From: Candidatus Eiseniibacteriota bacterium
GTDB taxonomy: Bacteria > Eisenbacteria > RBG-16-71-46
Reading direction: 5' to 3'
NCBI GenBank assembly: GCA_963707915.1
Contig: OY970178.1
Coordinates: 480,001-544,000 of the forward strand
DNA length: 64,000 nt
The position numbers and the translations under genes were made by a program. Below are positions 1 to 64,000 of this stretch, piece by piece; positions within the stretch are counted from its first letter, which is position 1, and each line of letters starts with the position of its first letter. A model generated the notes under the pieces. That model had not been told where the DNA came from and did not search any database. It saw only the letters and a list, made by a program, of their open reading frames with translations.

Positions 1-177
1 GTCTTCGATACCGCCGGCCACCAGGTGGCGTCGTTCTCGCGCCCGGGCTTGCAGGCCGAAAACCGCGAGTCCTGGGACCCGGGCACCCTGCCCGCGGGCC
101 TCTACCTGGCGCGGCTGCGCTTCCGCGGGGCGTCCAGCGAGCGGGTCGAGGTGCTCCAGGTGGGGGTGCTGCGATGA
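1..177 (+). CDS. 3' end of a secreted protein with a T9SS type-A/FlgD-Ig-like C-terminal sorting domain (partial)
   Basis: Not in the ORF track. Frame 1 reads VFDTAGHQVASF...ESWDPGTLPAGLYLARLRF...QVGVLR*, matching the (I/V)FD..G..V...WD...LP.G.Y..R pattern. The TGA at 175-177 overlaps the next ATG. Confidence 0.7.
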   Translation, partial: VFDTAGHQVASFSRPGLQAENRESWDPGTLPAGLYLARLRFRGASSERVEVLQVGVLR

Positions 178-983
178 AGCCGCGCCGCGCTGCGGGCCCG
201 TGTGCCCTCGGCCTGGCGCTGCTGCTGGCCGGTGGGGTTCTGGGCGCGGGCGCAGCGGGTGCCGTGATCCGCGGCTCCGTGCTGGCGATGCCGATGGTCA
301 CGGACCCGGGCCGGCCGCAGTTCCGCCTGGCCCAGCGCGCGATCGGGCGGTCCTGGGGACTCTCGGAGGACTCGTCCTACACCGAGGTGGACGTGCCCGA
401 GTGGCGCTCCGAGGGCCTGGCCGCCGGCTTGTCGGCCGTGGTCCCGGGAGCCGGGCAGATCTACGCGGGCGACGGCGGCGGCCTGTGGTTCGCGCTCGGG
501 GAGCTGGTGGGCTGGACGGCGAACCGCATCTTCCTGCACAAGGCGCGCGACGAGCGCGACCGGTCGGCCCGCTTCGCCGGCGACCCGCGGGACCCGGCGA
601 GCGCCTGGTCCTTCGAGCGCTTCCGGGCGGCCACCGGGCAGGACACCCTGGCCGCGGAACTCGAGGCGGTCTGGGCCCGCGACCCGCAGTCGTTCTACGA
701 CCGCATCGGCCGCGACCCCGCCTACCTCGCCGGCTGGAACGGGCAGGCCGCGGTCACGCGGGAGGAGTTCTTCGGGATGCGCGACGCCTCGCGGGGAAAC
801 TACGACCGGGCGTCCACCGCCGGCTACGCGCTGTGGATCAACCACGTGGTCGCGGCGGTCGACGCGCTGCGCGCGGCCCGGCTCCGCAACCTGGAGTTGC
901 AGCACAACCTGGAGCTCAAGCTCCGGAGCTCCTGGCGCGCCGGTCGCCCGACCGTCGTGGCCGCGCTCGTGAGGAGGTTCTGA
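174..983 (+). CDS. Exported/membrane protein, DUF5683-like
   Basis: Signal peptide, SAVVPGAGQIY motif, late helix NHVVAAVDA, C-terminal Phe (VRRF). Confidence 0.6.
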   Translation: MKPRRAAGPCALGLALLLAGGVLGAGAAGAVIRGSVLAMPMVTDPGRPQFRLAQRAIGRSWGLSEDSSYTEVDVPEWRSEGLAAGLSAVVPGAGQIYAGDGGGLWFALGELVGWTANRIFLHKARDERDRSARFAGDPRDPASAWSFERFRAATGQDTLAAELEAVWARDPQSFYDRIGRDPAYLAGWNGQAAVTREEFFGMRDASRGNYDRASTAGYALWINHVVAAVDALRAARLRNLELQHNLELKLRSSWRAGRPTVVAALVRRF

Positions 984-1945
984 TGCGACCCTGGCCGAGA
1001 CCGTGGCTGGCGACCGCAGTCCTGCTGGCCGCGCTGGGCGGAGGCGCCCTGCCGGCGGCCGGGTCGATGGCTCCGCCGGCGGGCGGCCCGGACACCGGGG
1101 CCGGGCAGGACGCCGCACTGGCGCCGGTGGCGGAGACTCGCAGGGCTTCCGGGGCGGGCCCGCTCGCGATGGCCCGCCGGGTGGACGGCCTCTTCTCCGA
1201 CCCGCAGCGCGACGGCGCGGCCGAACCGCTCGCGCTCTCCTTCGGCCGTCGCGGCGCACGTGCTCCACGCGCTCCACGCGAGGAGCGGCCGCCCGGGATG
1301 GTGGGAGGCGAACGGGCACGTGTCCTGTTGCGCTCGCTGACGCTGCCGGGCTGGGGGCAGGCGACCCTCGGCCGGCGCACGTCGGCGGTCTTCTTCGGGC
1401 TGACCGAGACGGCGATCTGGGGGACGTTCACCGCCTTCCGCATCCAGGTCGCGATGCGCGAGGACGCCTTCCTGCGCACGGCCGCACTCCAGGCCGGCAT
1501 CGACCTGAGGGGGCGTGACGAGGAGTGGCGCCGGATCGTCGGCGGCTTCTCGAGCAGCGACGAGTACAACCGGCTGGTGGTGGCGCGGGACGCGGCCAAT
1601 CTCTTCCTCTCCGACACGGTGGTCTACAACCGGCCCCCGGAGGAGACGGTCCCGTATTTCGACTACATCGAGCAGCACAAGCTCAAGGGTGCGGACACGT
1701 GGAGCTGGACGAGCCCCGAGGCGCAGCGCAGCTACCGCGACCTGCGCAAGACCGCGCAGCGTGCTGCCCAGCGCGCCAACACGATGCTGGCGGTGGCGGT
1801 GGTGAACCGGATCGCGAGCGCGCTGCACGCGGCCCGCGCCGCCGGGCACACGGCGCCGTCCGCGCACGCGTGGCGGTTCGAGGTCGTCCCGGTGGCGAGC
1901 CCGGACCCGACGGCCTTCCAGGTCCGGGTGCGCACGCGGTTCTGA
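983..1945 (+). CDS. Exported/membrane protein, DUF5683-like, paralog of 174..983
   Basis: ATG at 983 overlaps the upstream TGA. Signal peptide, SLTLPGWGQ motif, NRIASALHA, C-terminal RVRTRF. Confidence 0.6.
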   Translation: MRPWPRPWLATAVLLAALGGGALPAAGSMAPPAGGPDTGAGQDAALAPVAETRRASGAGPLAMARRVDGLFSDPQRDGAAEPLALSFGRRGARAPRAPREERPPGMVGGERARVLLRSLTLPGWGQATLGRRTSAVFFGLTETAIWGTFTAFRIQVAMREDAFLRTAALQAGIDLRGRDEEWRRIVGGFSSSDEYNRLVVARDAANLFLSDTVVYNRPPEETVPYFDYIEQHKLKGADTWSWTSPEAQRSYRDLRKTAQRAAQRANTMLAVAVVNRIASALHAARAAGHTAPSAHAWRFEVVPVASPDPTAFQVRVRTRF

Positions 1946-1968
1946 AGCCGGGCTCGAGCGGCCACCTC

Positions 1969-2976
1969 ATGCTGCGACGATCGCGTCTCCTTGGCCCCGT
2001 GGTGCTGCTGCTGGTCGTCGCCGCGGCGGCGCTCGCGGCCGCGGCGACGGAGCCCGGGGCCGGGCGGGACGCGAGCACTGGCTCCGCGGACTCCACCGGC
2101 GCGGACACGCTGCCGCTGCGGCTCGTGCCGGTGCAGGCACTGGGGACGGCGGGGGGCGGGCGGGCCGCGCTGGTCGAGCCCAACGGCGTCGCGGTCGACG
2201 CCTTCGGTCGCATCTACGTCACCGACGCCTCCCAGCACCGGCTCGTGCGCTTCGACGCGCGCGGGACCTGGTTGGGCGAGGCCGGTGCGCTGGGAAGCGC
2301 TCCGGGCGACCTGCGACGGCCGGGCGCGGCGACCGCCGTGGGCTCGCTCGGTGTCGCGGTGCTCGACCGCGAGAACCTGCGCGTCGTGCTCTACGACCTG
2401 TTCGGGCGGCTGGTGGGGGTGCTCGCGGACTTCACCGCGCTCGAGGACGACCTCGGCCGGGTGGACCCGGTGGCGCTCGCGGCCGACCGCGGCGGCGCGC
2501 TCTACGTGGCCGACGCGGACCGCGACCGCGTGCTGGCGCTGGACTTCTCCGGCCGCTTCGTGCGCTCGCTCGGGGGCTTCGGCGTGGGAGCCGGCTCGTT
2601 CCGCGGGCTGGCGGGCCTCGCCACCGGACCGGGCGGCGAGCTGGTGACCGCCGAGCGGACGGGCGCACGTGTGCAGCGGCTCGACGCGACCGGCAGCCCG
2701 GTGGCCGCCTGGCCGCTCCCGGTGCGCCCGGGGCGCGGCCGGCTGGCCGTCGCGGTGGACGACTCGATGCGGATCGCGGTGGCCGACGAGACCTCCGGTC
2801 GCCTGTGGGTGTTCGGCTTCGACGGCCGGCTGCTCGGCACGCGCGCGGACCTGGCCGGGCCGCGCGCGGTGGCCTTCGCCCCGGACGGGAGCCTGCTGGT
2901 GGCCGAGGGCGGGGCGGGGCGGGTGCGCCGCTTCGCGTTCGAGCCCCCGGGGACCGCCGCGCCGCCCGGGCGCTGA
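1969..2976 (+). CDS. Exported NHL-repeat beta-propeller protein
   Basis: Signal peptide from ATG 1969. Repeated P.GVAVD..G.IYV.D motifs (EPNGVAVDAFGRIYVTD, DPVALAADRGGALYVAD, GPRAVAFAPDGSLLVAE). Confidence 0.8.
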   Translation: MLRRSRLLGPVVLLLVVAAAALAAAATEPGAGRDASTGSADSTGADTLPLRLVPVQALGTAGGGRAALVEPNGVAVDAFGRIYVTDASQHRLVRFDARGTWLGEAGALGSAPGDLRRPGAATAVGSLGVAVLDRENLRVVLYDLFGRLVGVLADFTALEDDLGRVDPVALAADRGGALYVADADRDRVLALDFSGRFVRSLGGFGVGAGSFRGLAGLATGPGGELVTAERTGARVQRLDATGSPVAAWPLPVRPGRGRLAVAVDDSMRIAVADETSGRLWVFGFDGRLLGTRADLAGPRAVAFAPDGSLLVAEGGAGRVRRFAFEPPGTAAPPGR

Positions 2977-2979
2977 GTC

Positions 2980-5900
2980 ATGGCGCCCGTGGTGCTGGCC
3001 CTGGGCGCGGCGCTGCTGGCCGCGGCGGCCGCCGGCGTGCCCGCGGGCGCCCCGTCGAGCGCGCGCATCCAGCGCGATCCGGGCTGCGGCACGCTGGTGG
3101 TGGTGCAACGGGCCGACGCGCTGCTCTACCGGCTGCCGCGGACGTTCCTGCAGGCGGGCAGCGACTCGGCCTGGAGTCGCACGGGCCCGTGGCGGCGCGG
3201 CACGGACTACCTGATCGAGCCGCTGCGGGGCGAGTTGCGGCTGCTGCGCTCGCCGTTGCCGGGGGACACCCTGTGGGTCGCGGCCTGCTGGCTGCTGGCG
3301 CCGCCCGCGCTCGAGTGGGAGATGCAACGCTACCGTCCGGCGCGTCCGGCCGGCACGCCGGACAGCGCCGGCGGGCGCCTCCCCGGGAGCCCGGGCCCGG
3401 GCCTGCGCCCGGCCACCGCGCGCAGCCCGCTGGTCGCGCCCGCGGGGGCGAGCCTCGCCGTGAACGGGAACAAGACCATCGCGGTGGATTTCGGCTCGAG
3501 CCAGGACGCCTTCCTGCGCCAGTCGCTCGACCTCGCGGTGAGCGGGACGCTGGCGCCGGGCGTGCAGCTCACCGGCGTGCTCTCCGACCGCAACCTGCCG
3601 CTCACCTCGGCGGGCAGCACGCAGGACCTGCAGGCGCTCGACCGGGTCCTGATCGAGCTCACCGCGCCCCAGGGCTCGGCCGCGCTGGGCGACGTGGCGT
3701 TGAGCCTGCAGCAGGGCGAGTTCGGCCGGCTCGACCGCAGGGTGCAGGGCGTGCGCGGCGAGTGGGGCGTGGGAGGCTTCCGCGGACTGGTGGCGGCGGC
3801 CAGTTCGCAGGGCGAGTACCTGCGTGCGCAGTTCTACGGTTCCGAGGGCCTGCAGGGGCCCTACCCGCTCCACGACCGCGCCGGCAACACCGCCATCTCG
3901 GTGGTGGCGGGCAGCGAGGTGGTGACGGTGGACGGCGCGCGCATGACCCGCGGGGAGGGGGCGGACTACGCGATCGACTACGAGCGGGCGCGCATCACCT
4001 TCACGAACCGGCGGCCGATCTCGGCGACCTCGCGCATCACCGTGGACTACCAGTACACGCTCAATCGCTACCGCCGGAACCTGGTGAGCGCGGCCGGCCG
4101 CTGGGAGTCGGGCCGCTTCCAGCTCCACACCGAGGTGATCCGCGAGAGCGACGACCAGGGCCGGCCGCTCGACGCCACGCTGAGCGCGGAGGACCTGGCG
4201 GTGCTGGCCGCGGCCGGCGATTCCGCGGGGCTGGCCCTGGGGTCCGGCGTGGTCGCGGGCGGCGGGGACTACGACACCGTGCGGGTGGCGGGTGGCCGGC
4301 TCGTGTTCGCCTTCGCCGGGCCCGACTCGGGCGACTTCCGCGTGCAGTTCGCGCGCGTGGGCGCCGGGCAGGGGGACTACGCGGACTCGCTGCTGGCCTC
4401 GGGACGCACGGCCTACCGCTGGACGGGCGCGGGCGGCGGCGCCTTCCGCGTGGGGCGCGCGCTGCCGCTCGCCGAGTCGCACGAGCTCTGGTCGCTCGGG
4501 ACCGGCGTGAAGGCCGGGCCGCTGCGTCTCGAGCTGGAGGGCGCGGTGTCGAAGTTCGACCCGAACACGTTCTCGCCGCTGGACGACCCGTCCCACGGCG
4601 GCACCGCCGGCCGGCTCGCGGCGGGCCTCGACGGCCGCCTGCCCGGGGCGCTGGGCTCGGGCGGGCTGCAGCTGGCGTCGCGCGCGGTGGGGGAGCGCTT
4701 CGCGCCGTTCGCGCAGGTCGAGCGTCCCTTCGAGCAGGAGGACTGGGGCCTGCCGGTGGGCGAGGACCTCCAGCACGCGCGTCGCACGGAGCTGAACGGC
4801 TTCCTGCGGCCGCGGGCGGGCGGGGAGCTGCGCGGACGGGCGGGATGGCTGGCGCTGCCGGGCGGCTTCTCGTCCTGGCGGCGCGGGCTCGAGTGGCAGC
4901 GCGACGGGGTGGTGGGGACGCGCGCGCGCTGGGAGCGCGCGGACGCCGTCCGGCCCGGGCTGCGGTTCGCGGACGGCGGCCGCGAGCGGTGGTCCGGCGA
5001 GCTGCGGCTGCGGCTGCCGTGGCTCGAGCCCGCCCTGCGGGGCGAGACCGACGAGCGGCGCTTCGCCGGCGACACGACGCGCACCGGCGACCGCTACCGC
5101 GAGACCGGCGTGGAATTCGGCAGCCCGGCGCGGCTCGCGTGGCGCGCGTCGGCGGGCTGGAGCCTGCGCCGCGACGGCCGGCTGGTCGGCGGCGGGTTCG
5201 TCGACCAGTCGCTGGCGCGGACCGTGCGGTTCGGGCTCGAGACCCCGTCCGACGCGGCGCTCTCGGCGGTGCTGAACCTGCGGCGCCGCGTGATCGAGCC
5301 GCTGGCGGACCCGCGGCGCGGCCGCAGCGATCTGGCCAGCGTGCGGCTCAAGGGCGAACAGCGGCGCCACGGGCTGCGCGGGCACCTCGACCTGGAGATC
5401 ACCAGCGAGGGTGAGAACCAGCGCGTGCGGCGCGTCGTCTACGTGGGGCCGGGCCGGGGCGGCTACGACGCCCTCGGCAACCCAACCGGCACGGGCGAGT
5501 ACGACCTGGTGGTCGTGGTGGACCCGGCGTTCACCCCGGTGGCCCGCGCGGCCACCAGCGCCCGCGCCGAGTGGCAGCTCCCCACGCAGGGCGCGTGGCG
5601 GGGCACGCGGGCGGGGTTCGACTTCGAGACCGAGTCGCGCCGGCGCGGGGAGCTGCGCACGCTCGACCCGTTCCTGGCGCCGGGGGCGGCGCTCGGCGAC
5701 CGCCTGCTCTCGCGCGCCAGCGTGCTGCAGCGGCTCGAGGCCGACGTCGCGCCCGAGTCGCACGGCGCGGCGCTGCTGGTGCGGGCGGAGCGCCGCGTGA
5801 CCGGCGACCGCGCGTACGAGAACTTCGCGCAGACGCTCGATGACCGCACCGTGAGCGCGCGCTGGCGCACGCGGATCGCGGCGGTGCTCGGCACCGAGCT

Positions 5901-6354
5901 CGAAGCACGGGTGCGGCGCCGCGTGGCGGTGCAGGCGCTGGCCGGCGGCGCGGGCTACGCGCGGACGCTGGTCGAGCAGACCGGCACCGGGCAGGCGGTC
6001 TACACGCCGGACGCGAAGCTGCGCGTGGTGGGAACGCTCGAGTTCACGCGCGCGCGGCCCGACGGCGCGACCGACTACACCCGGACCGTGCGCTTCGGGC
6101 CCGACCTGGGCTATGCCTTCAGCAAGCGCGGGCGCGCGGAGCTCAAGCTCAGGCGCGCGTTGGTCGCGGGCCCGCCGGCCGTGAATCTGCTCCCGAGCGC
6201 CGACCCGGCGGGCGTGCCGCGCTGGGAGGTCGGCGCCCGGGCCGACTACCGGGTCCAGGAGAACACCACCGCCAGCCTGTCGGTGGACGCGCGCGAGCGC
6301 GAAGGGCGCGCGCCGCTCACGACCGGTCGCGCCGAGTTGAGGGCCTTCTTCTGA
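2980..6354 (+). CDS. Large (1124 aa) putative outer-membrane beta-barrel protein
   Basis: Signal peptide, GSEVVTVDG...DYAIDYERARITF segment, many amphipathic strands, C-terminal beta-signal ELRAFF. Confidence 0.65.
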   Translation: MAPVVLALGAALLAAAAAGVPAGAPSSARIQRDPGCGTLVVVQRADALLYRLPRTFLQAGSDSAWSRTGPWRRGTDYLIEPLRGELRLLRSPLPGDTLWVAACWLLAPPALEWEMQRYRPARPAGTPDSAGGRLPGSPGPGLRPATARSPLVAPAGASLAVNGNKTIAVDFGSSQDAFLRQSLDLAVSGTLAPGVQLTGVLSDRNLPLTSAGSTQDLQALDRVLIELTAPQGSAALGDVALSLQQGEFGRLDRRVQGVRGEWGVGGFRGLVAAASSQGEYLRAQFYGSEGLQGPYPLHDRAGNTAISVVAGSEVVTVDGARMTRGEGADYAIDYERARITFTNRRPISATSRITVDYQYTLNRYRRNLVSAAGRWESGRFQLHTEVIRESDDQGRPLDATLSAEDLAVLAAAGDSAGLALGSGVVAGGGDYDTVRVAGGRLVFAFAGPDSGDFRVQFARVGAGQGDYADSLLASGRTAYRWTGAGGGAFRVGRALPLAESHELWSLGTGVKAGPLRLELEGAVSKFDPNTFSPLDDPSHGGTAGRLAAGLDGRLPGALGSGGLQLASRAVGERFAPFAQVERPFEQEDWGLPVGEDLQHARRTELNGFLRPRAGGELRGRAGWLALPGGFSSWRRGLEWQRDGVVGTRARWERADAVRPGLRFADGGRERWSGELRLRLPWLEPALRGETDERRFAGDTTRTGDRYRETGVEFGSPARLAWRASAGWSLRRDGRLVGGGFVDQSLARTVRFGLETPSDAALSAVLNLRRRVIEPLADPRRGRSDLASVRLKGEQRRHGLRGHLDLEITSEGENQRVRRVVYVGPGRGGYDALGNPTGTGEYDLVVVVDPAFTPVARAATSARAEWQLPTQGAWRGTRAGFDFETESRRRGELRTLDPFLAPGAALGDRLLSRASVLQRLEADVAPESHGAALLVRAERRVTGDRAYENFAQTLDDRTVSARWRTRIAAVLGTELEARVRRRVAVQALAGGAGYARTLVEQTGTGQAVYTPDAKLRVVGTLEFTRARPDGATDYTRTVRFGPDLGYAFSKRGRAELKLRRALVAGPPAVNLLPSADPAGVPRWEVGARADYRVQENTTASLSVDAREREGRAPLTTGRAELRAFF

Positions 6355-8081
6355 TGAAGCGTGGGGGCGGAGTCCTGGCGGCCCTGGCGACGCTCGGGGC
6401 CCTGGTGGTCGGGGACGGCGCGCGCGCGGCCGCCCGGCTCGACTACCGGGGCACCGCGCTGCCGCGGCGCGAGGTCGAAGCGCTCGCGGTCCCCGCGTTG
6501 CGCTCGCCGGGCGACTCGACGGCGGTGGCGGCGCTGCTCGGCGCGGTGGTCGCGCGCCTGCAGGAGACCGGGCGCCTCGAGGCCCGGGCCGAGGCCGCGT
6601 GGGACAGCGCCCGCGCCACGCTGCGGCTGGAGACGCGCGAAGGCCCGCTCTTCCGCCTGCGCGCGGTCACGGTCGAGACGCCGGACCTCCCGGACTCGCT
6701 CGCGTTCGCCGCGGCGCTCGGGCTCGAGGTCGGCGACCCGGCGTCCGCCGGCGCGGCCGGCGCGGCGGGGGAGCGGGCGCTGCGGGCGGTCGCGGACGCC
6801 GGGTACCCGTACGCCCGCCTGGGCCTGGACCGGTTCGACGCGGACACCGCCCGGGGCGCGCCGGGAGCGGCGCGCGGCGTGGCGCTGGTCTACACCGGCG
6901 CGCGCGGGCCGCGGGTGCTGATCGTGGGGGCCCGCGTGGAGGGGCTGAAGGTCACGCGGCCGGAGGTCGCGGCGCGCCCGCTGCGGCGCATGACCGGGCG
7001 GCCCTGGGACCGGGCCGAGGCGCTGGCGGGGCGGGAACGGCTCGCGCAGCTCGGCCTCTTCCGCAACGTCTCCTTCGAGGGGCTCGAAGGAGAGGCCGAC
7101 TGGGGCCGGGCGCGGGTCGTGTACCACGTCGAGGAGCCGCGCTACAACCGCTTCGAGGCGGTGGCGGGGTTCCAGGGCGACGCCGGCGCCGCCGGGCTGG
7201 CGCGGCTCGAGCTGGGGAACGTGCTGGGCACCGGGCGTGCGGCGGCACTGCGCTGGGAGTCGCGCGGCCGCGGACGGTCGGACTTCGAGGCGCGTTACGC
7301 CGAGCCGCTCCTGCTCGGTGCGCCCCTGCGGCTCGAGGGCGTGATGCAGCAGCAGATCCAGGACTCGCTCTACGCGCGAACGCGCTGGGGGGCGCGGGGA
7401 CGCTTCACGGTCGCCGCCCAGGAGCGGATCGAGGTGGGCTGGGAGCAGGAGCGGGTGGTGCAGGAGCGCGGCGAGCTGGAGCGCGCGGAGATCCAGAGCA
7501 CGCTATTCGCGCTCGAGCGCAGCACGCTGGACGAGCCGCTCGCCCCGCGCCGCGGCACGCGGACGCGGGTCGACGCCCGGCAGTCCTTCAAGCGCGAGGT
7601 GCTGCGGCCCTCCGGGGAGCGGGGCTCGCGGGCCTCGGCCGCGGAGTTCCACGGCGAGTGGCACCGGCCCTTCGGCCGCGCGGCCGGGCTGAGCGTGGAG
7701 CTGACCGGCGCGGGCCGGCTCAGCTCGCAGCGCGTGCTGCCGCTCTTCGAGCGCTACCCGGTGGGCGGGGCGGCCAGCCTGCGGGGCCACGACGAGGAGG
7801 CCTTCCGTGTCGACCGCTACGCGCTCTCGCGCCTGGAGTGGCGCTGGTTCCTCGGCCCCGGCGGGCAGCGCGCCTTCGTGTTCTGGGACCACGCCGAGAT
7901 GGGCACGCGCCTCGCGTTGCCGCAGGGCGGCGACCGGCTCGTCCTGGAGCGGGGCGACGGCGTGGGCTTCGGCCTGCGGCTCGAGACCGCGGGCGGACTG
8001 GTCGGCGTGGACTACGGGCTCGAGCCGGGCCGGCCGCCGCTGGAAGGCAAGATCCACCTGCAACTGGTCTCGACCTTCTGA
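6354..8081 (+). CDS. Omp85/BamA-TamA family outer-membrane protein with POTRA domain
   Basis: GYPYA, RLAQLGLFRNV and VEE POTRA motifs; N.LGTGR; GGAASLRGHDE (VRGY-like loop 6); terminal Phe. Confidence 0.85.
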   Translation: MKRGGGVLAALATLGALVVGDGARAAARLDYRGTALPRREVEALAVPALRSPGDSTAVAALLGAVVARLQETGRLEARAEAAWDSARATLRLETREGPLFRLRAVTVETPDLPDSLAFAAALGLEVGDPASAGAAGAAGERALRAVADAGYPYARLGLDRFDADTARGAPGAARGVALVYTGARGPRVLIVGARVEGLKVTRPEVAARPLRRMTGRPWDRAEALAGRERLAQLGLFRNVSFEGLEGEADWGRARVVYHVEEPRYNRFEAVAGFQGDAGAAGLARLELGNVLGTGRAAALRWESRGRGRSDFEARYAEPLLLGAPLRLEGVMQQQIQDSLYARTRWGARGRFTVAAQERIEVGWEQERVVQERGELERAEIQSTLFALERSTLDEPLAPRRGTRTRVDARQSFKREVLRPSGERGSRASAAEFHGEWHRPFGRAAGLSVELTGAGRLSSQRVLPLFERYPVGGAASLRGHDEEAFRVDRYALSRLEWRWFLGPGGQRAFVFWDHAEMGTRLALPQGGDRLVLERGDGVGFGLRLETAGGLVGVDYGLEPGRPPLEGKIHLQLVSTF

Positions 8082-8168
8082 CGGACCCGCCCCGCCGGGG
8101 CGTTCGCGCGCGTGCGCGCTCTTCGGGCATGATGCGCGCCACGGCTCGTCCAGGCCGGGAGGGGGTGC

Positions 8169-10301
8169 ATGTCGCTGGTCCGCGAGGTCGAGAGGTTGCT
8201 GGCGCCGGGGGGGCGACTCTCGCAGCGCTGGCCGCGCTACGAGGAACGGGCGGCCCAGGGGCGGCTGGCCGCCGACATCGCGCGGGTCGTCGAGCAGGGC
8301 GGCGTGCTGCTGGCGGAGGCGCCGACCGGCGTGGGCAAGTCGCTGTCCTACCTGCTGCCCGCGGTGCTCCACGCGCAGGCCGGCGAACGCCGCGTGGTGG
8401 TGGCGACGTGCACGCGCTCGCTCCAGGACCAACTCTTCGAGCGGGACCTGCCGGCGCTGCTGGAGGCGCTGGACCTGAGGCTGTCGTGCGCCCGGCTCAA
8501 GGGCAAGCAGAACTACCTCTGTCCGCGCGCCCTCCAGCAGGCCGGCGGCCGCGGTCTCGAGGAGGACGAGACGCTCGACGAGCTGCGCCGCTGGGCGGCC
8601 GCCGACGAGGAGGGCGACCTGGACCGCTTCCCGGCCTCGGACCCGGAAGCGATGCGGCGCCTGCGCGGGCGCCTGGGCGCGGACCCGCACGCCTGCACCA
8701 TGCTCACCTGCCGGAAGGGGCGCGAGTGCTACTGGGTGCGGGCGCGGCGCGCGGCCGCGCAGGCGCGCGTGGTGGTGGTGAACCACGCGCTGCTGGCGAT
8801 CTCCGGCGAGGTGGAGGGCCTGCTGCCCGACTTCGACGTGCTGGTGGTGGACGAGGCCCACCGGCTCGAGAGCGTACTGCTGGGGCAGCTCGAGGTCGGG
8901 GTGTCGCGCAACCGCATCGAGGAGGTGCTGAGGCTGGTGGGCACGGGCCGCCGGCGGGGGGGCGTCGCGGCGGCCTCCGCGGGCAGCCCCGCGGGGCTCA
9001 TCGCGCGGGTGCGCGGCTTCGCCCTGCCGCTGTTCGGCGCGGAGAAGGGCGGCTCGGGGGCCGAGCGCGAGGAGTTGGACGCCCTGGGGAAGCGGGTCAC
9101 GCAGGCCCGCGAGGATGCCGACCGCTTCTTCGCGGCGATCGAGCCCAGGGGTGAGCGCCACGAGGTCTACGGCGCCCGCGAACGCTACCGCTCGGCCCTC
9201 GAGCTGCTCGGGCGCGATCTCGAGCCGCTCGAGTCCATCCTCTCCCATTGCAACCGGTTCGCTCGCTCGCTTCACCTTCTGGCGGAGGACCTGGACGCGC
9301 TGCACGCGGGCGAGACGGCCGACGATTTGGTGGGTGAGCTCGAGCAGGCCGGCGGCCGGTTCGCCCAGCTCGGCGTGGACGTGGGGCACCTCTCCGAGGC
9401 GACCCACCGGGACTGGGTCTACTGGCGGAGCTCAGGCGGGCGCGGGGTCGAACTGCACGGCGCCCCGGTGAGCGTGGGGGACCACGCCCGGCGGCTGGTG
9501 ATCGGGAGGGCCCGCGCGGCGTTCCTCACCTCGGCGACCATCTCCACCGGCGGGGACTTCGGCTTCCTCGCCGAGCGGCTGGGCCTGGGCGAGTCGCGCG
9601 GGTTGCCCTACGAGACGGCCTCGTACCCGTCGCCGTTCCCGCTCGCCACCCAGATGCGGGTGTTCGTCTACGAGGGGACCGGGGGCGAGGCGGAGGTGGT
9701 GAGCGAGGTGGTGGCCGAGCTGGCGCGGGCGACCGGGCGCAACCAGCTCGTGCTGTTCACGGCGCACGAGCGCCTGCGACGGGCCCGCGAGCGGCTGTTG
9801 TCGAGCCTCGGAGCCGGCGGGACGCTGCTGGCCCAGGAATGGGACGGGCCCGCCAGCCTGTTGGCCGAACGCTTCCGCCTCGAGCGTGGCGCCGTCTTGC
9901 TCGGAGTCCAGAGCCTGTGGGAAGGTGTCGACTTCCCGGGTGAGGCACTCGAGATCCTCGTGGTCGCGAAGCTCCCCTTCTCCGTGCCGGACGAGCCGCT
10001 GGTCGAGGCGCGGGGGGAGCGGCTGCGCGAGCAGGGGCTCGATCCGTTCCAACACGACGCGGTGCCCGAGGCGGTGCTGCGTTTCCGACAGGGGGTGGGG
10101 CGCCTGATCCGCCGTTCCGACGATCGCGGGGTCCTGGTGGTCTGCGACCCGCGCCTGGTCACGGCCTCGTACCGCAGGCCGTTCCTCGATTCGCTGCCGG
10201 TCGCGCCCGAGCGGACCCGGGACGTGCGGGCCCTGGCCGCCGGTGCGGCGCGCTTCCTCGGCGTCCCGGAGCCCCCGGCGGAGAAGGAGCAGAGCGAATG
10301 A
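8169..10301 (+). CDS. dinG: ATP-dependent DNA helicase, DinG/YoaA family
   Basis: [17 protein letters not shown] plus three further Fe-S Cys, [31 protein letters not shown]. Confidence 0.92.
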
Positions 10302-11971
10302 ATCCGACCGCCGTGTACCGCCCCGTGCGCGCGCCGCGCGGCACCGCGCTGTCCTGCAAGGGCTGGGCGCAGGAGGCCGCGCTGCGCATGCTGATGAACA
10401 ACCTCGACCCCGAGGTCGCCGAACGGCCGGAGGACCTGGTCGTCTACGGCGGTCGCGGCAAGGCGGCCCGGTCCTGGGAGGCCTACGAGCGGATCGTCGC
10501 CACGCTGCGCGCGCTCGAGGGGGACGAGACCCTGCTGGTGCAGTCGGGCAAGCCGGTCGGGGTCTTCCGCACGCACCCCGGCGCCCCGCGGGTGCTCATC
10601 GCCAATTCGCTGCTGGTGCCCCGCTGGGCCACCTGGGAGCACTTCTGGGAGCTCGAGGGCAGGGGCCTGATGATGTACGGGCAGATGACCGCGGGCTCGT
10701 GGATCTACATCGGCTCGCAGGGCATCGTGCAGGGCACCTTCGAGACCTTCGCCGAGTGCGCGGCCCGCCACTTCGGCGGCTCGCTCGCCGGGCGGCTGGT
10801 GCTGACCGCCGGGCTCGGCGGCATGGGCGGCGCCCAGCCGCTGGCGGCCACGATGAACGGCGCGGTCTGCCTGGCCGTCGAGGTGGACGAGGCCCGCGCG
10901 CAGCGCCGCGTGGATGGCGGCTACTGCGACCGGCTGACCCGCGACCACGACGAGGCCGTCGCCTGGTGCCGCGCGGCGCAGGCGGCGGGGCGGCCGCTGA
11001 GCGTCGCCCTCGTCGGCAACGCGGCCGAGACCCACCCGCACCTGGTGAAGCAGGGCCTGCGGGTGGACATCGCCACCGACCAGACCTCGGCGCACGATCC
11101 GCTGAACGGCTACGTCCCGGCGGGGCTCTCGCTCGAGCAGGCCGCCGCGCTGCGCGTGCAGGATCCGGGGGAGTACGTGCGCCGGGCCCGTGCATCGATG
11201 GCGACGCAGGTGCGGGCCCTGATCACCATGAAGCAACTGGGCTCGGTGGTCTTCGACTACGGCAACAACCTGCGCGGCGAGGCCGAGCAGGGGGGGCTGC
11301 CGCACGAGCAGGCGTTCTCCTATCCGGGCTTCGTCCCGGAGTACATCCGGCCGCTGTTCTGCACCGGCAAGGGACCGTTCCGCTGGGCCGCGCTCTCGGG
11401 CGACCCGGAGGACATCTTCGCCACCGATCGTGCCGCGCTCGAGGAGTTCCCGGACGACGAACGGCTGCACCGCTGGATCCCGCTGGCCCGGAAGCACGTG
11501 CGCTTCCAGGGACTGCCGGCCCGCATCTGCTGGCTGGGCTACGGCGAGCGCGCGCGGCTCGGCCTGCGCTTCAACCGCATGGTGCGCGAGGGCGCGCTGA
11601 AGGCGCCGATCGTGATCGGGCGCGACCACCTCGACGCCGGCTCGGTCGCGTCGCCGTGGCGCGAGACCGAGGGGATGCGTGACGGCAGCGACGCGGTGGC
11701 CGACTGGCCCATCCTCAACGCGCTCCTCAACACGGCCTCGGGCGCCTCGTGGGTGAGCGTCCACCACGGTGGGGGAGTGGGGATCGGCAACTCCATCCAC
11801 GCGGGCGTGGTCATCGTCTGCGACGGCAGCGCCGACACGGACGCGAAGCTCGAGCGCGTGCTCACGAACGATCCGGGCACCGGGGTCATGCGCCACGCCG
11901 ACGCCGGCTACCCGAGCGCGATCGAGCACGCGCGCCGGACCGGGATGAAGCTGCCGGGCGTGACGTCGTGA
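10298..11971 (+). CDS. hutU: Urocanate hydratase
   Basis: [64 protein letters not shown]. Confidence 0.97.
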
Positions 11972-13275
11972 GCGGTTCGATGGGCCCCGGGCCCTCGCGG
12001 GATCCGTCGGCACGGGCGGTGGCCGGGCGCACGTCCTATCTGATCCTGCACAACACCTCGGAGGTGGTGACGCCCGACCCCGGGGGCCGCGCGGTGCTGC
12101 GCTACCCGCGCGGGGCGATCGTCTTCCGGGAAGGCCGCGTGCTGGAGGTCGGGCCGGGCCCGGAGTTGACCCGGCGTCACCCCGAGGCCCGCCCGCTCAA
12201 TGCCCATGGCAAGCTGGTCACCCCCGGGCTGGTGGACTGCCACACGCACATGATCTTCGCCGGGCACCGGGCCGCCGAGTTCCAGCGCCGGCTCCGCGGC
12301 GAGGCCTACGCCGCCATCGCCGCGGCGGGCGGCGGCATCCGCTCGACCGTCACCGCGACCGCCGCGGAGCGCGACGACGCGCTCGAGAAGTCGCTCGCCA
12401 ACCGGCTCGAGCGCTGGCGCGCCAATGGCTGCACGACGGTCGAGGTCAAGAGCGGCTACGGCCTCACGCCCTCGGGGGAGACCCGGCTGCTGGAGCTGAT
12501 GCGGGGCGCTGCCCAGCGCGTGCCGGCGTGGCTGCACCGCACGGCGCTGCTGCTGCACGCCCTGCCGCCCGAGTTCCGGGAGCGCCGCGCCGAGTATCTC
12601 GCCGCCATGGTCGATCGCGTGCTGCCGGACCTCGGCGTGCGCCAGCTGGCGAGCGCCGTGGACGTGTATTGCGACCCGGTGGCCTTCACGGTCGAGGAGT
12701 GCCGCGCGGTGCTGCTGCGCGCGAAGGAGCTGGGGCTGGACGTCAAGCTGCACGCCGACCAGCTCGAGCGCAGCGGCGGCGCGCGCCTCGCCGCGGAGCT
12801 GGGCGCGTGTTCGGCGGACCACCTCGAGTGCTCGACCGAGGAGGACTGGGGCGCGCTGGCGGAGGCCGGGGTGGTCGGCGTGCTCCTGCCGGGCGCGGCG
12901 CTGACCCTGCGGCAGTCGCTGCCCGAAGCCGGGATGCTGCGCCGCAGCGGCGCGCGCTGGGCGATCGCGTCCGACTTCAATCCCGGGACCTCGCCGGCGC
13001 AGTCCCTGCTCGAGTGCGCGGCGCTGGCCGCCCGGCTGTGCGGCTTCGATGCCGAGGAGACGCTGCTGAGCATCACTTGGAACGCGGCACGCGCGTTGCG
13101 GGTCGAGGCCGAGGTGGGGCACCTGAACCCCGGCGCCTGGGGCGACGCCGTGGTCTGGGAATGCGAGTCGCTCGAGGAGTTGCCCTACTGGCTTCCGGCC
13201 GTGCGGCCCGACATCGTCTTCATGCGGGGCGCCGACCTGGCGCTGCCGAGCGTCGAACGGCGGGTCTGGCCGTGA
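11968..13275 (+). CDS. hutI: Imidazolonepropionase
   Basis: GTG start overlaps the hutU stop. [45 protein letters not shown]. Confidence 0.93.
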
Positions 13276-13772
13276 TGGCGCCGCGCCGGGATGTCCGGCT
13301 GCTGCGTTGGGCAAGCCCGCGCGGCCTGCGACGTGTCCGGTTGACACGCCTCGGCCGCGCGGGCTTGCCCGCCTTGCATCCGGGCATCCGGGCGCGGCTC
13401 GGGGGTCTGGCACTGCTGGTGCTGGTCCTCGGTCCCCCAGCGCTGGCCGCCCCGGCCGACACGACCGGCATGATCGTGGGCTGGGCGCGCGACTCGGTGA
13501 GTGGCCGTGCGCTGCCGTATGCCAGCGTGGTGGTGCAGGGCACGCACCTCGGCGCCACCGCGGACACGAGCGGCTGGTTCCGGCTGGCCGGGGTGCCGGC
13601 CGGCGAGCGCGTGGTGCAGGCCCTGGCGCTCGGCTTCCGGCGTGGCGAGGCGCGCGTGAGGGTGCGCGCCGGGTGCGCCGACACCGTGCGGCTTCGTCTT
13701 CACGCAGTGCCCATCCACACGCAGCGGCCGGACCCGATCCGGAATCTTCTTCGAACCCCCGGGAACCACTGA
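13275..13772 (+). CDS. Small exported protein with a stand-alone carboxypeptidase-regulatory-like domain
   Basis: ATG overlaps the hutI stop. Hydrophobic signal, then G.I.G...D..SG..LPYASVVVQGT..GA.AD..G.F.L..VP.G pattern. Confidence 0.65.
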   Translation: MAPRRDVRLLRWASPRGLRRVRLTRLGRAGLPALHPGIRARLGGLALLVLVLGPPALAAPADTTGMIVGWARDSVSGRALPYASVVVQGTHLGATADTSGWFRLAGVPAGERVVQALALGFRRGEARVRVRAGCADTVRLRLHAVPIHTQRPDPIRNLLRTPGNH

Positions 13773-13789
13773 CGGAGAACCCAACGTCC

Positions 13790-15322
13790 ATGTCCAAGCT
13801 CGTCGAATGCGTCCCGAACTTCTCGGAAGGCCGCCGCCGCGAGGTGGTGGAGGAGATCATGCAGGCCATCGCTTCCGTCCCCGGCGTCACGCTGCTCGAC
13901 AGCGAGATGGACGCGGACCACAACCGCTCGGTGCTCACCTTCGCGGGCGAGCCGGAGCCGGTGATGGAGGCGGCGTTCCGCGCGGTGAAGCGCGGCAGCG
14001 AACGGATCGACCTGAACCAGCACCGTGGCGAGCACCCGCGCATGGGCGCGGCCGACGTGGTGCCGTTCGTGCCGGTCGAGGGGCTGACGCTCGAGGACTG
14101 CGCGGAGCTGGCGCGCCAGACCGGCCGGCGCATCGGCGAGGAGCTGGGGATCCCGGTGTTCCTCTACGAGGCGGCCGCCTCCCGCCCGGACCGGGTGATC
14201 CTCGCCGACGTGCGGCGCGGCGAGTTCGAGGGGCTGCGCGAGCTGATCGGGAAGGACCCGAAGAAGAAGCCCGACTTCGGTCCCGAGCGCATCCACGCGA
14301 CTGCGGGGGCGACCGCGGTGGGGGCCCGGCGCTTCCTCGTGGCCTTCAATGCGAACCTGAACACGCCGGACCTGCGGGTGGCGAAGGCCATCGCCGCCTC
14401 GATCCGCGAGCAGAGCGGCGGCCTCAAGAACGTGCGGGCGCTCGGCTTCTCGATCGAGGGCGGGCGGCGGGCCCAGGTGAGCATGAACCTGGTGAACACC
14501 GAGGCCACTCCCATCCACCGGGTGCTCGCCCTGGTGCGCGCCGAGGCGGCGCGGCACGGCGCGGCCGTCCAGGGCTGCGAAGTCGTGGGGCTGGTCCCCG
14601 AGTACGCGATGCTCGACGCCGCCGAGCACTACCTGCAGCTCGAGAACTTCCGCCGTGACCAGGTGCTGGAGTTGCGCCTCAAGACGCCGCCGCTCACCGA
14701 GGCGGTCTCGGTGGCGTCGTTCTTCGACTCGGTCGCCTCGCCGACCCCGACGCCCGGGGGCGGCACGGTCGCGGCCTTCGTCGGGGCGCTGGCCGCGACC
14801 CTGCCGACCATGGTGGCCGGCCTGACGCTGGGCAAGAAGAAGTACGCCGCGCACGAGGAGGCGATGAAGGAGGTGCGCCGCAACGCGGCGACGCTGCGCG
14901 GGCGGCTGCTGGGGCTGGCGCGCCGGGACAGCGAGGCCTTCGAGGCGGTGCTGCGGGCGCGGAAGCTGCCGCAGGCCAGCCCCGCCGAGGCCGAGGCGCG
15001 GGAGAAGGCCATGGCGGCCGCGGACTTGGCGGCGATGCGCGTGCCGCTCGAGACCGCGCAGGCGTGCCTCGAGGTGCTCGAGCTGGCCGCCGAGGTCGCG
15101 GAGAAGGGCAACATCAATGCCGCGAGCGACTCCGGGGTGGCCGGGCTGCTGGCGAACGCCGCGTCGGAAGGGGCGCTGCTGAACGTGGAAATCAACCTGA
15201 AGTCCGCCGGGCCATCCGCCGATAAGACCGACATCGAGATGAGCCTGCAACGCATCCGGACAGCGCTCGGCCCAATGGCGCGGCGCTGCCAGGATGCCGT
15301 GCATGCCGCCTTGAACGCTTGA
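13790..15322 (+). CDS. ftcd: Bifunctional glutamate formimidoyltransferase / formiminotetrahydrofolate cyclodeaminase
   Basis: LVECVPNFSEGR, DADHNRSV, HRGEHPRMGAADVVPF; C-terminal cyclodeaminase PTPGGG, GNINAASD, LNVEINL. GGAG RBS before ATG 13790. Confidence 0.93.
   Translation: MSKLVECVPNFSEGRRREVVEEIMQAIASVPGVTLLDSEMDADHNRSVLTFAGEPEPVMEAAFRAVKRGSERIDLNQHRGEHPRMGAADVVPFVPVEGLTLEDCAELARQTGRRIGEELGIPVFLYEAAASRPDRVILADVRRGEFEGLRELIGKDPKKKPDFGPERIHATAGATAVGARRFLVAFNANLNTPDLRVAKAIAASIREQSGGLKNVRALGFSIEGGRRAQVSMNLVNTEATPIHRVLALVRAEAARHGAAVQGCEVVGLVPEYAMLDAAEHYLQLENFRRDQVLELRLKTPPLTEAVSVASFFDSVASPTPTPGGGTVAAFVGALAATLPTMVAGLTLGKKKYAAHEEAMKEVRRNAATLRGRLLGLARRDSEAFEAVLRARKLPQASPAEAEAREKAMAAADLAAMRVPLETAQACLEVLELAAEVAEKGNINAASDSGVAGLLANAASEGALLNVEINLKSAGPSADKTDIEMSLQRIRTALGPMARRCQDAVHAALNA
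15198..15225 (+). promoter_or_regulatory. Sigma-28 (FliA/WhiG)-type promoter inside the ftcd 3' end, upstream of the TPR gene
   Basis: TGAAG-N15-GCCGATAA; same spacing as the sites at 21198 and 32735. Confidence 0.65.
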
Positions 15323-15397
15323 CAGGGACTGCGTCATGGCGGGAGGGCCGCCGCATCCGGGTCCGGCGCGGTGGCGTGCTCCGCGGAGAGAGCCAGC

Positions 15398-17296
15398 TTG
15401 GAAAAGGCGATTGACATCAAGCGACGGGCCCAGCGCTGTCTCCAGAGCGGTGATCTGGACGGCGCCCTGAGCGAGTACGACAAGCTCACCCGCGCAGAAG
15501 ACTCCGAGCCCATCAACCTGGTCGTCATGGCGGACCTCCTCTACAAGAAGGAGGACCTGGCCGAGGCGTCACGGCGCTACCTGCAGGCGGTTGAAGCCTA
15601 CAAGGGGGCGGGGCTCTACAAGAACGCCATCGCGGTCTGCAAGAAGATGGCGCGGCTGTCGCTCTCGCTCGCCGCGGTGCTCCAGCATCTCGCCGAGCTC
15701 CACGCGCTGGACGGCCTGAGCACCGAGGCGGCGCTCTATTACCAGGAGTACGCCGAACACCTGGCCCACGAGCAGAACTTCCGCGGCGCCGCCGCCAGCC
15801 TGCGCAAGGCCTTCGACGCCTCGCCCGAGAACCCGCGGCTGCTGGAGAAGGCGGCCGACTGGCAGCAGCAGGCGGGGGATGTGACCGGGGCGGCGGCATC
15901 GCTGATGGAGGCGTCCCGGCAGTACGCCCGCCGGGCGCAGACCGAGGACGCCACCCGGGCGCGGACGCGGGCGGATGAGCTGGCGCCCGGCGCCGGCACG
16001 GCGCGCCCGGCCCCGGTGAGCGCGGAGACGGCCTCGGCCGCGCCCGCGGCGGCGGATCCCGTGGTGGTCGAGCCCGTGGTGGTCGAGCCCCGCGCTGCCG
16101 AGGCCGGCGCCCCGGCACCGGAGCCGGCTCCGGCCCCGGCCGCGAGTGCCCCCGAGCCGGCCGCGCCCGATGCCGGGGACGCGCCCGCCGGGGAGATCGT
16201 CGACGGCCTCGAGCACCAGCGGACGTTCGTCTCCCCGCTGCGCGGCGAGCCGCAGCCCGAGGCGGAGGCCTCGGAGGCGACGCCTCCGTCGCCCCCCGAA
16301 CGGCACTTCGGCTCACCGCAGGAGTCGGCGGCCGATCCCGGGGACGACTCGACCCCCGCGACCAGCGCGATCTCCGCGATGCCGGAGATGTCGGAGATCG
16401 AGGACCTGCTGAGCCTGGCGGCCGAGCGGTTCAAGCAGGGGGAGCAGGACCTGGCAGCCGACGCGCTGGTGGAGGCGGCACGGGCCTACGAGGCGCTCGA
16501 GCGCCTGGAGAGCGCGGCCGCGATCTACCGCAGCCTGGGACGCAGCACGCATTGCACGCCCGAAGTCCTGGCCCTCTGGCTCCGGAACTGCGAGCTGCGC
16601 GAAGAGCCCCGCGAAGCGGCGGAGGTCGCCTGCGGGCTCGGCGACCGTGCCCTGAACGACGGCGACCTGGACGGCGCGCGCGCCTGGTTCGAGCGTGCCC
16701 TGAAGCACGTCCCGCACCACGAACTGGCGACCCGCCGGATGCAGCGGATGGGGCCGGGCGCGCCGGTGGCTGCGCCGGTCGAGGAGCAGGGCGCGCCGGG
16801 AGGGGCGAAGGGCCCGAACGGCCGGGTCGAGGTCACCCTGGGCCGCGCGCAGGCCGTCACGCTCGACCTCGGTTCGCTGATCGCGGAGTTCCGCACCGGC
16901 ATCGAGTCGCAGATTTCGGGCGACGCCCAGAGCCACTATGATCTCGGCATGACCTACCGGGAGATGGGACTGTTCGACCAGGCCGTCGAGTGTTTCCGCA
17001 CCGCGGCGCGCGACCCCAGGTTCGCCTCGCGCGCGGCCGAGATGGTCGGCCGCTGCCTGCTGGACGAAGGGCGATTCGACGAGGCGGTCGAGGAGTTCAC
17101 GCGCGCGCTGAAGGGCCTCGAGGACGCGTCCGAGGCGGGTATCTGCCTGCGCTTCCAGCTCGGTCTGGCCCACGAAGTCGCCGGCCACGCGCCCGACGCG
17201 CTGGCCGAGTTCGAGCGCGTCTACGCCGTCCAGCCGAACTACCCGGATGTGGCCCAGAAGATCGGGGTGCTCCGCAGGGCCCTGGAGCGGGTGTGA
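15398..17296 (+). CDS. TPR protein, SgmX-like architecture (N-terminal TPRs, Pro/Ala linker, C-terminal TPRs)
   Basis: TTG start after GGAGAG. NAIAVCKKMARL and DAQSHYDLGMTYREMGLFDQAVECF TPR motifs. Confidence 0.75.
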   Translation: MEKAIDIKRRAQRCLQSGDLDGALSEYDKLTRAEDSEPINLVVMADLLYKKEDLAEASRRYLQAVEAYKGAGLYKNAIAVCKKMARLSLSLAAVLQHLAELHALDGLSTEAALYYQEYAEHLAHEQNFRGAAASLRKAFDASPENPRLLEKAADWQQQAGDVTGAAASLMEASRQYARRAQTEDATRARTRADELAPGAGTARPAPVSAETASAAPAAADPVVVEPVVVEPRAAEAGAPAPEPAPAPAASAPEPAAPDAGDAPAGEIVDGLEHQRTFVSPLRGEPQPEAEASEATPPSPPERHFGSPQESAADPGDDSTPATSAISAMPEMSEIEDLLSLAAERFKQGEQDLAADALVEAARAYEALERLESAAAIYRSLGRSTHCTPEVLALWLRNCELREEPREAAEVACGLGDRALNDGDLDGARAWFERALKHVPHHELATRRMQRMGPGAPVAAPVEEQGAPGGAKGPNGRVEVTLGRAQAVTLDLGSLIAEFRTGIESQISGDAQSHYDLGMTYREMGLFDQAVECFRTAARDPRFASRAAEMVGRCLLDEGRFDEAVEEFTRALKGLEDASEAGICLRFQLGLAHEVAGHAPDALAEFERVYAVQPNYPDVAQKIGVLRRALERV

Positions 17297-18141
17297 TGCA
17301 TCGGCCGCCTGCCCCGGGAGGCGGTCGCCGGGTCGATCTCCACGTGCACACCCTCTTCAGCGACGGCGTGCTCACGCCCGAGGCGGTCGTGGCGCACGCC
17401 CTCGAGCGCTCGCTGGCCGCGCTCGCCATCACCGACCACGACTCGATCGAGGGCGTGGAGCGCGCGCGGATCGCGGCCGGGACGGCCCTCGAGCTGGTGC
17501 CGGGGATCGAGGTCTCCTCCACGCTGGACGGCGCCGACCTGCACATCCTCGGCTACTACCTCGACCCGGAGGATGCCGGATTGACGGACTCGCTGGCGCG
17601 CTTTCGCGACGAGCGGTTGCGCCGCGCCCAGTCGATGGTCGATCGCCTGCGCGCCCTGGGCGCCCCGGTGGACTTCGAGGAAGTGCTCGAGCTGGCGGGG
17701 CCGGGCGTGGTGGGGAGACCGCACGTGGCCGAAGCGCTGGTGCGCGCCGGGCACGTCGAGACGGTGGACGAGGCCTTCCGGCGATTCATCGGGGCGCACG
17801 GCGAGGCCTTCGTGCAGCGGCCGGCCTTCCATCCCGAGCACGCCATCGCCCTGATCCACGCGGCCGGCGGGGTGAGCGTGCTGGCCCATCCCGGTCCCTC
17901 GCTGCCCGACCTGGTGGTGGAGCAACTCGCCGACGCCGGGCTGCGTGGCATCGAGGTCTGGCATCCCCAGCACGGCGCAGCCGCGGTGCGACGCTTCCAC
18001 GCCCTGGCGCGGCGTCTCGGTCTGCTGGAGACCGGCGGTTCCGATTACCACGGCTGGCCGCGCGGCGCCGCGCTGGGCGAACTGCCGGTCCCCGCGAGCG
18101 TACTGGGCCCCCTCAAACAAGCCGCCGGCGTCCCCGGCTGA
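17296..18141 (+). CDS. PHP-domain metal-dependent phosphoesterase (YciV/TrpH-like)
   Basis: DLHVHTLFSDG, AITDHD, GIEVS, HILGY, GRPHVA, LAHP, TGGSDYHG. Confidence 0.9.
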   Translation: MHRPPAPGGGRRVDLHVHTLFSDGVLTPEAVVAHALERSLAALAITDHDSIEGVERARIAAGTALELVPGIEVSSTLDGADLHILGYYLDPEDAGLTDSLARFRDERLRRAQSMVDRLRALGAPVDFEEVLELAGPGVVGRPHVAEALVRAGHVETVDEAFRRFIGAHGEAFVQRPAFHPEHAIALIHAAGGVSVLAHPGPSLPDLVVEQLADAGLRGIEVWHPQHGAAAVRRFHALARRLGLLETGGSDYHGWPRGAALGELPVPASVLGPLKQAAGVPG

Positions 18142-18284
18142 TCCTCGCCGGAGCGAGCGCGGCGATCGGGCGGGGCCGGCCGGCGCGGGAGACGCTCCCG
18201 GCCGGCATGGCGAACGCGCGAGGCGGGGCGGAAGCGGGCGGCCGGCGGGCCGCGCCCGCCTCGAACGTCGCCACCCCGGTTCCG

Positions 18285-18314
18285 TTGACTTGCGCGCACC
18301 GGTGACCCTAATCT
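18285..18314 (+). promoter_or_regulatory. Sigma-70-type promoter of the ECF S-component gene
   Basis: TTGACT-N18-TAATCT, 12 nt before ATG 18327. Confidence 0.55.
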
Positions 18315-18326
18315 GCGCGGGCCCTC

Positions 18327-18899
18327 ATGGATGACCTCCCGCCCCCTGTGGAGCCCGCGATCGAGCGCCCGCCGCTCACGTCCCGCCGCCTTGCGTACAT
18401 GGCGCTGCTCGTCGCTGTCTGCCTCGCCGGGGCCTACGCGCCGCGCCCCCCCGACTTCGAGGTGCAGACCCTCGGGATCTTCGGCGCCGGCGTGCTGCTC
18501 GGCGCCCGCGACGGCGCCCTCGTCGGGGGGCTCACGATGCTGGTGTACTCGTTGCTGAACCCGTACGGTCCCGCCCATCCGCTGGTGACCGTGGCCCAGT
18601 TGCTCGGGCAGGTCCCGGCCGGCATCGTCGGCGGCGGCTTCGCGGCGCTCGGTCTGCACGGGCGCCCCGTGGCCGTGCGCGGCGTCGCGCTCGCCGCCGC
18701 GGCCCTCGCGCTCACCCTGTGGTTCGATCTCGTGACCAACGTGGCGACCGGCCTGGTCTTCGGCCAGATGCGGGTCGTCCTCCTGCAAGGGATCCCATTC
18801 GCGCTATGGCACACCGGCTCCAACCTGCTGCTCTTCGTGCTGCTCGGGACGCCGCTCGTCGCGGTGTTCGGGCGCTATCGGGCGCGGCTCTCCTCCTGA
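18327..18899 (+). CDS. ECF transporter S-component-like membrane protein
   Basis: 190 aa with about 6 hydrophobic segments. RRLAYMALLVAV and PDFEV...GAGVLLGARDGALVGG pattern. Confidence 0.7.
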   Translation: MDDLPPPVEPAIERPPLTSRRLAYMALLVAVCLAGAYAPRPPDFEVQTLGIFGAGVLLGARDGALVGGLTMLVYSLLNPYGPAHPLVTVAQLLGQVPAGIVGGGFAALGLHGRPVAVRGVALAAAALALTLWFDLVTNVATGLVFGQMRVVLLQGIPFALWHTGSNLLLFVLLGTPLVAVFGRYRARLSS

Positions 18900-20611
18900 C
18901 GCTGGCCGCGCCCGCCGCGCGCGCGCAGGCCCCGGACGCCGGCGCCGCGGCGCTGGCGGGACTCGGCCTGTGGGACGCCGCTTCGTGGTGGGGGCAGCCC
19001 GGGCGTGCCGGTTGGCAGCCCGGGGCGTGGTACGGGATGGCTCCTCCGGCCGCGCTGGCCGGCCTGGTCGTCGGCAGCTGGCGGCTGGACGAGCCCGGCC
19101 GCGCACCCGCCGCCATGCCCTGGCCGGGCGTGTGCCAGGCCCGCTCCCCGCTCGCCTGGTACGACTCCCTCGAGGTGCGCGGGGCGGATGAGGCCACGCT
19201 CGCCGGACTCGGCGGGACGCTCGCCGAACTGCGCGCCCGGCCCTTCGCCGTCGAGCGGCGGGCCCACTCCACCTTCGCGCTCGCCAACGGCGCGGGAGGC
19301 GTCGACGAGAACGCGCTGACCCTCGCCCGGGGAGACTCGCTGCGGGACTTCGCAGTGGACGTGGCGAGCGGCAAGAGCGGCGCGGTCGCGGGGCAGATGC
19401 TCACCAACCGGCACCTGTGGGGGGCGCACGCGAACGTGGCGCGGGGCCGCCACCGATTCTCGGCGGAATACTCCCAGCGCGGTGCGGCGACGCAGCTCGG
19501 GAGCATGGAGGGGCAGTCGGCGTCGGGCCGGAGCGCGGCGGCCCGGTGGCGCTGGCAGCGTGGCGGGGCGGCCTGGACGGCCGCGGTCTCGCAGGGGATG
19601 GACGAGCACGAGAGTTCCGGCGGGCGGCTCGACTACTCCAGCCGGGCCGCGCGGGAGACCCGCGTGGGCGCCGGCTTCGAACAGGTGCGCGACGGACGCG
19701 AAGCCGGAGCGCGGATCGAATGGAGCGATGCCTCGGTCAGCCGGTCGGGGGGCGGGGCGTTCTCGCGCGAGCGCCGCGACCTGTGGGGCTCGGTCCGCGC
19801 GCAGCTGCCCGCGGCGGGCGGACGCCTGGATCTCTCCGTGGGCGCGGGCCGGCTCGGGGGAGTGGAGCGTTTCGACGTGGCGCCCAGCGCCGCGTTCCGG
19901 GTGCGCGCGCGCGGGGCCGACGCGTCGCTGGGGATCGAGCGCACGCTCGCGCCGGTGTGGGCGGACCTTGCCGCGGGGACCGACCCGTTCCTGCAGCACG
20001 CCTGGATCGGCACGATCCGGCTGGCGCGCGCCCAGCCCGCGACCTGGCGCCCGCGCGCCTCGCTGCGGGCGGGGCGGGTGTACTCGCGCGCGTTGCTCGA
20101 GCGGCTGCCGTTCGAGGAGCTGTGGCTGCGCCGCGGGCTGCGCGCCGAGCCCGGTACCTACGACCTCGCGCTCGCCGAGGGTGGAGTCGAGTGGGCGGGG
20201 CGGCACGCCGGCGCGGGGCTCGAGGGCTTCGGTCTCGCCCACCGCAGCACCGTCACGCCGGCGGGCGTCGCGCGCGCCCCGCGGTCGGACCCGGATGCCG
20301 GCTTCCGGGCCTGGCTGGACGGGCACGTCACGCTGCTCGGCGGCGACCTGCGCCTGGGACTGCGGGGCGAGGCGGCCGGAGTGGGGTCGCGCGAGGCGCA
20401 GGCCGAGCCGCTGCGGCGCCTGCCCGGGTTCGTGACCTTCGCGCTGGTCGGCCAGGTCACGCTGCTGGAAGACGCGCTCATCGTCGTCCGCGCGACCAAC
20501 CTGGAGGACCGCGTGCGCGAGCAGCCGTGGACCGACTCGGCGACCGGACTGCCGGCGTTGACCGAGCGGCGCAGCGTGGTGCTGAGCTTCGTGTGGAGGC
20601 TGTTCGACTGA
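18806..20611 (+). CDS. Putative outer-membrane beta-barrel receptor/porin (divergent)
   Basis: Signal peptide ending AARA-Q; barrel-like strands; C-terminal NLEDR...SVVLSFVWRLFD resembles TonB-receptor/porin ends. The start is uncertain and overlaps the upstream gene. Confidence 0.55.
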   Translation: MAHRLQPAALRAARDAARRGVRALSGAALLLTLAAPAARAQAPDAGAAALAGLGLWDAASWWGQPGRAGWQPGAWYGMAPPAALAGLVVGSWRLDEPGRAPAAMPWPGVCQARSPLAWYDSLEVRGADEATLAGLGGTLAELRARPFAVERRAHSTFALANGAGGVDENALTLARGDSLRDFAVDVASGKSGAVAGQMLTNRHLWGAHANVARGRHRFSAEYSQRGAATQLGSMEGQSASGRSAAARWRWQRGGAAWTAAVSQGMDEHESSGGRLDYSSRAARETRVGAGFEQVRDGREAGARIEWSDASVSRSGGGAFSRERRDLWGSVRAQLPAAGGRLDLSVGAGRLGGVERFDVAPSAAFRVRARGADASLGIERTLAPVWADLAAGTDPFLQHAWIGTIRLARAQPATWRPRASLRAGRVYSRALLERLPFEELWLRRGLRAEPGTYDLALAEGGVEWAGRHAGAGLEGFGLAHRSTVTPAGVARAPRSDPDAGFRAWLDGHVTLLGGDLRLGLRGEAAGVGSREAQAEPLRRLPGFVTFALVGQVTLLEDALIVVRATNLEDRVREQPWTDSATGLPALTERRSVVLSFVWRLFD

Positions 20612-20687
20612 CCCCGGCTCCCGCGAGCGGGCCGGGCCGCCGAAGGCCCCGCCCGTCGCGGGAACGGCGCGCCCCCGCGGAGACCGG

Positions 20688-21146
20688 ATGCCTGCCTGGA
20701 CGCCGGCGGAGCGGCGCGGCGCGCTGGTGGTCGCGTTGCTCCTCTCGCTGGGCGCGGCGCGTGATCTGTGGCGCGCGGCGCACCCGCGCATGACCCCCGC
20801 GCCGCCGGCCACGACGGAGGTCTCGAGCGGCGCTTCGGCGCCCGCCGCCGGCCCGCCGGCGGGAAGCGCCGGCCCGGAACCGGCCGGGGCCGGGGCGGTG
20901 GTCGACCTCAACCAGGCCGGGCTCGCCGAGCTGGACGCCCTGCCCGGCATCGGTCCGGTGCTGGCCGGACGCATCCTGCAGCACCGCAGCGCCCACGGCC
21001 CGTTCCGGGAACCGGAGGACCTGCTCGCGGTGCCCGGCATCGGGCCGCGCCTCTACGAGCGCCTCCGGCCCCGGATCCGCGTCGGCCCCGCCCGGGCGCC
21101 TGCGGCCGGGAGTCGAGCGAAGCCGGGCGGCCCGTCCGGGCCCTGA
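20688..21146 (+). CDS. comEA: ComEA-family helix-hairpin-helix DNA-binding protein
   Basis: N-terminal TM segment; VDLNQAGLAELDALPGIGPVLAGRI...GPF...EDLLAVPGIGP. Confidence 0.9.
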   Translation: MPAWTPAERRGALVVALLLSLGAARDLWRAAHPRMTPAPPATTEVSSGASAPAAGPPAGSAGPEPAGAGAVVDLNQAGLAELDALPGIGPVLAGRILQHRSAHGPFREPEDLLAVPGIGPRLYERLRPRIRVGPARAPAAGSRAKPGGPSGP

Positions 21147-21197
21147 GGGCCTTGCAATCGGCATCCCCGGCGCGGCTTTCCGCCTGCGGATTCTGGT

Positions 21198-21225
21198 TCA
21201 GGAGTCCGGGGAGGCCGGCCGATAA
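21198..21225 (+). promoter_or_regulatory. Sigma-28-type promoter of the pilB operon
   Basis: TCAGG-N15-GCCGATAA in intergenic DNA. Confidence 0.7.
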
Positions 21226-21248
21226 CCCAGGTGAAACACGACGCCCAA

Positions 21249-21370
21249 GTGCATCGTGCGCGGCCGTTTGCTCCCTGGAGTCCGGCCGCGCGGATGCACG
21301 TGGCTTTCGTTCGCAGGCTCAGCGCCGCGCGACTCCAGTCTCCGCTGCCGCGGAGCGCGTGTCGCGTGGC
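21249..21370 (+). ncRNA. Candidate structured 5' leader (hairpin plus pseudoknot) of pilB
   Basis: Stem 21249-55/21293-99 and 21258-66/21283-91. Loop CTGGAGTC (21275-82) is complementary to GACTCCAG (21331-38). Folded by hand only. Confidence 0.45.
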
Positions 21371-21395
21371 AGGACCACCGCCGGGGACGAGATTC

Positions 21396-23090
21396 GTGCA
21401 GGAAGACATCGGACAGCTGCTCCTGGCAGCCCAATTGATCGACGAGGACGGGCTCGGCAAGGCCTCGCTCCAGCAGAAGAACATGGGCGGGAGCCTGACC
21501 GGGAACCTGGTCAAGATCGGTGCGATCAGCGAGGACGCGCTCCTGGAGTTCCTCGCGTCGCACTACGGGACGCCCCAGTTCGACCTGAAGAACTTCACGC
21601 CCGACCCGGCGCTCACGCGCCTGATCCCGGGCGACGTCGCCAGCCGCTTCATGGCCCTGCCGGTCGCCCGCAGCGGGCGGCGGCTGGTGGTCGCCATGGC
21701 GAACCCGACCAACATCTTCGCCATCGACGACATCAAGTTCATCACCGGCTACGAGGTCGAGCCGCGGGTCGCGACGGAGGCCGCGCTCAAGAAGGCCCTG
21801 GACCGCGCCTACGACTCGGCCAGCACGATGGCCGACGTGATGAAGGGCATCGAGGACGACCTCTCGGTCGTCGAGGACGACGACAGCGCCGAGGCCGAGG
21901 CGGGGCTCTCGGCGGCCGACGAGGCGCCGATCGTGAAGCTGGTGAACTCGCTCATCGCCGACGCGGTGCGCAAGGGCGCCTCCGACATCCACGTCGAGCC
22001 CTACGAGCGGAGCATGCGGGTGCGCTTCCGCATCGACGGCGTGATGCAGGAGATGATGGCGCCGCCGTTCAAGTTCAAGGCCGCCATCCTCTCGCGACTG
22101 AAGATCATGGCGGAGCTGGACATCGCCGAGCGGCGCGTGCCGCAGGACGGGCGCATCAAGATCAAGGTGATGAACCGCACCATCGACCTGCGCGTCTCGT
22201 CGCTGCCGACCATCTTCGGCGAGAAGATCGTGATGCGCATCCTCGACAAGGCGAACCTCAACATCGACCTGGAGAGGCTCGGCTTCGAGCCGGCCTCGAT
22301 GAAGGAGTTCATCTCGGCGATCGCCAACCCGTACGGCATGGTGCTGGTCACCGGGCCCACCGGCTCCGGCAAGACCACCACGCTCTACTCGGCGCTCTCG
22401 CGGGTGAACACCCCCGAGGTCAACGTGATGACCGCCGAGGACCCGGTCGAGTACAACCTCGACGGCATCAACCAGGTGCTGGTGCACGAGGACATCGGCC
22501 TCACCTTCGCCGCGGCGCTCAAGGCGTTCCTGCGGCAGGACCCCAACATCATCATGGTGGGCGAGATCCGCGACCTGGACACCGGCTCGATCGCGGTGAA
22601 GGCGGCGCTCACCGGCCACCTGGTGCTCTCCACGCTGCACACCAACGACGCGCCGAGCGCGATCGGCCGCATGATCGACATGGGGGTCGAGCCGTTCCTG
22701 GTGGCGTCGTCGGTGAACCTGATCCTGGCCCAGCGCCTCGTGCGCAAGGTGTGCAACGGCTGCAAGGCGCCGATCACGCTCAGCCAGGAGGTGCTGCACG
22801 AACTGCAGCTCACCCCCGAGCAGGCTGCCGGCGCGACGTTCGTCGAGGGACGCGGCTGCGTGGACTGCAACAACACCGGCTACCGCGGGCGGCAGGGCGT
22901 CTACGAGGTGATGTCGATGACGCCGGCGATCCGCGAGCTCGTGCTGGAGCGGGCATCGGCCAACGAGATCAAGCGCGTGGCCATCTCGCAGGGCATGCTG
23001 ACCCTGCGCCGCGACGCGCTGGAGAAGCTCAAGCGCGGCATGACCACGGTCGAGGAAGTGCTCAAGGAGACGGCGGCCGACCAGTTCTAG
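21396..23090 (+). CDS. pilB: Type IV pilus extension ATPase
   Basis: ASDIHVEP, LDIAERRVPQDGR, GPTGSGKTTT, AEDPVEY, LRQDPNIIMVGEIRD, Zn-binding CxxC pairs. GTG 21396 chosen as start. Confidence 0.95.
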   Translation: MQEDIGQLLLAAQLIDEDGLGKASLQQKNMGGSLTGNLVKIGAISEDALLEFLASHYGTPQFDLKNFTPDPALTRLIPGDVASRFMALPVARSGRRLVVAMANPTNIFAIDDIKFITGYEVEPRVATEAALKKALDRAYDSASTMADVMKGIEDDLSVVEDDDSAEAEAGLSAADEAPIVKLVNSLIADAVRKGASDIHVEPYERSMRVRFRIDGVMQEMMAPPFKFKAAILSRLKIMAELDIAERRVPQDGRIKIKVMNRTIDLRVSSLPTIFGEKIVMRILDKANLNIDLERLGFEPASMKEFISAIANPYGMVLVTGPTGSGKTTTLYSALSRVNTPEVNVMTAEDPVEYNLDGINQVLVHEDIGLTFAAALKAFLRQDPNIIMVGEIRDLDTGSIAVKAALTGHLVLSTLHTNDAPSAIGRMIDMGVEPFLVASSVNLILAQRLVRKVCNGCKAPITLSQEVLHELQLTPEQAAGATFVEGRGCVDCNNTGYRGRQGVYEVMSMTPAIRELVLERASANEIKRVAISQGMLTLRRDALEKLKRGMTTVEEVLKETAADQF

Positions 23091-23160
23091 GAACGCACCG
23101 GCGCGGGTCCCGCAACCGGCGGGGGCCCTCACCGTCGAATCGGAGAGGAGAGGACCAGAC

Positions 23161-24264
23161 GTGGTGACCCTTCGCCAGCTGCTCGAGGACATGGTGTCGA
23201 GGCGGGCCTCGGACCTGCACATCACGGCCGGAGTGCCGCCGGAGTTCCGCGTGGACGGGATCATCGCGCCGAGCGAGTACGAGGTGCTCAGCCCCGACGA
23301 CACCGGCAAGCTCGCGTACAGCGTGATGTCGGACGAACAGCGCAAGCGCTTCGAGACCACCAAGGAGCTGGACTTCTCGTTCGGCATCAAGGGCCTGGCG
23401 CGCTACCGCGCGAACGTCTTCCTGCAGCGTGGCACGGTCTGCATGGTGATCCGCCAGATCCCCTTCGAGATCCTGCAGATGGACAAGCTGGGGCTGCCGA
23501 ACGTGGCCCGGGAGTTCACCAACCGGATGAAGGGGATGATCCTGGTGACCGGGCCGACCGGCAGCGGCAAGTCGACGACGCTGGCGGCGATGCTGGACAA
23601 GATCAACCAGACGCGCCAGTGCCACATCATCACCATCGAGGACCCGGTCGAGTACATCCATCACCACAAGAAGTGCATCGTGAACCAGCGGGAGGTCGGC
23701 TCGGACACGACGTCCTTCCCGACCGCGCTCAAGTACGTCCTGCGCCAGGACCCGGACATCATCCTGATCGGCGAGATGCGCGACCTCGAGACCATCGAGG
23801 CGGCGCTCACCATCGCCGAGACCGGGCACCTGGTGTTCGCCACCCTGCACACCAACTCGACCTACGAGGCGGTCAACCGCATCGTGGACGTGTTCCCCGC
23901 CGACCAGCAGAAGCAGATCCTCACCCAGCTCGCCTTCACGCTCGAAGGCGTGATCACCCAGCAGCTCATCCCGCGCAGCCACGGCTCGGGGCGCATCCTG
24001 TGCGCCGAGGTGCTGGTGTGCACGCCGGCCATCAAGGCGGTGATCCGCGAGGGCAAGACGCACCAGATCTACAGCCTGATGCAGGCCGGGCAGAAGTTCG
24101 GCATGCAGACCATGAACCAGGCGCTCCTGCAGGCGGTGCTCGACAAGCACCTGAGTCCCGAGGACGCGTTCGAACACTGCAGCGACCGGACCGAGCTCGA
24201 GGGGATGCTCGGGAAGGTCTGGGCCGGTTCGGCGGGCGGTTCGACCCACCGGAAAGTCGCGTAG
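23161..24264 (+). CDS. pilT: Type IV pilus retraction ATPase
   Basis: ASDLHIT, GPTGSGKSTTLAAM, TIEDPVEY, NQREVG, AETGHLVFATLHTN, AIKAVIRE, GMQTM. Confidence 0.95.
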   Translation: MVTLRQLLEDMVSRRASDLHITAGVPPEFRVDGIIAPSEYEVLSPDDTGKLAYSVMSDEQRKRFETTKELDFSFGIKGLARYRANVFLQRGTVCMVIRQIPFEILQMDKLGLPNVAREFTNRMKGMILVTGPTGSGKSTTLAAMLDKINQTRQCHIITIEDPVEYIHHHKKCIVNQREVGSDTTSFPTALKYVLRQDPDIILIGEMRDLETIEAALTIAETGHLVFATLHTNSTYEAVNRIVDVFPADQQKQILTQLAFTLEGVITQQLIPRSHGSGRILCAEVLVCTPAIKAVIREGKTHQIYSLMQAGQKFGMQTMNQALLQAVLDKHLSPEDAFEHCSDRTELEGMLGKVWAGSAGGSTHRKVA

Positions 24265-24273
24265 GAGGATCCC

Positions 24274-25491
24274 ATGCCTGTCTTCGTTTGGAAGGGACGC
24301 ACGCTCGCCGGTGAGGCGCAGAGCGGGGAGATCGAGGTCGGGCGCCAGGACGAGGCCGTCGACCTGCTGCGCAAGAGGAAGATCCTGGTCACCTCGATGC
24401 GGCCCAAGTCCGGCGGCTTCAAGATGCCGAAGCTGGGCGGCAGCGGCGTGACGACCAAGGACCTCGCCATCTTCACCCGTCAGTTCGCGACCATGATCTC
24501 GGCCGGCCTGCCGCTGGTCCAGTGCCTCGACATCCTCGCCAAGCAGTCGTCGAAGCCCTCGTTCGGCCGGGTGATCGGCGAGGTCACGCGCGAGGTCGAG
24601 GCCGGCGCGACGCTCGCGGACGCGCTGGGCAAGCACAAGGACGTCTTCGACGACCTGTTCCGCAACATGGTGGCCGCGGGCGAGGCCGGCGGCGTGCTGG
24701 ACGAGATCCTCATGCGGCTCGCCACCTACATCGAGAAGGCGGACGCCCTGAAGCGCAAGGTCCAGGGCGCGATGGTCTACCCGGCGGTGGTGCTCTCGGT
24801 CTGCGTCGGCGCCGCGGCCTTCATGCTGATCTTCATCATCCCGACGTTCGCGAAGATGTTCACGGACTTCGGCGGGGAGCTGCCGCTGCCCACCAAGATC
24901 GTCCTGATGCTGTCGAACGGGCTGCAGCGGTACTGGTGGGTGATGGTGCTGGGGATCGTCGGCGGGGTGATCGCGTTCAAGCGCTACCACGCCACCGAGT
25001 CCGGCCACCGGAACATCGACGCGACCATGCTGAAGGTGCCGGTGCTGGGCGACGTGCTGCTGAAGGGCGCGGTGGCCCGCTTCACGCGCACGCTCGGCAC
25101 GCTGATCGCGTCGGGCGTGCCCATCCTGGCGGGCCTCGAGATCACGGCCCGCACCTCGGGCAACCGGATCATCTCCGAGGCCATCATGACGGCCCGCTCG
25201 TCGATCAGCGAGGGCGAGACGGTGTCGGCCCCGCTCAAGGCGTCGGGCGTGTTCCCGCCGATGGTGGTGCAGATGATCTCGGTGGGCGAGCAGACCGGCG
25301 CGCTCGACGAGATGCTCACCAAGATCGCGGTGTTCTACGAGTCGGAGGTGGACACCGCGGTGGACAGCATGACCTCGATCATCGAGCCGCTGATGATCGT
25401 GATGATGGGCGGCATGGTCGGCGGCATGGTGGTCGCGATGTACCTGCCGATGTTCAAGCTGATCAGCGTGGTCGCCGGCGGGTCGAACTGA
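24274..25491 (+). CDS. pilC: Type IV pilus inner-membrane platform protein
   Basis: FTRQFATMISAGLPL, GEAGGVLD, AMVYP, LPLPT, GEQTGALDEML, AMYLPMF. Confidence 0.95.
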   Translation: MPVFVWKGRTLAGEAQSGEIEVGRQDEAVDLLRKRKILVTSMRPKSGGFKMPKLGGSGVTTKDLAIFTRQFATMISAGLPLVQCLDILAKQSSKPSFGRVIGEVTREVEAGATLADALGKHKDVFDDLFRNMVAAGEAGGVLDEILMRLATYIEKADALKRKVQGAMVYPAVVLSVCVGAAAFMLIFIIPTFAKMFTDFGGELPLPTKIVLMLSNGLQRYWWVMVLGIVGGVIAFKRYHATESGHRNIDATMLKVPVLGDVLLKGAVARFTRTLGTLIASGVPILAGLEITARTSGNRIISEAIMTARSSISEGETVSAPLKASGVFPPMVVQMISVGEQTGALDEMLTKIAVFYESEVDTAVDSMTSIIEPLMIVMMGGMVGGMVVAMYLPMFKLISVVAGGSN

Positions 25492-25493
25492 CG

Positions 25494-27197
25494 ATGACGA
25501 CGCTCGCGCACGAGCCGGCCGGTCCGGGCAGCCCGCCCGCCCTGCCGCATCCCGCGCCCGGCCCCGGTGGCCGGGAGCGGGCGCCCGTGCGTGGGCTGAT
25601 GACGCTGGTGTGGGGCCGGCTGGTGGTCGCGGCGCTGGCGTTGCCGTTGGGCCTGCTGATGCGCCCCGACGCCGACGGGGGGGCGCGCGCCCTGTTCGCC
25701 GCGTCGGCCGCGTGGGTCGTGGCGCTCTCGGCGGTGTTCGCGCTCGCGCTTCGCACCCGGCGCTCGCTCGCGCTCCAGGGCCACGCGCAGCTGGTCGCGG
25801 ACCTCCTCCTGGTGACGGCGCTGGCGGCGCACACCGGCGGGCGGGGCAGCCCGTTCGTGCTGTTCTACGTGCTGGTGGTCATCTCGGGCGGGCTGCTGGC
25901 CCGGCTCGGCGGCGGGCTGTTCGCCGCCGCGGGCGCGGGCGGCGCCTACCTGCTCCTCCCGGCGCTCGCGGCGCGCGTCGACCCCTCCGGGGCCGCGGCC
26001 CCGGAGACCGCGCTCCCGGCCGGGATGCTGCTGGCCTTCGTCGCCATCGTGGGGGTGCTGGCCGGTGTGCTGGGGCGCCGGGTGCGCGCCACGCGCGACG
26101 ACCTGGAGCGCACCACGCGCGAGCTCGACCGGGTGCGCGTGGATAACGACGTCATCCTGCGGCACCTGGCGACCGGCGTCCTCACGGTGGATGCCTGGGG
26201 GACGGTGGCCTACCTGAACCCGGCCGCCGAGCAGGTGCTGGGACTGCGGACGCCGGAGCTGCGCGGGCGCGCGCTGCGGGAGGCGCTGCCCGATCGCATC
26301 GGGCTGCTGCGCGACCTGGTGCAGGACACGCTGGCCCGCGGCGAGCCCCGGATGCGTGCCGAGATGACCGCGCGCTCGGCCGCCGGTCACGAGCTGGTGC
26401 TGGGGGTGACCACCAACCTGTTGCGCCACGAAGGCGCGGTGACCGGGGTCGTGGCGGTCTTCCAGGACCTGACCGCGGTGCGCGCCATGGAGCAGCGCGC
26501 GCGCCGCAACCAGACGCTGGCCGAGGTGGGCGCGCTGGCCGCGGGGATCGCGCACGAGTTGCGCAACGGGCTCAACCCGATCAGCGGCTCGGTGGAGTTC
26601 CTGCAGCGCGAGCTCAAGCCCGAGGGGGAGAGTGCCGTGCTCATGAACCTCATCACGCGGGAGTGCGGGCGGCTCAACCGGTTCGTGTGCGACCTGTTGA
26701 GCTACGCGCGCGAGCGCGACCTGGTGCTGGAGCCGTTCGACCTCGACGACCACATGGACGAGCTGCGCGACGGGCTGCGGAGCGATCCGCGTTGCGGCGC
26801 CGGGGTCCGGGTCGCCTTCGAGCCGCCGGGCACCGGCGTGCGCCTGCGGGGCGACCGCGGGCAGTTGCGGCAGGTCTGGCTGAACCTGGTCAACAACGCG
26901 CTGGACGCGATGGCCGGCGTCGGCACGCTGACGGTGCGCTGGCGTCCGGCGGATGGCGGGCGGGTGGTCGTGGAGTTCCAGGACCAGGGGGCCGGCATCG
27001 CCCCCGAGGTCCTGCCGCGCGTCGGAGAGCCCTTCTTCACCACCAAGCAGGAAGGCACCGGGCTGGGCGTGGCGATGGCCCAGCGGATCCTGGAGCGGCA
27101 CGGCGGCTCGCTGGTCTTCGAGAGCGCGCCGGGCCGCGGCACGATCGTCCGGGTGAGCCTGCCTGCCGAAGTCGAAATCCTGGCGAAAGCCGCTTGA
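25494..27197 (+). CDS. pilS: Membrane PAS sensor histidine kinase, PilS-like
   Basis: Multiple TM segments, PAS domain, H-box AHELRNGL, N-box NLVNNA, DQGAGI, FFTTK, GTGLG; position before pilR. Confidence 0.85.
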   Translation: MTTLAHEPAGPGSPPALPHPAPGPGGRERAPVRGLMTLVWGRLVVAALALPLGLLMRPDADGGARALFAASAAWVVALSAVFALALRTRRSLALQGHAQLVADLLLVTALAAHTGGRGSPFVLFYVLVVISGGLLARLGGGLFAAAGAGGAYLLLPALAARVDPSGAAAPETALPAGMLLAFVAIVGVLAGVLGRRVRATRDDLERTTRELDRVRVDNDVILRHLATGVLTVDAWGTVAYLNPAAEQVLGLRTPELRGRALREALPDRIGLLRDLVQDTLARGEPRMRAEMTARSAAGHELVLGVTTNLLRHEGAVTGVVAVFQDLTAVRAMEQRARRNQTLAEVGALAAGIAHELRNGLNPISGSVEFLQRELKPEGESAVLMNLITRECGRLNRFVCDLLSYARERDLVLEPFDLDDHMDELRDGLRSDPRCGAGVRVAFEPPGTGVRLRGDRGQLRQVWLNLVNNALDAMAGVGTLTVRWRPADGGRVVVEFQDQGAGIAPEVLPRVGEPFFTTKQEGTGLGVAMAQRILERHGGSLVFESAPGRGTIVRVSLPAEVEILAKAA

Positions 27198-27231
27198 GAG
27201 CCACGAACGCCCTTCTGGAGAGGTGATCCAC

Positions 27232-28644
<1,413 letters not shown>

Positions 28645-28676
28645 GGATTGCAGCGTGCACGGAATGGCCGCCTGCA

Positions 28677-28719
28677 TTGCGAATCGCGCAACCGGTGGCC
28701 GGTCGCAAGGAGGATTGCG
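28677..28719. promoter_or_regulatory. Candidate enhancer (UAS) for PilR
   Basis: Palindromes TTGCG-N5-CGCAA (28677-91) and CGCAA-N6-TTGCG (28704-19), 100-140 bp upstream of the sigma-54 site. Confidence 0.45.
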
Positions 28720-28818
28720 CGGTCCCGGCCCGGCCCGGGGGACGCGCAGGACGGACCCGAAGCAGTCAACTCGAAGTGCGGGAACGCAGTAGGGAAGCAG
28801 CACGGGGAAGGCCGCGCG

Positions 28819-28834
28819 TGGCACGGCGGTTGCT
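28819..28834 (+). promoter_or_regulatory. Sigma-54 (-24/-12) promoter of pilin 1
   Basis: TGGCACGGCGGTTGCT is a perfect TGGCACG-N4-TTGC match. Confidence 0.85.
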
Positions 28835-28907
28835 CGACTAGCAGGTCGAGGGTCCAGGAAACGACGCGAAGGGCGACCCGAGGAATCCACCAGGAGGAGT
28901 GCCAGCC

Positions 28908-29340
28908 ATGTTCCGTTCCCAGAAGGGCTTCACCCTGATCGAGCTGATGATCGTCGTCGTCATCATCGGCATCCTCGCTGCCATCGCGATCCCGAACTTC
29001 ATCGCCATGCAGAACCGCGCGAAGGAAGGCAGCACCAAGGCCAACATGCACACCTTCCAGCTCGCGGCCGAGGACTACGGCGTGCAGAACGACGGCGTCT
29101 ACGCCGCGGACGCCGCCACCGTCGCGCCCCTGCTGCCGGCCGGCGGCGCCACCTTCAAGAACCCGTTCGACGGCGACACGGGCACTGCGTACGACGACAT
29201 CGGCAGCTTCGTCCGGCCGCTGGTTCCCGACCGCGACGGCCGGCATCGTCTCGTACAGCGACTCGTCGACGGCGCTGTACATCATCGCGGGTCAGGGCAA
29301 GGACGCGGCCCTCACGCTGCAGCTCACCGCTGGCCAGTAG
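28908..29340 (+). pseudogene. pilA: Major type IVa pilin with an apparent frameshift near 29229 (real or assembly error)
   Basis: KG/FTLIELMIVV prepilin motif and AGGAGG RBS. After RPLVP, homology to pilin 2 continues in another frame (TATAGIVSYSDSSTALYIIAGQGKDAALTLQLTAGQ*, TAG at 29338-40), followed by a hairpin. Confidence 0.8.
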
Positions 29341-29644
29341 CAGCCGACGGTAGACGGGGCGGGAGGCGCGCGACGCCTCCCGCCCATTCGATGACGCGAG
29401 AGCCGGGAGACGGACTTCGAAACGGCGGCCGTGGAGCGCCGCCAGGAAGGTGAGTCGGGCCATGCGAGAATCGCCCAGAGGGTTCACCCTGATCGAGTTG
29501 ATGATCGTGGTCGTCATCATCGGAATCCTGGCGGCCATCGCGATCCCCAACTTCGTCGCGATGCAGGTCCGCGCCAAGGAAGGCAGCACCAAGGCCAACA
29601 TGCACACCTTCCAGCTGGCGGCCGAGGACTACGGCGTGCAGAAC
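29022..29644 (+). repeat. 69-nt direct repeat shared by the two pilins (29022-29090 and 29576-29644)
   Basis: AAGGAAGGCAGCACC...GTGCAGAAC, 68 of 69 nt identical by manual comparison. Confidence 0.85.
29357..29385 (+). terminator. Stem-loop after pilin 1
   Basis: GGGCGGGAGGCG-cgcga-CGCCTCCCGCCC, a 12-bp perfect stem with a weak U tail. Confidence 0.65.
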
Positions 29645-29893
29645 AACGGGCGGTACGCGGGGACCGCGGACGAGGTCGCACCCGGGTTGGCCGGCGGCGG
29701 CTCCACGCTCAAGAACCCGTTCGACGGCAGCACGACCACCGCCTACGCGGACCAGCCTGCGTGGGCACGGCCGCTGGCGACCGGCGTGACGACGCCCGGC
29801 ACCGCGGTGTACGGGGACTCCTCGAACGTGGTCTACCAGATCGCGGGCGAGGGCAAGGACGCCACCCTGAGGCTGGTGCTCACCAGCAACTGA
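29462..29893 (+). CDS. Second type IVa pilin, tandem paralog
   Basis: RG/FTLIELMIVVVIIGILAAIAIPNF; alternative start GTG 29450. Confidence 0.9.
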   Translation: MRESPRGFTLIELMIVVVIIGILAAIAIPNFVAMQVRAKEGSTKANMHTFQLAAEDYGVQNNGRYAGTADEVAPGLAGGGSTLKNPFDGSTTTAYADQPAWARPLATGVTTPGTAVYGDSSNVVYQIAGEGKDATLRLVLTSN

Positions 29894-30037
29894 CGGAGCC
29901 CGGGGCCGCTCTGCCCGGCCCGTCGCTACGCGCGGCAGACCCCCGAGGTTCTCCTGCCCAGGAGAGCTTCGTGGCGTCCGGATGAGCCCGGTCACCCGCC
30001 CCGCCTTCCCCTGGCGCCCCGCCTCCTCACCTCCGTG

Positions 30038-30053
30038 CGGCACGCCCGTTGCA
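30038..30053 (+). promoter_or_regulatory. Sigma-54 promoter of the ABC module
   Basis: CGGCACGCCCGTTGCA, matching GG-N10-GC with CACG and TTGC. Confidence 0.75.
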
Positions 30054-30155
30054 AGCACAGGCGCCCCGGTGGAGCCGCCATGCGACAGGGCCGGCCATGG
30101 CCCGATGGCGCAAGGGCTTGGCCCCATCGGAGGGGACCCGGAGGTGGACGAAACC

Positions 30156-31175
30156 ATGCAGAGTTCGATCGCCTCGATTGCGGACCGGCAAGCGACTGGC
30201 CGCCCTCTGGCCGCGGCGACTGCCCCGGATCCCGGCCTGGCCGTGTGCGTCCGGGGGCTTGCGAAGCACTACGTGCACCCGTGGACGCTCCGGGTGACGC
30301 GCGGTCTCGACGCGCTGGACCTCGACGTGCGCCGCGGCGAGGTGATGGGCCTGCTCGGTCCCAACGGGGCCGGGAAGACCACCACGCTCAAGCTCCTCAC
30401 CGGGCTGCTGAAGCCCACGCGCGGGCAGGCCTGGCTGATGGGCGAGCCGGTCGAGGACACCGCCTCGCGCCGCAGCCTCGGCTTCCTGCCCGAGCAGCCG
30501 TACTTCTACGACTACCTGAACGGCATCGAGTACCTCGAGCTGGCGGCACGGCTCTCCGGCATGACGGCGGCGGCGGCGCGCGACCGCGCGCGCCACTGGC
30601 TCGGACGGGTCGGGCTCGACGAGCGACCGCGCCTTGGCCTGCGCAAGTACTCGAAGGGCATGCTGCAGCGCCTCGGGCTGGCGGCCGCGCTGGTGCACGG
30701 GCCCGGGTTGCTCATCCTGGACGAGCCCATGAGCGGGCTCGACCCGTTCGGCCGCCGCGACGTGCGCGACCTCATCACCGAGCAGCGCGAGCGCGGCGTG
30801 ACCGTGCTGTTCTCTTCGCACATCCTGCCGGACGTCGAGATGCTGTGCGACCGGGTGGCCATCATGACCGGCGGCCGCCTGACGCGAGTGGCCACCGTCG
30901 GCGAACTGGTGGAGGACGGGCCGCAGGCGGTCGAGATCCGCTGTGCGGCGGGGGCGCTGCTCGAGGTGCCGTCCCGCTGGGCGGGCCAGGTCTCGCGCAC
31001 CCAGCGTGCCGACGAGTCCGTCTTCCGGGTCGAGGACGAGGCGCGGCTGGGGGACGTGCTGGGCTGGCTGCTCCAGTCCGGCGTCCCGATCCGCGCGGTG
31101 ACGCCGCAGCGACCGACCCTCGAATCGCTCTTCCTGGCCGCCGCCGAGACCGAGCACGAGCGGAGGAGCGCATGA
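30156..31175 (+). CDS. ABC ATP-binding protein (Myxococcus PilH-like)
   Basis: GPNGAGKTT, YSKGMLQR, LDEP, SSH; GGAGG RBS before ATG 30156. Confidence 0.9.
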   Translation: MQSSIASIADRQATGRPLAAATAPDPGLAVCVRGLAKHYVHPWTLRVTRGLDALDLDVRRGEVMGLLGPNGAGKTTTLKLLTGLLKPTRGQAWLMGEPVEDTASRRSLGFLPEQPYFYDYLNGIEYLELAARLSGMTAAAARDRARHWLGRVGLDERPRLGLRKYSKGMLQRLGLAAALVHGPGLLILDEPMSGLDPFGRRDVRDLITEQRERGVTVLFSSHILPDVEMLCDRVAIMTGGRLTRVATVGELVEDGPQAVEIRCAAGALLEVPSRWAGQVSRTQRADESVFRVEDEARLGDVLGWLLQSGVPIRAVTPQRPTLESLFLAAAETEHERRSA

Positions 31176-31936
31176 TCCCGCTGCTCATCGCGCGCAACAC
31201 CTTCCGCGAGGCGACGCGCGACCGCGTGCTGGCCGGGGTGGTGGTGGCCGGCCTGGCGCTGCTCGCCCTGACGCAGGCGGCGAGCTCGCTGGCGATGGGC
31301 GAAGGGCGGCGTTTCACCGTGGACCTCGGACTGACGGGCATCTCGGTGCTCGGGCTGCTCGTCATCCTGCTCACCGGCACGAGCCTGGTGGCCAAGGAGG
31401 TCGAGCGGCGCACCATCTACAACCTGCTCTCGCGCCCGATCACGCGGCCGGCGTACCTGGTGGGCAAGTGGATCGGGTTCTCGGCGACGCTCTGGAGCGT
31501 CGCGTTGGTGCTGGGCGTGGCCCTGTGGGGGCTCGTCCTGTTCCGCGGCTGGGGCGGGAACGGCCTGGCGGTGCTGGAGGGGGTCTACCTCGCCGGGCTC
31601 GAGCTCAGCGTGATCACCGCGCTGGCGGTGATGTTCTCGGCGCTCTCGACGCCGGTGCTCTCGGCGCTCTACACGCTGGGCTTCTACGTGGTGGGGCAGT
31701 GGAGCTACGACCTGCGCATGCTCGCCGAGAAGCTCCCCCGCGAGCTCGGCGGGCTGCTGTCGGTGGTCGCCAACCTGGTCCCCAACCTGCCGCTCTTCAA
31801 CATGCGCACGCTGGCGGCCGAGGGCACCCCGACGACCTGGCTGCACCTCGGGCTGGCCTCCGGCTACGCCGCGGTCTACGTGGCCTGCGTGCTGTGCCTC
31901 GCCACCGCGGCCTTCGAGTCGAAGGACTTCAAGTGA
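31172..31936 (+). CDS. ABC-2 permease (PilI-like)
   Basis: IARNTFREATRDR, KEVERRTIYNLLSRPITR..Y..GK, about 6 TM segments, FESKDFK end. Confidence 0.85.
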   Translation: MIPLLIARNTFREATRDRVLAGVVVAGLALLALTQAASSLAMGEGRRFTVDLGLTGISVLGLLVILLTGTSLVAKEVERRTIYNLLSRPITRPAYLVGKWIGFSATLWSVALVLGVALWGLVLFRGWGGNGLAVLEGVYLAGLELSVITALAVMFSALSTPVLSALYTLGFYVVGQWSYDLRMLAEKLPRELGGLLSVVANLVPNLPLFNMRTLAAEGTPTTWLHLGLASGYAAVYVACVLCLATAAFESKDFK

Positions 31937-32694
31937 GCGCGCCGGCCGCGGTGGGCCCGCGCGGCCGCCGCTTCCTCGCCGCGTGGACGGCGGCCGTCGT
32001 GCTGGGCGCCGCGGCGTTCACGCTGGCGGGCGCCGCCTGGCGGGTGCTGCCGCATCCGCAACCGCTGGAGGAACTGTCGTACTACCCCTCGGGGCGCTAC
32101 CTCGAACCCGCGACGCTCGGTCACGCCGCGACCGCGGCCGACCTCGCGTGGCTGCGGGCGGTGCAGTACTACGGCCAGCACCGTGCCACCGACAACCAGT
32201 TCGTGAGGATGGGGCACGTGTTCGACATCCTCACCACGCTCGACCCCCGGTTCGAGCCGGCCTACTCGTTCGGCGCCTTCGCCCTGGCCCAGGAGGGCCG
32301 GGACTTCCCGGCGGCCGAGCGCCTCATGCGGAAGGGCCTCGCGGCCAACCCGGCGAGCGGGGAACTGGCGTTCGAGATGGGCTTCCTCTACTACGTGCGC
32401 CCCGGCGCGCGGGACTTGGAACGTGCCGCCGACTTCTTCGAGCAGGCCGCGCGCCTGCCGGACGGCCCTCCCCAGTCGGCCCGCTTCGCGGCCTTCGCCC
32501 GGCAGAACTCCGGCGATCTCGCGGCGGCCTACGAGCTCTGGTCCCACGTCGAACGCACCTCACCCAACCGCTACCTGCGCGAAATCGCCCAGCGGGAGAT
32601 GGCCCGGATCGTCGAGGCGCTGCAGCGCGGCCGCCGGGAGCACGCCATGGATCGCCTCGCCACGCCGGTCGTGCTGCTCCGGGAGCGGTCGTGA
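31933..32694 (+). CDS. Membrane-anchored TPR-like accessory protein (PilG-like)
   Basis: N-terminal TM segment; ADLAWLRAVQYYG and TTLDPRF..AY motif; TPR-like helices. Confidence 0.7.
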   Translation: MSAPAAVGPRGRRFLAAWTAAVVLGAAAFTLAGAAWRVLPHPQPLEELSYYPSGRYLEPATLGHAATAADLAWLRAVQYYGQHRATDNQFVRMGHVFDILTTLDPRFEPAYSFGAFALAQEGRDFPAAERLMRKGLAANPASGELAFEMGFLYYVRPGARDLERAADFFEQAARLPDGPPQSARFAAFARQNSGDLAAAYELWSHVERTSPNRYLREIAQREMARIVEALQRGRREHAMDRLATPVVLLRERS

Positions 32695-32734
32695 GGGCGC
32701 GCCCGGGGGCCCCGCCGGGGGGGGCAATGTCCGC

Positions 32735-32762
32735 TCAAGTCCAATCCGCGTACCGCCGATAA
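32735..32762 (+). promoter_or_regulatory. Sigma-28-type promoter of pilMNOPQ
   Basis: TCAAG-N15-GCCGATAA in intergenic DNA. Confidence 0.75.
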
Positions 32763-32915
32763 GCACCATGACAGGTCACCCGACTGGGTCCCCGGATCCA
32801 GGGGTGGCCCGGAGTTCGGCCCGTTGTCGTTCGTTCCGCCGCGAGTGGCCAGAGAGCCCCGCGGTCCAGCCCGCCGTGCCGGGTCAGGCCCGCACCGCGT
32901 CCAGGGAGTGAAGAC

Positions 32916-33971
32916 ATGCTCTTCGGCAAGAAGCAGTCCCTCGTGGGGCTGGACATCGGCAGCCACACCATCAAGGCGGTCGAGCTGGAGTCGTTGCCCA
33001 ACAAGTCCTGGCGGCTCACCCGCTGGGGCGTCTCCGCTCCGCTCGCCGAGGCCATCGTCGACGGCGAGATCATGGACCGCCAGCTGGTGACCGACGCCAT
33101 CTCCAACCTGTTCGAGTCGCGCGGCATCAAGTCGCGCAGCGTCGTGGCGGCGGTGAGCGGCCGCGCGGTGATCGTGAAGAAGATCACGATGAACCGCCTC
33201 TCCGCGGCCGACGCGCAGCAGGCGGTCTACTGGGAGGCCGAGCAGCACGTCCCGTACGACATCAACGACGTGTCGCTCGACTTCGAGATCGTGGGCCCCG
33301 CGCCGAACGACCCGAAGCAGATGCAGGTGCTGCTGGTCGCGGCGAAGAAGGACATGGTCACCTCGTTCGGCGACCTGATCCGCGAGGCGGGGCTCTCGCC
33401 GGCCGTGGTGGACGTCGACTCGTTCGCGGCGCAGAACGCGCTCGAGGCCAACTACGACTTCGCGCCCGAGGAGGTCGTCGCGATCCTGAACATCGGGGCG
33501 GAGATGACCAACATCAACATCGTCCAGGCCGGCGTGCCGTACTTCACCAAGGACCTGCAGGTGGGCGGCACGACGTTCGTCGAGGCCGCGCAGCGCAAGT
33601 TCAACCTGAGCCAGGCCGAGGCCGCGGCCGCGGTGCGCGGCGAGTCGGGCTCGAGCCTCGAGCTCGCGCCGGTGATCGAGCAGGCCTGCGAGGGGCTGGC
33701 GACCGCGCTCGAGCGCGCGCAGGCGTTCCTGCGCACGTCGGGCGAGGCGGGCGCCATCTCCCGCATCATGCTGTGCGGCGGGAGCGCGCTCACGCCGGGC
33801 GTGCCGGAGTTCATGCAGCGCCGCTTCGGCGTCACGACCGAGATCGCCAACCCGCTGGCCCGTGTCAGCTATGACCCCGCGTTGTTCGCCGGGCAGGACG
33901 TCATGAAGGTGGCGCCGCTTCTGACGGTCGGGATCGGACTCGCGCTGCGCCGCGTGGGAGACAAGAAATGA
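32916..33971 (+). CDS. pilM: Type IV pilus assembly protein PilM
   Basis: VGLDIGSHTIK, EAEQHVPY, LLVAAKK, LNIGA, LCGGSA, GLALR. Confidence 0.95.
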   Translation: MLFGKKQSLVGLDIGSHTIKAVELESLPNKSWRLTRWGVSAPLAEAIVDGEIMDRQLVTDAISNLFESRGIKSRSVVAAVSGRAVIVKKITMNRLSAADAQQAVYWEAEQHVPYDINDVSLDFEIVGPAPNDPKQMQVLLVAAKKDMVTSFGDLIREAGLSPAVVDVDSFAAQNALEANYDFAPEEVVAILNIGAEMTNINIVQAGVPYFTKDLQVGGTTFVEAAQRKFNLSQAEAAAAVRGESGSSLELAPVIEQACEGLATALERAQAFLRTSGEAGAISRIMLCGGSALTPGVPEFMQRRFGVTTEIANPLARVSYDPALFAGQDVMKVAPLLTVGIGLALRRVGDKK

Positions 33972-34537
33972 TCCGGATCAATCTCCTCCCCGGGGAGGAC
34001 AAGCGGCAGCGCAAGTCCGCCGTCGCGCTGAAGGCCGGCGACATGCTCGTGCCGCTCGCGCTCGTCGTGGCGACGGTGCTGGTCGTGGCGGGGACGGCGC
34101 TCTCGCAGCGCACCCGCGCCGACGGCCTGGTGCGCTCCATCGCGGACGTGGACGCCCAGTCGCGCGTGCTGGCGCCCCAGATCGAGCGGGTCAACCGCCT
34201 GGCGCAGGAGCGCGCCGAGCTGGACCTGCGGCTCGGCATCATCGGCAAGCTGCAGAAGGGACGCACGCAGAGCGTGCGGCTCATGGACGAGCTGGCGCGC
34301 TGCATCCCCGAGCACCTGTGGGTCGGCGTCGTCAACCAGGAAGGCGCCTCCACGCTGAGCATCGAGGGCACCACGCTCTCGAACCTCGTGGTCTCGGACC
34401 TCATGTCGAGACTCGAGCGCTCACCGCTCTTCGCGAACGTGGAGCTCGACGTGGCCGAGCATGCCGCCATCGCCGATCGCGACGTCGTGCGCTTCCGGGT
34501 GACCTGCCAGGTCACTCCGGACGAACCGGCCCAGTAG
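33968..34537 (+). CDS. pilN: Type IV pilus assembly protein PilN
   Basis: MIRINLLP motif, TM segment, coiled coil. Confidence 0.92.
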   Translation: MIRINLLPGEDKRQRKSAVALKAGDMLVPLALVVATVLVVAGTALSQRTRADGLVRSIADVDAQSRVLAPQIERVNRLAQERAELDLRLGIIGKLQKGRTQSVRLMDELARCIPEHLWVGVVNQEGASTLSIEGTTLSNLVVSDLMSRLERSPLFANVELDVAEHAAIADRDVVRFRVTCQVTPDEPAQ

Positions 34538-34547
34538 GGAGAACGCC

Positions 34548-35192
34548 ATGCCCAACCTCGATCTCAAGAACCCGGTGGTGCAGAAGACGGTGCTCAGCGT
34601 GCTGCTGTCGGTCGGCCTGCTGGGGGTCTTCTTCTTCACGCACTTCCTGCCGTTCGGCTACCCGAACCAGCAGGACCGGCTCAATTCGCTCAAGAGCGAC
34701 TTCGAACGCAAGTCCACCGAGCTGGCCCGGGCCCGCACCACCGTGGCGGACCTGCCCCGCTTCGAGGCGGAGTACGAGCAGCTGCACGACCGCTGGGTGC
34801 TGGCGGCCGAGTTGCTGCCGACGGACCGCCAGCTCGGCTCGCTGCTCCGCAAGATCACGCTCGCGGGCCAGGAGACCGGCGTGCAGTTCGGGCGCTTCAA
34901 GCCCTCGGCCCCCAAGACCGAGACCTACTACACGGAGATGCCGGTGCAGATCGCGGTCAGCGGCGGTTACCACCAGGTGGGGTCCTTCCTCGCCGAGCTG
35001 GCGAACCTGCGCCGCATCGTGACGGTCACGGACCTGCGGCTCAAGACCAACCCGGGCCTCGCGGCCAACCCGCTCGCCACGACCGCCATCGAGGTCACCG
35101 CGTCGGCCTACAGCCTGAACACCACGCCGGCGGTGGCGCCGGCGAAGAGCGCCCGCAAGGGGGGAGGCCCGGATGCGCGCAAGTCTTCGTAA
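34548..35192 (+). CDS. pilO: Type IV pilus assembly protein PilO
   Basis: TM segment, coiled coil, LLP..LL..I, YTEMPV.I...GGYHQVGSFLAELANLRRIV. Confidence 0.92.
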   Translation: MPNLDLKNPVVQKTVLSVLLSVGLLGVFFFTHFLPFGYPNQQDRLNSLKSDFERKSTELARARTTVADLPRFEAEYEQLHDRWVLAAELLPTDRQLGSLLRKITLAGQETGVQFGRFKPSAPKTETYYTEMPVQIAVSGGYHQVGSFLAELANLRRIVTVTDLRLKTNPGLAANPLATTAIEVTASAYSLNTTPAVAPAKSARKGGGPDARKSS

Positions 35193-35928
35193 GCGGATCC
35201 CGCACGCCGGGGTCGCGCGCACCGCGGTGGTGCTGCTGGTCGCGTGCGCCGGCCTGACGGCGGAACCGGTCCTGGCGGGCTCCTCGGTCGAGGCGCGCGC
35301 CGTCCTCGCCGCACGCCAGGTCGCGGCGCGGGCCGAGACCCGCGTGCAGGCGCAGAACGTCATCGCGGGCACGAAGGTGCCCGCACGGAAGCCGGTCCCG
35401 GCGAAGGCCGTGGTTCCGGCGAAGGCCGTTCCGGCGGCGGTCGCGGTCCCGGCAAAGGTCGGGAGTCCCGCGGTCCGCCCGCCGGTGAGCGGCCGGCCCC
35501 GCGTGGCGGCGGTCGTCCGCCCGCAGGTCACGGCGGTCCCCGCGTCGACGCGGCCCGGCATGAGCACCGTGCCGGCGCCCGCGGTCGCGCGGCTCGACGA
35601 CCAGGTGACGTACCAGTACAACGCGCTGGGGCGGCGCGACCCGTTCATGCCGCTCGTGGGCGGCGCGGAATACGTCCCCATCGACGCCCCGCCCGACGTC
35701 GGCGCCCTGCAGGTCGTGGGCATCGTGTGGGGGAGCACGGACAAGTTCGCCATCGTCGAGGATGGCCGGGGGAACAGCTCGGTGCTGCGCCCCGGCGACA
35801 AGGTCATGAACGGAGTGGTGGAAGGTCTGAAGCGGGACGCCATCATCCTGAGCCTCACCACGGACGGTCAGACGCAGTCGGTGACCATTCCACTGACGCG
35901 GAAGGGAGATTCGAATGCGAACCGCTAA
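35173..35928 (+). CDS. pilP: PilP-like protein with a long Pro/Ala/Val/Lys linker
   Basis: Y...GRRDPF motif, LQVVGIVW...AIVEDG; possible lipobox LVAC; position between pilO and pilQ. Confidence 0.7.
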   Translation: MRASLRKRIPHAGVARTAVVLLVACAGLTAEPVLAGSSVEARAVLAARQVAARAETRVQAQNVIAGTKVPARKPVPAKAVVPAKAVPAAVAVPAKVGSPAVRPPVSGRPRVAAVVRPQVTAVPASTRPGMSTVPAPAVARLDDQVTYQYNALGRRDPFMPLVGGAEYVPIDAPPDVGALQVVGIVWGSTDKFAIVEDGRGNSSVLRPGDKVMNGVVEGLKRDAIILSLTTDGQTQSVTIPLTRKGDSNANR

Positions 35929-37267
35929 GCTCCTGGCGAGCCTGATGCTGGTCGCCGGCACCGTCCTCCTCACCCTGGCGCCCGTCCCGGCCGGCGCGCA
36001 GGACTCGGGATCCATGAAACAGGTGGGCCTCGTCCGCACCGGCTCGGGGACGTTCAGCATCGAGGTGGAGGGCGCGGACATCCGCACCGTGCTGCGCGCC
36101 ATCTCCGAGTTCAGCGGGCGCAACATCGTCATCAGCGGGGAGATCAGCGGCAAGGTGCGGGTCGCCCTCAAGAACGTCGCCTGGCAGGACGCGCTGCGGA
36201 CCGTGCTGCGCTCGAACGGCCTGGACTACGTCGAGGAGAACGGCATCCTGCGCGTGGACCAGATGACGAAGCTCCAGGCGGAGGCCGTCGAGCGCGAGAC
36301 CGCCAGGGCCAAGCAGCAGGAACTGGTGGCGCTCGAGACGCGCATCGTGAAGCTCAACTACGCCAACGCGGGCGAGCTCACCACCGCGCTGGTCGGCTCG
36401 CTGACCAAGCGCGGCAGCATCCTGGTCGAGAAGCGCACCAACTCGCTGATCGTCAGCGACCTGCCCGAGCGGGTGGGCCCGGTCGAGAAGATGGCGCGCG
36501 ACCTCGACACCGCCACGCCGCAGATCCAGATCACCGCGAAGCTGGTGGACGTCGACGTCGAGGCCCTGCGCGGGCTCGGGGTCGAGTGGAACATCGCGCC
36601 GGCGGAGCCGGAGTACTGGAACGGCACGAGCCTGCCCGGCGGCGGCGCGCTGCACAATCCCGACCGCAGCCTCAACCTGGCCGCCGAGCACAAGACCGGC
36701 ATCAGCGATCCCGCGAACCGGCTGACCTTCGGCATCTTCAAGAACTGGGGCTCCATCGAGGCCCAGCTGCAGACGCTGGAGCAGAACCGCAAGGCCAAGA
36801 TCATCTCGAATCCCCGGATCACGACGGTGGACAACCGGGAAGCCAAGATCCTGGTCGGCCAGAAGATCCCGCTCATCGTGCAGGACGTGGCGGGGAACCC
36901 GGTGTCGCAGCTGCAGACCATCGGTGTGCTGCTCCGGGTCACGCCGCACCTGACCGACGACAAGAAGATCGTCATGGACCTCCACCCCGAGGTCAGCGAC
37001 CTGTCCACGCAGAGCACCGTGCAGGGCGGCGTCATCATCAACACCAGCGAGGCCGACACGCGCGTGATGGTGGACGACGGCCAGACCGCCGTCATCGGCG
37101 GCCTGATCCGCACCAACGAGGGCACGGTGCGCCGAGGCGTGCCGTTCCTGAAGGACATCCCGCTGCTGGGGCTGCTGTTCAGCTCCACGAACACGGTGGA
37201 CTCGAGCCGCGAACTGCTCATCTTCGTCACCCCGCGGATCATCACCAGCATGGCCAGCAACGAGTAG
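35915..37267 (+). CDS. pilQ: Type IV pilus secretin (short, no evident AMIN domains)
   Basis: ADIRTVLR, VAWQDAL, EKRTNSLIV, PQIQITAKLV, GVPFLKDIPLLGLLF, ELLIFVTPRII. Confidence 0.93.
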   Translation: MRTAKLLASLMLVAGTVLLTLAPVPAGAQDSGSMKQVGLVRTGSGTFSIEVEGADIRTVLRAISEFSGRNIVISGEISGKVRVALKNVAWQDALRTVLRSNGLDYVEENGILRVDQMTKLQAEAVERETARAKQQELVALETRIVKLNYANAGELTTALVGSLTKRGSILVEKRTNSLIVSDLPERVGPVEKMARDLDTATPQIQITAKLVDVDVEALRGLGVEWNIAPAEPEYWNGTSLPGGGALHNPDRSLNLAAEHKTGISDPANRLTFGIFKNWGSIEAQLQTLEQNRKAKIISNPRITTVDNREAKILVGQKIPLIVQDVAGNPVSQLQTIGVLLRVTPHLTDDKKIVMDLHPEVSDLSTQSTVQGGVIINTSEADTRVMVDDGQTAVIGGLIRTNEGTVRRGVPFLKDIPLLGLLFSSTNTVDSSRELLIFVTPRIITSMASNE

Positions 37268-37282
37268 CGGGCCGGCTGCGCG

Positions 37283-37320
37283 CGACGGCCGCCGGTGCTC
37301 CCGGCGGCCGTCGTCGTTGT
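37283..37320 (+). terminator. Stem-loop after pilQ
   Basis: CGACGGCCGCCGG-tgctc-CCGGCGGCCGTCG (13 bp) followed by TCGTTGT. Confidence 0.6.
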
Positions 37321-37390
37321 GCGCCCGGACCACGGGCCTCCGCTGGCCGCGGCTGGCGGTCCTCGAATCATCCGGGGTAGGGTGTCCGCC

Positions 37391-37942
37391 ATGACGATCC
37401 CGGATCAGCGCCCCATCGCCCTGGTGGGCTTCATGGGCGCCGGCAAGAGTACCGTGGCGCGGGCGCTGGGCGAGCGGCTCGGGACGGCCGTCGCCGACCT
37501 CGACGCGATGGCGGAGGCCGAACGCGGCCACTCGGTCGCCGAGCTCTTCGCGCGCGAGGGCGAGCCCGCGTTCCGCCGCCTCGAGGGCCGCATCCTCCAC
37601 CAGGCACTGGCCGCGGGGGCGGGCGTCATCGCCTGCGGCGGGGGCATCGTGCTGGACCCCGCTCACCGGGACGCGCTGGCGGCGCGCTGCCGCGTCGTCT
37701 GGCTGGAGGTCAGCCCGGCCTGCGCGGCGCTGCGCCTGGCGGAGACCGCGGGCTCGCGTCCGCTGCTCTCGACCGCCGCGGCGGGCGGTGCCGCGACGCT
37801 GTCGCAGCGGATCGACGCCCTGCTGGCCGTGCGCCGGCCCCTGTACGAACAGGTGGCGCAGGCGCGGGTCCCGGTCGATGGCCGGACGGCCGACGAGGTC
37901 GCGGACGAGGTGCTCCGCGTGCTGGCGGTGCGGGCGGGATGA
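37391..37942 (+). CDS. aroK: Shikimate kinase
   Basis: LVGFMGAGKSTV, DLD, GEPAFR, GGG, RPLL, R.PLY. Confidence 0.92.
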   Translation: MTIPDQRPIALVGFMGAGKSTVARALGERLGTAVADLDAMAEAERGHSVAELFAREGEPAFRRLEGRILHQALAAGAGVIACGGGIVLDPAHRDALAARCRVVWLEVSPACAALRLAETAGSRPLLSTAAAGGAATLSQRIDALLAVRRPLYEQVAQARVPVDGRTADEVADEVLRVLAVRAG

Positions 37943-38766
37943 CCAGGCTCCGGCGGGCCGTCGCGCGGGCGGCGATGATGTTGGCGCTGGTCGCGGGATG
38001 CGCGCCGCGCCCGACGGGAGTCGCGCCGGTGACCGGCGGGGCGCGCGAGGAGCTCTACCTGTCGCAGCTGTCGCGACGCGAACAGCGCGCGGCCATGGTC
38101 GAGGGGGCGGCGACGGTCTGGGCACGGGCCGGTGCGGCGTGCGACAGCTGCCCGCCGCTCCGGCTGCCGGCCGTGCAGGCGGGGTTCGTGGTGGCGTGGC
38201 CGGAGGCCTTCCGGCTGCGCGTCGGATCGCTGTTCGGCGCGGCCCTCGATGTCGCCCTGGACGGCGACTCGATCACGGCCTACGTGCCCTCGCAGCGGCT
38301 CGGCCTGGCGCTCGACGCGGGGAGCGACTCGCTCGGCGTCGAACGGCCGGGGCGCTTCGCGACGCGCCTGGTGAGCGCCGGGTGGCGGCCGCCGCGGCCG
38401 GCCTGGGCGGACGGGACGTGGGAGGGACGGTGGCTGGTGCTGCGCTGGGCGGAGGCCGCGGATTCGATCGCGCTGGCGGTCGACGCGGCCGGCGTCCCGG
38501 CGTGGGCGCGCCAGTGGCGGGACGCCGGCCGCGGGGTGGTCATCGAATACCAGCGCTGGGAGTCGGTGGACGGCGTGGACTGGCCGGCCCTGGTCGAAGT
38601 GCACGCGCCGGCCGGCCCGCTCGACCTCACGCTGCGGCTCGACCGCGTGACGTTCCCCGCCGTCCCCGACCGCTCCCGCTTCGGGGTGCGCATCCCCGGG
38701 GACGCCGAGCGCGTCGGGCCCGAGCGGCTGCGGGGGATGCTGGAGCGCGCGGGAGGCCGGCGATGA
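37939..38766 (+). CDS. Lipoprotein, LolB/DUF4292-like fold (tentative)
   Basis: Lipobox LVAGC; beta-rich pattern with RLRV.S.FG..L..A.DGDS...YVP. Confidence 0.5.
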   Translation: MTRLRRAVARAAMMLALVAGCAPRPTGVAPVTGGAREELYLSQLSRREQRAAMVEGAATVWARAGAACDSCPPLRLPAVQAGFVVAWPEAFRLRVGSLFGAALDVALDGDSITAYVPSQRLGLALDAGSDSLGVERPGRFATRLVSAGWRPPRPAWADGTWEGRWLVLRWAEAADSIALAVDAAGVPAWARQWRDAGRGVVIEYQRWESVDGVDWPALVEVHAPAGPLDLTLRLDRVTFPAVPDRSRFGVRIPGDAERVGPERLRGMLERAGGRR

Positions 38767-39386
38767 GGCGGGCCCTGTGGATCCTGTCGTGCGCGCTGCT
38801 GGGGCTGCCGGCCGCGGGCCCGGTCGCCGCCGCCGTGGGCGACGCACCGGCTTCGAGCCGCGCCCTGCTGGCCAGGCTGCGCTCGGCGGGGCGCGCCGAG
38901 GCCACGCTGCGGCTCGGCCGGCTCGACCCGCTGAGCGGGCGCACCACCGTCGTGCGCGGGCGGCTCGTCCTGGAGCTGCCGCGGTTCGCGCGCCTGGAGC
39001 TCGAGGACGGGCAGCGCCTCACGCTGCGCGCGGACGGCGGCGACTGGCTCCAGCCGGCGACGCGCCAGCTGGTGCGCGCGGGGAACCGCTCGGCAGCGGG
39101 GGCGCTGGTGTGGTGGGGCGTGCTGCTGGACCCGCAGTCGACCGGGATCCTGGAACGCAAGGTCGGTGCGCGCCAGTACCTGCTCCGCTGGCCGGCGGCG
39201 GGTGAGCCCGTGATGCAGCGGGTCGAGCTGGGGACGGACGGACTGCCGCGCCGCCTGACGGTCGAGGCGGGCCCGGGAGAGCGCGTGGAGTACGTCCTCA
39301 CCCGCTGGCGCTTCGTGCGGTCGCGCGGCCCCGCCGAGTTCACGCTCGCGGCCCCGGCGGGCTTCGAGGTCGTGGAGCTGCCGTGA
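38763..39386 (+). CDS. LolA-like periplasmic carrier (divergent)
   Basis: Signal peptide; G.L.LE.PRF.RLE...Q.L..DG..W..P..RQL and terminal FT...PAG.EVV pattern. Confidence 0.55.
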   Translation: MRRALWILSCALLGLPAAGPVAAAVGDAPASSRALLARLRSAGRAEATLRLGRLDPLSGRTTVVRGRLVLELPRFARLELEDGQRLTLRADGGDWLQPATRQLVRAGNRSAAGALVWWGVLLDPQSTGILERKVGARQYLLRWPAAGEPVMQRVELGTDGLPRRLTVEAGPGERVEYVLTRWRFVRSRGPAEFTLAAPAGFEVVELP

Positions 39387-39486
39387 CGCTCCTCGACCGC
39401 GGCCGATCCCGTGGGCGCGTGGATGCGCCGAAGTCGCGCCTCCCGCTTGACACCCTCCGGATGCTCGCGGAGACTCGCAGCCGCTC

Positions 39487-40065
39487 GTGCGCGTGATCGC
39501 GGGGTTCCTCGGAGGGCGCAGGCTCAAGGCGCCGCGCGGCCGGGAGACGCGGCCGACCTCGGACCGCGTGCGCGAGTCGCTCTTCATGGCGCTCGAGCCC
39601 CTGGCCGGGCTGATGGTGGTCGACCTGTACGCCGGCTCGGGGGCGCTGGGGATCGAGGCCCTCTCGCGCGGCGCGGCCCGGGCGGAGTTCGTCGAACGCG
39701 AGGCGGCGGCGCGCCGGGTGCTCGAGGAGAACCTCGCGGCGCTCGGACTGGCCGGTTGCAGCCGGGTTTGGGCGCTCGACCTGCCGCGCGGGCTCGAGCG
39801 GTTGCGCGGGGAGCTGGCGCGGGCCGACCTCGTGCTGGCCGACCCGCCGTACGGCGGAGGGCCGGCCCGGGAGGTCCTGGAGACGCTGGGGCGGCCGGGG
39901 ACGCTGAAGCCGGGGGCGCGGGTGGTGGTCGAGCATCACGCGAAGGACGAGGTGCCGGAATCGAGCGGGTGTCTCGCGCGGATACGCACGCGGCGGTACG
40001 GCGAGACGACGCTGAGCACGTACCAGGCGGCGGAGCCATCCGCCGCCGAGGAGCGAGGGCGATGA
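39487..40065 (+). CDS. rsmD: 16S rRNA m2G966 methyltransferase
   Basis: MRVIAG, TRPTSDRVRESLF, DLYAGSGALGIEALSRGA, DPPY. Confidence 0.93.
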   Translation: MRVIAGFLGGRRLKAPRGRETRPTSDRVRESLFMALEPLAGLMVVDLYAGSGALGIEALSRGAARAEFVEREAAARRVLEENLAALGLAGCSRVWALDLPRGLERLRGELARADLVLADPPYGGGPAREVLETLGRPGTLKPGARVVVEHHAKDEVPESSGCLARIRTRRYGETTLSTYQAAEPSAAEERGR

Positions 40066-40610
40066 CCACGAGCCGGACGGCGCTGTTCCCCGGGACGTTC
40101 GATCCGTTCACCAACGGGCACCTCGACCTGGTACAGCGGGCGGCGCACCTCTTCGACCGGGTGGTCGTGGCCGTGGCCGACAACCCGGCGAAGGGAGTGC
40201 TGTTCACGCTGGAAGAGCGCGTGGAGATGATCCGCGACGCCACGCGGGGGATGAAGAGCGTGGCCGTGGTGTCGTTCGGAGACCTGGTGGTGGACTGCGC
40301 GCGCCGGGTGCGCGCTCAGGTGATGATCCGGGGCCTGCGGGCGGTCAGCGACTTCGAATTCGAGTTCCAGATGGCGCTGATGAACCGCCGGCTCTCGCCG
40401 CGGCTCGAGGTCGTCTTCCTGATGCCGAGCCAGCAGTACACCTACCTGAACTCGACGCTGGTGAAGGAAGTCGCGCGCCTGGGCGGCGACGTGCGGGACC
40501 TGGTGCCGCGGCTGGTGGCGGCGCGGCTGGACGAGCGCCTGCGGCCGGCGGCGCGCCGCGGGGCGCGGACCCGCGGCGCGGCACGGACGACGGGGCGACC
40601 ACCGGCTTGA
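40062..40610 (+). CDS. coaD: Phosphopantetheine adenylyltransferase
   Basis: FPGTFDPFTNGH, RGLRAVSDFEFEFQMALMN, STLVKE. Confidence 0.95.
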   Translation: MTTSRTALFPGTFDPFTNGHLDLVQRAAHLFDRVVVAVADNPAKGVLFTLEERVEMIRDATRGMKSVAVVSFGDLVVDCARRVRAQVMIRGLRAVSDFEFEFQMALMNRRLSPRLEVVFLMPSQQYTYLNSTLVKEVARLGGDVRDLVPRLVAARLDERLRPAARRGARTRGAARTTGRPPA

Positions 40611-41602
40611 GTGCGATCCTGGAGCGTCTGCGGCGTGCGGCGCGGTCGCGTCCCCAGCGGCTGCTGCTGGCGGAGGCGGAGGACGAGCGCGTGGTGCGCG
40701 CGGCGGAGACGATCGTCCGCGAGCGCATCGCCCGGGTGGCCGTGGTGGGCTCCCGCGCCGTGCTGCGGGAGACCGCGCGCAAGGCGGGCGTGGGGCTCGC
40801 CGGCGTCGAGCTGATCGAGTCGGACGGGGCGGACGAGATCGCGCGCACCGCCGCCGAGTTGCGCGCGGCGCGCGGTGACCGCCTGGGCGGTGCCGACCTC
40901 GAGCGCTACGCCCGCGACCCCCTCTTCCAGGCGGCGTGCCGCGTCCGGGTGGGGCTGGCGGACGGATTCGTGTGCGGGGCGGTAAGGACCACCGCGGACG
41001 TGCTGCGGGCGTCGCTGTACCTGGTGGGCCTGGCGCCGGACACCCGCACGCTGTCCTCGTACTTCCTGATGGTGCTGCCCGCCGCCGCCGGGCGCGAGCG
41101 CGTGCTGGTCTTCGCGGACTGCGCGGTCGTGCCCGACCCGACCGCGGAGCAACTCGCGGACATCGGCATCATGGCGGCGACGCACTTCCGGCGCCTGACG
41201 GGGGAGATCCCGCACACCGCCTTCCTGTCGTTCTCGACGCGCGGGTCGGCCGACCATCCGCACGTGGCGAAGGTGCGGCAGGCCGTGTCGCTGGCGCAGG
41301 AACGGCGGCCGGACCTGCACCTGGACGGCGAGTTGCAGCTCGACGCGGCCATCGACCCGCAGGTGGGCCGCCGGAAGGCGCCGGGCAGCGTGGTCGCGGG
41401 AGCCGCGAACGTGCTGGTCTTCCCGGACCTGGACGCCGGCAACATCGGTTACAAGCTGGTCCAGCGGCTGGCCGGAGCGCGGGCCTGTGGCCCGATCCTG
41501 ATGGGACTCGCCCGGCAGTGCAACGACCTCTCGCGGGGGTGCAGCGCAGCGGACGTCGTCGAGACCGGCACGATCGCCTGCGCGCTTTCCGCGACGAACT
41601 GA
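40607..41602 (+). CDS. pta: Phosphate acetyltransferase
   Basis: TTADVLR, FADCAV, SFSTRGSA, DGELQLDAA, FPDLDAGNIGYK, NDLSRG. Confidence 0.9.
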   Translation: MSAILERLRRAARSRPQRLLLAEAEDERVVRAAETIVRERIARVAVVGSRAVLRETARKAGVGLAGVELIESDGADEIARTAAELRAARGDRLGGADLERYARDPLFQAACRVRVGLADGFVCGAVRTTADVLRASLYLVGLAPDTRTLSSYFLMVLPAAAGRERVLVFADCAVVPDPTAEQLADIGIMAATHFRRLTGEIPHTAFLSFSTRGSADHPHVAKVRQAVSLAQERRPDLHLDGELQLDAAIDPQVGRRKAPGSVVAGAANVLVFPDLDAGNIGYKLVQRLAGARACGPILMGLARQCNDLSRGCSAADVVETGTIACALSATN

Positions 41603-41617
41603 GGGAGGACGGACTCC

Positions 41618-42016
41618 ATGCCCACCTACGACTACCGGTGCCGCAAGTGCGGACACTCGTTCGAGCTCTTCCACGGCATCAAGGACGATGCGCCGAAGCG
41701 GTGCCCGAAGTGCAGGGGCAGGGCGCAGCGCGTCCCGGCCGGAGGGGCCGGCGTACTGTTCAAGGGGACCGGCTTCTACGTCACCGACTACCGGAGCAAG
41801 GCGTACAAGGAAAGCGCCCGGCAGGAGAAGAGCGCGAGCGGCGGGAGCGGTGGCAGCGGCTCGTCGGGCGGTGGCAGCGGCTCGACCGGCGGTGGCAGCG
41901 GCTCGGCCGGCGGTGGCAGCGGCTCGTCGGGCGGTGGCAGCGGCTCGGCTGGCGGTGGCAGCGGCTCGTCGCGCGGTGGCGGCTCGACCGGCGGCAAGAC
42001 GCCCGCGGGCGCCTGA
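41618..42016 (+). CDS. FmdB-family zinc-ribbon protein with a Gly/Ser tail
   Basis: MPTYDYRCRKCG...CPKC...FKGTGFYVTDY; GGAGG RBS. Confidence 0.9.
   Translation: MPTYDYRCRKCGHSFELFHGIKDDAPKRCPKCRGRAQRVPAGGAGVLFKGTGFYVTDYRSKAYKESARQEKSASGGSGGSGSSGGGSGSTGGGSGSAGGGSGSSGGGSGSAGGGSGSSRGGGSTGGKTPAGA
41846..41989 (+). repeat. 21-nt tandem repeat (GGCGGTGGCAGCGGCTCGnnn), 6 copies plus 1 truncated
   Basis: Encodes GGGSGSx units in the FmdB tail. Confidence 0.9.
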
Positions 42017-42028
42017 GAGCCTGCGCCC

Positions 42029-43906
42029 GTGGCCTTCGGTCTGGTGCAGGCCGTCCTGGAGTCGCACGGGCTCGAGCGGACGGTGGTGGAGCGCACCCGC
42101 GACGCGGGGATCCGGATCGTCGACCAGGTGGTGCTCGGAAGTGAGCAGGTCCCGCTGGTCGTCGCCCTGCTGAGGCGCGCGGGCGTCGAGTCCGCACGCG
42201 TGAGTCCCGCCCTCGCGGATCCCGGCAGCGGCAACGACGGAGACGAGGACGAGCCGGCGACCGACTGGCGGCGTGCGGCGCTCGAGCTCGGGATGCTGAT
42301 GCCGCGGCCCGGGCACGGCGACCTGCGCGTGCTCCACCGCGAGCGGCTGGCGGCGCCGGGGCGCCTGGCGCTGGTCTCGGGACGGATCGCCGCCTGCGGT
42401 GCGCTGGGGATGCTGGCGCTCGAGGCGGACGCGCTCGTGGCGGCGGCCGTCCTGGCCGGCGGGCCGTTCGTCCCGGAGGAGCCGCGGGTGCTCGGCGTGG
42501 AACTGGCCGGTGCGCTGTCGCCGGTGGCGGGCGGCGTGGACCTCGCGCTGGCGCTGCTCTCCCGGCTGCGCGAGACCGGCGCGGCGGCGGACGTGCTCGA
42601 GCTCGGAGGCGGCGGAGTCGCGACGCTGGCGATGACCGAGCGGATGAGCGCTGCCTGGGTCCTCGGGGAGGCGGGGTTGCTGGCGCTGTTCCCGTCGGAC
42701 GAGGTGACGCGCGCGGAGCTGGCCGCGCTGGGGCGCGAGCAGGACTGGCGCCGCATCGAGGCGACCCGCGCGGGCGACGGGATCGTGTGGAGCCTGGAAC
42801 TGGGGGAAGTCGCCCCGCTCCTCGCTCCGCTCGAGGAACTCGGGCGCCCGCAGCCGGCGAAGGCGTTCGCCGGGACGCCGATCGAGCGCGTGCTGGTGGG
42901 GCCGGGCGCCACGCTGGCCGATCTCGCGCGGTTCGCGGCCCGGCTCGAAGGCCGCCGGGTCCACGAGCGGGTCGAGTGCACGGTGGTGGCGGGGAGCCGG
43001 GCGGTGCTGGATCGCCTGGTGTCGTCGGGCGTGACGCAACGGCTGGCGGTCGCGGGGGCGCGGGTGACGGAGGGACGGGTGGCGGCCCACACCGCGGGCG
43101 CGGGTGCAGGGCTGTGCGTCGGCGTGCCGCACGACGCCGTCGCGGCGGGCCGTGCACGATGGCTCGTGGGAGGCGTAGAATGCTGCGCGGCGGCGGCGCT
43201 GGCGGGAGCCGTCACGGTCCCGGCGGGCGGCGACGTGCCGGCGGTGGTCGAGGTCGGGGGCGGGAGCCCGGCGGATCCGTGGAGGCCCGGGGCCGCCGCT
43301 GGGCCGGCCGCGGAGCGCGCGCGGCCCGGGGCGCCGGGGATGGCGCAGGGCCGGTACCGCGGAGAAGTGCTCGCGATCCTGGGCGACGAGGTGGAGTGCG
43401 CGCGGTTGCTCGCTCCCGGCGCCCGGCTCGAGGGCCTGCGCGGCCGGCTGCGCGCGTTCGCGGGGCAGTTGCTGGCCGGGATCGATCCCGGCTTTGCAGC
43501 CCGCGCGCACGAGCGGGGCGGAGGCTTCGTGGTGGCGGGGACGGGGTTCGCTCGCGGGGAGCCGCGCGCGGCCGTCGCCGTCTGCCTGGCCGAGTGGTCC
43601 GTACGGGCCGTGCTGGCGCGTTCGTACGCGCCCGGAGCGGCGCAGGCGCTGGTGAACGCGGGGGTGATGCCGTTGAGGTGGACGCAGGTGGGGACGACGG
43701 GACCGTTCGATCGGGGTGACGAGCTGGAGTTGCCGGGTTCGCCGGAGGCGCTGCTGCCGGCGCAGCCGCTGACGGTCCGCAACCTGACGCGCGGCACTCA
43801 CGTGACGCTGCTGCACGACCTGTCGGCGCAGGCGATCGCGGTGCTGCGGGCCGGCGGGCTGCTCCCGTTCGTGATCGGACACGCGCCGGGCGCGGGGAGG
43901 CCGTGA
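42029..43906 (+). CDS. Aconitase-family protein lacking catalytic and Fe-S residues
   Basis: RPGHGDLRVLHRER, FPSDEVTR, VAGSR and swivel domain (RAVLARSYA, LVNAGVMPL, LRAGGLL) are present. DSHT, SCTN, CxxC and SSRE are absent. Confidence 0.75.
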   Translation: MAFGLVQAVLESHGLERTVVERTRDAGIRIVDQVVLGSEQVPLVVALLRRAGVESARVSPALADPGSGNDGDEDEPATDWRRAALELGMLMPRPGHGDLRVLHRERLAAPGRLALVSGRIAACGALGMLALEADALVAAAVLAGGPFVPEEPRVLGVELAGALSPVAGGVDLALALLSRLRETGAAADVLELGGGGVATLAMTERMSAAWVLGEAGLLALFPSDEVTRAELAALGREQDWRRIEATRAGDGIVWSLELGEVAPLLAPLEELGRPQPAKAFAGTPIERVLVGPGATLADLARFAARLEGRRVHERVECTVVAGSRAVLDRLVSSGVTQRLAVAGARVTEGRVAAHTAGAGAGLCVGVPHDAVAAGRARWLVGGVECCAAAALAGAVTVPAGGDVPAVVEVGGGSPADPWRPGAAAGPAAERARPGAPGMAQGRYRGEVLAILGDEVECARLLAPGARLEGLRGRLRAFAGQLLAGIDPGFAARAHERGGGFVVAGTGFARGEPRAAVAVCLAEWSVRAVLARSYAPGAAQALVNAGVMPLRWTQVGTTGPFDRGDELELPGSPEALLPAQPLTVRNLTRGTHVTLLHDLSAQAIAVLRAGGLLPFVIGHAPGAGRP

Positions 43907-43907
43907 C

Positions 43908-44945
43908 ATGCTGATCGACCAGGCCCGCATCCACGTGCTCTCGGGCGCGGGAGGCGAGGGCTGCGTGAGCTTCCGCAGGGAGAAGTTCGTGCCCAAGGGT
44001 GGGCCGGACGGGGGCGATGGCGGGCGCGGCGGCAGCGTGTTCCTCGAGGTGGACGTGCACGTGCGCACGCTGCTTGACTGCCGCGAACAGCCTCGTTACC
44101 GTGCCGATCGCGGTGGTCACGGCTCGGGCAACCGGCGCTCGGGCAAGGATGGACGGGACCTCGTGGTGCGCGTCCCGCGCGGCACGGTGGTGCGGGACGC
44201 CTCGACCGGCGAGGTGCTCGCGGACCTGGTCCACCCGGGGGAGCGGTTCGCCGCCGGGCGCGGCGGACGAGGCGGACGCGGCAACGCGCACTTCGCGACG
44301 CCGACGCACCAGGCGCCGCGACACGCCGAGCCCGGCGGTCCAGGCGAGGAGCGCTGGTTCGAACTGGAGCTCAAGCTCATCGCCGACGTGGGCTTCGTGG
44401 GCCTGCCCAACGCGGGCAAGTCCACCCTGCTCTCGAGGGTCACGAAGGCGCGGCCCCGCATCGCGCCGTATCCGTTCACGACGCTGGAGCCGCACCTGGG
44501 GATCGTGGCGCTCGACGACGAGCGCCAGTTCGTCGCGGCCGACCTGCCGGGGTTGATCGCGGGAGCGCACGAGGGCAAGGGGCTCGGTCACCAGTTCCTG
44601 CGCCACATCGAGCGCACGAGGGTGCTGCTGTTCATGGTGGAGTCCGGCGCCGAGGATCCGGCGCACGACCTCGAGGTGCTCGAGCGGGAGGTGTCGTTGC
44701 ACAGCCCGGCGCTGAAGGACAAGCCGCGACGCGTGGTCATCACCAAGGCCGACCTGGTCCCGCCGGAGGATCGCGCGGCCGCCTGCGCGCGCCTCGGGAT
44801 CCCGGACGCCCGGCTCATCAGTGCGCAGAGCGGCGAAGGGTTGGCCCCGCTGCTGGAGGACGTCTGGGGACTGATCACGACGAGCCTGGCGGCGGAGGCG
44901 GCCGCGCCCGCGGACGAGGAAGAGGAAGAGGTCGAGGATGAGTGA
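43908..44945 (+). CDS. obgE: GTPase Obg
   Basis: SFRREKFVPKGGPDGGDGG, GLPNAGKSTL, YPFTTL, DLPGLI, TKAD. Confidence 0.96.
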   Translation: MLIDQARIHVLSGAGGEGCVSFRREKFVPKGGPDGGDGGRGGSVFLEVDVHVRTLLDCREQPRYRADRGGHGSGNRRSGKDGRDLVVRVPRGTVVRDASTGEVLADLVHPGERFAAGRGGRGGRGNAHFATPTHQAPRHAEPGGPGEERWFELELKLIADVGFVGLPNAGKSTLLSRVTKARPRIAPYPFTTLEPHLGIVALDDERQFVAADLPGLIAGAHEGKGLGHQFLRHIERTRVLLFMVESGAEDPAHDLEVLEREVSLHSPALKDKPRRVVITKADLVPPEDRAAACARLGIPDARLISAQSGEGLAPLLEDVWGLITTSLAAEAAAPADEEEEEVEDE

Positions 44946-45669
44946 CGACCGGCACCCCCCGGCGAGGAGCTACGACGCGCTGAACACGCGCGGCCTCGCG
45001 GCCAAGCGGGAGTACGTGCGCGGGCTCGAGAAGCGCCGCGACAGCGAGGCCCTGTCGCTGCTGGTCGAGTGCCTGTGCGACGAGTCGTGGTACCTGCGGC
45101 AGCTCGCCGAGCAGGCCTTCCTGAACCTGGGCAGCGAGGGGGCCCCACTGCTCCTGCCGTTGCTCGAGCAGGGGCTGTGGTTCACGCGCGTGAGCTCCGC
45201 CGGGATCCTCGGCAAGCTGGGCCACGCTCCGGCGGTGCCGGGGCTGCTCCGCCTGACCGAGGACGAGAACCGCACCGTGGCGGAGGCCGCGCGCGAGGCG
45301 CTGATCGCGGTCGGCCGCTCGAGCGGCGCGGTGCGGATCGCCCACGTGCTGCACCGCCTGGCGCCCGATTCGCGGCGCCGCCGGCTGGAGGACCTCGCTG
45401 CGCGGGACGCCGAGCTGGCGGAGCGCATCCAGCGGCTGATGACGAACGACGAGCTCATGGCGGTCGAGGACACCGAGCTGCTCACCGACGATCATCCGGT
45501 GGTGCGGGCGAGCGAGGACGGTTTCGAATGGGAAGTGCTCACCAGCCCGCCCGCGCCGAAGACGCCCGCCGAGCCCGGGCCCCCGCCGGGGCCGCAGGGA
45601 ACGCCGCCCGCGCCGTCCGGGACGGAGTCCCCCCGCCGCAGGGAGGATGACGGACCGTCCACCGCTTGA
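44938..45669 (+). CDS. HEAT-repeat protein
   Basis: L.DESWYLR..A..A, WFTRVSSAGILGKLG, L..L.EDENRTVAEAA..AL repeats. Confidence 0.75.
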   Translation: MSDDRHPPARSYDALNTRGLAAKREYVRGLEKRRDSEALSLLVECLCDESWYLRQLAEQAFLNLGSEGAPLLLPLLEQGLWFTRVSSAGILGKLGHAPAVPGLLRLTEDENRTVAEAAREALIAVGRSSGAVRIAHVLHRLAPDSRRRRLEDLAARDAELAERIQRLMTNDELMAVEDTELLTDDHPVVRASEDGFEWEVLTSPPAPKTPAEPGPPPGPQGTPPAPSGTESPRRREDDGPSTA

Positions 45670-46624
45670 AGCGCGGGTGCTCTTCTCCCGCACGCCGGCC
45701 GCGACCGACCCGGGATCCGCCTGGCGGGCCGCGGGCAGCGCTGAACGCGGGACGGCGGCCGGCGTGGCGCGGACCCTCGAGCGCCTGGGCGTCTGCGCCC
45801 CGATGGCGGGGGAGCCGGGCTATCCGGCGGCCCTGCTCGAACTCGCCGACGCCCCGCGCGTGGTGTTCGTCCGTGGGGTGCTGCCCGAACGCAGCCGGGC
45901 GGTCGCCGTGGTCGGTTCCCGCGCCGCCACGCCGTACGGGCTGGCCCAGGCCGGGGCCCTGGGCGCGGACCTCGCCCGGCTGGGCTACACCGTGGTGAGC
46001 GGCCTGGCGCGCGGCATCGATGCCGCGGCGCATCGCGGGGCGATCGAGGCTGGCGGCGCGAGCGTGGCGGTGCTCCCCGGCGGGCTCGACGCGGTCACTC
46101 CGCGGCACCACGCCGCGCTGGCCGAGGAACTGTGCGCTCGCGGCGGGCTGCTCAGCGAGCGGGCCAGCGGGCCGCCGCCGTTCCGCGCGACGTTCCTCGA
46201 GCGCAACCGGCTCATCGCGGCGCTCGCGGCGGCGACGGTGGTGGTCGAGGCGGCGGCGCGCAGCGGCGCGCTCGCCACGGCGGCCCGCGCGCGCCAGCTC
46301 GGCCGGCCGGTGCTCGCGGTTCCGGGCGATGTCGACCGCGAGACGAGCCGCGGCACGCACGCGCTGATCCGCGCCGGGGCGCTGCTGTGCGAGGGCGCCG
46401 GCGACGTGCGGAACGCCATCGGGTGCGGTGCGGGCCGCGGCGGAGAGGCGACGCCGCAGTCGCGGCTGGGCGCCGCCCTCGGGGTGGAGCCGCGCGGCGT
46501 GGACGAGATCGCCGGGGCCGCGGGTCTCGCGGTGGACGAGGCGCTCGCGCTGCTGCTCCAGTTCGAGTGGGCGGGCGCGGCCGTGGCGGTCCCGGGGCAG
46601 CGCTGGCGGAGGGCCGGCTCGTGA
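45647..46624 (+). CDS. dprA: DNA-processing protein DprA
   Basis: YP..L....DAP, AVVGSR, VSGLARGIDAAAH, F.ERNRLIA, VVEAA.RSGA..TA, AVPG; C-terminal winged helix. Confidence 0.92.
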   Translation: MTDRPPLEARVLFSRTPAATDPGSAWRAAGSAERGTAAGVARTLERLGVCAPMAGEPGYPAALLELADAPRVVFVRGVLPERSRAVAVVGSRAATPYGLAQAGALGADLARLGYTVVSGLARGIDAAAHRGAIEAGGASVAVLPGGLDAVTPRHHAALAEELCARGGLLSERASGPPPFRATFLERNRLIAALAAATVVVEAAARSGALATAARARQLGRPVLAVPGDVDRETSRGTHALIRAGALLCEGAGDVRNAIGCGAGRGGEATPQSRLGAALGVEPRGVDEIAGAAGLAVDEALALLLQFEWAGAAVAVPGQRWRRAGS

Positions 46625-47535
46625 AGGCGGGGGACCGGGCGGTCGGGCTGCTGGCACGCGGGATCCTGGGCGGCCTGCGCGCGATGTCGTGGGAACGTTC
46701 GCGGGCGGCGGGCGAACGCCTGGGCGATGCCGTGCGCGCGCTGGGGCTGCGGCGGCGCGTGGCGCGGGAGAACCTCGCGCACGCCTTCCCGCAGTGGAGC
46801 GCCGCCGAGCTCGAGCGCGTGCTGCGGGAGCACTACCGCGAGCTGGGACGCGTGGTCGCCGAGTACGGACACCTCGACCGGCTGGCGCGTGCGCCGCTGG
46901 GGGAGGTCTTCGTCGAGCGGAGCGGGATGGAGGCGCTCGATGCGCTGCGGGGCCGCGGCGCGATCCTGATGAGCGGACACTACTCGAACTTCGAGCTGAT
47001 GGGCGCGATGCTGGCGCGGCTGAACCCGGTGGACTTCCTGGTGAAGCCGCTCTCGAACGCGGGAGTCGAGCGGCTGATCGACGGACGCCGTGCCGCGGCG
47101 GGGGTGGGCTGCATCAGCACGAGCGAGGGCACACGGGGCGTCTACCAGGCGCTGGCGGCGGGCCGCTGGGTCGCCATCCTGGCCGACCAGGACGCGGGAC
47201 GACGCGGCCTGTTCGTCCCGTTCTTCGGGCGGCCGGCGAGCACGCCCGCGGGTCCGGCGCGCATCTCGATCAAGACCGGGGCGCCGATCGTGGCGGGGTT
47301 CGCGGTGAGGCGGCCGGACGGGCGCTTCGACCTGCGGATCGAGCCGCCCTTCGAGCTGGAGGAACCGGCGGCCCCGGATGCGGTCCTGCGTCTCACCGCG
47401 CTGCACGTGGGCTTGCTCGAGGCGCGGGTCCGCGAGCGCCCGGAGCTGTGGTTCTGGCTCCACCGGCGGTGGAAGAGCGTCCCGCCCGCGGGCGGGGCGG
47501 GGGACGGGGCGACGAGCGTGGAGAGACCGGCGTGA
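46621..47535 (+). CDS. lpxL: Lipid A lauroyl/late acyltransferase (LpxL/HtrB family)
   Basis: NL..AFP, GHYSNFE, ILADQD, VPFFGRPA, PELWFWLHRRWK. Confidence 0.85.
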   Translation: MKAGDRAVGLLARGILGGLRAMSWERSRAAGERLGDAVRALGLRRRVARENLAHAFPQWSAAELERVLREHYRELGRVVAEYGHLDRLARAPLGEVFVERSGMEALDALRGRGAILMSGHYSNFELMGAMLARLNPVDFLVKPLSNAGVERLIDGRRAAAGVGCISTSEGTRGVYQALAAGRWVAILADQDAGRRGLFVPFFGRPASTPAGPARISIKTGAPIVAGFAVRRPDGRFDLRIEPPFELEEPAAPDAVLRLTALHVGLLEARVRERPELWFWLHRRWKSVPPAGGAGDGATSVERPA

Positions 47536-47960
47536 GCGGCGACCGGGTGGCGCCCGGCTTCCGTTTCGTGGAGCGCGTCCGCTACGCGGACACCGACCAG
47601 ATGGGGATGGCCTACCACGGGAACTACGTCCGCTGGTTCGAGGTGGGCCGCACGGAGATGCTCCGCGCGCAGGGGATGAGCTACCGGGAAGTGGAGGAGG
47701 CGGGGGTCCGGATGCCGGTGCTGGAAGTCCACTGCCGCTACCTCAAGCCGGCGCGCTACGACGACGAGCTGGCGATCGAGACGATGCTCACCGAGCTGGG
47801 ACGGGCCTCGCTGCGCTTCGAGTACCGCGTGGTGCGCGTGGCGGACGGCGAGCTGCTGGCCTGCGGCGCCACGCGGCACTGCTTCGTCGATCCCGCGGGC
47901 AGGCCGGTGCGGCCGCCGGCCTTCTTCGCGGAGCTGCTGGAGCGGGTCGCGCGCGGCTGA
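47532..47960 (+). CDS. Acyl-CoA thioesterase, YbgC/FadM family
   Basis: RVRYADTDQMGMAYHGNYVRWFEVGRTE, YLKPARYDDEL. Confidence 0.9.
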   Translation: MSGDRVAPGFRFVERVRYADTDQMGMAYHGNYVRWFEVGRTEMLRAQGMSYREVEEAGVRMPVLEVHCRYLKPARYDDELAIETMLTELGRASLRFEYRVVRVADGELLACGATRHCFVDPAGRPVRPPAFFAELLERVARG

Positions 47961-48039
47961 GCGCGTCGGGCCAGACCGACGACGAAGGCCGTGCGGGAAC
48001 CGGCCGGGGAGCGCTCCGACCGTTCCCCGCGGGGCTCGA

Positions 48040-48348
48040 TCAGGACTTGAAGCCGAGTCCCTTGGACGGGCTCTGTTCGCCGTGGAGCTTGATCGCCCCG
48101 AACTGCGCTTCGTAGTTCTTGAGATTCTGCTCGAGCGCGCCGAGCAGCGACTTGGCATGCTGCGGGGTCATGATGACCCGGGCGTGGACGCGTGCCTTCG
48201 GCAGCCCGGGCAGGGCGCGCGCGAAGTCGAGGATGACCTCGGACGGGGAGTGGGCGATGAAGACGAGGTTGGAGTAGATGCCCTCAGCTTCCTTCTCGCC
48301 CACCTCGACCTGGAACTGGGGCGGGACCTGGTTTTGGCCATTTTCCAC
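48040..48348 (-). CDS. DUF3467-family small protein
   Basis: AEGIYSN...HSPSEVILDF...P.A.VHARVIMTPQHAKSLL.AL..N...YE..FG.I; AGGAG RBS before GTG. Confidence 0.85.
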   Translation of the reverse strand: MENGQNQVPPQFQVEVGEKEAEGIYSNLVFIAHSPSEVILDFARALPGLPKARVHARVIMTPQHAKSLLGALEQNLKNYEAQFGAIKLHGEQSPSKGLGFKS

Positions 48349-48427
48349 GATGGTCTCCTGTCTGCACCCAAGTGGCACCGGATGGGGCCTCCGGCGGGGC
48401 CTCACCGCCCCGCGAACGAGCTTGCGC

Positions 48428-48456
48428 ACCATATGAGGGTGGCTGTCTAGCGTCAA
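48428..48456 (-). promoter_or_regulatory. Sigma-70-type promoter of the DUF3467 gene
   Basis: Minus strand TTGACG-N17-TATGGT. Confidence 0.65.
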
Positions 48457-48530
48457 GCAGAAAGCCGAGTTAGCCGCCTGGCACCGGCGTGCCAGTGGCC
48501 CGGCGGCAAAGGCGACGGGCGGCCGAAGGA

Positions 48531-48546
48531 TGGCATGCGCCTTGCG
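48531..48546 (+). promoter_or_regulatory. Sigma-54 promoter upstream of the GAF kinase-like gene
   Basis: TGGCATGCGCCTTGCG (GG-N10-GC). Confidence 0.65.
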
Positions 48547-48594
48547 CACACCCACTTGTGCCCTTTCCGACGTCCTTCTCGCTGGGAGGTTGAT

Positions 48595-50478
48595 CTGAGC
48601 CCTGACGCTTACCCGGGCGATCTGCCCGACGGCCTGGACGCCTGTGCTGCCGGCGACCTCGCGGGCAGTTGGGAGCTGGTCCGCGCGCTGACCGGGGCGC
48701 GGGACCTGGAGAGCCTGGAGCGCGGCGCGCTGGCCGCCGCGGTGCATCCGGCGGGGGCCGGCTTCGAGCGGGCCTGGCTCTTCGACTGGGACGCCGGCTC
48801 CGGCCGGCTCGAGGGCCGTGAGTCCGCCGGCTCGCCCGCCACCCCCATGTCGCTCGTCGCCTGGGTGGGGCGGCATGCGATGCCGCGCGGCGAACCGGAG
48901 GCGCGCACCCGGTCGCTGGCTCTTCGTCCGGAGCGCCTGGGTGCCGTGGTGGGCCAGGCGTGGAACCCGGGCGCGACGCCTTCCGCCGAGCCCGAGCCCG
49001 ACGCTCCGTGGGCCGGGGCCGCGCAGGTCGGCGCGATGGCGCTGCGCCGCTCGGGACTTCCCTGGGCGCTGGTCGTCGGCACGTGGAGCGCACCCCCGGA
49101 GCCCGAGCGGCGCCGGGCGCTGGAGGCGATCGCGGGCCTGTGCGGGCAGGCCGCGCGCGCGCTGGACCAGGAGCGCGAGGGCCGTCGTCGCACGTTGCAC
49201 GCGACCCTCCTCGCGCAGGCGGCGCACGCCGTCTGCGCCTCGCTCGATCTCACCGAGGTGCTGCAGCGGCTGACGCGCATCGCCGCGCAGGGCGCGGGTG
49301 CCCGCGGCGGAGCGCTGTGGGTCGCGGAACCGGGCGGCCTTCGTCTCGAGGTCGCGCACGGTCCCGCGGGCCGACGGGAGCGCACCGCGGGGGTGCTGCT
49401 CGGCCTCGCACGGAAGGTGGTCGAGGAAGGGCGGGCGCGCGTGGTGGACCGGGCGACCGAGGAGTTGCTGCTCGCGCCCGAGGCGGCCGCGGAGGTGGAG
49501 ACGGTGGTGGTCTGCCCGCTGGGCGTCGGCGGGCGCGTGCTCGGGGCGCTGGCCTGCTACGACCGCCAGCTCGCGCACCCGAGCGAGCGCGCCGGCTTCC
49601 CGGCGGCGGACGTGGAGCTCCTCGCCGCGCTCGCGGACCTTGCGGGGTTGGCGCTCGACCAGGCGGGGCGGTTCGCGGAGCTGCGCCAGGGTGAGCAGCA
49701 GCGACGCGAGCTGGCCGGTCGGCTGCAGCGGCAGGAGCGCATGGCCTGGCTCGGGGAGCTGGCCGGCCGCATGGCGCAGGAGACGCGCAACCCGCTGGCG
49801 TCCATCACCGCGTTCTCCCTGCGCACGCAGCGCACGCTCGCCGAGGACCACCCGGGCCGGGGCTACCTGGAGATCGTCCTGCGCGAGGCGGAGCGGCTCG
49901 AGCGCCTGCTGGGCGAGCAGCTCGGCTACGCGCCGTCGAGCGAGGGCGCGCTGCGGCTCGAGAACCTCAACGGCGTGGTGCAGGAGGTGCTCGCCGGGGC
50001 CGCCGACGCCCTGGTGCGCCGGCGCGTGCGGCTCGTCAAGAAGCTGGCGCCCGACCTGCCCACGCTGCTGCTCGACCGCGACCGCATCCAGCGCGTGGTC
50101 GCGAACATGCTCGAGAGCGCCCTCGAGTGCGTGGGGGTCGGCGGCCGTGTCCGCATCGAATCGCGCCGGCTCGGGGCCGCGGTGCTCCTGGAACTGGCGC
50201 ACGACGGCCCGCGCGCCCCGGGTGACCTGCTGGAGCAGGTCTTCGTGCCCTTCGCGAGCCAGCGGCCCGGCGGACCCGGGGTGGGGCTGGGCGTCGCGCA
50301 GCAGATCGTGCGCGAGCACGGCGGCGAGATCCGCGTGCGCAGCGACGGCGAGTGGGGGTGCGTGTTCTCCCTGAGCCTGCCGGTGATCGAGAACCAGGAT
50401 CGCCGGCGCGCGGGAGGGGGACGGCGCCGGAGCCGCTCCGACCGCCGCTCGCGACCACCCGACCCGGGACCGGTTTGA
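48595..50478 (+). CDS. GAF-GAF histidine-kinase-like protein with His-to-Gln H-box (pseudokinase)
   Basis: GAF domains, then AQETRNPL (normally AHE.RNPL), degenerate N and G1 boxes, G2 box GPGVGLGVA. The CTG start after GGAGG is inferred. Confidence 0.8.
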   Translation: MSPDAYPGDLPDGLDACAAGDLAGSWELVRALTGARDLESLERGALAAAVHPAGAGFERAWLFDWDAGSGRLEGRESAGSPATPMSLVAWVGRHAMPRGEPEARTRSLALRPERLGAVVGQAWNPGATPSAEPEPDAPWAGAAQVGAMALRRSGLPWALVVGTWSAPPEPERRRALEAIAGLCGQAARALDQEREGRRRTLHATLLAQAAHAVCASLDLTEVLQRLTRIAAQGAGARGGALWVAEPGGLRLEVAHGPAGRRERTAGVLLGLARKVVEEGRARVVDRATEELLLAPEAAAEVETVVVCPLGVGGRVLGALACYDRQLAHPSERAGFPAADVELLAALADLAGLALDQAGRFAELRQGEQQRRELAGRLQRQERMAWLGELAGRMAQETRNPLASITAFSLRTQRTLAEDHPGRGYLEIVLREAERLERLLGEQLGYAPSSEGALRLENLNGVVQEVLAGAADALVRRRVRLVKKLAPDLPTLLLDRDRIQRVVANMLESALECVGVGGRVRIESRRLGAAVLLELAHDGPRAPGDLLEQVFVPFASQRPGGPGVGLGVAQQIVREHGGEIRVRSDGEWGCVFSLSLPVIENQDRRRAGGGRRRSRSDRRSRPPDPGPV

Positions 50479-50502
50479 CCCGTTTGCGGCGGGCGTGATA
50501 AT
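50475..50502 (+). promoter_or_regulatory. Sigma-70-type promoter of the tRNA pair
   Basis: TTGACC-N16-GATAAT. Confidence 0.5.
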
Positions 50503-50563
50503 CGTGTGCGGTCTGCCGGGCCTGCCGGTGGCGCCTCCGCGCGGCGCGCCCGACGGATGCGGT

Positions 50564-50639
50564 GCGACCCTAGCTCAGTTGGTAGAGCACGTGACTGAAA
50601 ATCACGGTGTCCCCAGTTCGATTCTGGGGGGTCGCACCA
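50564..50639 (+). tRNA. tRNA-Phe(GAA)
   Basis: 76-nt cloverleaf: GCGACCC/GGGTCGC acceptor, CGTGA-CTGAAAA-TCACG anticodon arm, TTCGA, encoded CCA. Confidence 0.97.
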
Positions 50640-50694
50640 TAGCAGTGCCGGTGGAGGTCGGGGTCGTGCGCCCGCGTTCGCCGGAGGAGAGAGA

Positions 50695-50770
50695 GCCGGT
50701 GTAGCTCAGTTGGTAGAGCATGCGATTCGTAATCGCAAGGTCAACGGTTCGACCCCGTTCACCGGCTCCA
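50695..50770 (+). tRNA. tRNA-Thr(CGT)
   Basis: 76-nt cloverleaf: GCCGGTG/CACCGGC acceptor, TGCGA-TTCGTAA-TCGCA anticodon arm, encoded CCA. Confidence 0.97.
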
Positions 50771-51095
50771 CAGATGCCCCGCAGGTGCGAGGTCTTCGGA
50801 AGAACGCGGCGGCGGCTGCCGACCGGCCGCCTCCGAGCTGGCGGGCACCTCGGGCGAAGCGGCCCCGGCGCGCGTGCGCCGGGGCCGCTCCGTCTCCGGG
50901 GTCGCTCGCGGTGCGGCTCCGGTTGGCGCCGTTGCGCATTGTTTGGCAGTATCCGGCGGTGCCGGATCGGATACGCGCTCGAGCGACCGGCGGTCCGGAC
51001 AGGTTCATGGGCGCGAGCCCCGGGCCGAAGGCGCGGGGAAGGCCCGGCCCGGCGATCCGGCGCGGCGGGCGGTGGCCCTGGGAGGGGCCCGGACG

Positions 51096-52445
51096 ATGAC
51101 CTCACCCTTGATGATCAGCGTGGCGGGCGTGCGTGGCGTGGTAGGGGACTCGCTGACCCCGCCGGTGGTGACGCGGTTCTCGGCGGCCTTCGCCCGCTCG
51201 CTCGGTCCGGGTCCGGTGGTCGTGGGCCGCGACGGGCGGCCCTCGGGCCCCGTGGTCTATCACGCCGTGGCCGCCGGGCTGCGCTCGGCCGGCCGCGAGG
51301 TCGTGGACCTCGGGCTCGCGACCACCCCGACCACCGAGATCGCGGTCGAGCACCTGGGCGCGGCGGGGGGCGTGATCATCACCGCGAGCCACAACCCCGC
51401 GCCGTGGAACGCGCTCAAGTTCCTCTCGTCGCGCGGCGAGTTCCTCGGGCCGGTCGAGGGCGCCGCGGTGCGCGCGGCGTTCGAGGCGGACGCGGACCTC
51501 TGGGTGGAGGCCGCCGCGCTGGGAGGCGAACGCGCCGAGTCGGCCGCGCTCGACTGGCACCTCGAGCGCGTGCTCGGGCTCGACGTGCTGGACCTCGGCG
51601 TGATCCGCGCCCGCGCCCTGCGCGTGGTGGTGGACGGCTGCTCGAGCGTCGGGGGCCTCGCGGTGCCGCCGCTGCTACGCGCGTTGGGCGCACAGGTGGT
51701 CGAGCTGGACTGCGTGGCGGACGGCGACTTCCGCCGCGAGCTCGAGCCGCTGCCCGAGCACCTCGGCGGCCTGTCGCGCGCCGTGGTCGAGTCCGGTGCG
51801 GACTTCGGCGTCGCGCTCGACCCCGACGGCGACCGCGCGGCGTTCGTGGACGGCGCGGGCGTGCCGCTGGGGGAGGAGTTCACGCTGGCCCTCGGCCTGC
51901 AGGTCGTGCTGGCGCGGCGGCGCGGCCCGGCGGTGACAAACCTATCCACCTCCCGTATAGTCGACGCGGTCTGCACCCGCGCGGGCGTGCCCCTTCACCG
52001 CACGCCGGTGGGCGAGGCGCACGTCGTGGCGGGAATGCGCGCCTGCGGCGCGGTGGCGGGAGGGGAGGGCAACGGCGGGATGATCCTGCCGGCGGCCCAC
52101 CACGGACGCGACGGCCTGGTGGCCGCGGCGCTGGTGGCGCAGGCGGTGGCGGCGGGAGGCGTCAGCCTGCGCGTCCTGGCGGACGCGCTTCCCGTGCTGC
52201 ACATGGTCAAACGCAAGTTCCCGCTGGTCGGGGGGAGCTGGGAAGGCCCTTCGGGCCGGTTGCTGCGTCGTTTCGCCGGTCACGGGGTGAACGAGGCGGA
52301 CGGGCTGCGGTTCGACCGCGGCGAGGAGTGGGTGCATGTGCGGCCCTCGGGCACCGAGCCGGTGGTCCGCATCATCGCGGAAGCCCCCGCGGCGGAGCGC
52401 GCGCTGGAGTTGATCGAGCAGGCGCGCGAGGCGTTGCAGGGGTAG
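51096..52445 (+). CDS. glmM: Phosphoglucosamine mutase (alpha-D-phosphohexomutase)
   Basis: GVRG, GRDGR, ITASHNP, DPDGDR, GGEGNGG, RPSGTEP; adjacent to glmS. Confidence 0.85.
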   Translation: MTSPLMISVAGVRGVVGDSLTPPVVTRFSAAFARSLGPGPVVVGRDGRPSGPVVYHAVAAGLRSAGREVVDLGLATTPTTEIAVEHLGAAGGVIITASHNPAPWNALKFLSSRGEFLGPVEGAAVRAAFEADADLWVEAAALGGERAESAALDWHLERVLGLDVLDLGVIRARALRVVVDGCSSVGGLAVPPLLRALGAQVVELDCVADGDFRRELEPLPEHLGGLSRAVVESGADFGVALDPDGDRAAFVDGAGVPLGEEFTLALGLQVVLARRRGPAVTNLSTSRIVDAVCTRAGVPLHRTPVGEAHVVAGMRACGAVAGGEGNGGMILPAAHHGRDGLVAAALVAQAVAAGGVSLRVLADALPVLHMVKRKFPLVGGSWEGPSGRLLRRFAGHGVNEADGLRFDRGEEWVHVRPSGTEPVVRIIAEAPAAERALELIEQAREALQG

Positions 52446-52458
52446 GGGGGTCCTTCTC

Positions 52459-54291
52459 ATGTGCGGCATCATCGGCTACGTGGGGCTCAGGCCCTGCCTT
52501 CCCATCATGATCGAGGGCCTGAAGCGGCTCGAGTATCGCGGCTACGATTCCGCGGGGGTGGCGGTGCAGACGCCGGAGGGGCTGCGCGTCATCAAGGCGG
52601 CGGGCAAGATCCGCGAACTCGAAGCGCGCCTGCCGAAGGAGGGCCTGACCGGCACGGTCGGCATCGCGCACACGCGCTGGGCCACTCACGGCGAACCCAA
52701 CGACACGAACGCCCACCCGCACATGGACTCGTTCGGGCAGCTCGCCCTGGTGCACAACGGCATCATCGAGAACTACGCCGTGCTCAAGGCCGCCCTGCAG
52801 GCCGAGGGCCGCGTGTTCACCACCGAGACCGACACCGAGGTGCTCGCGCAGCTCATCGAGAAGTACCGGCAGCGCGGGCTGAAGCTCGAGCAGGCGGTGG
52901 TGAAGGCCCTGGCCGACGTCGAGGGCACCTACGGTATCGCGGTGGTCTGCGCGGACGAGCCGGACACCGTGGTGGGCGCGCGCAAGGGCAGCCCGCTGGT
53001 CGTGGGCGTCGGGGACGGCGAGTACTTCCTGGCCTCGGACGTCGCGCCGCTGGTGGACCACACGCGGCAGGTGGTCTACCTGGACGACGGTGAGATGGCG
53101 GTGCTCACGCCCGCGGGGTTCCACACCGCGACCATCAAGGCGGAGCGCATCGACAAGGCGGTCCACGAGGTGGAGTGGGACCTGGCCCAGATCGAGAAGG
53201 GCGGCTTCCCGCACTTCATGCTGAAGGAGATCTTCGAGCAGCCGGTCTCGGTGCGGAACTCGATGCGCGGCCGCCTCGACGTGAAGGAGGGCCTGGCGCG
53301 GCTGCACGGCCTCAACCTGACGGACGAGGAGTTGCGCGAGATCCGGCGCCTCATCATCCTGGGATGCGGCACCTCGTGGCACGCGGGGCTGGTCGGCGAG
53401 TACCTGATCGAGGAGCACGCGCGGGTCCCGGTCGAGGTCGAGTACGCTTCCGAGTTCCGCTACCGCAACCCGGTGGTGGGCGACGGGACGAGCGTGCTGG
53501 TGATCTCCCAGTCGGGAGAGACCGCCGACACGCTGGCGGCGATGCGCGAGGCGCAGCGCCGGGGATCCCGCGCGCTGGGGATCGTGAACGTGGTCGGTTC
53601 CACGATCGCGCGCGAGTCGGACGGCGGCGTGTACATCCACGCCGGACCCGAGATCGGCGTGGCCTCGACCAAGGCGTTCACCGGACAGGTGGCGGTGTTG
53701 TCGCTCCTGACGCTCGCCCTGGGACGGCTGCGCGAGATGAGCGCGGACGCCGGCATCCAGCTGGCGCGCGAACTGGACTCGATCCCGTCGAAGATGGAGC
53801 GCATCCTGGAGCGCAGCGACGCGATCCGGACCATCGCCGAATCGTACTGCCACCACAACAACTTCCTGTACCTCGGGCGCGGCTACCAGTTCCCGGTGGC
53901 GCTCGAGGGGGCCTTGAAGCTCAAGGAGATCTCCTACATCCACGCCGAGGGCTACCCGGCGGCCGAGATGAAGCACGGTCCGATCGCGCTCATCGACGAG
54001 CACATGCCGGTCGTGTTCCTGTCCACCCGCGACAGCGCCTATGACAAGGTGATGAACAACATCATGGAGGTGCGCGCGCGCAAGGGCGCGATCATCGCGA
54101 TCGCGACCGACGGCGACACCGACGTGGCGCACCACGCCGACCACGTCATCCACGTGCCGCAGACCCTGTCGATGCTGCAGCCGCTGCTCACCGTGATCCC
54201 GCTCCAGCTGCTGGCCTACCACATCGCGGTGCTGCGGGGCTGCGACGTGGACCAGCCCCGGAACCTGGCGAAGAGCGTCACGGTCGAGTGA
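52459..54291 (+). CDS. glmS: Glutamine--fructose-6-phosphate aminotransferase
   Basis: MCGIIG, EYRGYDSAG, HTRWATHG, SQSGET, PRNLAKSVTVE. Confidence 0.97.
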   Translation: MCGIIGYVGLRPCLPIMIEGLKRLEYRGYDSAGVAVQTPEGLRVIKAAGKIRELEARLPKEGLTGTVGIAHTRWATHGEPNDTNAHPHMDSFGQLALVHNGIIENYAVLKAALQAEGRVFTTETDTEVLAQLIEKYRQRGLKLEQAVVKALADVEGTYGIAVVCADEPDTVVGARKGSPLVVGVGDGEYFLASDVAPLVDHTRQVVYLDDGEMAVLTPAGFHTATIKAERIDKAVHEVEWDLAQIEKGGFPHFMLKEIFEQPVSVRNSMRGRLDVKEGLARLHGLNLTDEELREIRRLIILGCGTSWHAGLVGEYLIEEHARVPVEVEYASEFRYRNPVVGDGTSVLVISQSGETADTLAAMREAQRRGSRALGIVNVVGSTIARESDGGVYIHAGPEIGVASTKAFTGQVAVLSLLTLALGRLREMSADAGIQLARELDSIPSKMERILERSDAIRTIAESYCHHNNFLYLGRGYQFPVALEGALKLKEISYIHAEGYPAAEMKHGPIALIDEHMPVVFLSTRDSAYDKVMNNIMEVRARKGAIIAIATDGDTDVAHHADHVIHVPQTLSMLQPLLTVIPLQLLAYHIAVLRGCDVDQPRNLAKSVTVE

Positions 54292-54310
54292 GGCCGCGGC
54301 GGAGGAGCCC

Positions 54311-54712
54311 ATGAAGACCCCCCTGAACGTCCCGGACGCGCCGGCCGCGATCGGCCCCTACAGCCAGGCGCAGGTCGTGCGTCTCCACGGCGGCAGCCGG
54401 ATGGTCTACACCTCCGGCCAGCTCGGGCTCGACGCGGCCAGCGGGAAGCTGGCCGGGGGCGGGATCGCCGGGCAGGCGGAGCAGGCGCTGCGCAACCTCG
54501 CCGCGGTGTTGCGCGGGGCGGGGCTGACGCTCGCCGACGTGGTGAAGACCACCGTCTACCTCGCGGACATGGCGGACTTCGGGGCCATGAACGAGGTCTA
54601 CGGGCGGCACTTCGCCAGCGACCCGCCCGCACGGACGACGATCGCCGCGGCCGGCCTGCCGAAGGACGCGCGGGTCGAGATCGAGGCGGTGGCGGTCGGA
54701 CGCGAGCCCTGA
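54311..54712 (+). CDS. ridA: RidA/YjgF family enamine deaminase
   Basis: APAAIGPYSQA, SGQ, VVKTTVYL, PART, LPK..VEIE. Confidence 0.9.
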   Translation: MKTPLNVPDAPAAIGPYSQAQVVRLHGGSRMVYTSGQLGLDAASGKLAGGGIAGQAEQALRNLAAVLRGAGLTLADVVKTTVYLADMADFGAMNEVYGRHFASDPPARTTIAAAGLPKDARVEIEAVAVGREP

Positions 54713-54719
54713 GCGGCCG

Positions 54720-55778
54720 GTGAGCGAGCGACGACGCATCGAGGTGCGCCTCACCGCGCAGGTCGCCTGCGCTGGCTGAGCGTCCAAGCTGGGTCCGGCG
54801 GACCTGAGAGCCATCCTGAGCGGGCTGCCCGCACGACCGCGCGACCGGCGGGTGCTGGTGGACCAGTCCACCCTCGACGACGCGGGCGTCTTCGCCTTCG
54901 GCCGTGGCACGGCGCTGGTGCAGACGGTGGACTTCTTCACGCCGGTGGTGGACGACCCCTACGACTTCGGGCAGATTGCCGCGGCCAACGCGCTGTCCGA
55001 CGTCTACGCCATGGGCGGGCAGCCGCTCACCGCGCTGGCCATCCTGTGCGTGCCCGAGAAGCAGGTCGTTCCGGAGGTGCTGCGCGAGGTGCTGCGCGGC
55101 GGGCAGGACAAGATGCGCGAGGCGGGCGTGAGCATCGTGGGCGGCCACTCGGTGACCGACCCCGAGCTCAAGTTCGGCTACAGCGTCACCGGGGTGGTGC
55201 AGCGCCGCCGGCTGCTCACCAACGCGGGCGCGCGCCCGGGGGACCGCCTGGTGCTCACGAAGCCGCTCGGGACGGGCGTGCTGGCCACCGCGCTCAAGCA
55301 GGGCCGGCTCGACGCCGCGCAGACGCGCCGGCTGACGCGGACGATGGCGGCGCTCAACCGCGGCGCGGCCGAGGCGGCGGTGGAGTTCGGCGCGCACGCC
55401 GCGACCGACGTCACCGGTTTCGGGCTGGTCGGCCACGCGGCGCAGCTGGCCGAGGCGAGCGGCGTGACCCTTCGCCTGAGGCCGGTGCGGGGTTGGTTCC
55501 TGCCCCGCACGCTCGAGCTGGCGGAGCAGGGCGCGGTGGCGGGCGGGCTGAGGCGCAATCGCGAGTACTACGCCCCGGCGGTGGGCGGCGACGCGCTCGC
55601 GGAGCCGCTGGCCCTGGCCCTGCACGATCCGCAGACCTCGGGCGGCCTGCTGATCGCCTGCTCGTCCCGGCGGACGGCCGGCCTGCTCGTGGCGCTCAAG
55701 CGGCGCCGCGTGTGGGCCGCCGAGCTGGGCGAGGTGCTGCCGCGCGCGGCCCACGCGCTCGAGTTCGTCGCTCCCTGA
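54720..55778 (+). CDS. selD: Selenophosphate synthetase, selenocysteine-containing (UGA at codon 20)
   Basis: GTG 54720 reads ...RLTAQVACAG-U-ASKLGP..., in frame with DDAGV, QTVDFFTP, NALSDVYAMGG, GGHS, TDVTGFGL, DPQTSGGLL. The TGA is at 54777-79. Confidence 0.92.
54788..54811 (+). promoter_or_regulatory. Candidate bacterial SECIS hairpin
   Basis: GCT-GGGTCC-ggc-GGACCT-gag-AGC; the G-containing apical loop starts 17 nt after the UGA. Confidence 0.6.
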
Positions 55779-55917
55779 CGGCGCGACGACCGCGCGAAGC
55801 GGCCGCGGCGGCCGGCGCCGGCCGGTCCGGACCGGGTTGGCGCGCGGGGCCGACTCTCTGGTAAGAGTGTAGCAATGGATCTCGTGCGAGCGGGCCCCGG
55901 TGGGGCGGCAGCGGTGC

Positions 55918-56015
55918 GGGAACGAATGGGATCTGGTGGTCCCCGGGGACTTCAAATCCCGCGGTCGGGCGTTAAGAGCGTCCGAGGTGGGTTCGATTCC
56001 CACGCGTTCCCGCCA
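55918..56015 (+). tRNA. selC: tRNA-Sec(TCA)
   Basis: 98 nt; 6-bp D stem GGGATC/GGTCCC, anticodon loop CTTCAAA, 9-bp variable arm, T arm GTGGG-TTCGATT-CCCAC, G discriminator plus CCA. Confidence 0.93.
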
Positions 56016-56048
56016 TTCCGACGACGGGCCGCCCGGCTCGTGGCGGGG

Positions 56049-56717
56049 ATGGCGGTGGTGCTGGCCCTGTGCGGTGGGCCGGGAGTGGCGCGGGCGATGC
56101 CGCCCCCAGGGCCCGCGGAGGCGGTCCCGCCGGCGCCGGCGCCGGCGGATGCGCTGGCTCCGTTGCCGGCGGACTCGAGCACGGGGAGCGACCAGGGTGC
56201 GACGGGGCCGCTCCTGGTGACGGGTGCGCGGCGGGGGGCACGCCTGGATCGTCGCGCGGACGGGAGTCCCGACACGGTGCGCGCGCGGGTCCGGCGCGGG
56301 CGGTTCGACACGCCGCGCTGGGTCATGCTGCGGTCGCTGGCGGTGCCGGGCTGGGGGCAGCTTCACAACGGGTCGTGGCTCAAGGCGGCCGTCCTGGGCG
56401 GCGGGGAGATCTGGATCGTGGCAGGGCTGGTGGACGACGATCGGCGCATGCGGCAACTCAAGGTGGAGGCGGACCTGGCGAAGTCGGAAGGGGACAGCGA
56501 GCGCTCCAACCAGCTGATCGACGCGTACAACAGCCGTCTCGACCGGTTCGTCGCGCGCCAGTGGTGGCTGGGAGGGCTGCTGATGTACGCGCTGATGGAC
56601 GCCTACGTGGACGCGCATTTCCGGGACTTCAAGGTGGAGTTCGAGTACGACCGCGCGCTGAAGGGCGGGAAGCCGCCGGCCGGCCAGACGAGGCTCTCGC
56701 TGCGGTGGGCGTTTTGA
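56049..56717 (+). CDS. DUF5683-like exported/membrane protein
   Basis: Signal peptide, [30 protein letters not shown]-terminal LRWAF. The start was moved downstream of tRNA-Sec. Confidence 0.7.
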
Positions 56718-58522
56718 GCGGATCGCGCCAGGACCGCATCCGCAACTTCTGCATCATCGCGCACATCGACCACGGCAAGAGCACGCTCGCCGACCGGTTG
56801 CTCGAGCTGACGCACACGCTCACGCCGCAGCAGATGAAGGCCCAGGTCCTGGACGACATGGACCTCGAGCGCGAGCGGGGCATCACCATCAAGTCGCACG
56901 CCATCGCCATGGAGTACACGGCCCGCGACGGCGCGACCTACGAGTTGAACCTCATCGACACCCCCGGGCACGTGGACTTCACCTACGAGGTGTCGCGCAG
57001 CCTGGCGGCCTGCGAGGGCGCGATCCTGGTGGTGGACGCCTCGCAGGGCATCGAGGCGCAGACCCTCTCGAACTACCTGCTGGCGCGCGAGCAGGGCCTG
57101 ACGCTGACCGCGGCCATCAACAAGGTGGACCTGCCGTCGGCGCGCCCGGACGACGTGGCGCTCGAGATCGAGCACGCCACCGGCCTGCCGGCCGAGCACG
57201 TGGCGCGGATCAGCGCCAAGACCGGGGTGGGCGTGACGGAACTGCTGGAGCAGGTCATCCGTGACATCCCGCCGCCGGCGGGCGACCCGGACCAGCCGCT
57301 GCGGGCCCTGATCTTCGATTCGCGGTTCGACCAGTACCGTGGCGTGGTCGCGCTGGTCCGGGTGGTGGACGGCCAGGTGCGGGCCGGCGACGCCATCCGC
57401 TTCCTCTCGACCGGGAAGGTCCACGAGGTCACCGAGGTCGGGCACCTGCGCCTGAAGCTCGAGCCCACGGAGACGCTGGGGGCCGGCGAGGTGGGGTACA
57501 TCGTGGCGGGCGTGAAGACCGTCGCGGACGCCCGCGTCGGCGACACGGTGGGTGCGGCGGGGACCGCGGAACTGGCCGCGCTGCCGGGGTTCCGCGAGGT
57601 GAAGTCCATGGTCTACTCCGGCCTCTACCCGATCGAGTCCGAGGGGTACGAGTCCCTGAAGGAGGCGCTGGCGAAGTTCGCCCTGAACGACGCCGCGCTG
57701 GTCTACGAGCCCGAGACCTCGGTCGCGCTGGGCTTCGGCTTCCGCTGCGGCTTCCTCGGCCTGCTCCACATGGAGATCGTCCAGGAACGGCTGCGCCGCG
57801 AGCACCAGCTCGACCTCATCGCCACCACCCCGAGCGTCGAGTACCACGTGCTGCTCGAGAGCGGCGAGCAGGTCAAGGTGGACAACCCGAGCCAGATGCC
57901 GTCCGCGGGGGACATCGTCCTGGTGGAGGAACCGTACGTGCTCTCGCACGTGCTCACGCCGGCCGAGTACCTCGGCGCGGTGATGAAGCTGTGCCAGGAC
58001 CGGCGCGGGGTGTTCGTGAGCCTCGACTACCTGGAGGAGCAGCGGGCGCGGGTCGCCTACCGGCTGCCGCTGGCGGAGATCGTGCTCGACTTCTACGACC
58101 GGCTGAAGAGCGTCTCGCGGGGCTACGCCTCCCTGGACTACGAGTTCGAGGGGTGGCGCGAAGGTGACGTCGTGAAGCTTGACATCCTCTTGAACGGCGA
58201 CCGCGTGGACGCGCTCTCGGCCATCGTCCACCGGGAGAAGGCCTACGAGTGGGGGCGCGACATCTGTGCGAAGCTCAAGGAGTTGATCCCGCGCCAGATG
58301 TTCCAGGTCGCCATCCAGGCGGCGCTGGGCGGCAAGGTGATCTCGCGCGAGACGGTCGGAGCGCTGCGCAAGAACGTCACGGCCAAGTGCTACGGTGGCG
58401 ATATCACCCGCAAGCGCAAGCTGCTCGAGAAACAGAAGGAAGGCAAGCGCCGTATGAAGCAGATCGGCACGGTCGAGGTGCCCCAGGAAGCCTTCCTGGC
58501 GGTGCTGAAGGTCGAACGTTAG
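56714..58522 (+). CDS. lepA: Elongation factor 4
   Basis: [52 protein letters not shown] start overlaps the upstream stop. Confidence 0.97.
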
Positions 58523-58530
58523 GGGAACCC

Positions 58531-59184
58531 ATGGCGGCCAAGAAGCGTTCCATCGTCCGCGAGTACGTCGAGGCAGCGCTCTGGGCGCTGGTCCTCACGT
58601 TCGTGCTGCGCGCCTTCGTCATCCAGGCGTTCCGCATCCCGTCCGAGTCCATGGTCCCCACGCTGCTCAAGGGGGACTTCCTGTTCGTGAACAAGTTCCA
58701 GTACGGGCCGAAGATCCCCTTCACCCACGTCCGCCTGCCCGGGCTGCGGGGCCCCCGCACCGGGGACATCATCGTCTTCCAGTTCCCGGCCAACCCGAGC
58801 CTGGACTACATCAAGCGCTGCATCGCGACCGGCGGCCAGACCGTGGAGGTGCGGAACAAGGTGGTTTACGTGGACGGCGTGCCGTCGCTCGCGGCGGATC
58901 GCTACGCCTACCACATGGACGCGGGCATCTCCTGCGGCGGACAGGTCGGGCCCTTCCCGGAGGACGTCGAACTGCAGACCTGCCGCGACAACTTCGGCCC
59001 GTTCCGGGTGCCGCCCGGCCGCCTGTTCATGATGGGCGACAACCGCGAGAACTCGAACGACAGCCGCTTCTGGGGCACCGTGCCGATGGACTACGTGAAG
59101 GGCCGCGCCATGTTCATCTACTGGTCCTGGGACGGCACGCGCTTCATGCCGCGCTGGGAGCGCCTGCTCCGCATCCTGCACTAG
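58531..59184 (+). CDS. lepB: Signal peptidase I
   Basis: IPSESMVPTLLKGD, YIKR, MMGDNRENSNDSRFWG. Confidence 0.95.
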   Translation: MAAKKRSIVREYVEAALWALVLTFVLRAFVIQAFRIPSESMVPTLLKGDFLFVNKFQYGPKIPFTHVRLPGLRGPRTGDIIVFQFPANPSLDYIKRCIATGGQTVEVRNKVVYVDGVPSLAADRYAYHMDAGISCGGQVGPFPEDVELQTCRDNFGPFRVPPGRLFMMGDNRENSNDSRFWGTVPMDYVKGRAMFIYWSWDGTRFMPRWERLLRILH

Positions 59185-59196
59185 GCGGGACGGCCC

Positions 59197-60480
59197 ATGC
59201 CGCGCGGCATCGAGGGCCCCGGCGCGGCCGCGCGGGAAGCGGCGCGTGCGGGGCTCTACGTCCACGTGCCGTTCTGTGCGGCGCGTTGCGCCTACTGCGA
59301 CTTCTCGAGCGGCACGTTCTCGGACGCCTCCGCCCAGCGCTGGCTCTCGGCCCTGGAGCGCGAGATCGGGCTGCGGGCGCCGCCGGCCGCGGGGCTGGTG
59401 TTCAGTTCCGTGTTCCTCGGCGGCGGGACGCCCTCGACGCTCTCGCCGGAGCACGTCGGACGGCTCTTCCGCTCGTTGCGCGGCGGCTTCGCGCTGGCGC
59501 CGGACGCCGAGGTCACGCTCGAGGCGAACCCGGAGTCGGTGGACGAGCGCCGGCTCGCCGCCTGGCGGGCGGCCGGCGTGAACCGGCTCTCGGTCGGGGC
59601 GCAGAGCTTCCACGCCGACGAGCTGGCGCGGCTCGGGCGCATCCATCCGGCCGGGCGGCCGGCCGAGGCCTTCGCGCTCGCCCGGGCGCACGGCCTGCGG
59701 AGGCTCTCGCTCGACCTGATGTTCGGCTTCCCGGGCCACACCATCGAACGCTGGGAAGGGAGCCTCGAGCGGGCGCTCGAACTGGAGCCCGAGCACCTGT
59801 CCGCCTACGCGCTATCGCCGGAGCCGGGCACGCGGCTCGGCGACGCCGTCCTGGGCGGGGCGGCCCCGGTGCCGCCGGACTCGCAGCTGGCCGAGTCCTA
59901 CGAGCGGTTCCTGGAGCGCGCCGCCGGCGCGGGCCTGGGGAGCTACGAGACGTCGAACGCGTGCCGCCCGGGTGCGGAGGCCCGGCACAACCTGGTCTAC
60001 TGGCTCCGTCGGCCCTACGTCGGGCTCGGGCCGTCGGCCCACGGCCTGCTGGGGGGCGCGCGCTACGGGAACCTCCGTGACCTCGAAGCGTGGGCGGCAG
60101 CGCTCGAGTCGGGTGGCGCGCCCGAGGCGGAGCGCGAGGTCGAGAGCACGGCGGCGGCGGCGCGCGAGGTGCTCCTGCTGGGGCTGCGGCTCACGACCGG
60201 GGTGCACCGGGGCGACTACCCGGCGGGGCTCTGGGATGCGGTGTCGCGGCGCTACGGGGCGGCGCTGGAAGAGGCCGCTTCGACCGGGCGGCTGCTCGCC
60301 AGCGCGGATGGCTTCGCCATCCCGCCTGCGCTGCGCTACCTCGCCGACGACCTGCTCGCCTGGATCGAGGCGCGCGCCGAGGCGCACGGATTTGACAGTG
60401 ACTCCGCGCACTCCGTACCTTCGCCCTCATGTCCAACCCCGCCGTCATCGGCAACCGGAGCGTCTCCGACCCGGACCTGA
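59197..60480 (+). CDS. hemW: Radical SAM heme chaperone HemW
   Basis: YVHVPFCAARCAYCDF, GGGTPS, EANP, HNLVYW. Confidence 0.88.
   Translation: MPRGIEGPGAAAREAARAGLYVHVPFCAARCAYCDFSSGTFSDASAQRWLSALEREIGLRAPPAAGLVFSSVFLGGGTPSTLSPEHVGRLFRSLRGGFALAPDAEVTLEANPESVDERRLAAWRAAGVNRLSVGAQSFHADELARLGRIHPAGRPAEAFALARAHGLRRLSLDLMFGFPGHTIERWEGSLERALELEPEHLSAYALSPEPGTRLGDAVLGGAAPVPPDSQLAESYERFLERAAGAGLGSYETSNACRPGAEARHNLVYWLRRPYVGLGPSAHGLLGGARYGNLRDLEAWAAALESGGAPEAEREVESTAAAAREVLLLGLRLTTGVHRGDYPAGLWDAVSRRYGAALEEAASTGRLLASADGFAIPPALRYLADDLLAWIEARAEAHGFDSDSAHSVPSPSCPTPPSSATGASPTRT
60392..60421 (+). promoter_or_regulatory. Sigma-70-type promoter of hrcA, inside the hemW 3' end
   Basis: TTGACA-N18-TACCTT, 7 nt before ATG 60429. 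Confidence 0.6.
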
Positions 60481-61469
60481 GCGCCCGCCTGTGCGAGGTG
60501 TTCTCGGCGCTGGTCCAGGTCCACCGCGAGACCGCCCACCCGGTCGGGGCCGAGACCCTGGCCCACCGGGCGCGCATCCGGCTCTCGCCGGCCAGCATCC
60601 GCAACGCGCTGGCGGAGCTGGAGCTGCTGGGGCTGCTCGAGCAGCGCCACGCCTCCGCCGGCCGCGTGCCGACCTCGCGCGGGGTGGACCTGTACGTGCG
60701 CACGCTGCTGGCGCCCGCGTTGCTCCCGCCCGAGATGGTCGCGGAGATCGAGCGCACGCTGTCGCGGTCGACCCGCGACATCCAGGACCTGCTCAGCGAG
60801 GCGTCGCGGCTGCTCTCGACGCTGACGCACCAGCTGGGGCTCGCCGTGGCGGAGCTGCTGGACGACGAGCCGGTGCTCGAGCTCGAGCTGGCCCCGCTGG
60901 ACCCGCGCCGCAGCCTGATGGTGCTGAACCTCGGGGCCGGCAACGTGCGCACGCTGGTGCTCGAGCTGGAAGGCCCGCTGCAGCGCGAGGAGCTCCAGGA
61001 GGTGGCCGACGTCCTGCGCGAGCGCCTGTCGGGGCGGCCGCTCTCCGAGGTGCGCGAGCGCCTCGCCACCGACGCCGACCTGGCGCGGTACTCGGCGGTG
61101 CGGGTCGTGGCGCGTGCGGCGATGGCGGGCTGGAGCCGCCCGGTCTCCACGCCGTTGTTCTCTTCGGGCGCCATGCACATCGCCGAGTTGCCGGAGTTCG
61201 CGGACGCTGCGCGGCTGGGCTCGGTGCTGCGCTCGGTCGAGTCGGGCTCCCCGCTCGACCGGCTGATGGTGAGGAACGTCGAGGGCCAGGTGGCCGTGCG
61301 GGCCGGGGTGGACGAGGACCGTGCGTTGCTGGGCTGCAGCCTGGTGAGCTACTCGCTGCCGGGCTCCGTGCGCGGGGCGGTGGGCGTGCTGGGGCCGTTG
61401 CGCATGGACTACGCGCGCACGCTCGCCGTGGTGGACGCGGTCGGCAGCCGGGTGGCGGACCTGCTGTGA
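60429..61469 (+). CDS. hrcA: Heat-inducible transcription repressor
   Basis: PVG..TL, SPASIRN..AELE..GLLEQ.HASAGRVPT, GVLGPLRMDY. Confidence 0.9.
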   Translation: MSNPAVIGNRSVSDPDLSARLCEVFSALVQVHRETAHPVGAETLAHRARIRLSPASIRNALAELELLGLLEQRHASAGRVPTSRGVDLYVRTLLAPALLPPEMVAEIERTLSRSTRDIQDLLSEASRLLSTLTHQLGLAVAELLDDEPVLELELAPLDPRRSLMVLNLGAGNVRTLVLELEGPLQREELQEVADVLRERLSGRPLSEVRERLATDADLARYSAVRVVARAAMAGWSRPVSTPLFSSGAMHIAELPEFADAARLGSVLRSVESGSPLDRLMVRNVEGQVAVRAGVDEDRALLGCSLVSYSLPGSVRGAVGVLGPLRMDYARTLAVVDAVGSRVADLL

Positions 61470-61500
61470 CGCCAGGCCGCCGGCACGGGAGACCCAGGCC

Positions 61501-62112
61501 GTGAGCGAGCACCGCAAGGGCAGACACGCCCGGCCGCCGGGCGAGCCGGCGGACGGGCACGCCGCGGGCCCCACGCCCGACGTCACCGCCCCGGTCCCGG
61601 AAGGTGAGACTGCCGGCGGGATGCGCCCGGCGGAGGCGGCGGGCGCCGGACCGAGCGAGGCCACGGAGGATGCCGCGGTCCTGAAGGACCGCTGGCTGCG
61701 CGCGGAGGCCGAGCTGCAGAACTTCCGCCGGCGCGCGGCGCACGACCGCGAGGAGAGCCGCCGCAACGCCGAGGAGAGCGTGATGCTCGAGATCGTCGCG
61801 GCGCTCGACGACCTCGACCGCGCGCTGACGACGGTGCCCGAGTCGGGCTCGCAGGAGGCGTGGGCCGAGGGAGTGCGGATGGTGGGGAGGCGACTGGTCG
61901 AGTACCTCGGGCGCCAGGGTGTGACGCCCGTGGACCCGGTGGGCCAGCCCTTCGACCCGGCCTTCCACGAGGCCGTGCTCGAGATGCCGGTCGCCGACGT
62001 GCCGCCCGGGCAGGTGACGCAGGTCCTGGTGAGGGGCTGGCGGCGCGGGAAGCGGACCTTGCGCGCGGCGCGCGTGGTGCTGGCGCGGGCGGCGGACGAG
62101 GCATCCGGATGA
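61501..62112 (+). CDS. grpE: Nucleotide exchange factor GrpE
   Basis: [24 protein letters not shown]....TLRAARV. Confidence 0.93.
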
Positions 62113-63254
62113 CCCGGCGCGACTACTACGAGGTGCTGGGGATCCCGCGCGGGGCGAGCGAGGACGACGTCAAGAAGGCCTATCGGAAGATCGCCTTCGA
62201 GAGTCATCCCGACCGCAACCCGGGCGACAAGGAGGCCGAGCGGCGCTTCAAGGAGGCCACCGAGGCGTACGAGGTGCTGCGCGACGCCGACAAGCGCGCG
62301 CACTTCGACCGGTTCGGACACGCGGCCCCCGCCGGTGCCGGGCCGCAGGGCTTCGACGTCAGCGGCTTCGACCTGGCCGATGCGCTGCGCGCCTTCATGA
62401 ACGAGTTCGGCGGCGACATGGGCGGCCTCGGGGACCTGTTCGGCGGGGGCGCGGGGCGCGGCGGCGGGCGCCTGCGGCGGGGCGACGACCTCCAGGTCCG
62501 GGTGCGGTTGACGCTCGAGGAGGTCGCCACCGGGGTCGAGAAGAAGATCCGGGTGAAGCACCTGCGCTCGTGCGCGGCCTGCCAGGGCCGCGGCGGGACC
62601 GGCGAGGGCGCCTGCCCGCAATGCCAGGGCCGCGGCCAGGTCCGGCGCGTGCAGCAGTCCATCTTCGGGCAGTTCGTGAACGTCTCCACCTGCCCGCAAT
62701 GCGGGGGCGCGGGCCAGGTGGTGCGCGAACGGTGCCGCGAGTGCAAGGGCGAGGGCCGTGTGCCGGAGTCCGACACCATCGCCGTCAAGGTCCCGCGCGG
62801 GGTCGCGAGCGGCAACTTCATCCCGCTGCGGGGCATGGGCGACGCCGGTCCGCGGGGCGGCCCTGCGGGCGACCTCATCGTGCTCATCGAGGAGAAGCCG
62901 CACGCGGTCTTCGATCGCGACGGGGACGACCTCCATGTCGACCTGCCGATCGGCTTCGCGGTCGCGGTCATGGGCGGCAAGGTCGAGGCCCCGCTGGTGG
63001 ACGGCACCAAGGCGGCGGTGAACGTGGCGGCGGGCACGCCGACCGGCCACGTGCTGCGCCTGCGCGGCAAGGGGCTGCCGTCATTGCGCGGCGGGACCGG
63101 CGACCTCCTGGTCCGCCTGGTCGTGTGGGTCCCGGCGCGGGTGAACAGCGAGGATCGCCGCCTGCTCGAGCAGCTGGGGCGTTCCGAGGGCTTCAAGCCG
63201 CCCGCCCCCTCGCGGAGCCTCTTCGAGCGGGTCAAGGACACCCTTGGTGGCTGA
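62109..63254 (+). CDS. dnaJ: Chaperone DnaJ
   Basis: DYYEVLG, HPD, G/F region, four CxxCxGxG motifs. Confidence 0.96.
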
Positions 63255-63954
63255 GGCCGCACCGGCCCTGCTCTACCTGCCCGGTCTCCCGGAGCCCGGG
63301 TCGCGCGTCGAACTCGAGGCCGCCGACGCCCACTACGTGGCGCGGGTCTGCCGGGCACGCGTAGGGGAGCGCGTGGAGGCCACCGATGGCCGGGGGGCAG
63401 GTGCGGTCCTGCGGCTGGTCGAGATCCGCCGCGGGGTGACCGTGGAGGTCGAGGCGGTCACGCGGCAGCCGGCCCCGCGGCAGTCGTGGGTGATGTGCGG
63501 TGCCCCCGAGGGCGAGCGGGCGGACTGGCTGGTGGAGAAGCTGGCGGAACTCGGGGTCGGACGCTTCCAGCCGGTGGACGCGGCGCGGGGGCGCTGGCGG
63601 GCCGGCCCGGGAAGGCAGGCGCGCTGGGAGCGCCTCGCCATCGCCGCACTGCGCCAGTCGAGGCGACTGCACCTCATGGCGGTAGGGGTGCCCATGCCCC
63701 TGCGGGAGGCGCTGGCTTCGGTCCCCCCGGGCAGTTCCGGCTGGCTCGCCGACCTGTCCGGGGTCGCCGGTCCGGCTTCGGCGGCCGGGGACCCGGCGGT
63801 CGGGCTGGTCGGGCCGTCCGGGGGACTGGATGACCTGGAGAGGGGCCTGGCGCTGTCCGCCGGTTTCCAGCCGGTGCGTCTGTCGGACGCCCGCCTCCGG
63901 ACGGAGACGGCCGCCCTGGCATGGGCTGCCTGGTGGGCCGCCCGGGGGGCCTGA
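63244..63954 (+). CDS. rsmE: 16S rRNA m3U1498 methyltransferase
   Basis: H...[29 protein letters not shown]. Confidence 0.88.
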
Positions 63955-64000
63955 AGGTCCTCCAGCCCGGCCCGGCTTGACGCTTGGTGCCAGCGGCCAT

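Follow-up and report, generated by a model that had tools for sequence, protein, structure and literature searches.

The 3′ end of ftcd in an uncultured Candidatus Eiseniibacteriota bacterium appears to be dual-use DNA: conservation among orthologs shows that its codons also spell a predicted sigma28 (FliA/WhiG)-type promoter kept by selection. The same conservation shows that selection on this putative promoter fixes the residues Leu-Lys-x5-Ala-Asp-Lys in the encoded enzyme. We consider the promoter real with high confidence, and it probably drives the gene of an SgmX-like TPR protein that follows ftcd. A long hairpin encoded behind the promoter is, judging from the comparison of relatives, real but local, being limited to some lineages.

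Gene setting and ortholog samples

The window, as the whole 64,000-nt stretch analysed is called here (positions 480,001 to 544,000 of contig OY970178.1), carries hutU, hutI, ftcd, and the TPR gene, followed by a type IV pilus cluster of pilB, pilT, pilC, pilS/R, a pilin, and pilM-Q. The ftcd gene closes the hutU-hutI-...-ftcd run, and the regulatory elements lie within its last ~45 codons (Table 1). This tail could be aligned with solved cyclodeaminases. Elsewhere in the window, an AIRS-domain gene at 54852-56011, which we take to be SelD-like, adjoins a tRNA-Sec gene.

The first ortholog set contained 30 loci, 29 of them with both the ftcd tail and the TPR start; the remaining one (L018) was dropped as its contig ends in ftcd. 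A second search, overlapping the first, gave 64 loci, of which 61 had upstream DNA and 17 were duplicates of the first set. Leaving out the 3 without upstream DNA, the 17 duplicates, and L169 (box present, stop at +95), the combined set came to 72 loci, and a quick tree was made of them. Among the control regions, 16 of 17 were usable (L182 had no ftcd DNA), and 28 of the 30 pilB loci were kept after exclusion of two without the CCGATA box. One unpublished genome (G038) enters the tallies over 61 genomes solely as a count. In the ftcd of L002, the frame read back from the stop codon was open for only 151 residues, which suggests a frameshift or an assembly error.

Table 1. Features in and around the ftcd tail and at related promoters; window coordinates except for csrA
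Feature	Position	Strand	Basis or remark
ftcd, glutamate formimidoyltransferase-cyclodeaminase	13790-15322	+	Pfam FTCD_N/FTCD/FTCD_C; TIGR02024 over cut-off
Upstream box GTGGAAATC	15185-15193	+	codons V-E-I; resembles the GTGCAGATT box of pilB promoters
Predicted sigma28 (FliA/WhiG)-type promoter CTGAAG-N15-GCCGATAA	15197-15225	+	inside ftcd codons; conservation
Predicted -35 element CTGAAG	15197-15202	+	Leu-Lys codons; CTG 29/29, AAG 29/29 (protein-based codon alignment)
Predicted -10 element GCCGATAA	15218-15225	+	Ala-Asp-Lys codons; 15 nt 3′ of the -35; GCC 29/29, GAT 29/29
Long hairpin	15243-15306	+	arms 15243-72 / 15277-306; loop 15273-76 (4 nt)
Claimed pseudoknot 5′ strand, rejected	15275-15281	+	loop end and 3′ arm of the hairpin
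Candidate CsrA-type site ACAGGGA (ACARGGA / ANGGA)	15322-15328	+	just 3′ of the ftcd stop
Claimed pseudoknot 3′ strand GCGTCAT, rejected	15331-15337	+	better partner 15316-15325 in close relatives
Small hairpin GGCGG/CCGCC	15338-15352	+	present here; poorly kept, 66.7% of cells paired in 6 close loci
Shine-Dalgarno GGAG, conserved GCCAGC hexamer, and TTG start codon	15385-15400	+	
SgmX-like TPR protein gene, 632 aa, inferred promoter target	15398-17296	+	TPR Pfam matches; best NCBIfam match SgmX
Same promoter type before pilB	21197-21225	+	box in 28/30 pilB loci (one truncated, one variant)
Same promoter type before pilM	32735-32762	+	
csrA with its own promoter TCAAG-N15-GCCGATAC	L082:14133-14470 (G000:C1:1186132-1186463)	-	between mglA and the fliA cluster

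A predicted promoter in the codons of ftcd

The promoter box was found at the same codons in 29/29 loci of the first set and in 61/61 second-search loci with upstream DNA, 95-110 nt ahead of the end of the stop codon. The proposal of the first-pass annotation that this DNA encodes protein and a promoter at once was thus strongly supported, beyond what the sequence alone had told its author. Codon choice was fixed together with the residues. In the codon alignment, GAT encoded the Asp of the -10 element in 29/29 loci but had a share of only 0-0.5 in 15 further columns of conserved Asp; the spacer codons between the -35 and -10 elements varied freely among the 29 loci. The invariant CTGAAG that precedes the -10 by 15 nt does not match the published -35 boxes TAAA, T(A/C)AA, and CTCA. 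Transcription is expected to start near 15232, as we assume from the usual spacing.

In the codon alignment of the upstream box, Glu was encoded by GAA in 20/20 loci with Glu, and ATC was found in 29/29; the box is possibly an activator or UP-like site. A conserved GTGCAGATT-like box, perhaps an activator site, was also seen ~34 nt 5′ of the -10 box at the pilB loci (L031-L060), and a similar GTG(G/C)AAATC stands at the ftcd-internal promoter.

The three loci of family f2 (L178-L180) showed that the box can move. Their usual codons lacked it, and CTCAAG or CTTAAG-N15-GCCGAT(AG/GA) appeared 19 codons downstream in 3/3 loci, within the last ~14 ftcd codons, where the peptide LK-x5-AD was re-made. 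Despite the three loci, this relocation was counted as one evolutionary event. Since the promoter peptide was re-made at the new place, the invariant residues appear to follow the promoter. Among the controls, the box was absent in 3/3 ftcd genes without a TPR gene behind them. It was also absent from the ftcd tail of L174, a distant ftcd-TPR locus; L174 keeps the ftcd-TPR order and a CAGGGA ~20 nt ahead of the start codon.

Neither an intrinsic terminator nor a sigma70 promoter was found in window positions 15000-15600. The TTGACA at the ftcd stop was considered as a sigma70 -35 element and rejected, as no -10 accompanied it and it was lost where the stop moves.

The codons of the tail had also been described as atypical, and the counts agreed. 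A or T occupied the third position in 13/452 codons (2.9%) of the ftcd body, compared with 5/20 in the hairpin and 3/13 in the promoter; in 23 distant orthologs, the shares were 8.7% in the body and 21-33% in the promoter and hairpin segments. Only ACA and GAT among the five codons named (CAA, ACA, CCA, GAT, and CAT) had their third base in a hairpin pair.

A probable sigma factor, its proposed regulon, and the TPR gene

Two FliA/WhiG genes were found in this genome (TIGR02479 matches over cut-off), at G000:C1:1179955-1180626 and 1687953-1688624. Such genes were present in 58/61 genomes and flagellin in 20/61, and 21/29 promoter-bearing genomes had no flagellin. The widespread FliA paralog lay near mglA, csrA, a sigma54 two-component system, a MinD/FlhG-like ATPase, and a GGDEF gene. 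These observations are consistent with a flagellum-independent FliA/WhiG-type sigma factor, which we think likely to act at this promoter. The two paralogs in this genome and the departure of the -35 from the textbook TAAA weigh on the other side. The flagellar region of the genome (G000:C1:1687953-1713635) holds the second FliA, two flagellin-like genes, and motA, and is patchy among relatives. No Pfam match to FlgM was found in this genome.

A scan of the genome, for which the list of -35 elements was chosen by eye, showed that 28/177 -10-like boxes had a -35 at the right distance, compared with 0-3 at seven shifted distances. The genes behind the boxes included pilB, pilM, the TPR gene, mglA, csrA, and motA, genes for a TadE-like pilin, HDOD, HD-domain, and kinase proteins, and some that were unrelated or unannotated. 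The -35 in this regulon was mostly TCAAG, TGAAG, or TTCAG. The presence of mglA, which stands behind the same promoter type, was supported by PDB matches (E 1.8e-72). The -10 box of the pilB promoter ends at 21225, exactly 6000 nt after that of the ftcd-internal promoter at 15225, which was taken as a coincidence. TGACAGG was seen 6-7 nt 3′ of the -10 box at pilM (window 32769-32775) and mglA (G000:C1 near 1188680, minus strand), and at the ftcd stop too; the copies at pilM and mglA are not CsrA-type sites because the final A is missing.

The TPR protein matched the SgmX model NF052243 with an E value of 8e-27 and 93.9 bits, against a cut-off of 1800 for this model of 1065 positions. "SgmX-like" is used here as a label only because the score was far below that cut-off. 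No real similarity was found between the TPR gene and another TPR gene of the regulon. Its TTG start was kept in 70/72 loci, and the hexamer GCCAAC or GCCAGC stood before the start in 54/72.

A long hairpin in part of the family

The first-pass annotation had described a bulged hairpin of about 20 bp (15246-67 with 15282-15303), which implies a 14-nt open loop. The letters and positions were as given there, and 18 pairs were present in that segment; the bulges and the open loop were not. The register was gap-free (i+j=30549) with symmetric mismatches, and the stem ran on to a loop of 4 nt. In this genome, the arms formed 22 Watson-Crick pairs and one G-U pair in 30 positions and may extend to 15234-38/15310-14. 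Of the 2903 registers in ftcd, this one scored highest both here and in 5 close orthologs; in the 23 distant orthologs it came 6th.

Across the 29 loci, 66% of cells were paired, compared with 62% in shuffles (0/500 reached the observed value), and RNAalifold found no consensus hairpin. The folding z against synonymous resampling averaged -0.18 and was -1.99 in this genome. The whole leader, which had been read as structured, folded no better than shuffles (z -1.22; 27/200 as good). Separation by lineage showed where the signal lay. The pairing score compared with its synonymous null was 21.8 to 16.9 in a 10-genome clade, with an excess in 10/10 members, and 16.2 to 14.1 in 23 basal loci, with an excess in 19/23, whereas it was 11.0 to 11.3 in a 33-genome clade and 12.8 to 13.1 in 6 outgroup loci. 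In the 33-genome clade, the hairpin was lost and the promoter was unchanged. A family-wide RNA motif was rejected, as no 29-locus consensus existed and pairing in the 33-genome clade and the outgroup loci stayed at the null level. The earlier idea of a structured RNA was thus supported for some of the family, as a simple long hairpin and not as a pseudoknot.

Within the 10-genome clade, 86% of cells were paired and the covariation score was reached by 0/500 shuffles, although such shuffle counts, like the other hairpin counts here, overstate the case because loci related by descent are not independent. The earlier annotation had named a lack of compensatory change as grounds for refutation; in the hairpin of this clade, 6/26 pairs changed on both sides. 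Pair 15254:15295 was seen as A-U, G-C, and C-G, with Ile, Val, or Leu on one side and Asp, Asp, or Glu on the other. At pair 15270:15279, a Gly-to-Asp change went with Ala-to-Val, and several of the two-sided changes in the clade came about through such amino-acid changes. G-U outnumbered A-C by 29 to 8 in the clade with the hairpin, compared with 106 to 112 where the hairpin was lost. An RNA on the plus strand is favored over template-switch polishing of DNA, since the G-U excess occurred only where the hairpin was kept. The synonymous excess of the register ranked only 97 of 2903 in the 23 distant loci, and the protein sequence by itself accounts for much of the pairing. On balance, the covariation suggests that the hairpin is selected as RNA in this clade, a view toward which we lean without great confidence.

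The claimed pseudoknot

The loop-side segment ATGGCGC had been proposed to pair with the downstream GCGTCAT, followed by the small hairpin GGCGG/CCGCC, in a pseudoknotted leader of the same design as at pilB. The complementarity was there in this genome, with 7 pairs (one G-U) in the first helix and 5 in the second, and the offsets of +50 and +106 from the end of the -10 box held at both ftcd and pilB. ATGGCGC is mostly stem, however, because the long stem continues to the 4-nt loop. The helix did not go beyond chance: among the 29 loci, only this genome formed all 7 pairs, and at least 7 pairs turned up in 24% of 1500 random combinations of a loop with downstream sequence. Compensatory change was not observed either, as 0/7 pairs showed a two-sided change in 6 close loci, and in 4 same-genus relatives GCGTCAT was unchanged while the 5′ strand changed. 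RNAalifold on the 6 close loci paired GCGTCAT with the stop-codon segment 15316-15325. According to a nested-fold estimate only, opening both strands costs 12.7 kcal/mol, compared with -8.4 kcal/mol from the helix, before any pseudoknot penalty. Rfam gave no match at the gathering score and three weak matches of 14-17 bits, far under the thresholds.

The design supposedly shared with pilB fared no better, since the pilB pseudoknot formed 8/8 pairs only in this genome (1/28 loci with the box). The small 3′ hairpin was also rejected; it was poorly kept in relatives. The identical offsets are inexplicable except by chance and find no support in the relatives, so they were regarded as a coincidence. 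The pseudoknot is very probably a chance match.

A candidate CsrA-type site after the stop codon

The CsrA SELEX consensus is given as RUACARGGAUGU, with a bridging range between two GGA sites of 10-63 nt (PMC7652899). After the ftcd stop, ANGGA was present in 24/29 loci of the first set and 31/43 further loci (55/72), compared with a background of 6.8% in 1901 stop-spanning windows of this genome, and was absent in all 6 outgroup loci. It stood at +103 to +109, kept its place when the stop moved, and lay inside codons in L030. All four letters were seen at N, with G in 52/55. A second GGA was found within 10-63 nt in 45/53 measurable loci (range 22-83; 59 nt here, in the Shine-Dalgarno), which is a weak test since any GGAG Shine-Dalgarno supplies a GGA. 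The GGA lay in a loop in a 6-locus consensus, and its unpaired probability was 0.57 here and 0.05-0.89 over 24 loci. csrA was present in 53/61 genomes. The pilB leaders had no fixed distal ANGGA, FliW had no Pfam match in this genome, and a rough scan for small RNAs rich in GGA turned up no convincing CsrB-like candidate. A conserved upstream ORF after AGGGA was rejected, its frames being mixed. We give regulation by CsrA through this candidate site about an even chance.

Proposed mechanism and alternative explanations

As a whole, the data seem best explained, in a judgment we hold with reasonable though not strong confidence, by a promoter, a lineage-limited hairpin, and CsrA acting on the RNA of the TPR gene, with no pseudoknot. 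A flagellum-independent FliA/WhiG-type sigma factor would start an RNA near 15232, from which the SgmX-like TPR gene would be expressed independently of the histidine-utilisation genes and together with pilB, pilM, mglA, and csrA. The last ~30 ftcd codons would form an untranslated leader of ~165 nt, which in this lineage would fold into one long hairpin near the 5′ end. This stem-loop most likely serves to stabilise or insulate; ribosomes would melt it in a transcript that reads through from the hut genes. A CsrA dimer would probably bind both ACAGGGA and the Shine-Dalgarno GGA 59 nt away and damp translation from the weak TTG start.

The invariant Leu-Lys and Ala-Asp-Lys might instead be needed by the enzyme, the promoter look being incidental. 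NVxINL(K) is indeed a family motif in solved cyclodeaminases, and class-level relatives carry GAE or GPD at the corresponding place. We regard this as extremely improbable, as synonymous positions are fixed too (GAT 29/29, GAA 20/20), FchA (7vg4) has Phe in place of the invariant Asp, family f2 has the pattern shifted along the helix, and ftcd genes with no TPR gene behind them lack it. Another reading, possible though in our opinion unlikely, accepts the promoter as the only functional element and sees the hairpin as a side effect of encoding an amphipathic helix with GC-rich codons, passed down in the clade and polished by quasipalindrome template switching. From the amino acids alone, the hairpin register already ranks 1-2 among 2903 in close loci and 24th in distant ones, the 33-genome clade lost the hairpin with no change in the promoter, and template switching has been described as making imperfect inverted repeats more perfect (PMC7202029). 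The excess over the synonymous null in 10/10 clade and 19/23 basal loci speaks against a side effect. A process at the DNA level would also not lead one to expect that G-U is retained over A-C solely in loci with the hairpin. A pseudoknotted leader acting as a regulatory RNA switch, with its design shared with pilB, is scarcely credible: the 7 complementary pairs here and 8 at pilB, their identical offsets, and the 76% of cells in 6 close loci that can pair when G-U is allowed are outweighed by the full helix in only 1/29 ftcd and 1/28 pilB loci, the chance level, the missing two-sided changes and Rfam family, and the energy balance.

The AGGGA after the stop may also serve ribosome standby or re-initiation, or be bound by an RNA- or DNA-binding protein other than CsrA; we hold this to be conceivable but somewhat doubtful. 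It could presumably pair with the 3′ end of 16S, a start codon lies 3-14 nt downstream in 23/55 loci, and in several loci AGG can form a stem with a CCT further downstream. A ribosome signal does not agree with the 32/55 loci that have no such start codon or with the mixed frames. The motif, moreover, stays equally far from the promoter where the stop has moved, even inside codons in L030, and its variants AAGGA, ATGGA, and ACGGA fit ANGGA.

Implications

Type IV pili and their polarity module are the most likely targets of the flagellum-independent FliA in this uncultured group, and the rewiring of sigma28 to pili would be extended beyond Actinomycetota. More speculatively, and with considerable reserve, we suggest a Myxococcus-like pilus polarity module (SgmX-like protein, MglA, PilB, and PilM) run by a flagellum-free sigma28 that may also transcribe csrA, in which case the SgmX-like gene would be under a feed-forward brake; the promoter and the conditional hairpin in the last helix of the enzyme might then drive its amino-acid evolution (Gly-to-Asp with Ala-to-Val; the peptide moved by 19 codons). 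The ftcd tail appears to be a clear example from nature of regulatory DNA that fixes amino acids: in the protein alignment three residues seem essential, yet they follow the promoter and reappear elsewhere in the helix when it moves. Searches of regulons confined to intergenic DNA would miss such promoters. The pseudoknot, as a chance match, is of no consequence. A literature search, largely confined to open-access papers, found no account of a link between FliA, mglA, type IV pili, and CsrA in Eisenbacteria.

Comparison with known systems

Stem-loops at the 5′ end, such as that of the E. coli ompA leader, stabilise mRNA. The hairpin resembles the ompA leader in being long and close to the predicted 5′ end, but it doubles as coding sequence for the upstream gene, is limited to some lineages, and has a putative function. 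The proposed CsrA site resembles the dual-site repression by CsrA/RsmA described for E. coli glgC (PMC7652899) in having the consensus core ACAGGGA and a second GGA in the Shine-Dalgarno; unlike there, no consistent presentation in a hairpin loop and no FliW or CsrB-like antagonist was found here.

SgmX is reported as an MglA-dependent pilus activator of Myxococcus (PMC7668184). The TPR protein is similar to SgmX of Myxococcus xanthus and Bd2492 of Bdellovibrio as presented in that source, the best-matching part being the C-terminal TPR region, and this genome has mglA too, behind the same promoter type. It is shorter than SgmX, with 632 aa against the 1065 positions of the model. A defining property of SgmX is the binding of MglA-GTP by its C-terminal TPRs.

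WhiG, of the sigma28 family, is reported to control type IV pilus genes in Rubrobacter and Actinoplanes (PMC8325347, PMC12871210), and the flagellar -10 consensus is given as GCCGATAA (PMC8325347). The promoters studied here are like those WhiG sites in the -10 GCCGATAA, the spacer of 15-17 nt, and the position before pil and c-di-GMP genes. The -35 boxes reported for the two genera are T(A/C)AA and CTCA, compared with mostly TCAAG, TGAAG, or TTCAG here. The present regulon also belongs to a different phylum and includes Myxococcus-type mglA, an SgmX-like gene, and csrA. Because the ftcd promoter, unlike the WhiG sites, lies inside coding sequence, the intergenic searches described in these reports would have missed such a site.

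Conserved internal promoters in the sense direction are known, for example at the iTSSs of Shewanella (PMC4161247). The ftcd promoter is similar to those described there in that it lies within the upstream gene, is under purifying selection, and is predicted to drive the downstream gene. It differs from the Shewanella cases as reported in being conserved across two families instead of a genus, in fixing amino acids, in having a predicted start site, and in its relocation inside the same helix in a third family.

Follow-up and report, generated by a model that had tools for sequence, protein, structure and literature searches.

Predicted sigma-28-type promoters in front of type IV pilus genes in a member of the Eisenbacteria

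The window, that is, the whole stretch of 64,000 nucleotides analysed here, contains the genes of a type IVa pilus and a gene for a TPR-repeat protein. Three sigma-28-type promoter motifs and a sigma-54 promoter precede these genes, and all of the following features lie on the plus strand:

15197 to 15225, plus strand: predicted sigma-28-type promoter before the TPR gene, with -35 CTGAAGTC (15197-15204) and -10 GCCGATAA (15218-15225)
15371 to 17296, plus strand: gene for a TPR-repeat protein of 641 aa (Pfam TPR families)
21198 to 21225, plus strand: predicted sigma-28-type promoter before pilB, with a weak -35 TCAGG (21198-21202) and -10 GCCGATAA (21218-21225)
21396 to 23090, plus strand: pilB (Pfam T2SSE and MshEN)
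23161 to 24264, plus strand: pilT (Pfam)
24274 to 25491, plus strand: pilC (Pfam)
25494 to 27197, plus strand: pilS (Pfam)
27223 to 28644, plus strand: pilR (Pfam, with a Sigma54_activat domain)
28819 to 28833, plus strand: sigma-54 promoter TGGCACGGCGGTTGC, 66 nt upstream of the first pilin gene
28899 to 29453 and 29450 to 29893, plus strand: two pilin genes with an N-terminal methylation motif (Pfam N_methyl)
32735 to 32762, plus strand: predicted sigma-28-type promoter before pilM, with -35 TCAAG(TCC) (32735-32742) and -10 GCCGATAA (32755-32762)
32916 to 37267, plus strand: operon pilM-pilN-pilO-(pilP-position gene)-pilQ (Pfam PilM_2, PilN, PilO and Secretin)

The genes pilB, pilT, pilC, pilS and pilR (21396-28644) are separated by gaps of only 2-70 nt, no terminator-like site was found on the plus strand between 21226 and 28644, and the five genes probably form one transcription unit. 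The gene at the pilP position of the pilM operon (35173-35928) matches no Pfam family. The TPR gene, for which TPR families are the sole Pfam matches, lies ~4 kb upstream of pilB, and in relatives of two families the two genes share a contig, a few kb apart. Its start is most likely GTG 15371, since the similarity to proteins of relatives sets in at residues 2-9. An earlier note on this DNA had placed the ends of the sites 170 nt before pilB and 153 nt before pilM, which agrees with starts at GTG 21396 and ATG 32916, respectively. Its distance of 172 nt for the TPR gene has to be corrected, as a start at GTG 15371 leaves 145 nt. The predicted leaders are long (~140-165 nt). The TPR site is not intergenic but lies inside the 3' end of the gene for formiminotransferase-cyclodeaminase (FTCD; 13790-15322).

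In agreement with the three copies noticed in the same note, GCCGATAA occurs exactly three times in the window, at 15218, 21218 and 32755, always on the plus strand. Shuffled versions of the window contain 0.31 copies on average, and three copies were reached in 0/100 shuffles. Only 27 copies exist on both strands of the 3.62-Mb genome, so these three are the window's only ones. The -35-like elements described at N15 before each copy are also present: the composite T[CG]A[AG]G-N15-GCCGATAA is found at 15198, 21198 and 32735, three times against 0.01 expected. The -10 is exact in all three sites, and the -35 reads TCAAG before pilM, TGAAG at the TPR site and only TCAGG before pilB. The -35 of this lineage is the TCAAG variant of the TAAA(G) type.

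Across the genome, TCAAG-N15-GCCGATA[AC] is far from frequent at random (11 occurrences against 0.058 expected) and depends strongly on spacing, with four occurrences at N14 and 0-1 at each of 14 other spacings. A PWM scan, for which wrong-spacing and reversed-matrix controls served as nulls, gave 15 sites with a score of at least 24 (0-1 in wrong-spacing controls), 47 with at least 20 (3-11 in seven such controls) and, as a modest excess, 109 at a threshold of 16 (34-72 in such controls); since the PWM was trained on the same genome, these counts are partly circular. The pilM site scores 26.9 and ranks 6 genome-wide, the TPR site scores 24.9 and ranks 13, and the pilB site reaches only 17.0. 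With regard to function, the motif set includes the classic sigma-28 targets motA, a flgL-like gene, flagellin, cheW-CZB and csrA, as well as many signalling genes (HDOD, HD-GYP, hybrid kinase). The exact GCCGATAA is also present upstream of TadE-like pilus genes and of an MglA homologue (E 1.8e-72 against solved MglA), whose neighbour at the MglB position has no match among solved structures. N14 is combined with an ACCGA-type -10 in all five sites that lie inside the flagellar cluster or next to it, and also in the cheW-CZB site, which is located elsewhere; the three pilus sites combine N15 with GCCGATAA. The motif defines a predicted regulon with the lineage consensus (C)TCAAG(TC)-N14/15-GCCGATA(A/C). 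Five relatives in which no FlhA was found carry 6-16 copies of TCAAG-N14/15-GCCGATA each, versus 0-3 for the reversed pattern.

The sites are also conserved upstream of orthologous genes. The pilM site is kept in 26/30 loci across two families (antisense strand 0/30), with a spacing that varies between N14 and N15, and the TPR site in 20/23. CCGATA of the pilB -10 is found at the matching place in all 20 loci of the organism's own family (antisense strand 0/20) and is absent from 8/8 loci of the sister family f3 and from the single f2 locus. The pilB site is thus poor in its -35 and limited to one family.

The genome contains two sigma genes of the FliA/WhiG family, P1 and P2, whose products are 40% identical to each other. 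They score 243 and 221 bits against TIGR02479 (cut-off 189.6) and also exceed the cut-off of NF005413, and both stay below the equivalog models for WhiG, SigD and chlamydial sigma-28. P2 lies within a flagellar gene cluster (flhA-flhF-flhG-fliA), and this organism is not aflagellate, the same motif type being present at its late flagellar genes. P1 belongs to an flhG-like/sigma/GGDEF operon ~636 kb past the end of the window (genome position ~1.18 Mb), with the GGDEF gene after it. An Atlas look-up of P1 returned generic sigma-28 clusters only, with no useful taxonomy, and the strict sigma-54 pattern does not occur within 10 kb on either side of P1. Orthologues of P1 (51-92% identity) are present in 38/41 genomes searched, FlhA in 9/41 and P2-like hits in only seven; in family f2, the sole P1-like sigma gene adjoins flhA. 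The other three genomes (G001, 96% complete; G007, 87%; G037, 53%) have no sigma-28 gene over the cut-off, although G001 and G007 keep the pilM site. The FlgM Pfam model has no match in the six frames of the genome. In the flagellar region, one N14 site is followed by the gene for a protein of 112 aa that appears FlgM-like by eye, but does not match a FlgM model.

Six metatranscriptome runs contain 5-7% of the sampled words, and the four examined consist of assembled contigs of relatives. These RNA contigs, mostly 90-95% alike, between them cover pilB-pilC as well as pilR, the pilin genes and pilM-pilN. A number of them run across the regions of the predicted starts, and others set in downstream. 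Starts, strand and level cannot be read from such assembled contigs, which were given no weight on either side.

These observations are probably best explained by the three sites being promoters read by RNA polymerase with a sigma-28 factor of the FliA/WhiG family, more likely P1 than P2. From the sequence we infer that transcription would start at the three sites, so that active sigma-28 would transcribe the TPR gene, pilB-T-C-S-R and pilMNOPQ. PilS and PilR, made from the putative pilB-R unit, would in turn activate the sigma-54 promoter of the pilin genes, and the structural gene of the filament would be switched on only after those of the motor, platform and sensor. The earlier inference that a sigma-28 drives the pilus machine gains support from the rarity of the motif, the two sigma genes and the conservation of the sites. 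The sigma-54 part of the cascade then claimed is in place, with TGGCACGGCGGTTGC before the pilin genes, the activation domain of PilR and an rpoN gene (444 bits). To describe it as the flagellar order reversed is a way of framing the data, not a finding.

Could the sites be explained otherwise? Apart from the shortness of the motif, nothing favours three functionless chance matches, and the result of the shuffles, the sharp spacing dependence and the retention at orthologous positions in two families make this explanation extremely improbable. For the TPR site, which lies wholly within the FTCD reading frame, part of the conservation reflects protein constraint, since the site is in coding sequence. 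It might be kept only for conserved FTCD residues (I-N-L-K-S ... A-D-K), with the TPR gene read through from FTCD; one contig of a relative, from an RNA library, runs from the end of FTCD into the start of the TPR gene, although it cannot show a single transcript. However, the -10 GCCGATAAG (GCC GAT AAG) is kept in 23/23 loci with the rare codon GAT (10% of Asp codons), GAA or CAA precede it in most, and the codons between the two boxes vary freely while the boxes are constant. Moreover, in three genomes where no TPR match was detected (G027, G038 and G025), the FTCD gene lacks the motif at the corresponding place of the alignment, and in G025 the same Asp-Lys pair is written GAC AAG. This pattern shows nucleotide-level constraint on the predicted promoter, and protein constraint with read-through is an unlikely account. 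Slightly less unlikely, but still improbable, is that only the pilM and perhaps the TPR sites are real promoters, the pilB site being the conserved binding site of another regulator that contains CCGATAA by chance, with pilB read from another promoter. Its -35 (TCAGG or TTCAG) has only 3/5 matches to TCAAG, the PWM score is low, and in relatives the site is flanked by TGCA-rich blocks of the GTGCAGATTCCGG and TGCAATCGGCA types, which are conserved and resemble blocks before the pilin promoter. In addition, the sister family f3 lacks the site, and several f3 loci have a sigma-54-like element upstream of pilB instead. Against this stand the constant relative place of CCGATA in the organism's own family, on the sense strand only, and a T-rich TTCAG at a fixed distance of 15 in most loci. 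Promoters subject to regulation often combine an off-consensus -35 with an upstream activator site.

The choice of the sigma factor is a separate question. If P2 of the flagellar cluster, not P1, read the pilus promoters, pili and flagella would be co-induced as one motility regulon and P1 would have other targets. P2 is a full FliA-family protein encoded beside flhA, flhF and flhG, the late flagellar genes share the -35 TCAAG and a related -10, and in the zoospores of Actinoplanes FliA-like sigmas serve both appendages, according to the available part of the source (PMC8325347). This arrangement nevertheless seems improbable here, given how few of the genomes searched have P2-like genes, and given that, among genomes in which FlhA was not found, 21/24 retain the pilM site and 15/18 the TPR site. 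The N14/ACCGA-type architecture of the flagellar and cheW-CZB sites also differs from that of the pilus sites, a distinction tempered by the N14-N15 variation among orthologous pilM sites. P1 is the more likely reader because most relatives lack FlhA and P2 yet keep P1 together with the pilM and TPR sites, and as these apparently flagellum-less relatives retain both the factor and its candidate sites, sigma-28 appears to have been re-used for pili. A more speculative and rather doubtful extension is that P1 is a dedicated surface-motility sigma that has persisted beyond the loss of the flagellum throughout an entire class of this uncultured phylum. It would now command type IVa pili, the TPR partner, MglA and Tad pilus genes, and would be kept apart from P2 by N15/GCCGATAA versus N14/ACCGA(T/A)AC where both factors occur.

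Control of type IV pili by sigma-28 has already been shown in Actinomycetota, in Rubrobacter and Actinoplanes (PMC8325347, in the portion available). In title listings, literature searches yielded nothing on the control of pilMNOPQ by FliA-type factors in Gram-negative bacteria, and no work on the motility genes of Eisenbacteria either. Transcription of the pilus genes by P1 would extend this rewiring from the Gram-positive Actinomycetota to a diderm, uncultured lineage with a PilMNOPQ machine, where it may be independent or ancient. It would give the "flagellar" sigma a concrete job in the many relatives in which no flagellar export gene was found, namely to switch on type IV pili together with the polarity and signalling genes linked to them, and would join sigma-28, PilSR and sigma-54 into a testable hierarchy of three tiers. 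The TPR site offers a clean example of a predicted promoter kept inside coding sequence via synonymous-site constraint, and searches with the motif could predict the motility regulons of metagenome-assembled genomes from the group.

The closest parallel is WhiG of Rubrobacter radiotolerans, which, in the accessible part of the report, has a non-flagellar role and uses promoters with -35 TAAA and -10 GCCGATAA (Schumacher et al., 2021; PMC8325347). Three WhiG promoters within its type IV pilus cluster give three transcription units, and c-di-GMP turnover genes are among the further targets (PMC8325347). Similarly, the pil region described here contains three sites, and the motif set includes HDOD, HD-GYP and GGDEF-linked genes. 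However, 5'-end capture confirmed the promoters in Rubrobacter (PMC8325347), whereas the present sites are known from sequence; the -35 is TCAAG instead of TAAA, and the pilin gene appears to be handed to PilSR and sigma-54. The present organism also appears to be diderm, as its genome has matches to the PilQ secretin, LptC, a TonB-dependent receptor and Omp85.

In Actinomycetota, the paralogous sigma-28 factors WhiG1 and WhiG2 are split into one clade tied to the flagellar cluster and another that is independent, and zoospores of Actinoplanes missouriensis place pilus and flagellar genes under sigma-28-type promoters, as described in the available sections of two papers (PMC12871210, PMC8325347). 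A comparable division between a flagellar and an independent paralogue within one genome is seen for P2 and P1, and the -35 CTCA reported for WhiG1 (PMC12871210, PMC8325347) resembles (C)TCAAG. The phylum is a different one, however, and P1 is kept by lineages in which FlhA was not found. Relative to the classical FliA/SigD class III flagellar consensus, TAAA-N15-GCCGATAA (PMC8325347), the -10 is identical and the spacing is equal or exceeds the classical one by a single base, and in the organism's own genome the motif precedes motA, the flgL-like gene, flagellin and cheW. The differences are the -35 TCAAG, the type IVa pilus genes as targets in the window and the lack of a FlgM family match. 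In systems of the Pseudomonas or Myxococcus type, PilS/PilR and sigma-54 control the pilin genes. Myxococcus PilR is mentioned in this connection in the part of the source at hand (PMC8325347). As in those systems, pilS and pilR adjoin the pilin gene, PilR has a sigma-54 activation domain, and GG-N10-GC precedes the pilin gene. Here, however, pilSR lies behind pilBTC and downstream of a sigma-28-type site, which would add an extra tier upstream.

The 64-kb window contains the element GCCGATAA three times, always on the + strand (15218, 21218 and 32755) and at the places given in the earlier note; shuffling yields a mean of 0.31 copies per window, and none of 100 shuffles contained three. The longer pattern T[CG]A[AG]G-N15-GCCGATAA matches just these three window positions (0.01 expected).

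Genes at the three sites and between them (Pfam assignments, window positions)
13790-15322, formiminotransferase-cyclodeaminase (FTCD) gene, with site 1 in its final codons
15371-17296, TPR protein gene
21396 (GTG, the likeliest start), pilB
pilT, pilC, pilS and pilR
two pilin genes
ABC ATPase gene
pilM, pilN, pilO, a gene in the pilP position without assignment, and the secretin gene (pilQ)

The distances from site to start hold for pilB (170 nt) and pilM (153 nt) but not for the TPR gene: homology in relatives begins at residues 2-9 of its product, which makes 15371 the likeliest start and puts it 145 nt, not 172 nt, beyond the end of site 1. Site 1 is not intergenic but lies within coding DNA, at the 3' end of the FTCD gene.

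The genome, a single 3.62-Mb contig of 72% G+C that contains the window, holds only 27 copies of GCCGATAA, and scanning it showed the motif to be both rare and spacing-dependent. TCAAG is followed by GCCGATA[AC] 11 times at N15 and four times at N14, with 0-1 cases at each of 14 other spacings (range 8-23) and 0.058 expected per spacing, a sharp dependence. A two-block weight matrix for the -35 and -10 elements was trained on this same genome, so that its hit counts are partly circular; its excess over the controls is small at low scores.

Matrix hits in the genome by score
At least 24: real matrix 15, seven wrong-spacing controls 0-1, reversed matrix 0
At least 20: real matrix 47, seven wrong-spacing controls 3-11, reversed matrix 2
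At least 16: real matrix 109, seven wrong-spacing controls 34-72, reversed matrix 24

Genome-wide, the pilM site ranks 6th with a score of 26.9 and the TPR site 13th with 24.9, while the pilB site reaches just 17.0 because its -35 is TCAGG. An extra match within pilO (34897-34924, score 21.2, CTTCAAGCC-N15-GACCGAGACCT), some 250 nt upstream of the pilP-position gene, could be an internal promoter or a chance hit.

Conservation upstream of orthologues was assessed with a rule requiring TCAAG (at most one mismatch)-N14-15-nCCGAnnn on the sense strand within 300 nt. The pilM site is present at 26/30 loci (21/24 in genomes without FlhA; antisense 0/30; four wrong spacings pooled 6/30) and the TPR site at 20/23 (15/18 without FlhA; antisense 1/23; wrong spacings 1/23), counts which, since kin are non-independent, describe maintenance over divergence and not a probability; the TPR figures omit seven more loci whose N-terminus or upstream DNA lies off the contig. 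The four pilM loci that fail the rule still carry TCAAG or TTCAG and, after it, CGAT, TCGAT or TCGAAA, and the TPR-site -10, GCCGATAAG, is kept in all 23 loci. At pilB the strict rule finds only 9/29 loci, because the -35 is TTCAG or TACAG, and one further locus without upstream DNA is not counted. A CCGATA core 125-200 nt upstream of pilB is confined to the family of the window's genome (20/20 loci, antisense 0/20), being found in 0/8 loci of a second family, f3, and in 0/1 of a third, f2. Several f3 loci (L060-L062) have instead a sigma-54-like element, GGCACG-N5-TTGC, which suggests that the predicted promoter type was swapped between families.

Several further features were seen near these sites. 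A terminator-like hairpin with a T-run (21171-21188) ends 10 nt 5' of the pilB -35 and would insulate pilB from the genes upstream. TGCA-rich blocks of the TGCAATCGGCA and GTGCAGATTCCGG types are kept just 5' of this -35 in relatives (L039-L058; window 21100-21200), and blocks like them lie upstream of the pilin sigma-54 promoter (window 28650-28760); PilR or some other regulator may bind there. The predicted pilM leader (32763-32915; loci L009-L038) contains a G+C-rich stem-loop beginning ~10-20 nt after the -10, whose pairing potential is kept while its sequence varies by genus (e.g., GGCCG...CGGCC, or GAGGACGCGG...CCGCGCCTC), and which could be a 5'-terminal stabilising hairpin. Each of the TPR orthologues in f3 (e.g., L080, L082, L089, L090 and L094) has a single in-frame stop (TAG, TGA or TAA) within the match; either the gene is split or broken there, or the match spans two adjacent genes.

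Within the FTCD frame, site 1 reads ...GAA ATC AAC CTG AAG TCC ... GCC GAT AAG..., in a genome where GAT accounts for 10% of Asp codons and GAA for 11% of Glu codons. The GAT is kept in 23/23 loci, while the codons between the boxes vary freely. FTCD orthologues were also retrieved from four genomes in which no TPR match was found: both boxes are absent from the aligned place in three, one of which (G025) writes Asp-Lys as GAC AAG, and the fourth alignment stopped short of it. The constancy of GAT and the absence of the boxes where the TPR gene has no match argue for selection on the DNA itself at this putative promoter, although the TPR gene may additionally be read through from the FTCD gene.

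Two genes, P1 and P2 (40% identical), exceed the curated FliA/WhiG cut-offs, and flhA and flagellin-family genes are present as well, so that on paper the organism is not aflagellate. P2 (genome 1687953-1688624) follows flhA, flhF and a flhG-type ATPase gene and precedes a flagellar rod gene. P1 (1179922-1180806) lies between genes for a MinD/FlhG-like ATPase and a GGDEF protein, with a histidine kinase, an NtrC-type regulator and a CheY-like receiver encoded upstream. The flhA gene (G000:C1:1690443-1692397, outside the window) aligns with the FHIPEP model as three segments, each in its own frame (profile 1-301, 321-386 and 381-655), reflecting either a frameshifted gene or assembly indel errors. 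Across 41 genomes (including that of the window), drawn from one class and six of its families, P1 orthologues occur in 38 (51-92% identity) and FlhA in nine (8 of the 26 that are at least 90% complete), so that P1 persists in many genomes that gave no FlhA match. P2-like matches (36-40% identity to P1) occur in seven, six of which are exactly the own-family FlhA-positive set; the seventh is 54% complete. The three f2 genomes have a single P1-like sigma factor adjoining flhA. No sigma-28 gene over the cut-off was found in G001 (96% complete), G007 (87%) or G037 (53%), the last of which shows a fragment where a contig ends. Five genomes without an FlhA match (92-100% complete) contain 6-16 copies each of TCAAG-N14/15-GCCGATA (48 in total, 41 of them N15) and 0-3 of the reversed pattern (3 in total).

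A Pfam scan of 40 genes downstream of sites scoring at least 20, window excluded, returned motA, a flgL-like flagellin-family gene, cheW-CZB, csrA, two HDOD proteins, one HD-GYP/GAF protein, seven sensor kinases (six of hybrid type, with a receiver domain), two HEAT-repeat and two DUF6982 proteins and a second TPR protein, besides unrelated-looking genes (a TonB-dependent receptor, LptC, rho, a cold-shock protein and others) and 10 without a Pfam family. TCAAG-N14-ACCGAAAC stands before flagellin itself, and exact GCCGATAA copies precede a pair of TadE-like pilus genes and the gene for a homologue of MglA, a polarity GTPase (E 1.8e-72 against solved structures of MglA). Such a set of genes is what one would expect of a sigma-28 regulon that has been extended to surface motility and signalling. 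The csrA gene (G000:C1:1186132-1186463) lies 55 nt after a site scoring 24.3, ~6 kb from P1, and the MglA homologue lies 2 kb beyond it. One protein of 112 aa, encoded at the flagellar region's edge and preceded by an N14 site (G000:C1:1713609-1714070), matched no FlgM model; its C-terminal stretch looks FlgM-like by eye.

In the simplest account, a sigma-28 holoenzyme would initiate transcription at all three sites, giving TPR, pilBTCSR and pilMNOPQ messages, and PilSR would then turn on the pilin genes through sigma-54. Only 2-70 nt separate the genes from pilB to pilR, and the + strand of this stretch shows no terminator-like site, so that pilBTCSR is likely a single transcription unit. Pfam assigns PilR a receiver, a sigma-54 activation and a Fis-type HTH domain; rpoN is present in the genome; and the first pilin gene is preceded, at a distance of 66 nt, by a sigma-54 promoter, TGGCACGGCGGTTGC (28819-28833). 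Of the two sigma factors, P1 is the favoured reader of the sites, since across relatives they co-occur with it and not with P2. The five sites within or next to the flagellar cluster all combine N14 with an ACCGA-type -10, as does the cheW-CZB site elsewhere, and all three pilus sites combine N15 with GCCGATAA; this hints that spacing insulates P1 and P2 from each other, weakly, since N14 and N15 both occur among orthologous pilM sites. The observation itself stands, and the cascade put forward in the earlier note, from sigma-28 through PilSR to a sigma-54 pilin, appears largely right, as motif, sigma genes, conservation and rpoN agree. Its added value lies in the evolutionary case and the three-tier hierarchy.

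Our search of the literature on FliA with pilM or pilMNOPQ, and on Eisenbacteria, found no paper on such control, but rewiring of this kind is already known from Actinomycetota. For Rubrobacter radiotolerans, 5'-end capture has confirmed 12 WhiG promoters (-35 TAAA, -10 GCCGATAA), three of them in the pilus cluster, where they serve three transcription units with nine pil genes between them; additional targets are c-di-GMP genes, and in Actinoplanes FliA-like sigma factors serve flagella and pili alike (PMC8325347). A 2026 preprint recognises two clades of actinobacterial WhiG homologues, a flagellar-cluster one and an independent one, with pilus targets predicted for several families (PMC12871210). 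The predicted promoters described here are another case, in which the principle of Rubrobacter and Actinoplanes is repeated in an apparently diderm lineage.

Follow-up and report, generated by a model that had tools for sequence, protein, structure and literature searches.

The stem-loops in the mRNA leaders of Escherichia coli ompA and of Bacillus subtilis aprE/ermC set the stability of the transcript or keep the ribosome-binding site (RBS) free. The hag leader of B. subtilis is subject to CsrA–FliW control and lies behind a sigma-D promoter, which belongs to the sigma-28 class. For type IV pili, a class II c-di-GMP riboswitch precedes pilA1 in Clostridioides difficile, and in Synechocystis the group-3 sigma factor SigF controls pilA1. 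A literature search returned nothing on pilus regulation in Eisenbacteria or on a pilB leader RNA.

Here, we describe the leader of a pilB-pilT-pilC operon from Candidatus Eiseniibacteriota. The window—meaning the whole 64,000-nt stretch of DNA that was analysed, G000:C1:480001-544000—is part of a genome consisting of a single 3.62-Mb contig with ~72% G+C. The element of interest sits inside the 249-nt gap between a comEA-like gene and pilB, and comparison with related leaders leads us to regard it as an apparently ordinary, genus-restricted structured 5′ UTR and not as a riboswitch-like switch. The features of the locus are as follows, in positions of the window; gene assignments rest on Pfam matches.

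13127-15322: formiminotransferase-cyclodeaminase
ending at 17296: TPR protein
20688-21146, + strand: ComEA-like (helix-hairpin-helix) gene upstream of the leader (HHH_3, E 1.9e-20), stop codon at 21144-21146
21171-21188, + strand: terminator-like hairpin with a T-rich tail, 3′ of comEA, the sole terminator-like site in 20900-21600
21198-21225, + strand: sigma-28 (FliA)-type promoter, TCAGG-N15-GCCGATAA
21233-21248, + strand: predicted single-stranded start of the leader, mean column identity 0.81 (16 genus sequences)
21249-21299, + strand: hairpin P1, 17 bp with one bulge and a 16-nt loop, reaching 21245-21303 with 3 additional bp; -40.6 kcal/mol, z -6.55
21275-21282, + strand: segment of the P1 loop proposed as 5′ strand of a pseudoknot, 8/8 pairs with 21331-38 in the window only, judged to be chance
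21301-21315, + strand: linker that includes a degenerate sigma-54-like element, with one base too few between GG and GC
21324-21370, + strand: hairpin P2, an outer 10-bp helix (21324-33/21361-70) around a 6-bp hairpin (21340-45/21350-55); -33.2 kcal/mol, z -2.67, part of the minimum-energy fold
21371-21395, + strand: tail with the Shine-Dalgarno (SD) sequence GGGGA (21383-21387), 8 nt before the start codon; mean column identity 0.88
21396-23090, + strand: pilB, type IV pilus assembly ATPase with a GTG start (T2SSE, E 2.2e-143; MshEN, E 5.7e-24)
23161-24264: pilT
24274-25491: pilC
27157-28644: sigma-54 activator (PilR-like)
29354-29893: pilin, followed by an ABC ATPase
32916-37267: pilMNOPQ

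The pilin gene and the ABC-transporter ATPase behind it together span 29354-31175, an order which we take to resemble pilA-pilGHI of Myxococcus.

The sigma-28-type promoter of pilB is well supported as a real and conserved element, judged by its sequence. The GCCGATAA -10 octamer is found three times in the window, always on the + strand (15218, 21218, and 32755) and against an expectation of 0.31, and the three sites share T(C/G)A(A/G)G-N15-GCCGATAA at 15198-15225, 21198-21225, and 32735-32762. These FliA-type promoters precede the TPR gene, pilB, and pilM, respectively. The preliminary description of this DNA had placed a sigma-28-type promoter ahead of the leader, and the octamer, its spacing, its conservation, and the presence of an encoded FliA all bear this out. 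Among relatives, 24 of 30 pilB loci have a sigma-28-type motif 124-199 nt before the gene (23/29 if L026 is left aside), while the corresponding promoter of pilM is kept in 19 of 23 loci from two families (18/22 if L073 is left aside)—L026 and L073 being the pilB and pilM loci of G026, an unpublished genome. Three loci of another family carry a sigma-54 motif at pilM instead. From the usual promoter geometry, we infer a transcription start about 7 nt past the -10 element.

The genome encodes two FliA-family sigma factors scoring above the curated cut-off, and also carries flagellin-like genes and FlhA. Genome-wide, there are about 20 sites with TCAAG-N15-GCCGATAA-type spacing; one of these lies immediately 3′ of the flagellin-like genes, and another is close to csrA and fliA. 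Taken together, the promoters suggest that the type IV pilus operons of Eisenbacteria belong to a sigma-28-class regulon and that flagellar-class sigma factors drive them, which is of more interest than the RNA itself. The situation resembles that of SigF in Synechocystis in that a promoter of the FliA/SigF class stands before type IV pilus genes. It differs in that pilB, pilM, and the TPR gene are the ones that carry the motif, and in that the promoter of pilB appears to have turned over from the sigma-54 to the sigma-28 type; hereby, the likeness is a matter of promoters and not of RNA.

Some details of these flagellar-type genes are worth recording. The flagellin-like genes are located at G000:C1:1710783-1712268. 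The csrA gene (G000:C1:1186222-1186380, - strand) lies ~6 kb from one fliA copy, and a sigma-28-type promoter is found at ~1188693 on the same strand as csrA. Next to the second fliA copy, the FlhA match falls into three pieces in different frames (G000:C1:1690443-1692397, - strand), which could mean a frameshifted gene or an assembly error. Around CCGATAA, a stretch of at least 51 nt recurs identically five times, e.g., at G000:C1:404050, 1799028, 2456635, 3194230, and 3298079, and another identical CCGATAA stretch occurs three times in the same genome (451832, 3450332, and 3452469); these repeated stretches are probably copies of mobile elements.

More distant relatives show a different promoter at pilB. 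In a set of 79 pilB loci from Eisenbacteria, Krumholzibacteriota, and Latescibacterota (relatives' loci L082-L161, 500 nt before pilB), a sigma-54-type motif (TGGCAY-N5-TTGC) is present in 52, at 84-158 nt before the start codon. Loose sigma-28-type matches are found in 32 of the 79, and 14 loci have both motif types. The sigma-28-type matches at -144 to -195 number 24-25 and come from the closest relatives only, eight of which also keep the sigma-54 motif (by reading). Among the 30 loci of the narrower comparison, 10 have a sigma-54-type promoter at the equivalent place. Other genera carry CGGCAY-N5-TTGCG at -83 to -135, a range that encloses the position of the window's own element at 95 nt before the start codon, and the sister genus has its sigma-54 motif in the apex of a hairpin that takes the place of P1. 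The element of the window (21301-21315) is one base short: it departs from the canonical GG/GC spacing (TGGCAC-N5-TTGC) and is detected only by a relaxed N4-6 pattern. Within the genus, 6 of 16 leaders have the GG at the corresponding alignment position and 10 lack it there (by reading).

The simplest history for this distribution, with an order of events that we infer, is as follows. In most relatives, pilB is driven from a sigma-54 promoter ~85-140 nt before the start codon. The family of the window would then have gained a sigma-28-type promoter further upstream, and in the genus of the window the old sigma-54 element would have decayed, its region turning into a transcribed, hairpin-forming leader. 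The leader thus probably arose by promoter turnover—a clear case, from an uncultured phylum, of a pilus gene changing from a sigma-54-type to a sigma-28-type promoter.

Downstream of the sigma-28-type promoter, the pilB-pilT-pilC mRNA would begin with an untranslated leader of ~165 bases (21233-21395). This leader has a G+C content of 70% and is predicted to fold into two self-contained, very stable hairpins; a short pyrimidine-rich linker lies between them, and an exposed RBS comes after the second. The stem of P1, proposed earlier as a 17-bp single-bulge stem (21249-66 with 21283-99), is present exactly as described and consists of 7 + 10 bp with a bulged G in between and one U-G pair. Likewise, the 6-bp hairpin CTCCGC/GCGGAG and the 10-bp helix around it, which includes one G-U pair, are found where they were placed. 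On the + strand, the 166-nt stretch 21235-21400 folds with -94.5 kcal/mol and a z-score of -4.14, and none of 200 shuffles does as well; the folding z-score proposed as a check thus comes out in favor of structure. The - strand of the same stretch reaches z -2.46. The signal for whole leaders is weaker elsewhere, with z-scores of -1.6, -1.6, -0.8, -2.9, 0.0, and -0.6 in six genus members and a mean of -1.1 over 24 loci.

DNA similarity of the leader is limited to the genus. Scanning metagenomes with the beginning of pilB contributed 13 further loci, of which 10 belong to this genus. The resulting comparison set comprises the window and 15 same-genus leaders (16 sequences), while 17 genus leaders entered a folding survey. 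In all 17, one long hairpin follows the conserved 5′ end despite differing sequences, with -19 to -41.5 kcal/mol in 16 of them (the segment of L003 was not folded, and that of the window was cut inside its stem). A second hairpin follows the linker, again in 17/17, with -29.7 to -41.2 kcal/mol in 16 (the segment of L005 was cut short). A MAFFT alignment of 13 close leaders has the nested pairs of P1 and P2 formed in 85% of cells with marginal covariation. The covariance model built from this alignment recovers the full leader in 16 loci (E 1.6e-43 to 2.6e-06); it finds no match in other genera and a single copy in the window's own genome.

In the 16-sequence alignment produced with the model, and hence fitted to the structure, 92.2% of cells are paired (shuffles, 87.3%), double changes affect 15 pairs (shuffles, 6.0±1.9), and the covariation score amounts to 0.195 (shuffles, 0.103); for each of the three measures, 0 of 500 shuffles reach as high. 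Slid partners, used as a control, pair in just 36-54% of cells. P1 pairs in 91-94% of cells, with double changes in 7 of its 15 pairs. Compensatory changes are spread over both hairpins, affecting 4/7 outer and 3/8 inner pairs of P1 as well as 4/9 outer and 2/5 inner pairs of P2, and four divergent sequences (L004, L005, L008, and L047) account for most of the double changes, which corresponds to few independent events. G-U pairs in the stems outnumber A-C pairs by 20 to 7, which fits an RNA of the + strand. Column identity amounts to 0.84-0.90 in the stems versus 0.60-0.77 in loops and internal loops, and to 0.81-0.88 in the single-stranded segments, i.e., the 5′ end, the linker, and the tail. 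With the caveats attached to the fitted alignment and the few independent events, P1 and P2 qualify as a conserved structured cis-RNA with compensatory changes, as far as alignments can tell and within one genus only.

Both DNA and protein similarity of pilB to its relatives start at the GTG codon 21396. A reading of the leader as coding sequence was rejected: an open frame does extend from 21231 into pilB, but similarity to the 30 relatives' loci begins at 21396. Within the genus, 171 to 186 nt separate the -10 element from the start codon, with differences that are not multiples of 3; relatives have CTG, TCG, or CAG in place of the upstream ATG/GTG; and third-position G+C in the leader frame is ~70% versus 94% in pilB (own count). 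For 80 further loci, PilB aligns from residue 1-5 in 79 and from residue 40 in one, whose locus begins inside the gene.

According to in silico folding, the SD is not sequestered. Its mean pairing probability is 0.62 in native leaders versus 0.69 in controls with shuffled upstream sequence, and in 10 of 17 leaders at least 80% of 20 shuffles had an SD more paired than the native one. Sequestration by the pyrimidine-rich linker, as drawn in a helix from RNAalifold, was rejected with double changes in 1 of 10 pairs and the SD less paired than in controls. The minimum-energy fold of the window also pairs the leader's 5′ end with the start codon; this long-range pairing is, by eye, not kept in relatives and was likewise discarded.

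The preliminary description had seen in these elements an H-type pseudoknot in competition with another helix, and hence a ligand- or protein-controlled switch common to three pilus operons. What it described in the window is there: the last 8 nt of the 16-nt P1 loop (21275-82) are the exact complement of 21331-38, a sterically possible pairing, and the alternative 10-bp helix of P2 does share 21331-33 with it. Drawn in this way, the sequence has a stem, a loop, and a downstream complement like the H-type pseudoknots of preQ1 and SAM-II riboswitches. In contrast to those classes, however, the element lacks a conserved second stem, has much longer stems, and gives no match in Rfam. All 8 pairs are available in the window and 7 of 8 in L044, there with a double change, but other relatives retain only 0-6, and this lack of conservation extends to relatives whose pilB start is 88-93% identical at the DNA level. 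The pseudoknot helix pairs in 71.8% of cells, and four of its eight pairs depart by unpaired cells only. An RNA-library contig of a relative also misses one base of the 3′ strand. For the loop/target duplex of the window (-13.8 kcal/mol, z -1.85), 6% of shuffled targets do equally well or better, and in an alignment-free comparison of the P1 loop with the downstream segment, 0 of 16 sequences beat shuffled targets at the 5% level. Covariation among pilB-leader homologs, suggested as a check, is obtained for P1 and the nested P2 but not for the pseudoknot helix. Hence, the eight pairs look like chance complementarity in one strain.

The supposed competitor is rather the conserved partner: the nested helix 21324-33/21361-70 is more stable than the pseudoknot and is the one taken by the minimum-energy fold. 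Only this one of the two mutually exclusive structures is conserved, the SD is not sequestered, and no terminator follows the hairpins, which together speak against a two-state switch. An aptamer would be expected to show its highest conservation in junctions and loops. The opposite is seen here, with the greatest variability in the loops and higher conservation in the stems. In agreement with the earlier statement that no known riboswitch is recognizable, Rfam 15 has no family matching the pilB leader. At the gathering score, the whole window returns only tRNA-Sec and two tRNAs, and 21100-21450 searched at E up to 10 gives three chance matches with 10-24 bits against cut-offs of 54-82. (The selenocysteine tRNA, 71 bits, lies at 55918-56011 and the two ordinary tRNAs at 50564-50636 and 50695-50767.) The leader shares with c-di-GMP riboswitches its place as a cis RNA in front of a type IV pilus operon, but neither an Rfam match nor conserved junction or loop nucleotides. 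With the pairing model of the pilB leader not recurring at pilM or the TPR gene either, a pseudoknot switch now appears very improbable, and the proposal is largely refuted by this comparison of sequences. Had it held, it would have meant a new riboswitch class controlling pili; a false lead is thereby removed.

Our favored reading, held tentatively at somewhat less than an even chance, is that 21233-21395 is a plain two-hairpin structured 5′ UTR of pilB that originated by promoter turnover, is kept by selection, and involves no ligand and no toggle. Transcribed from the FliA-type promoter at 21198-21225, P1 and P2 would lock a long leader of 70% G+C into local stems and so leave the RBS free; they would probably also affect the lifetime of the mRNA, while neither sensing a ligand nor switching between states. 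As in the ompA and aprE/ermC leaders, there are stable stem-loops in a long leader, compensatory changes in stems, variable loops, and, on this reading, no ligand. Classic stem-loops that protect the 5′ end sit nearer to it than P1, however, which begins 10-16 nt after the inferred start, and the element belongs to one genus of an uncultured phylum. It could instead be that the hairpins, or the single-stranded 5′ end, linker, or tail, bind a trans-acting protein or small RNA—CsrA, for example—that tunes translation or decay of pilB. This is unlikely, yet it is the alternative that we take most seriously. CsrA is encoded (91 bits) near a FliA gene, the single-stranded segments are well conserved, and GGA occurs in the tail of 11/16 leaders and at the SD of 15/16. 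The hag leader, itself a CsrA target dependent on sigma-D, offers a parallel with its sigma-28-class promoter, its structured leader before a motility gene, and csrA near fliA. On the other hand, GGA is found in the P1 loop of 8/16 leaders only and is missing from the tail in 5/16, its number is not obviously enriched (5 seen versus ~3 expected, own estimate), no FliW was found in the genome (94.8% complete), the pilM and TPR leaders lack the motif, and the target would be a pilus ATPase and not flagellin. A more far-reaching version, in which the two hairpins and the conserved single-stranded parts form a docking platform for an RNA-binding regulator—for instance CsrA acting in the absence of FliW, or a product of the flhG-fliA operon—seems distinctly improbable. 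If true, type IV pili of Eisenbacteria would be governed by a flagellar-style transcriptional and post-transcriptional hierarchy, made up of this platform and the FliA-type promoters of pilB, pilM, and the TPR gene.

Two further explanations are less probable still. The inverted repeats might be a relic at the DNA level, left from or serving the sigma-54 promoter region as a dyad or activator site, with pilB perhaps still transcribed from the weak site 21301-21315. The sigma-54-type promoters at the equivalent place in relatives (10/30 and 52/79 loci), the motif at the hairpin apex in the sister genus, and the PilR-like activator encoded at 27157-28644 are in line with this. A weak hint comes from two short RNA-library contigs of relatives that begin near 21330 and 21348—such contigs stem from relatives of ~90-92% identity and can show neither 5′ ends nor 3′ ends nor strand. 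But with the GG-to-GC spacing of the window one base short and the GG absent in most genus leaders, with both arms changing together where a protein-bound dyad would keep both half-sites, and with G-U exceeding A-C pairs, we hold little hope for it. Slightly less probable again is that P1 stops part of the sigma-28-type transcription and thereby acts as a regulated attenuator or releases a small RNA of ~70 nt whose 5′ seed is conserved. P1 is indeed very stable, the first 16 nt are conserved, and in close relatives a pyrimidine-rich stretch follows P1 after a 4-6-nt spacer. However, a terminator scan of 20900-21600 called neither P1 nor P2, and no T-run (U-run in the RNA) directly follows the stem; the T-rich patch is lost in divergent genus members; and pilB would go unexpressed if no working promoter lay downstream. 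In addition, one 3456-nt RNA-library contig of a relative spans comEA, the whole leader, and pilB, which may be DNA carry-over. Since comEA has its own terminator-like site at 21171-21188, P1 is not needed to end comEA transcription. For annotation, the comparison adds a long structured leader of pilB behind a FliA-type promoter in this lineage.

The same layout had been claimed to recur after the other two sigma-28-type promoters. This is correct insofar as three promoters exist and are followed by long leaders starting with a hairpin, but the covariance model of the pilB leader does not match there: with filters off, the pilM and TPR leaders score 4.8-6 bits (E 2-3.8). As whole leaders, they fold like shuffles (z -0.72 and -0.81), and their 5′ hairpins, chosen after the fact, have z -1.82 and -3.38. 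By sequence comparison, the pilM and TPR leaders are apparently not homologous to the pilB leader, the resemblance being only loose.

The pilM leader has a feature of its own. Its last ~75 nt (32839-32915) are ~92% identical in genus members, as compared with ~75% for the pilB leader there, and its GGTCCAGCC motif, hairpin, and extended SD (CAGGGAGTGAAG) recur in other genera. As a conserved leader element, the 3′ part of the pilM leader may be more promising than the leader of pilB.
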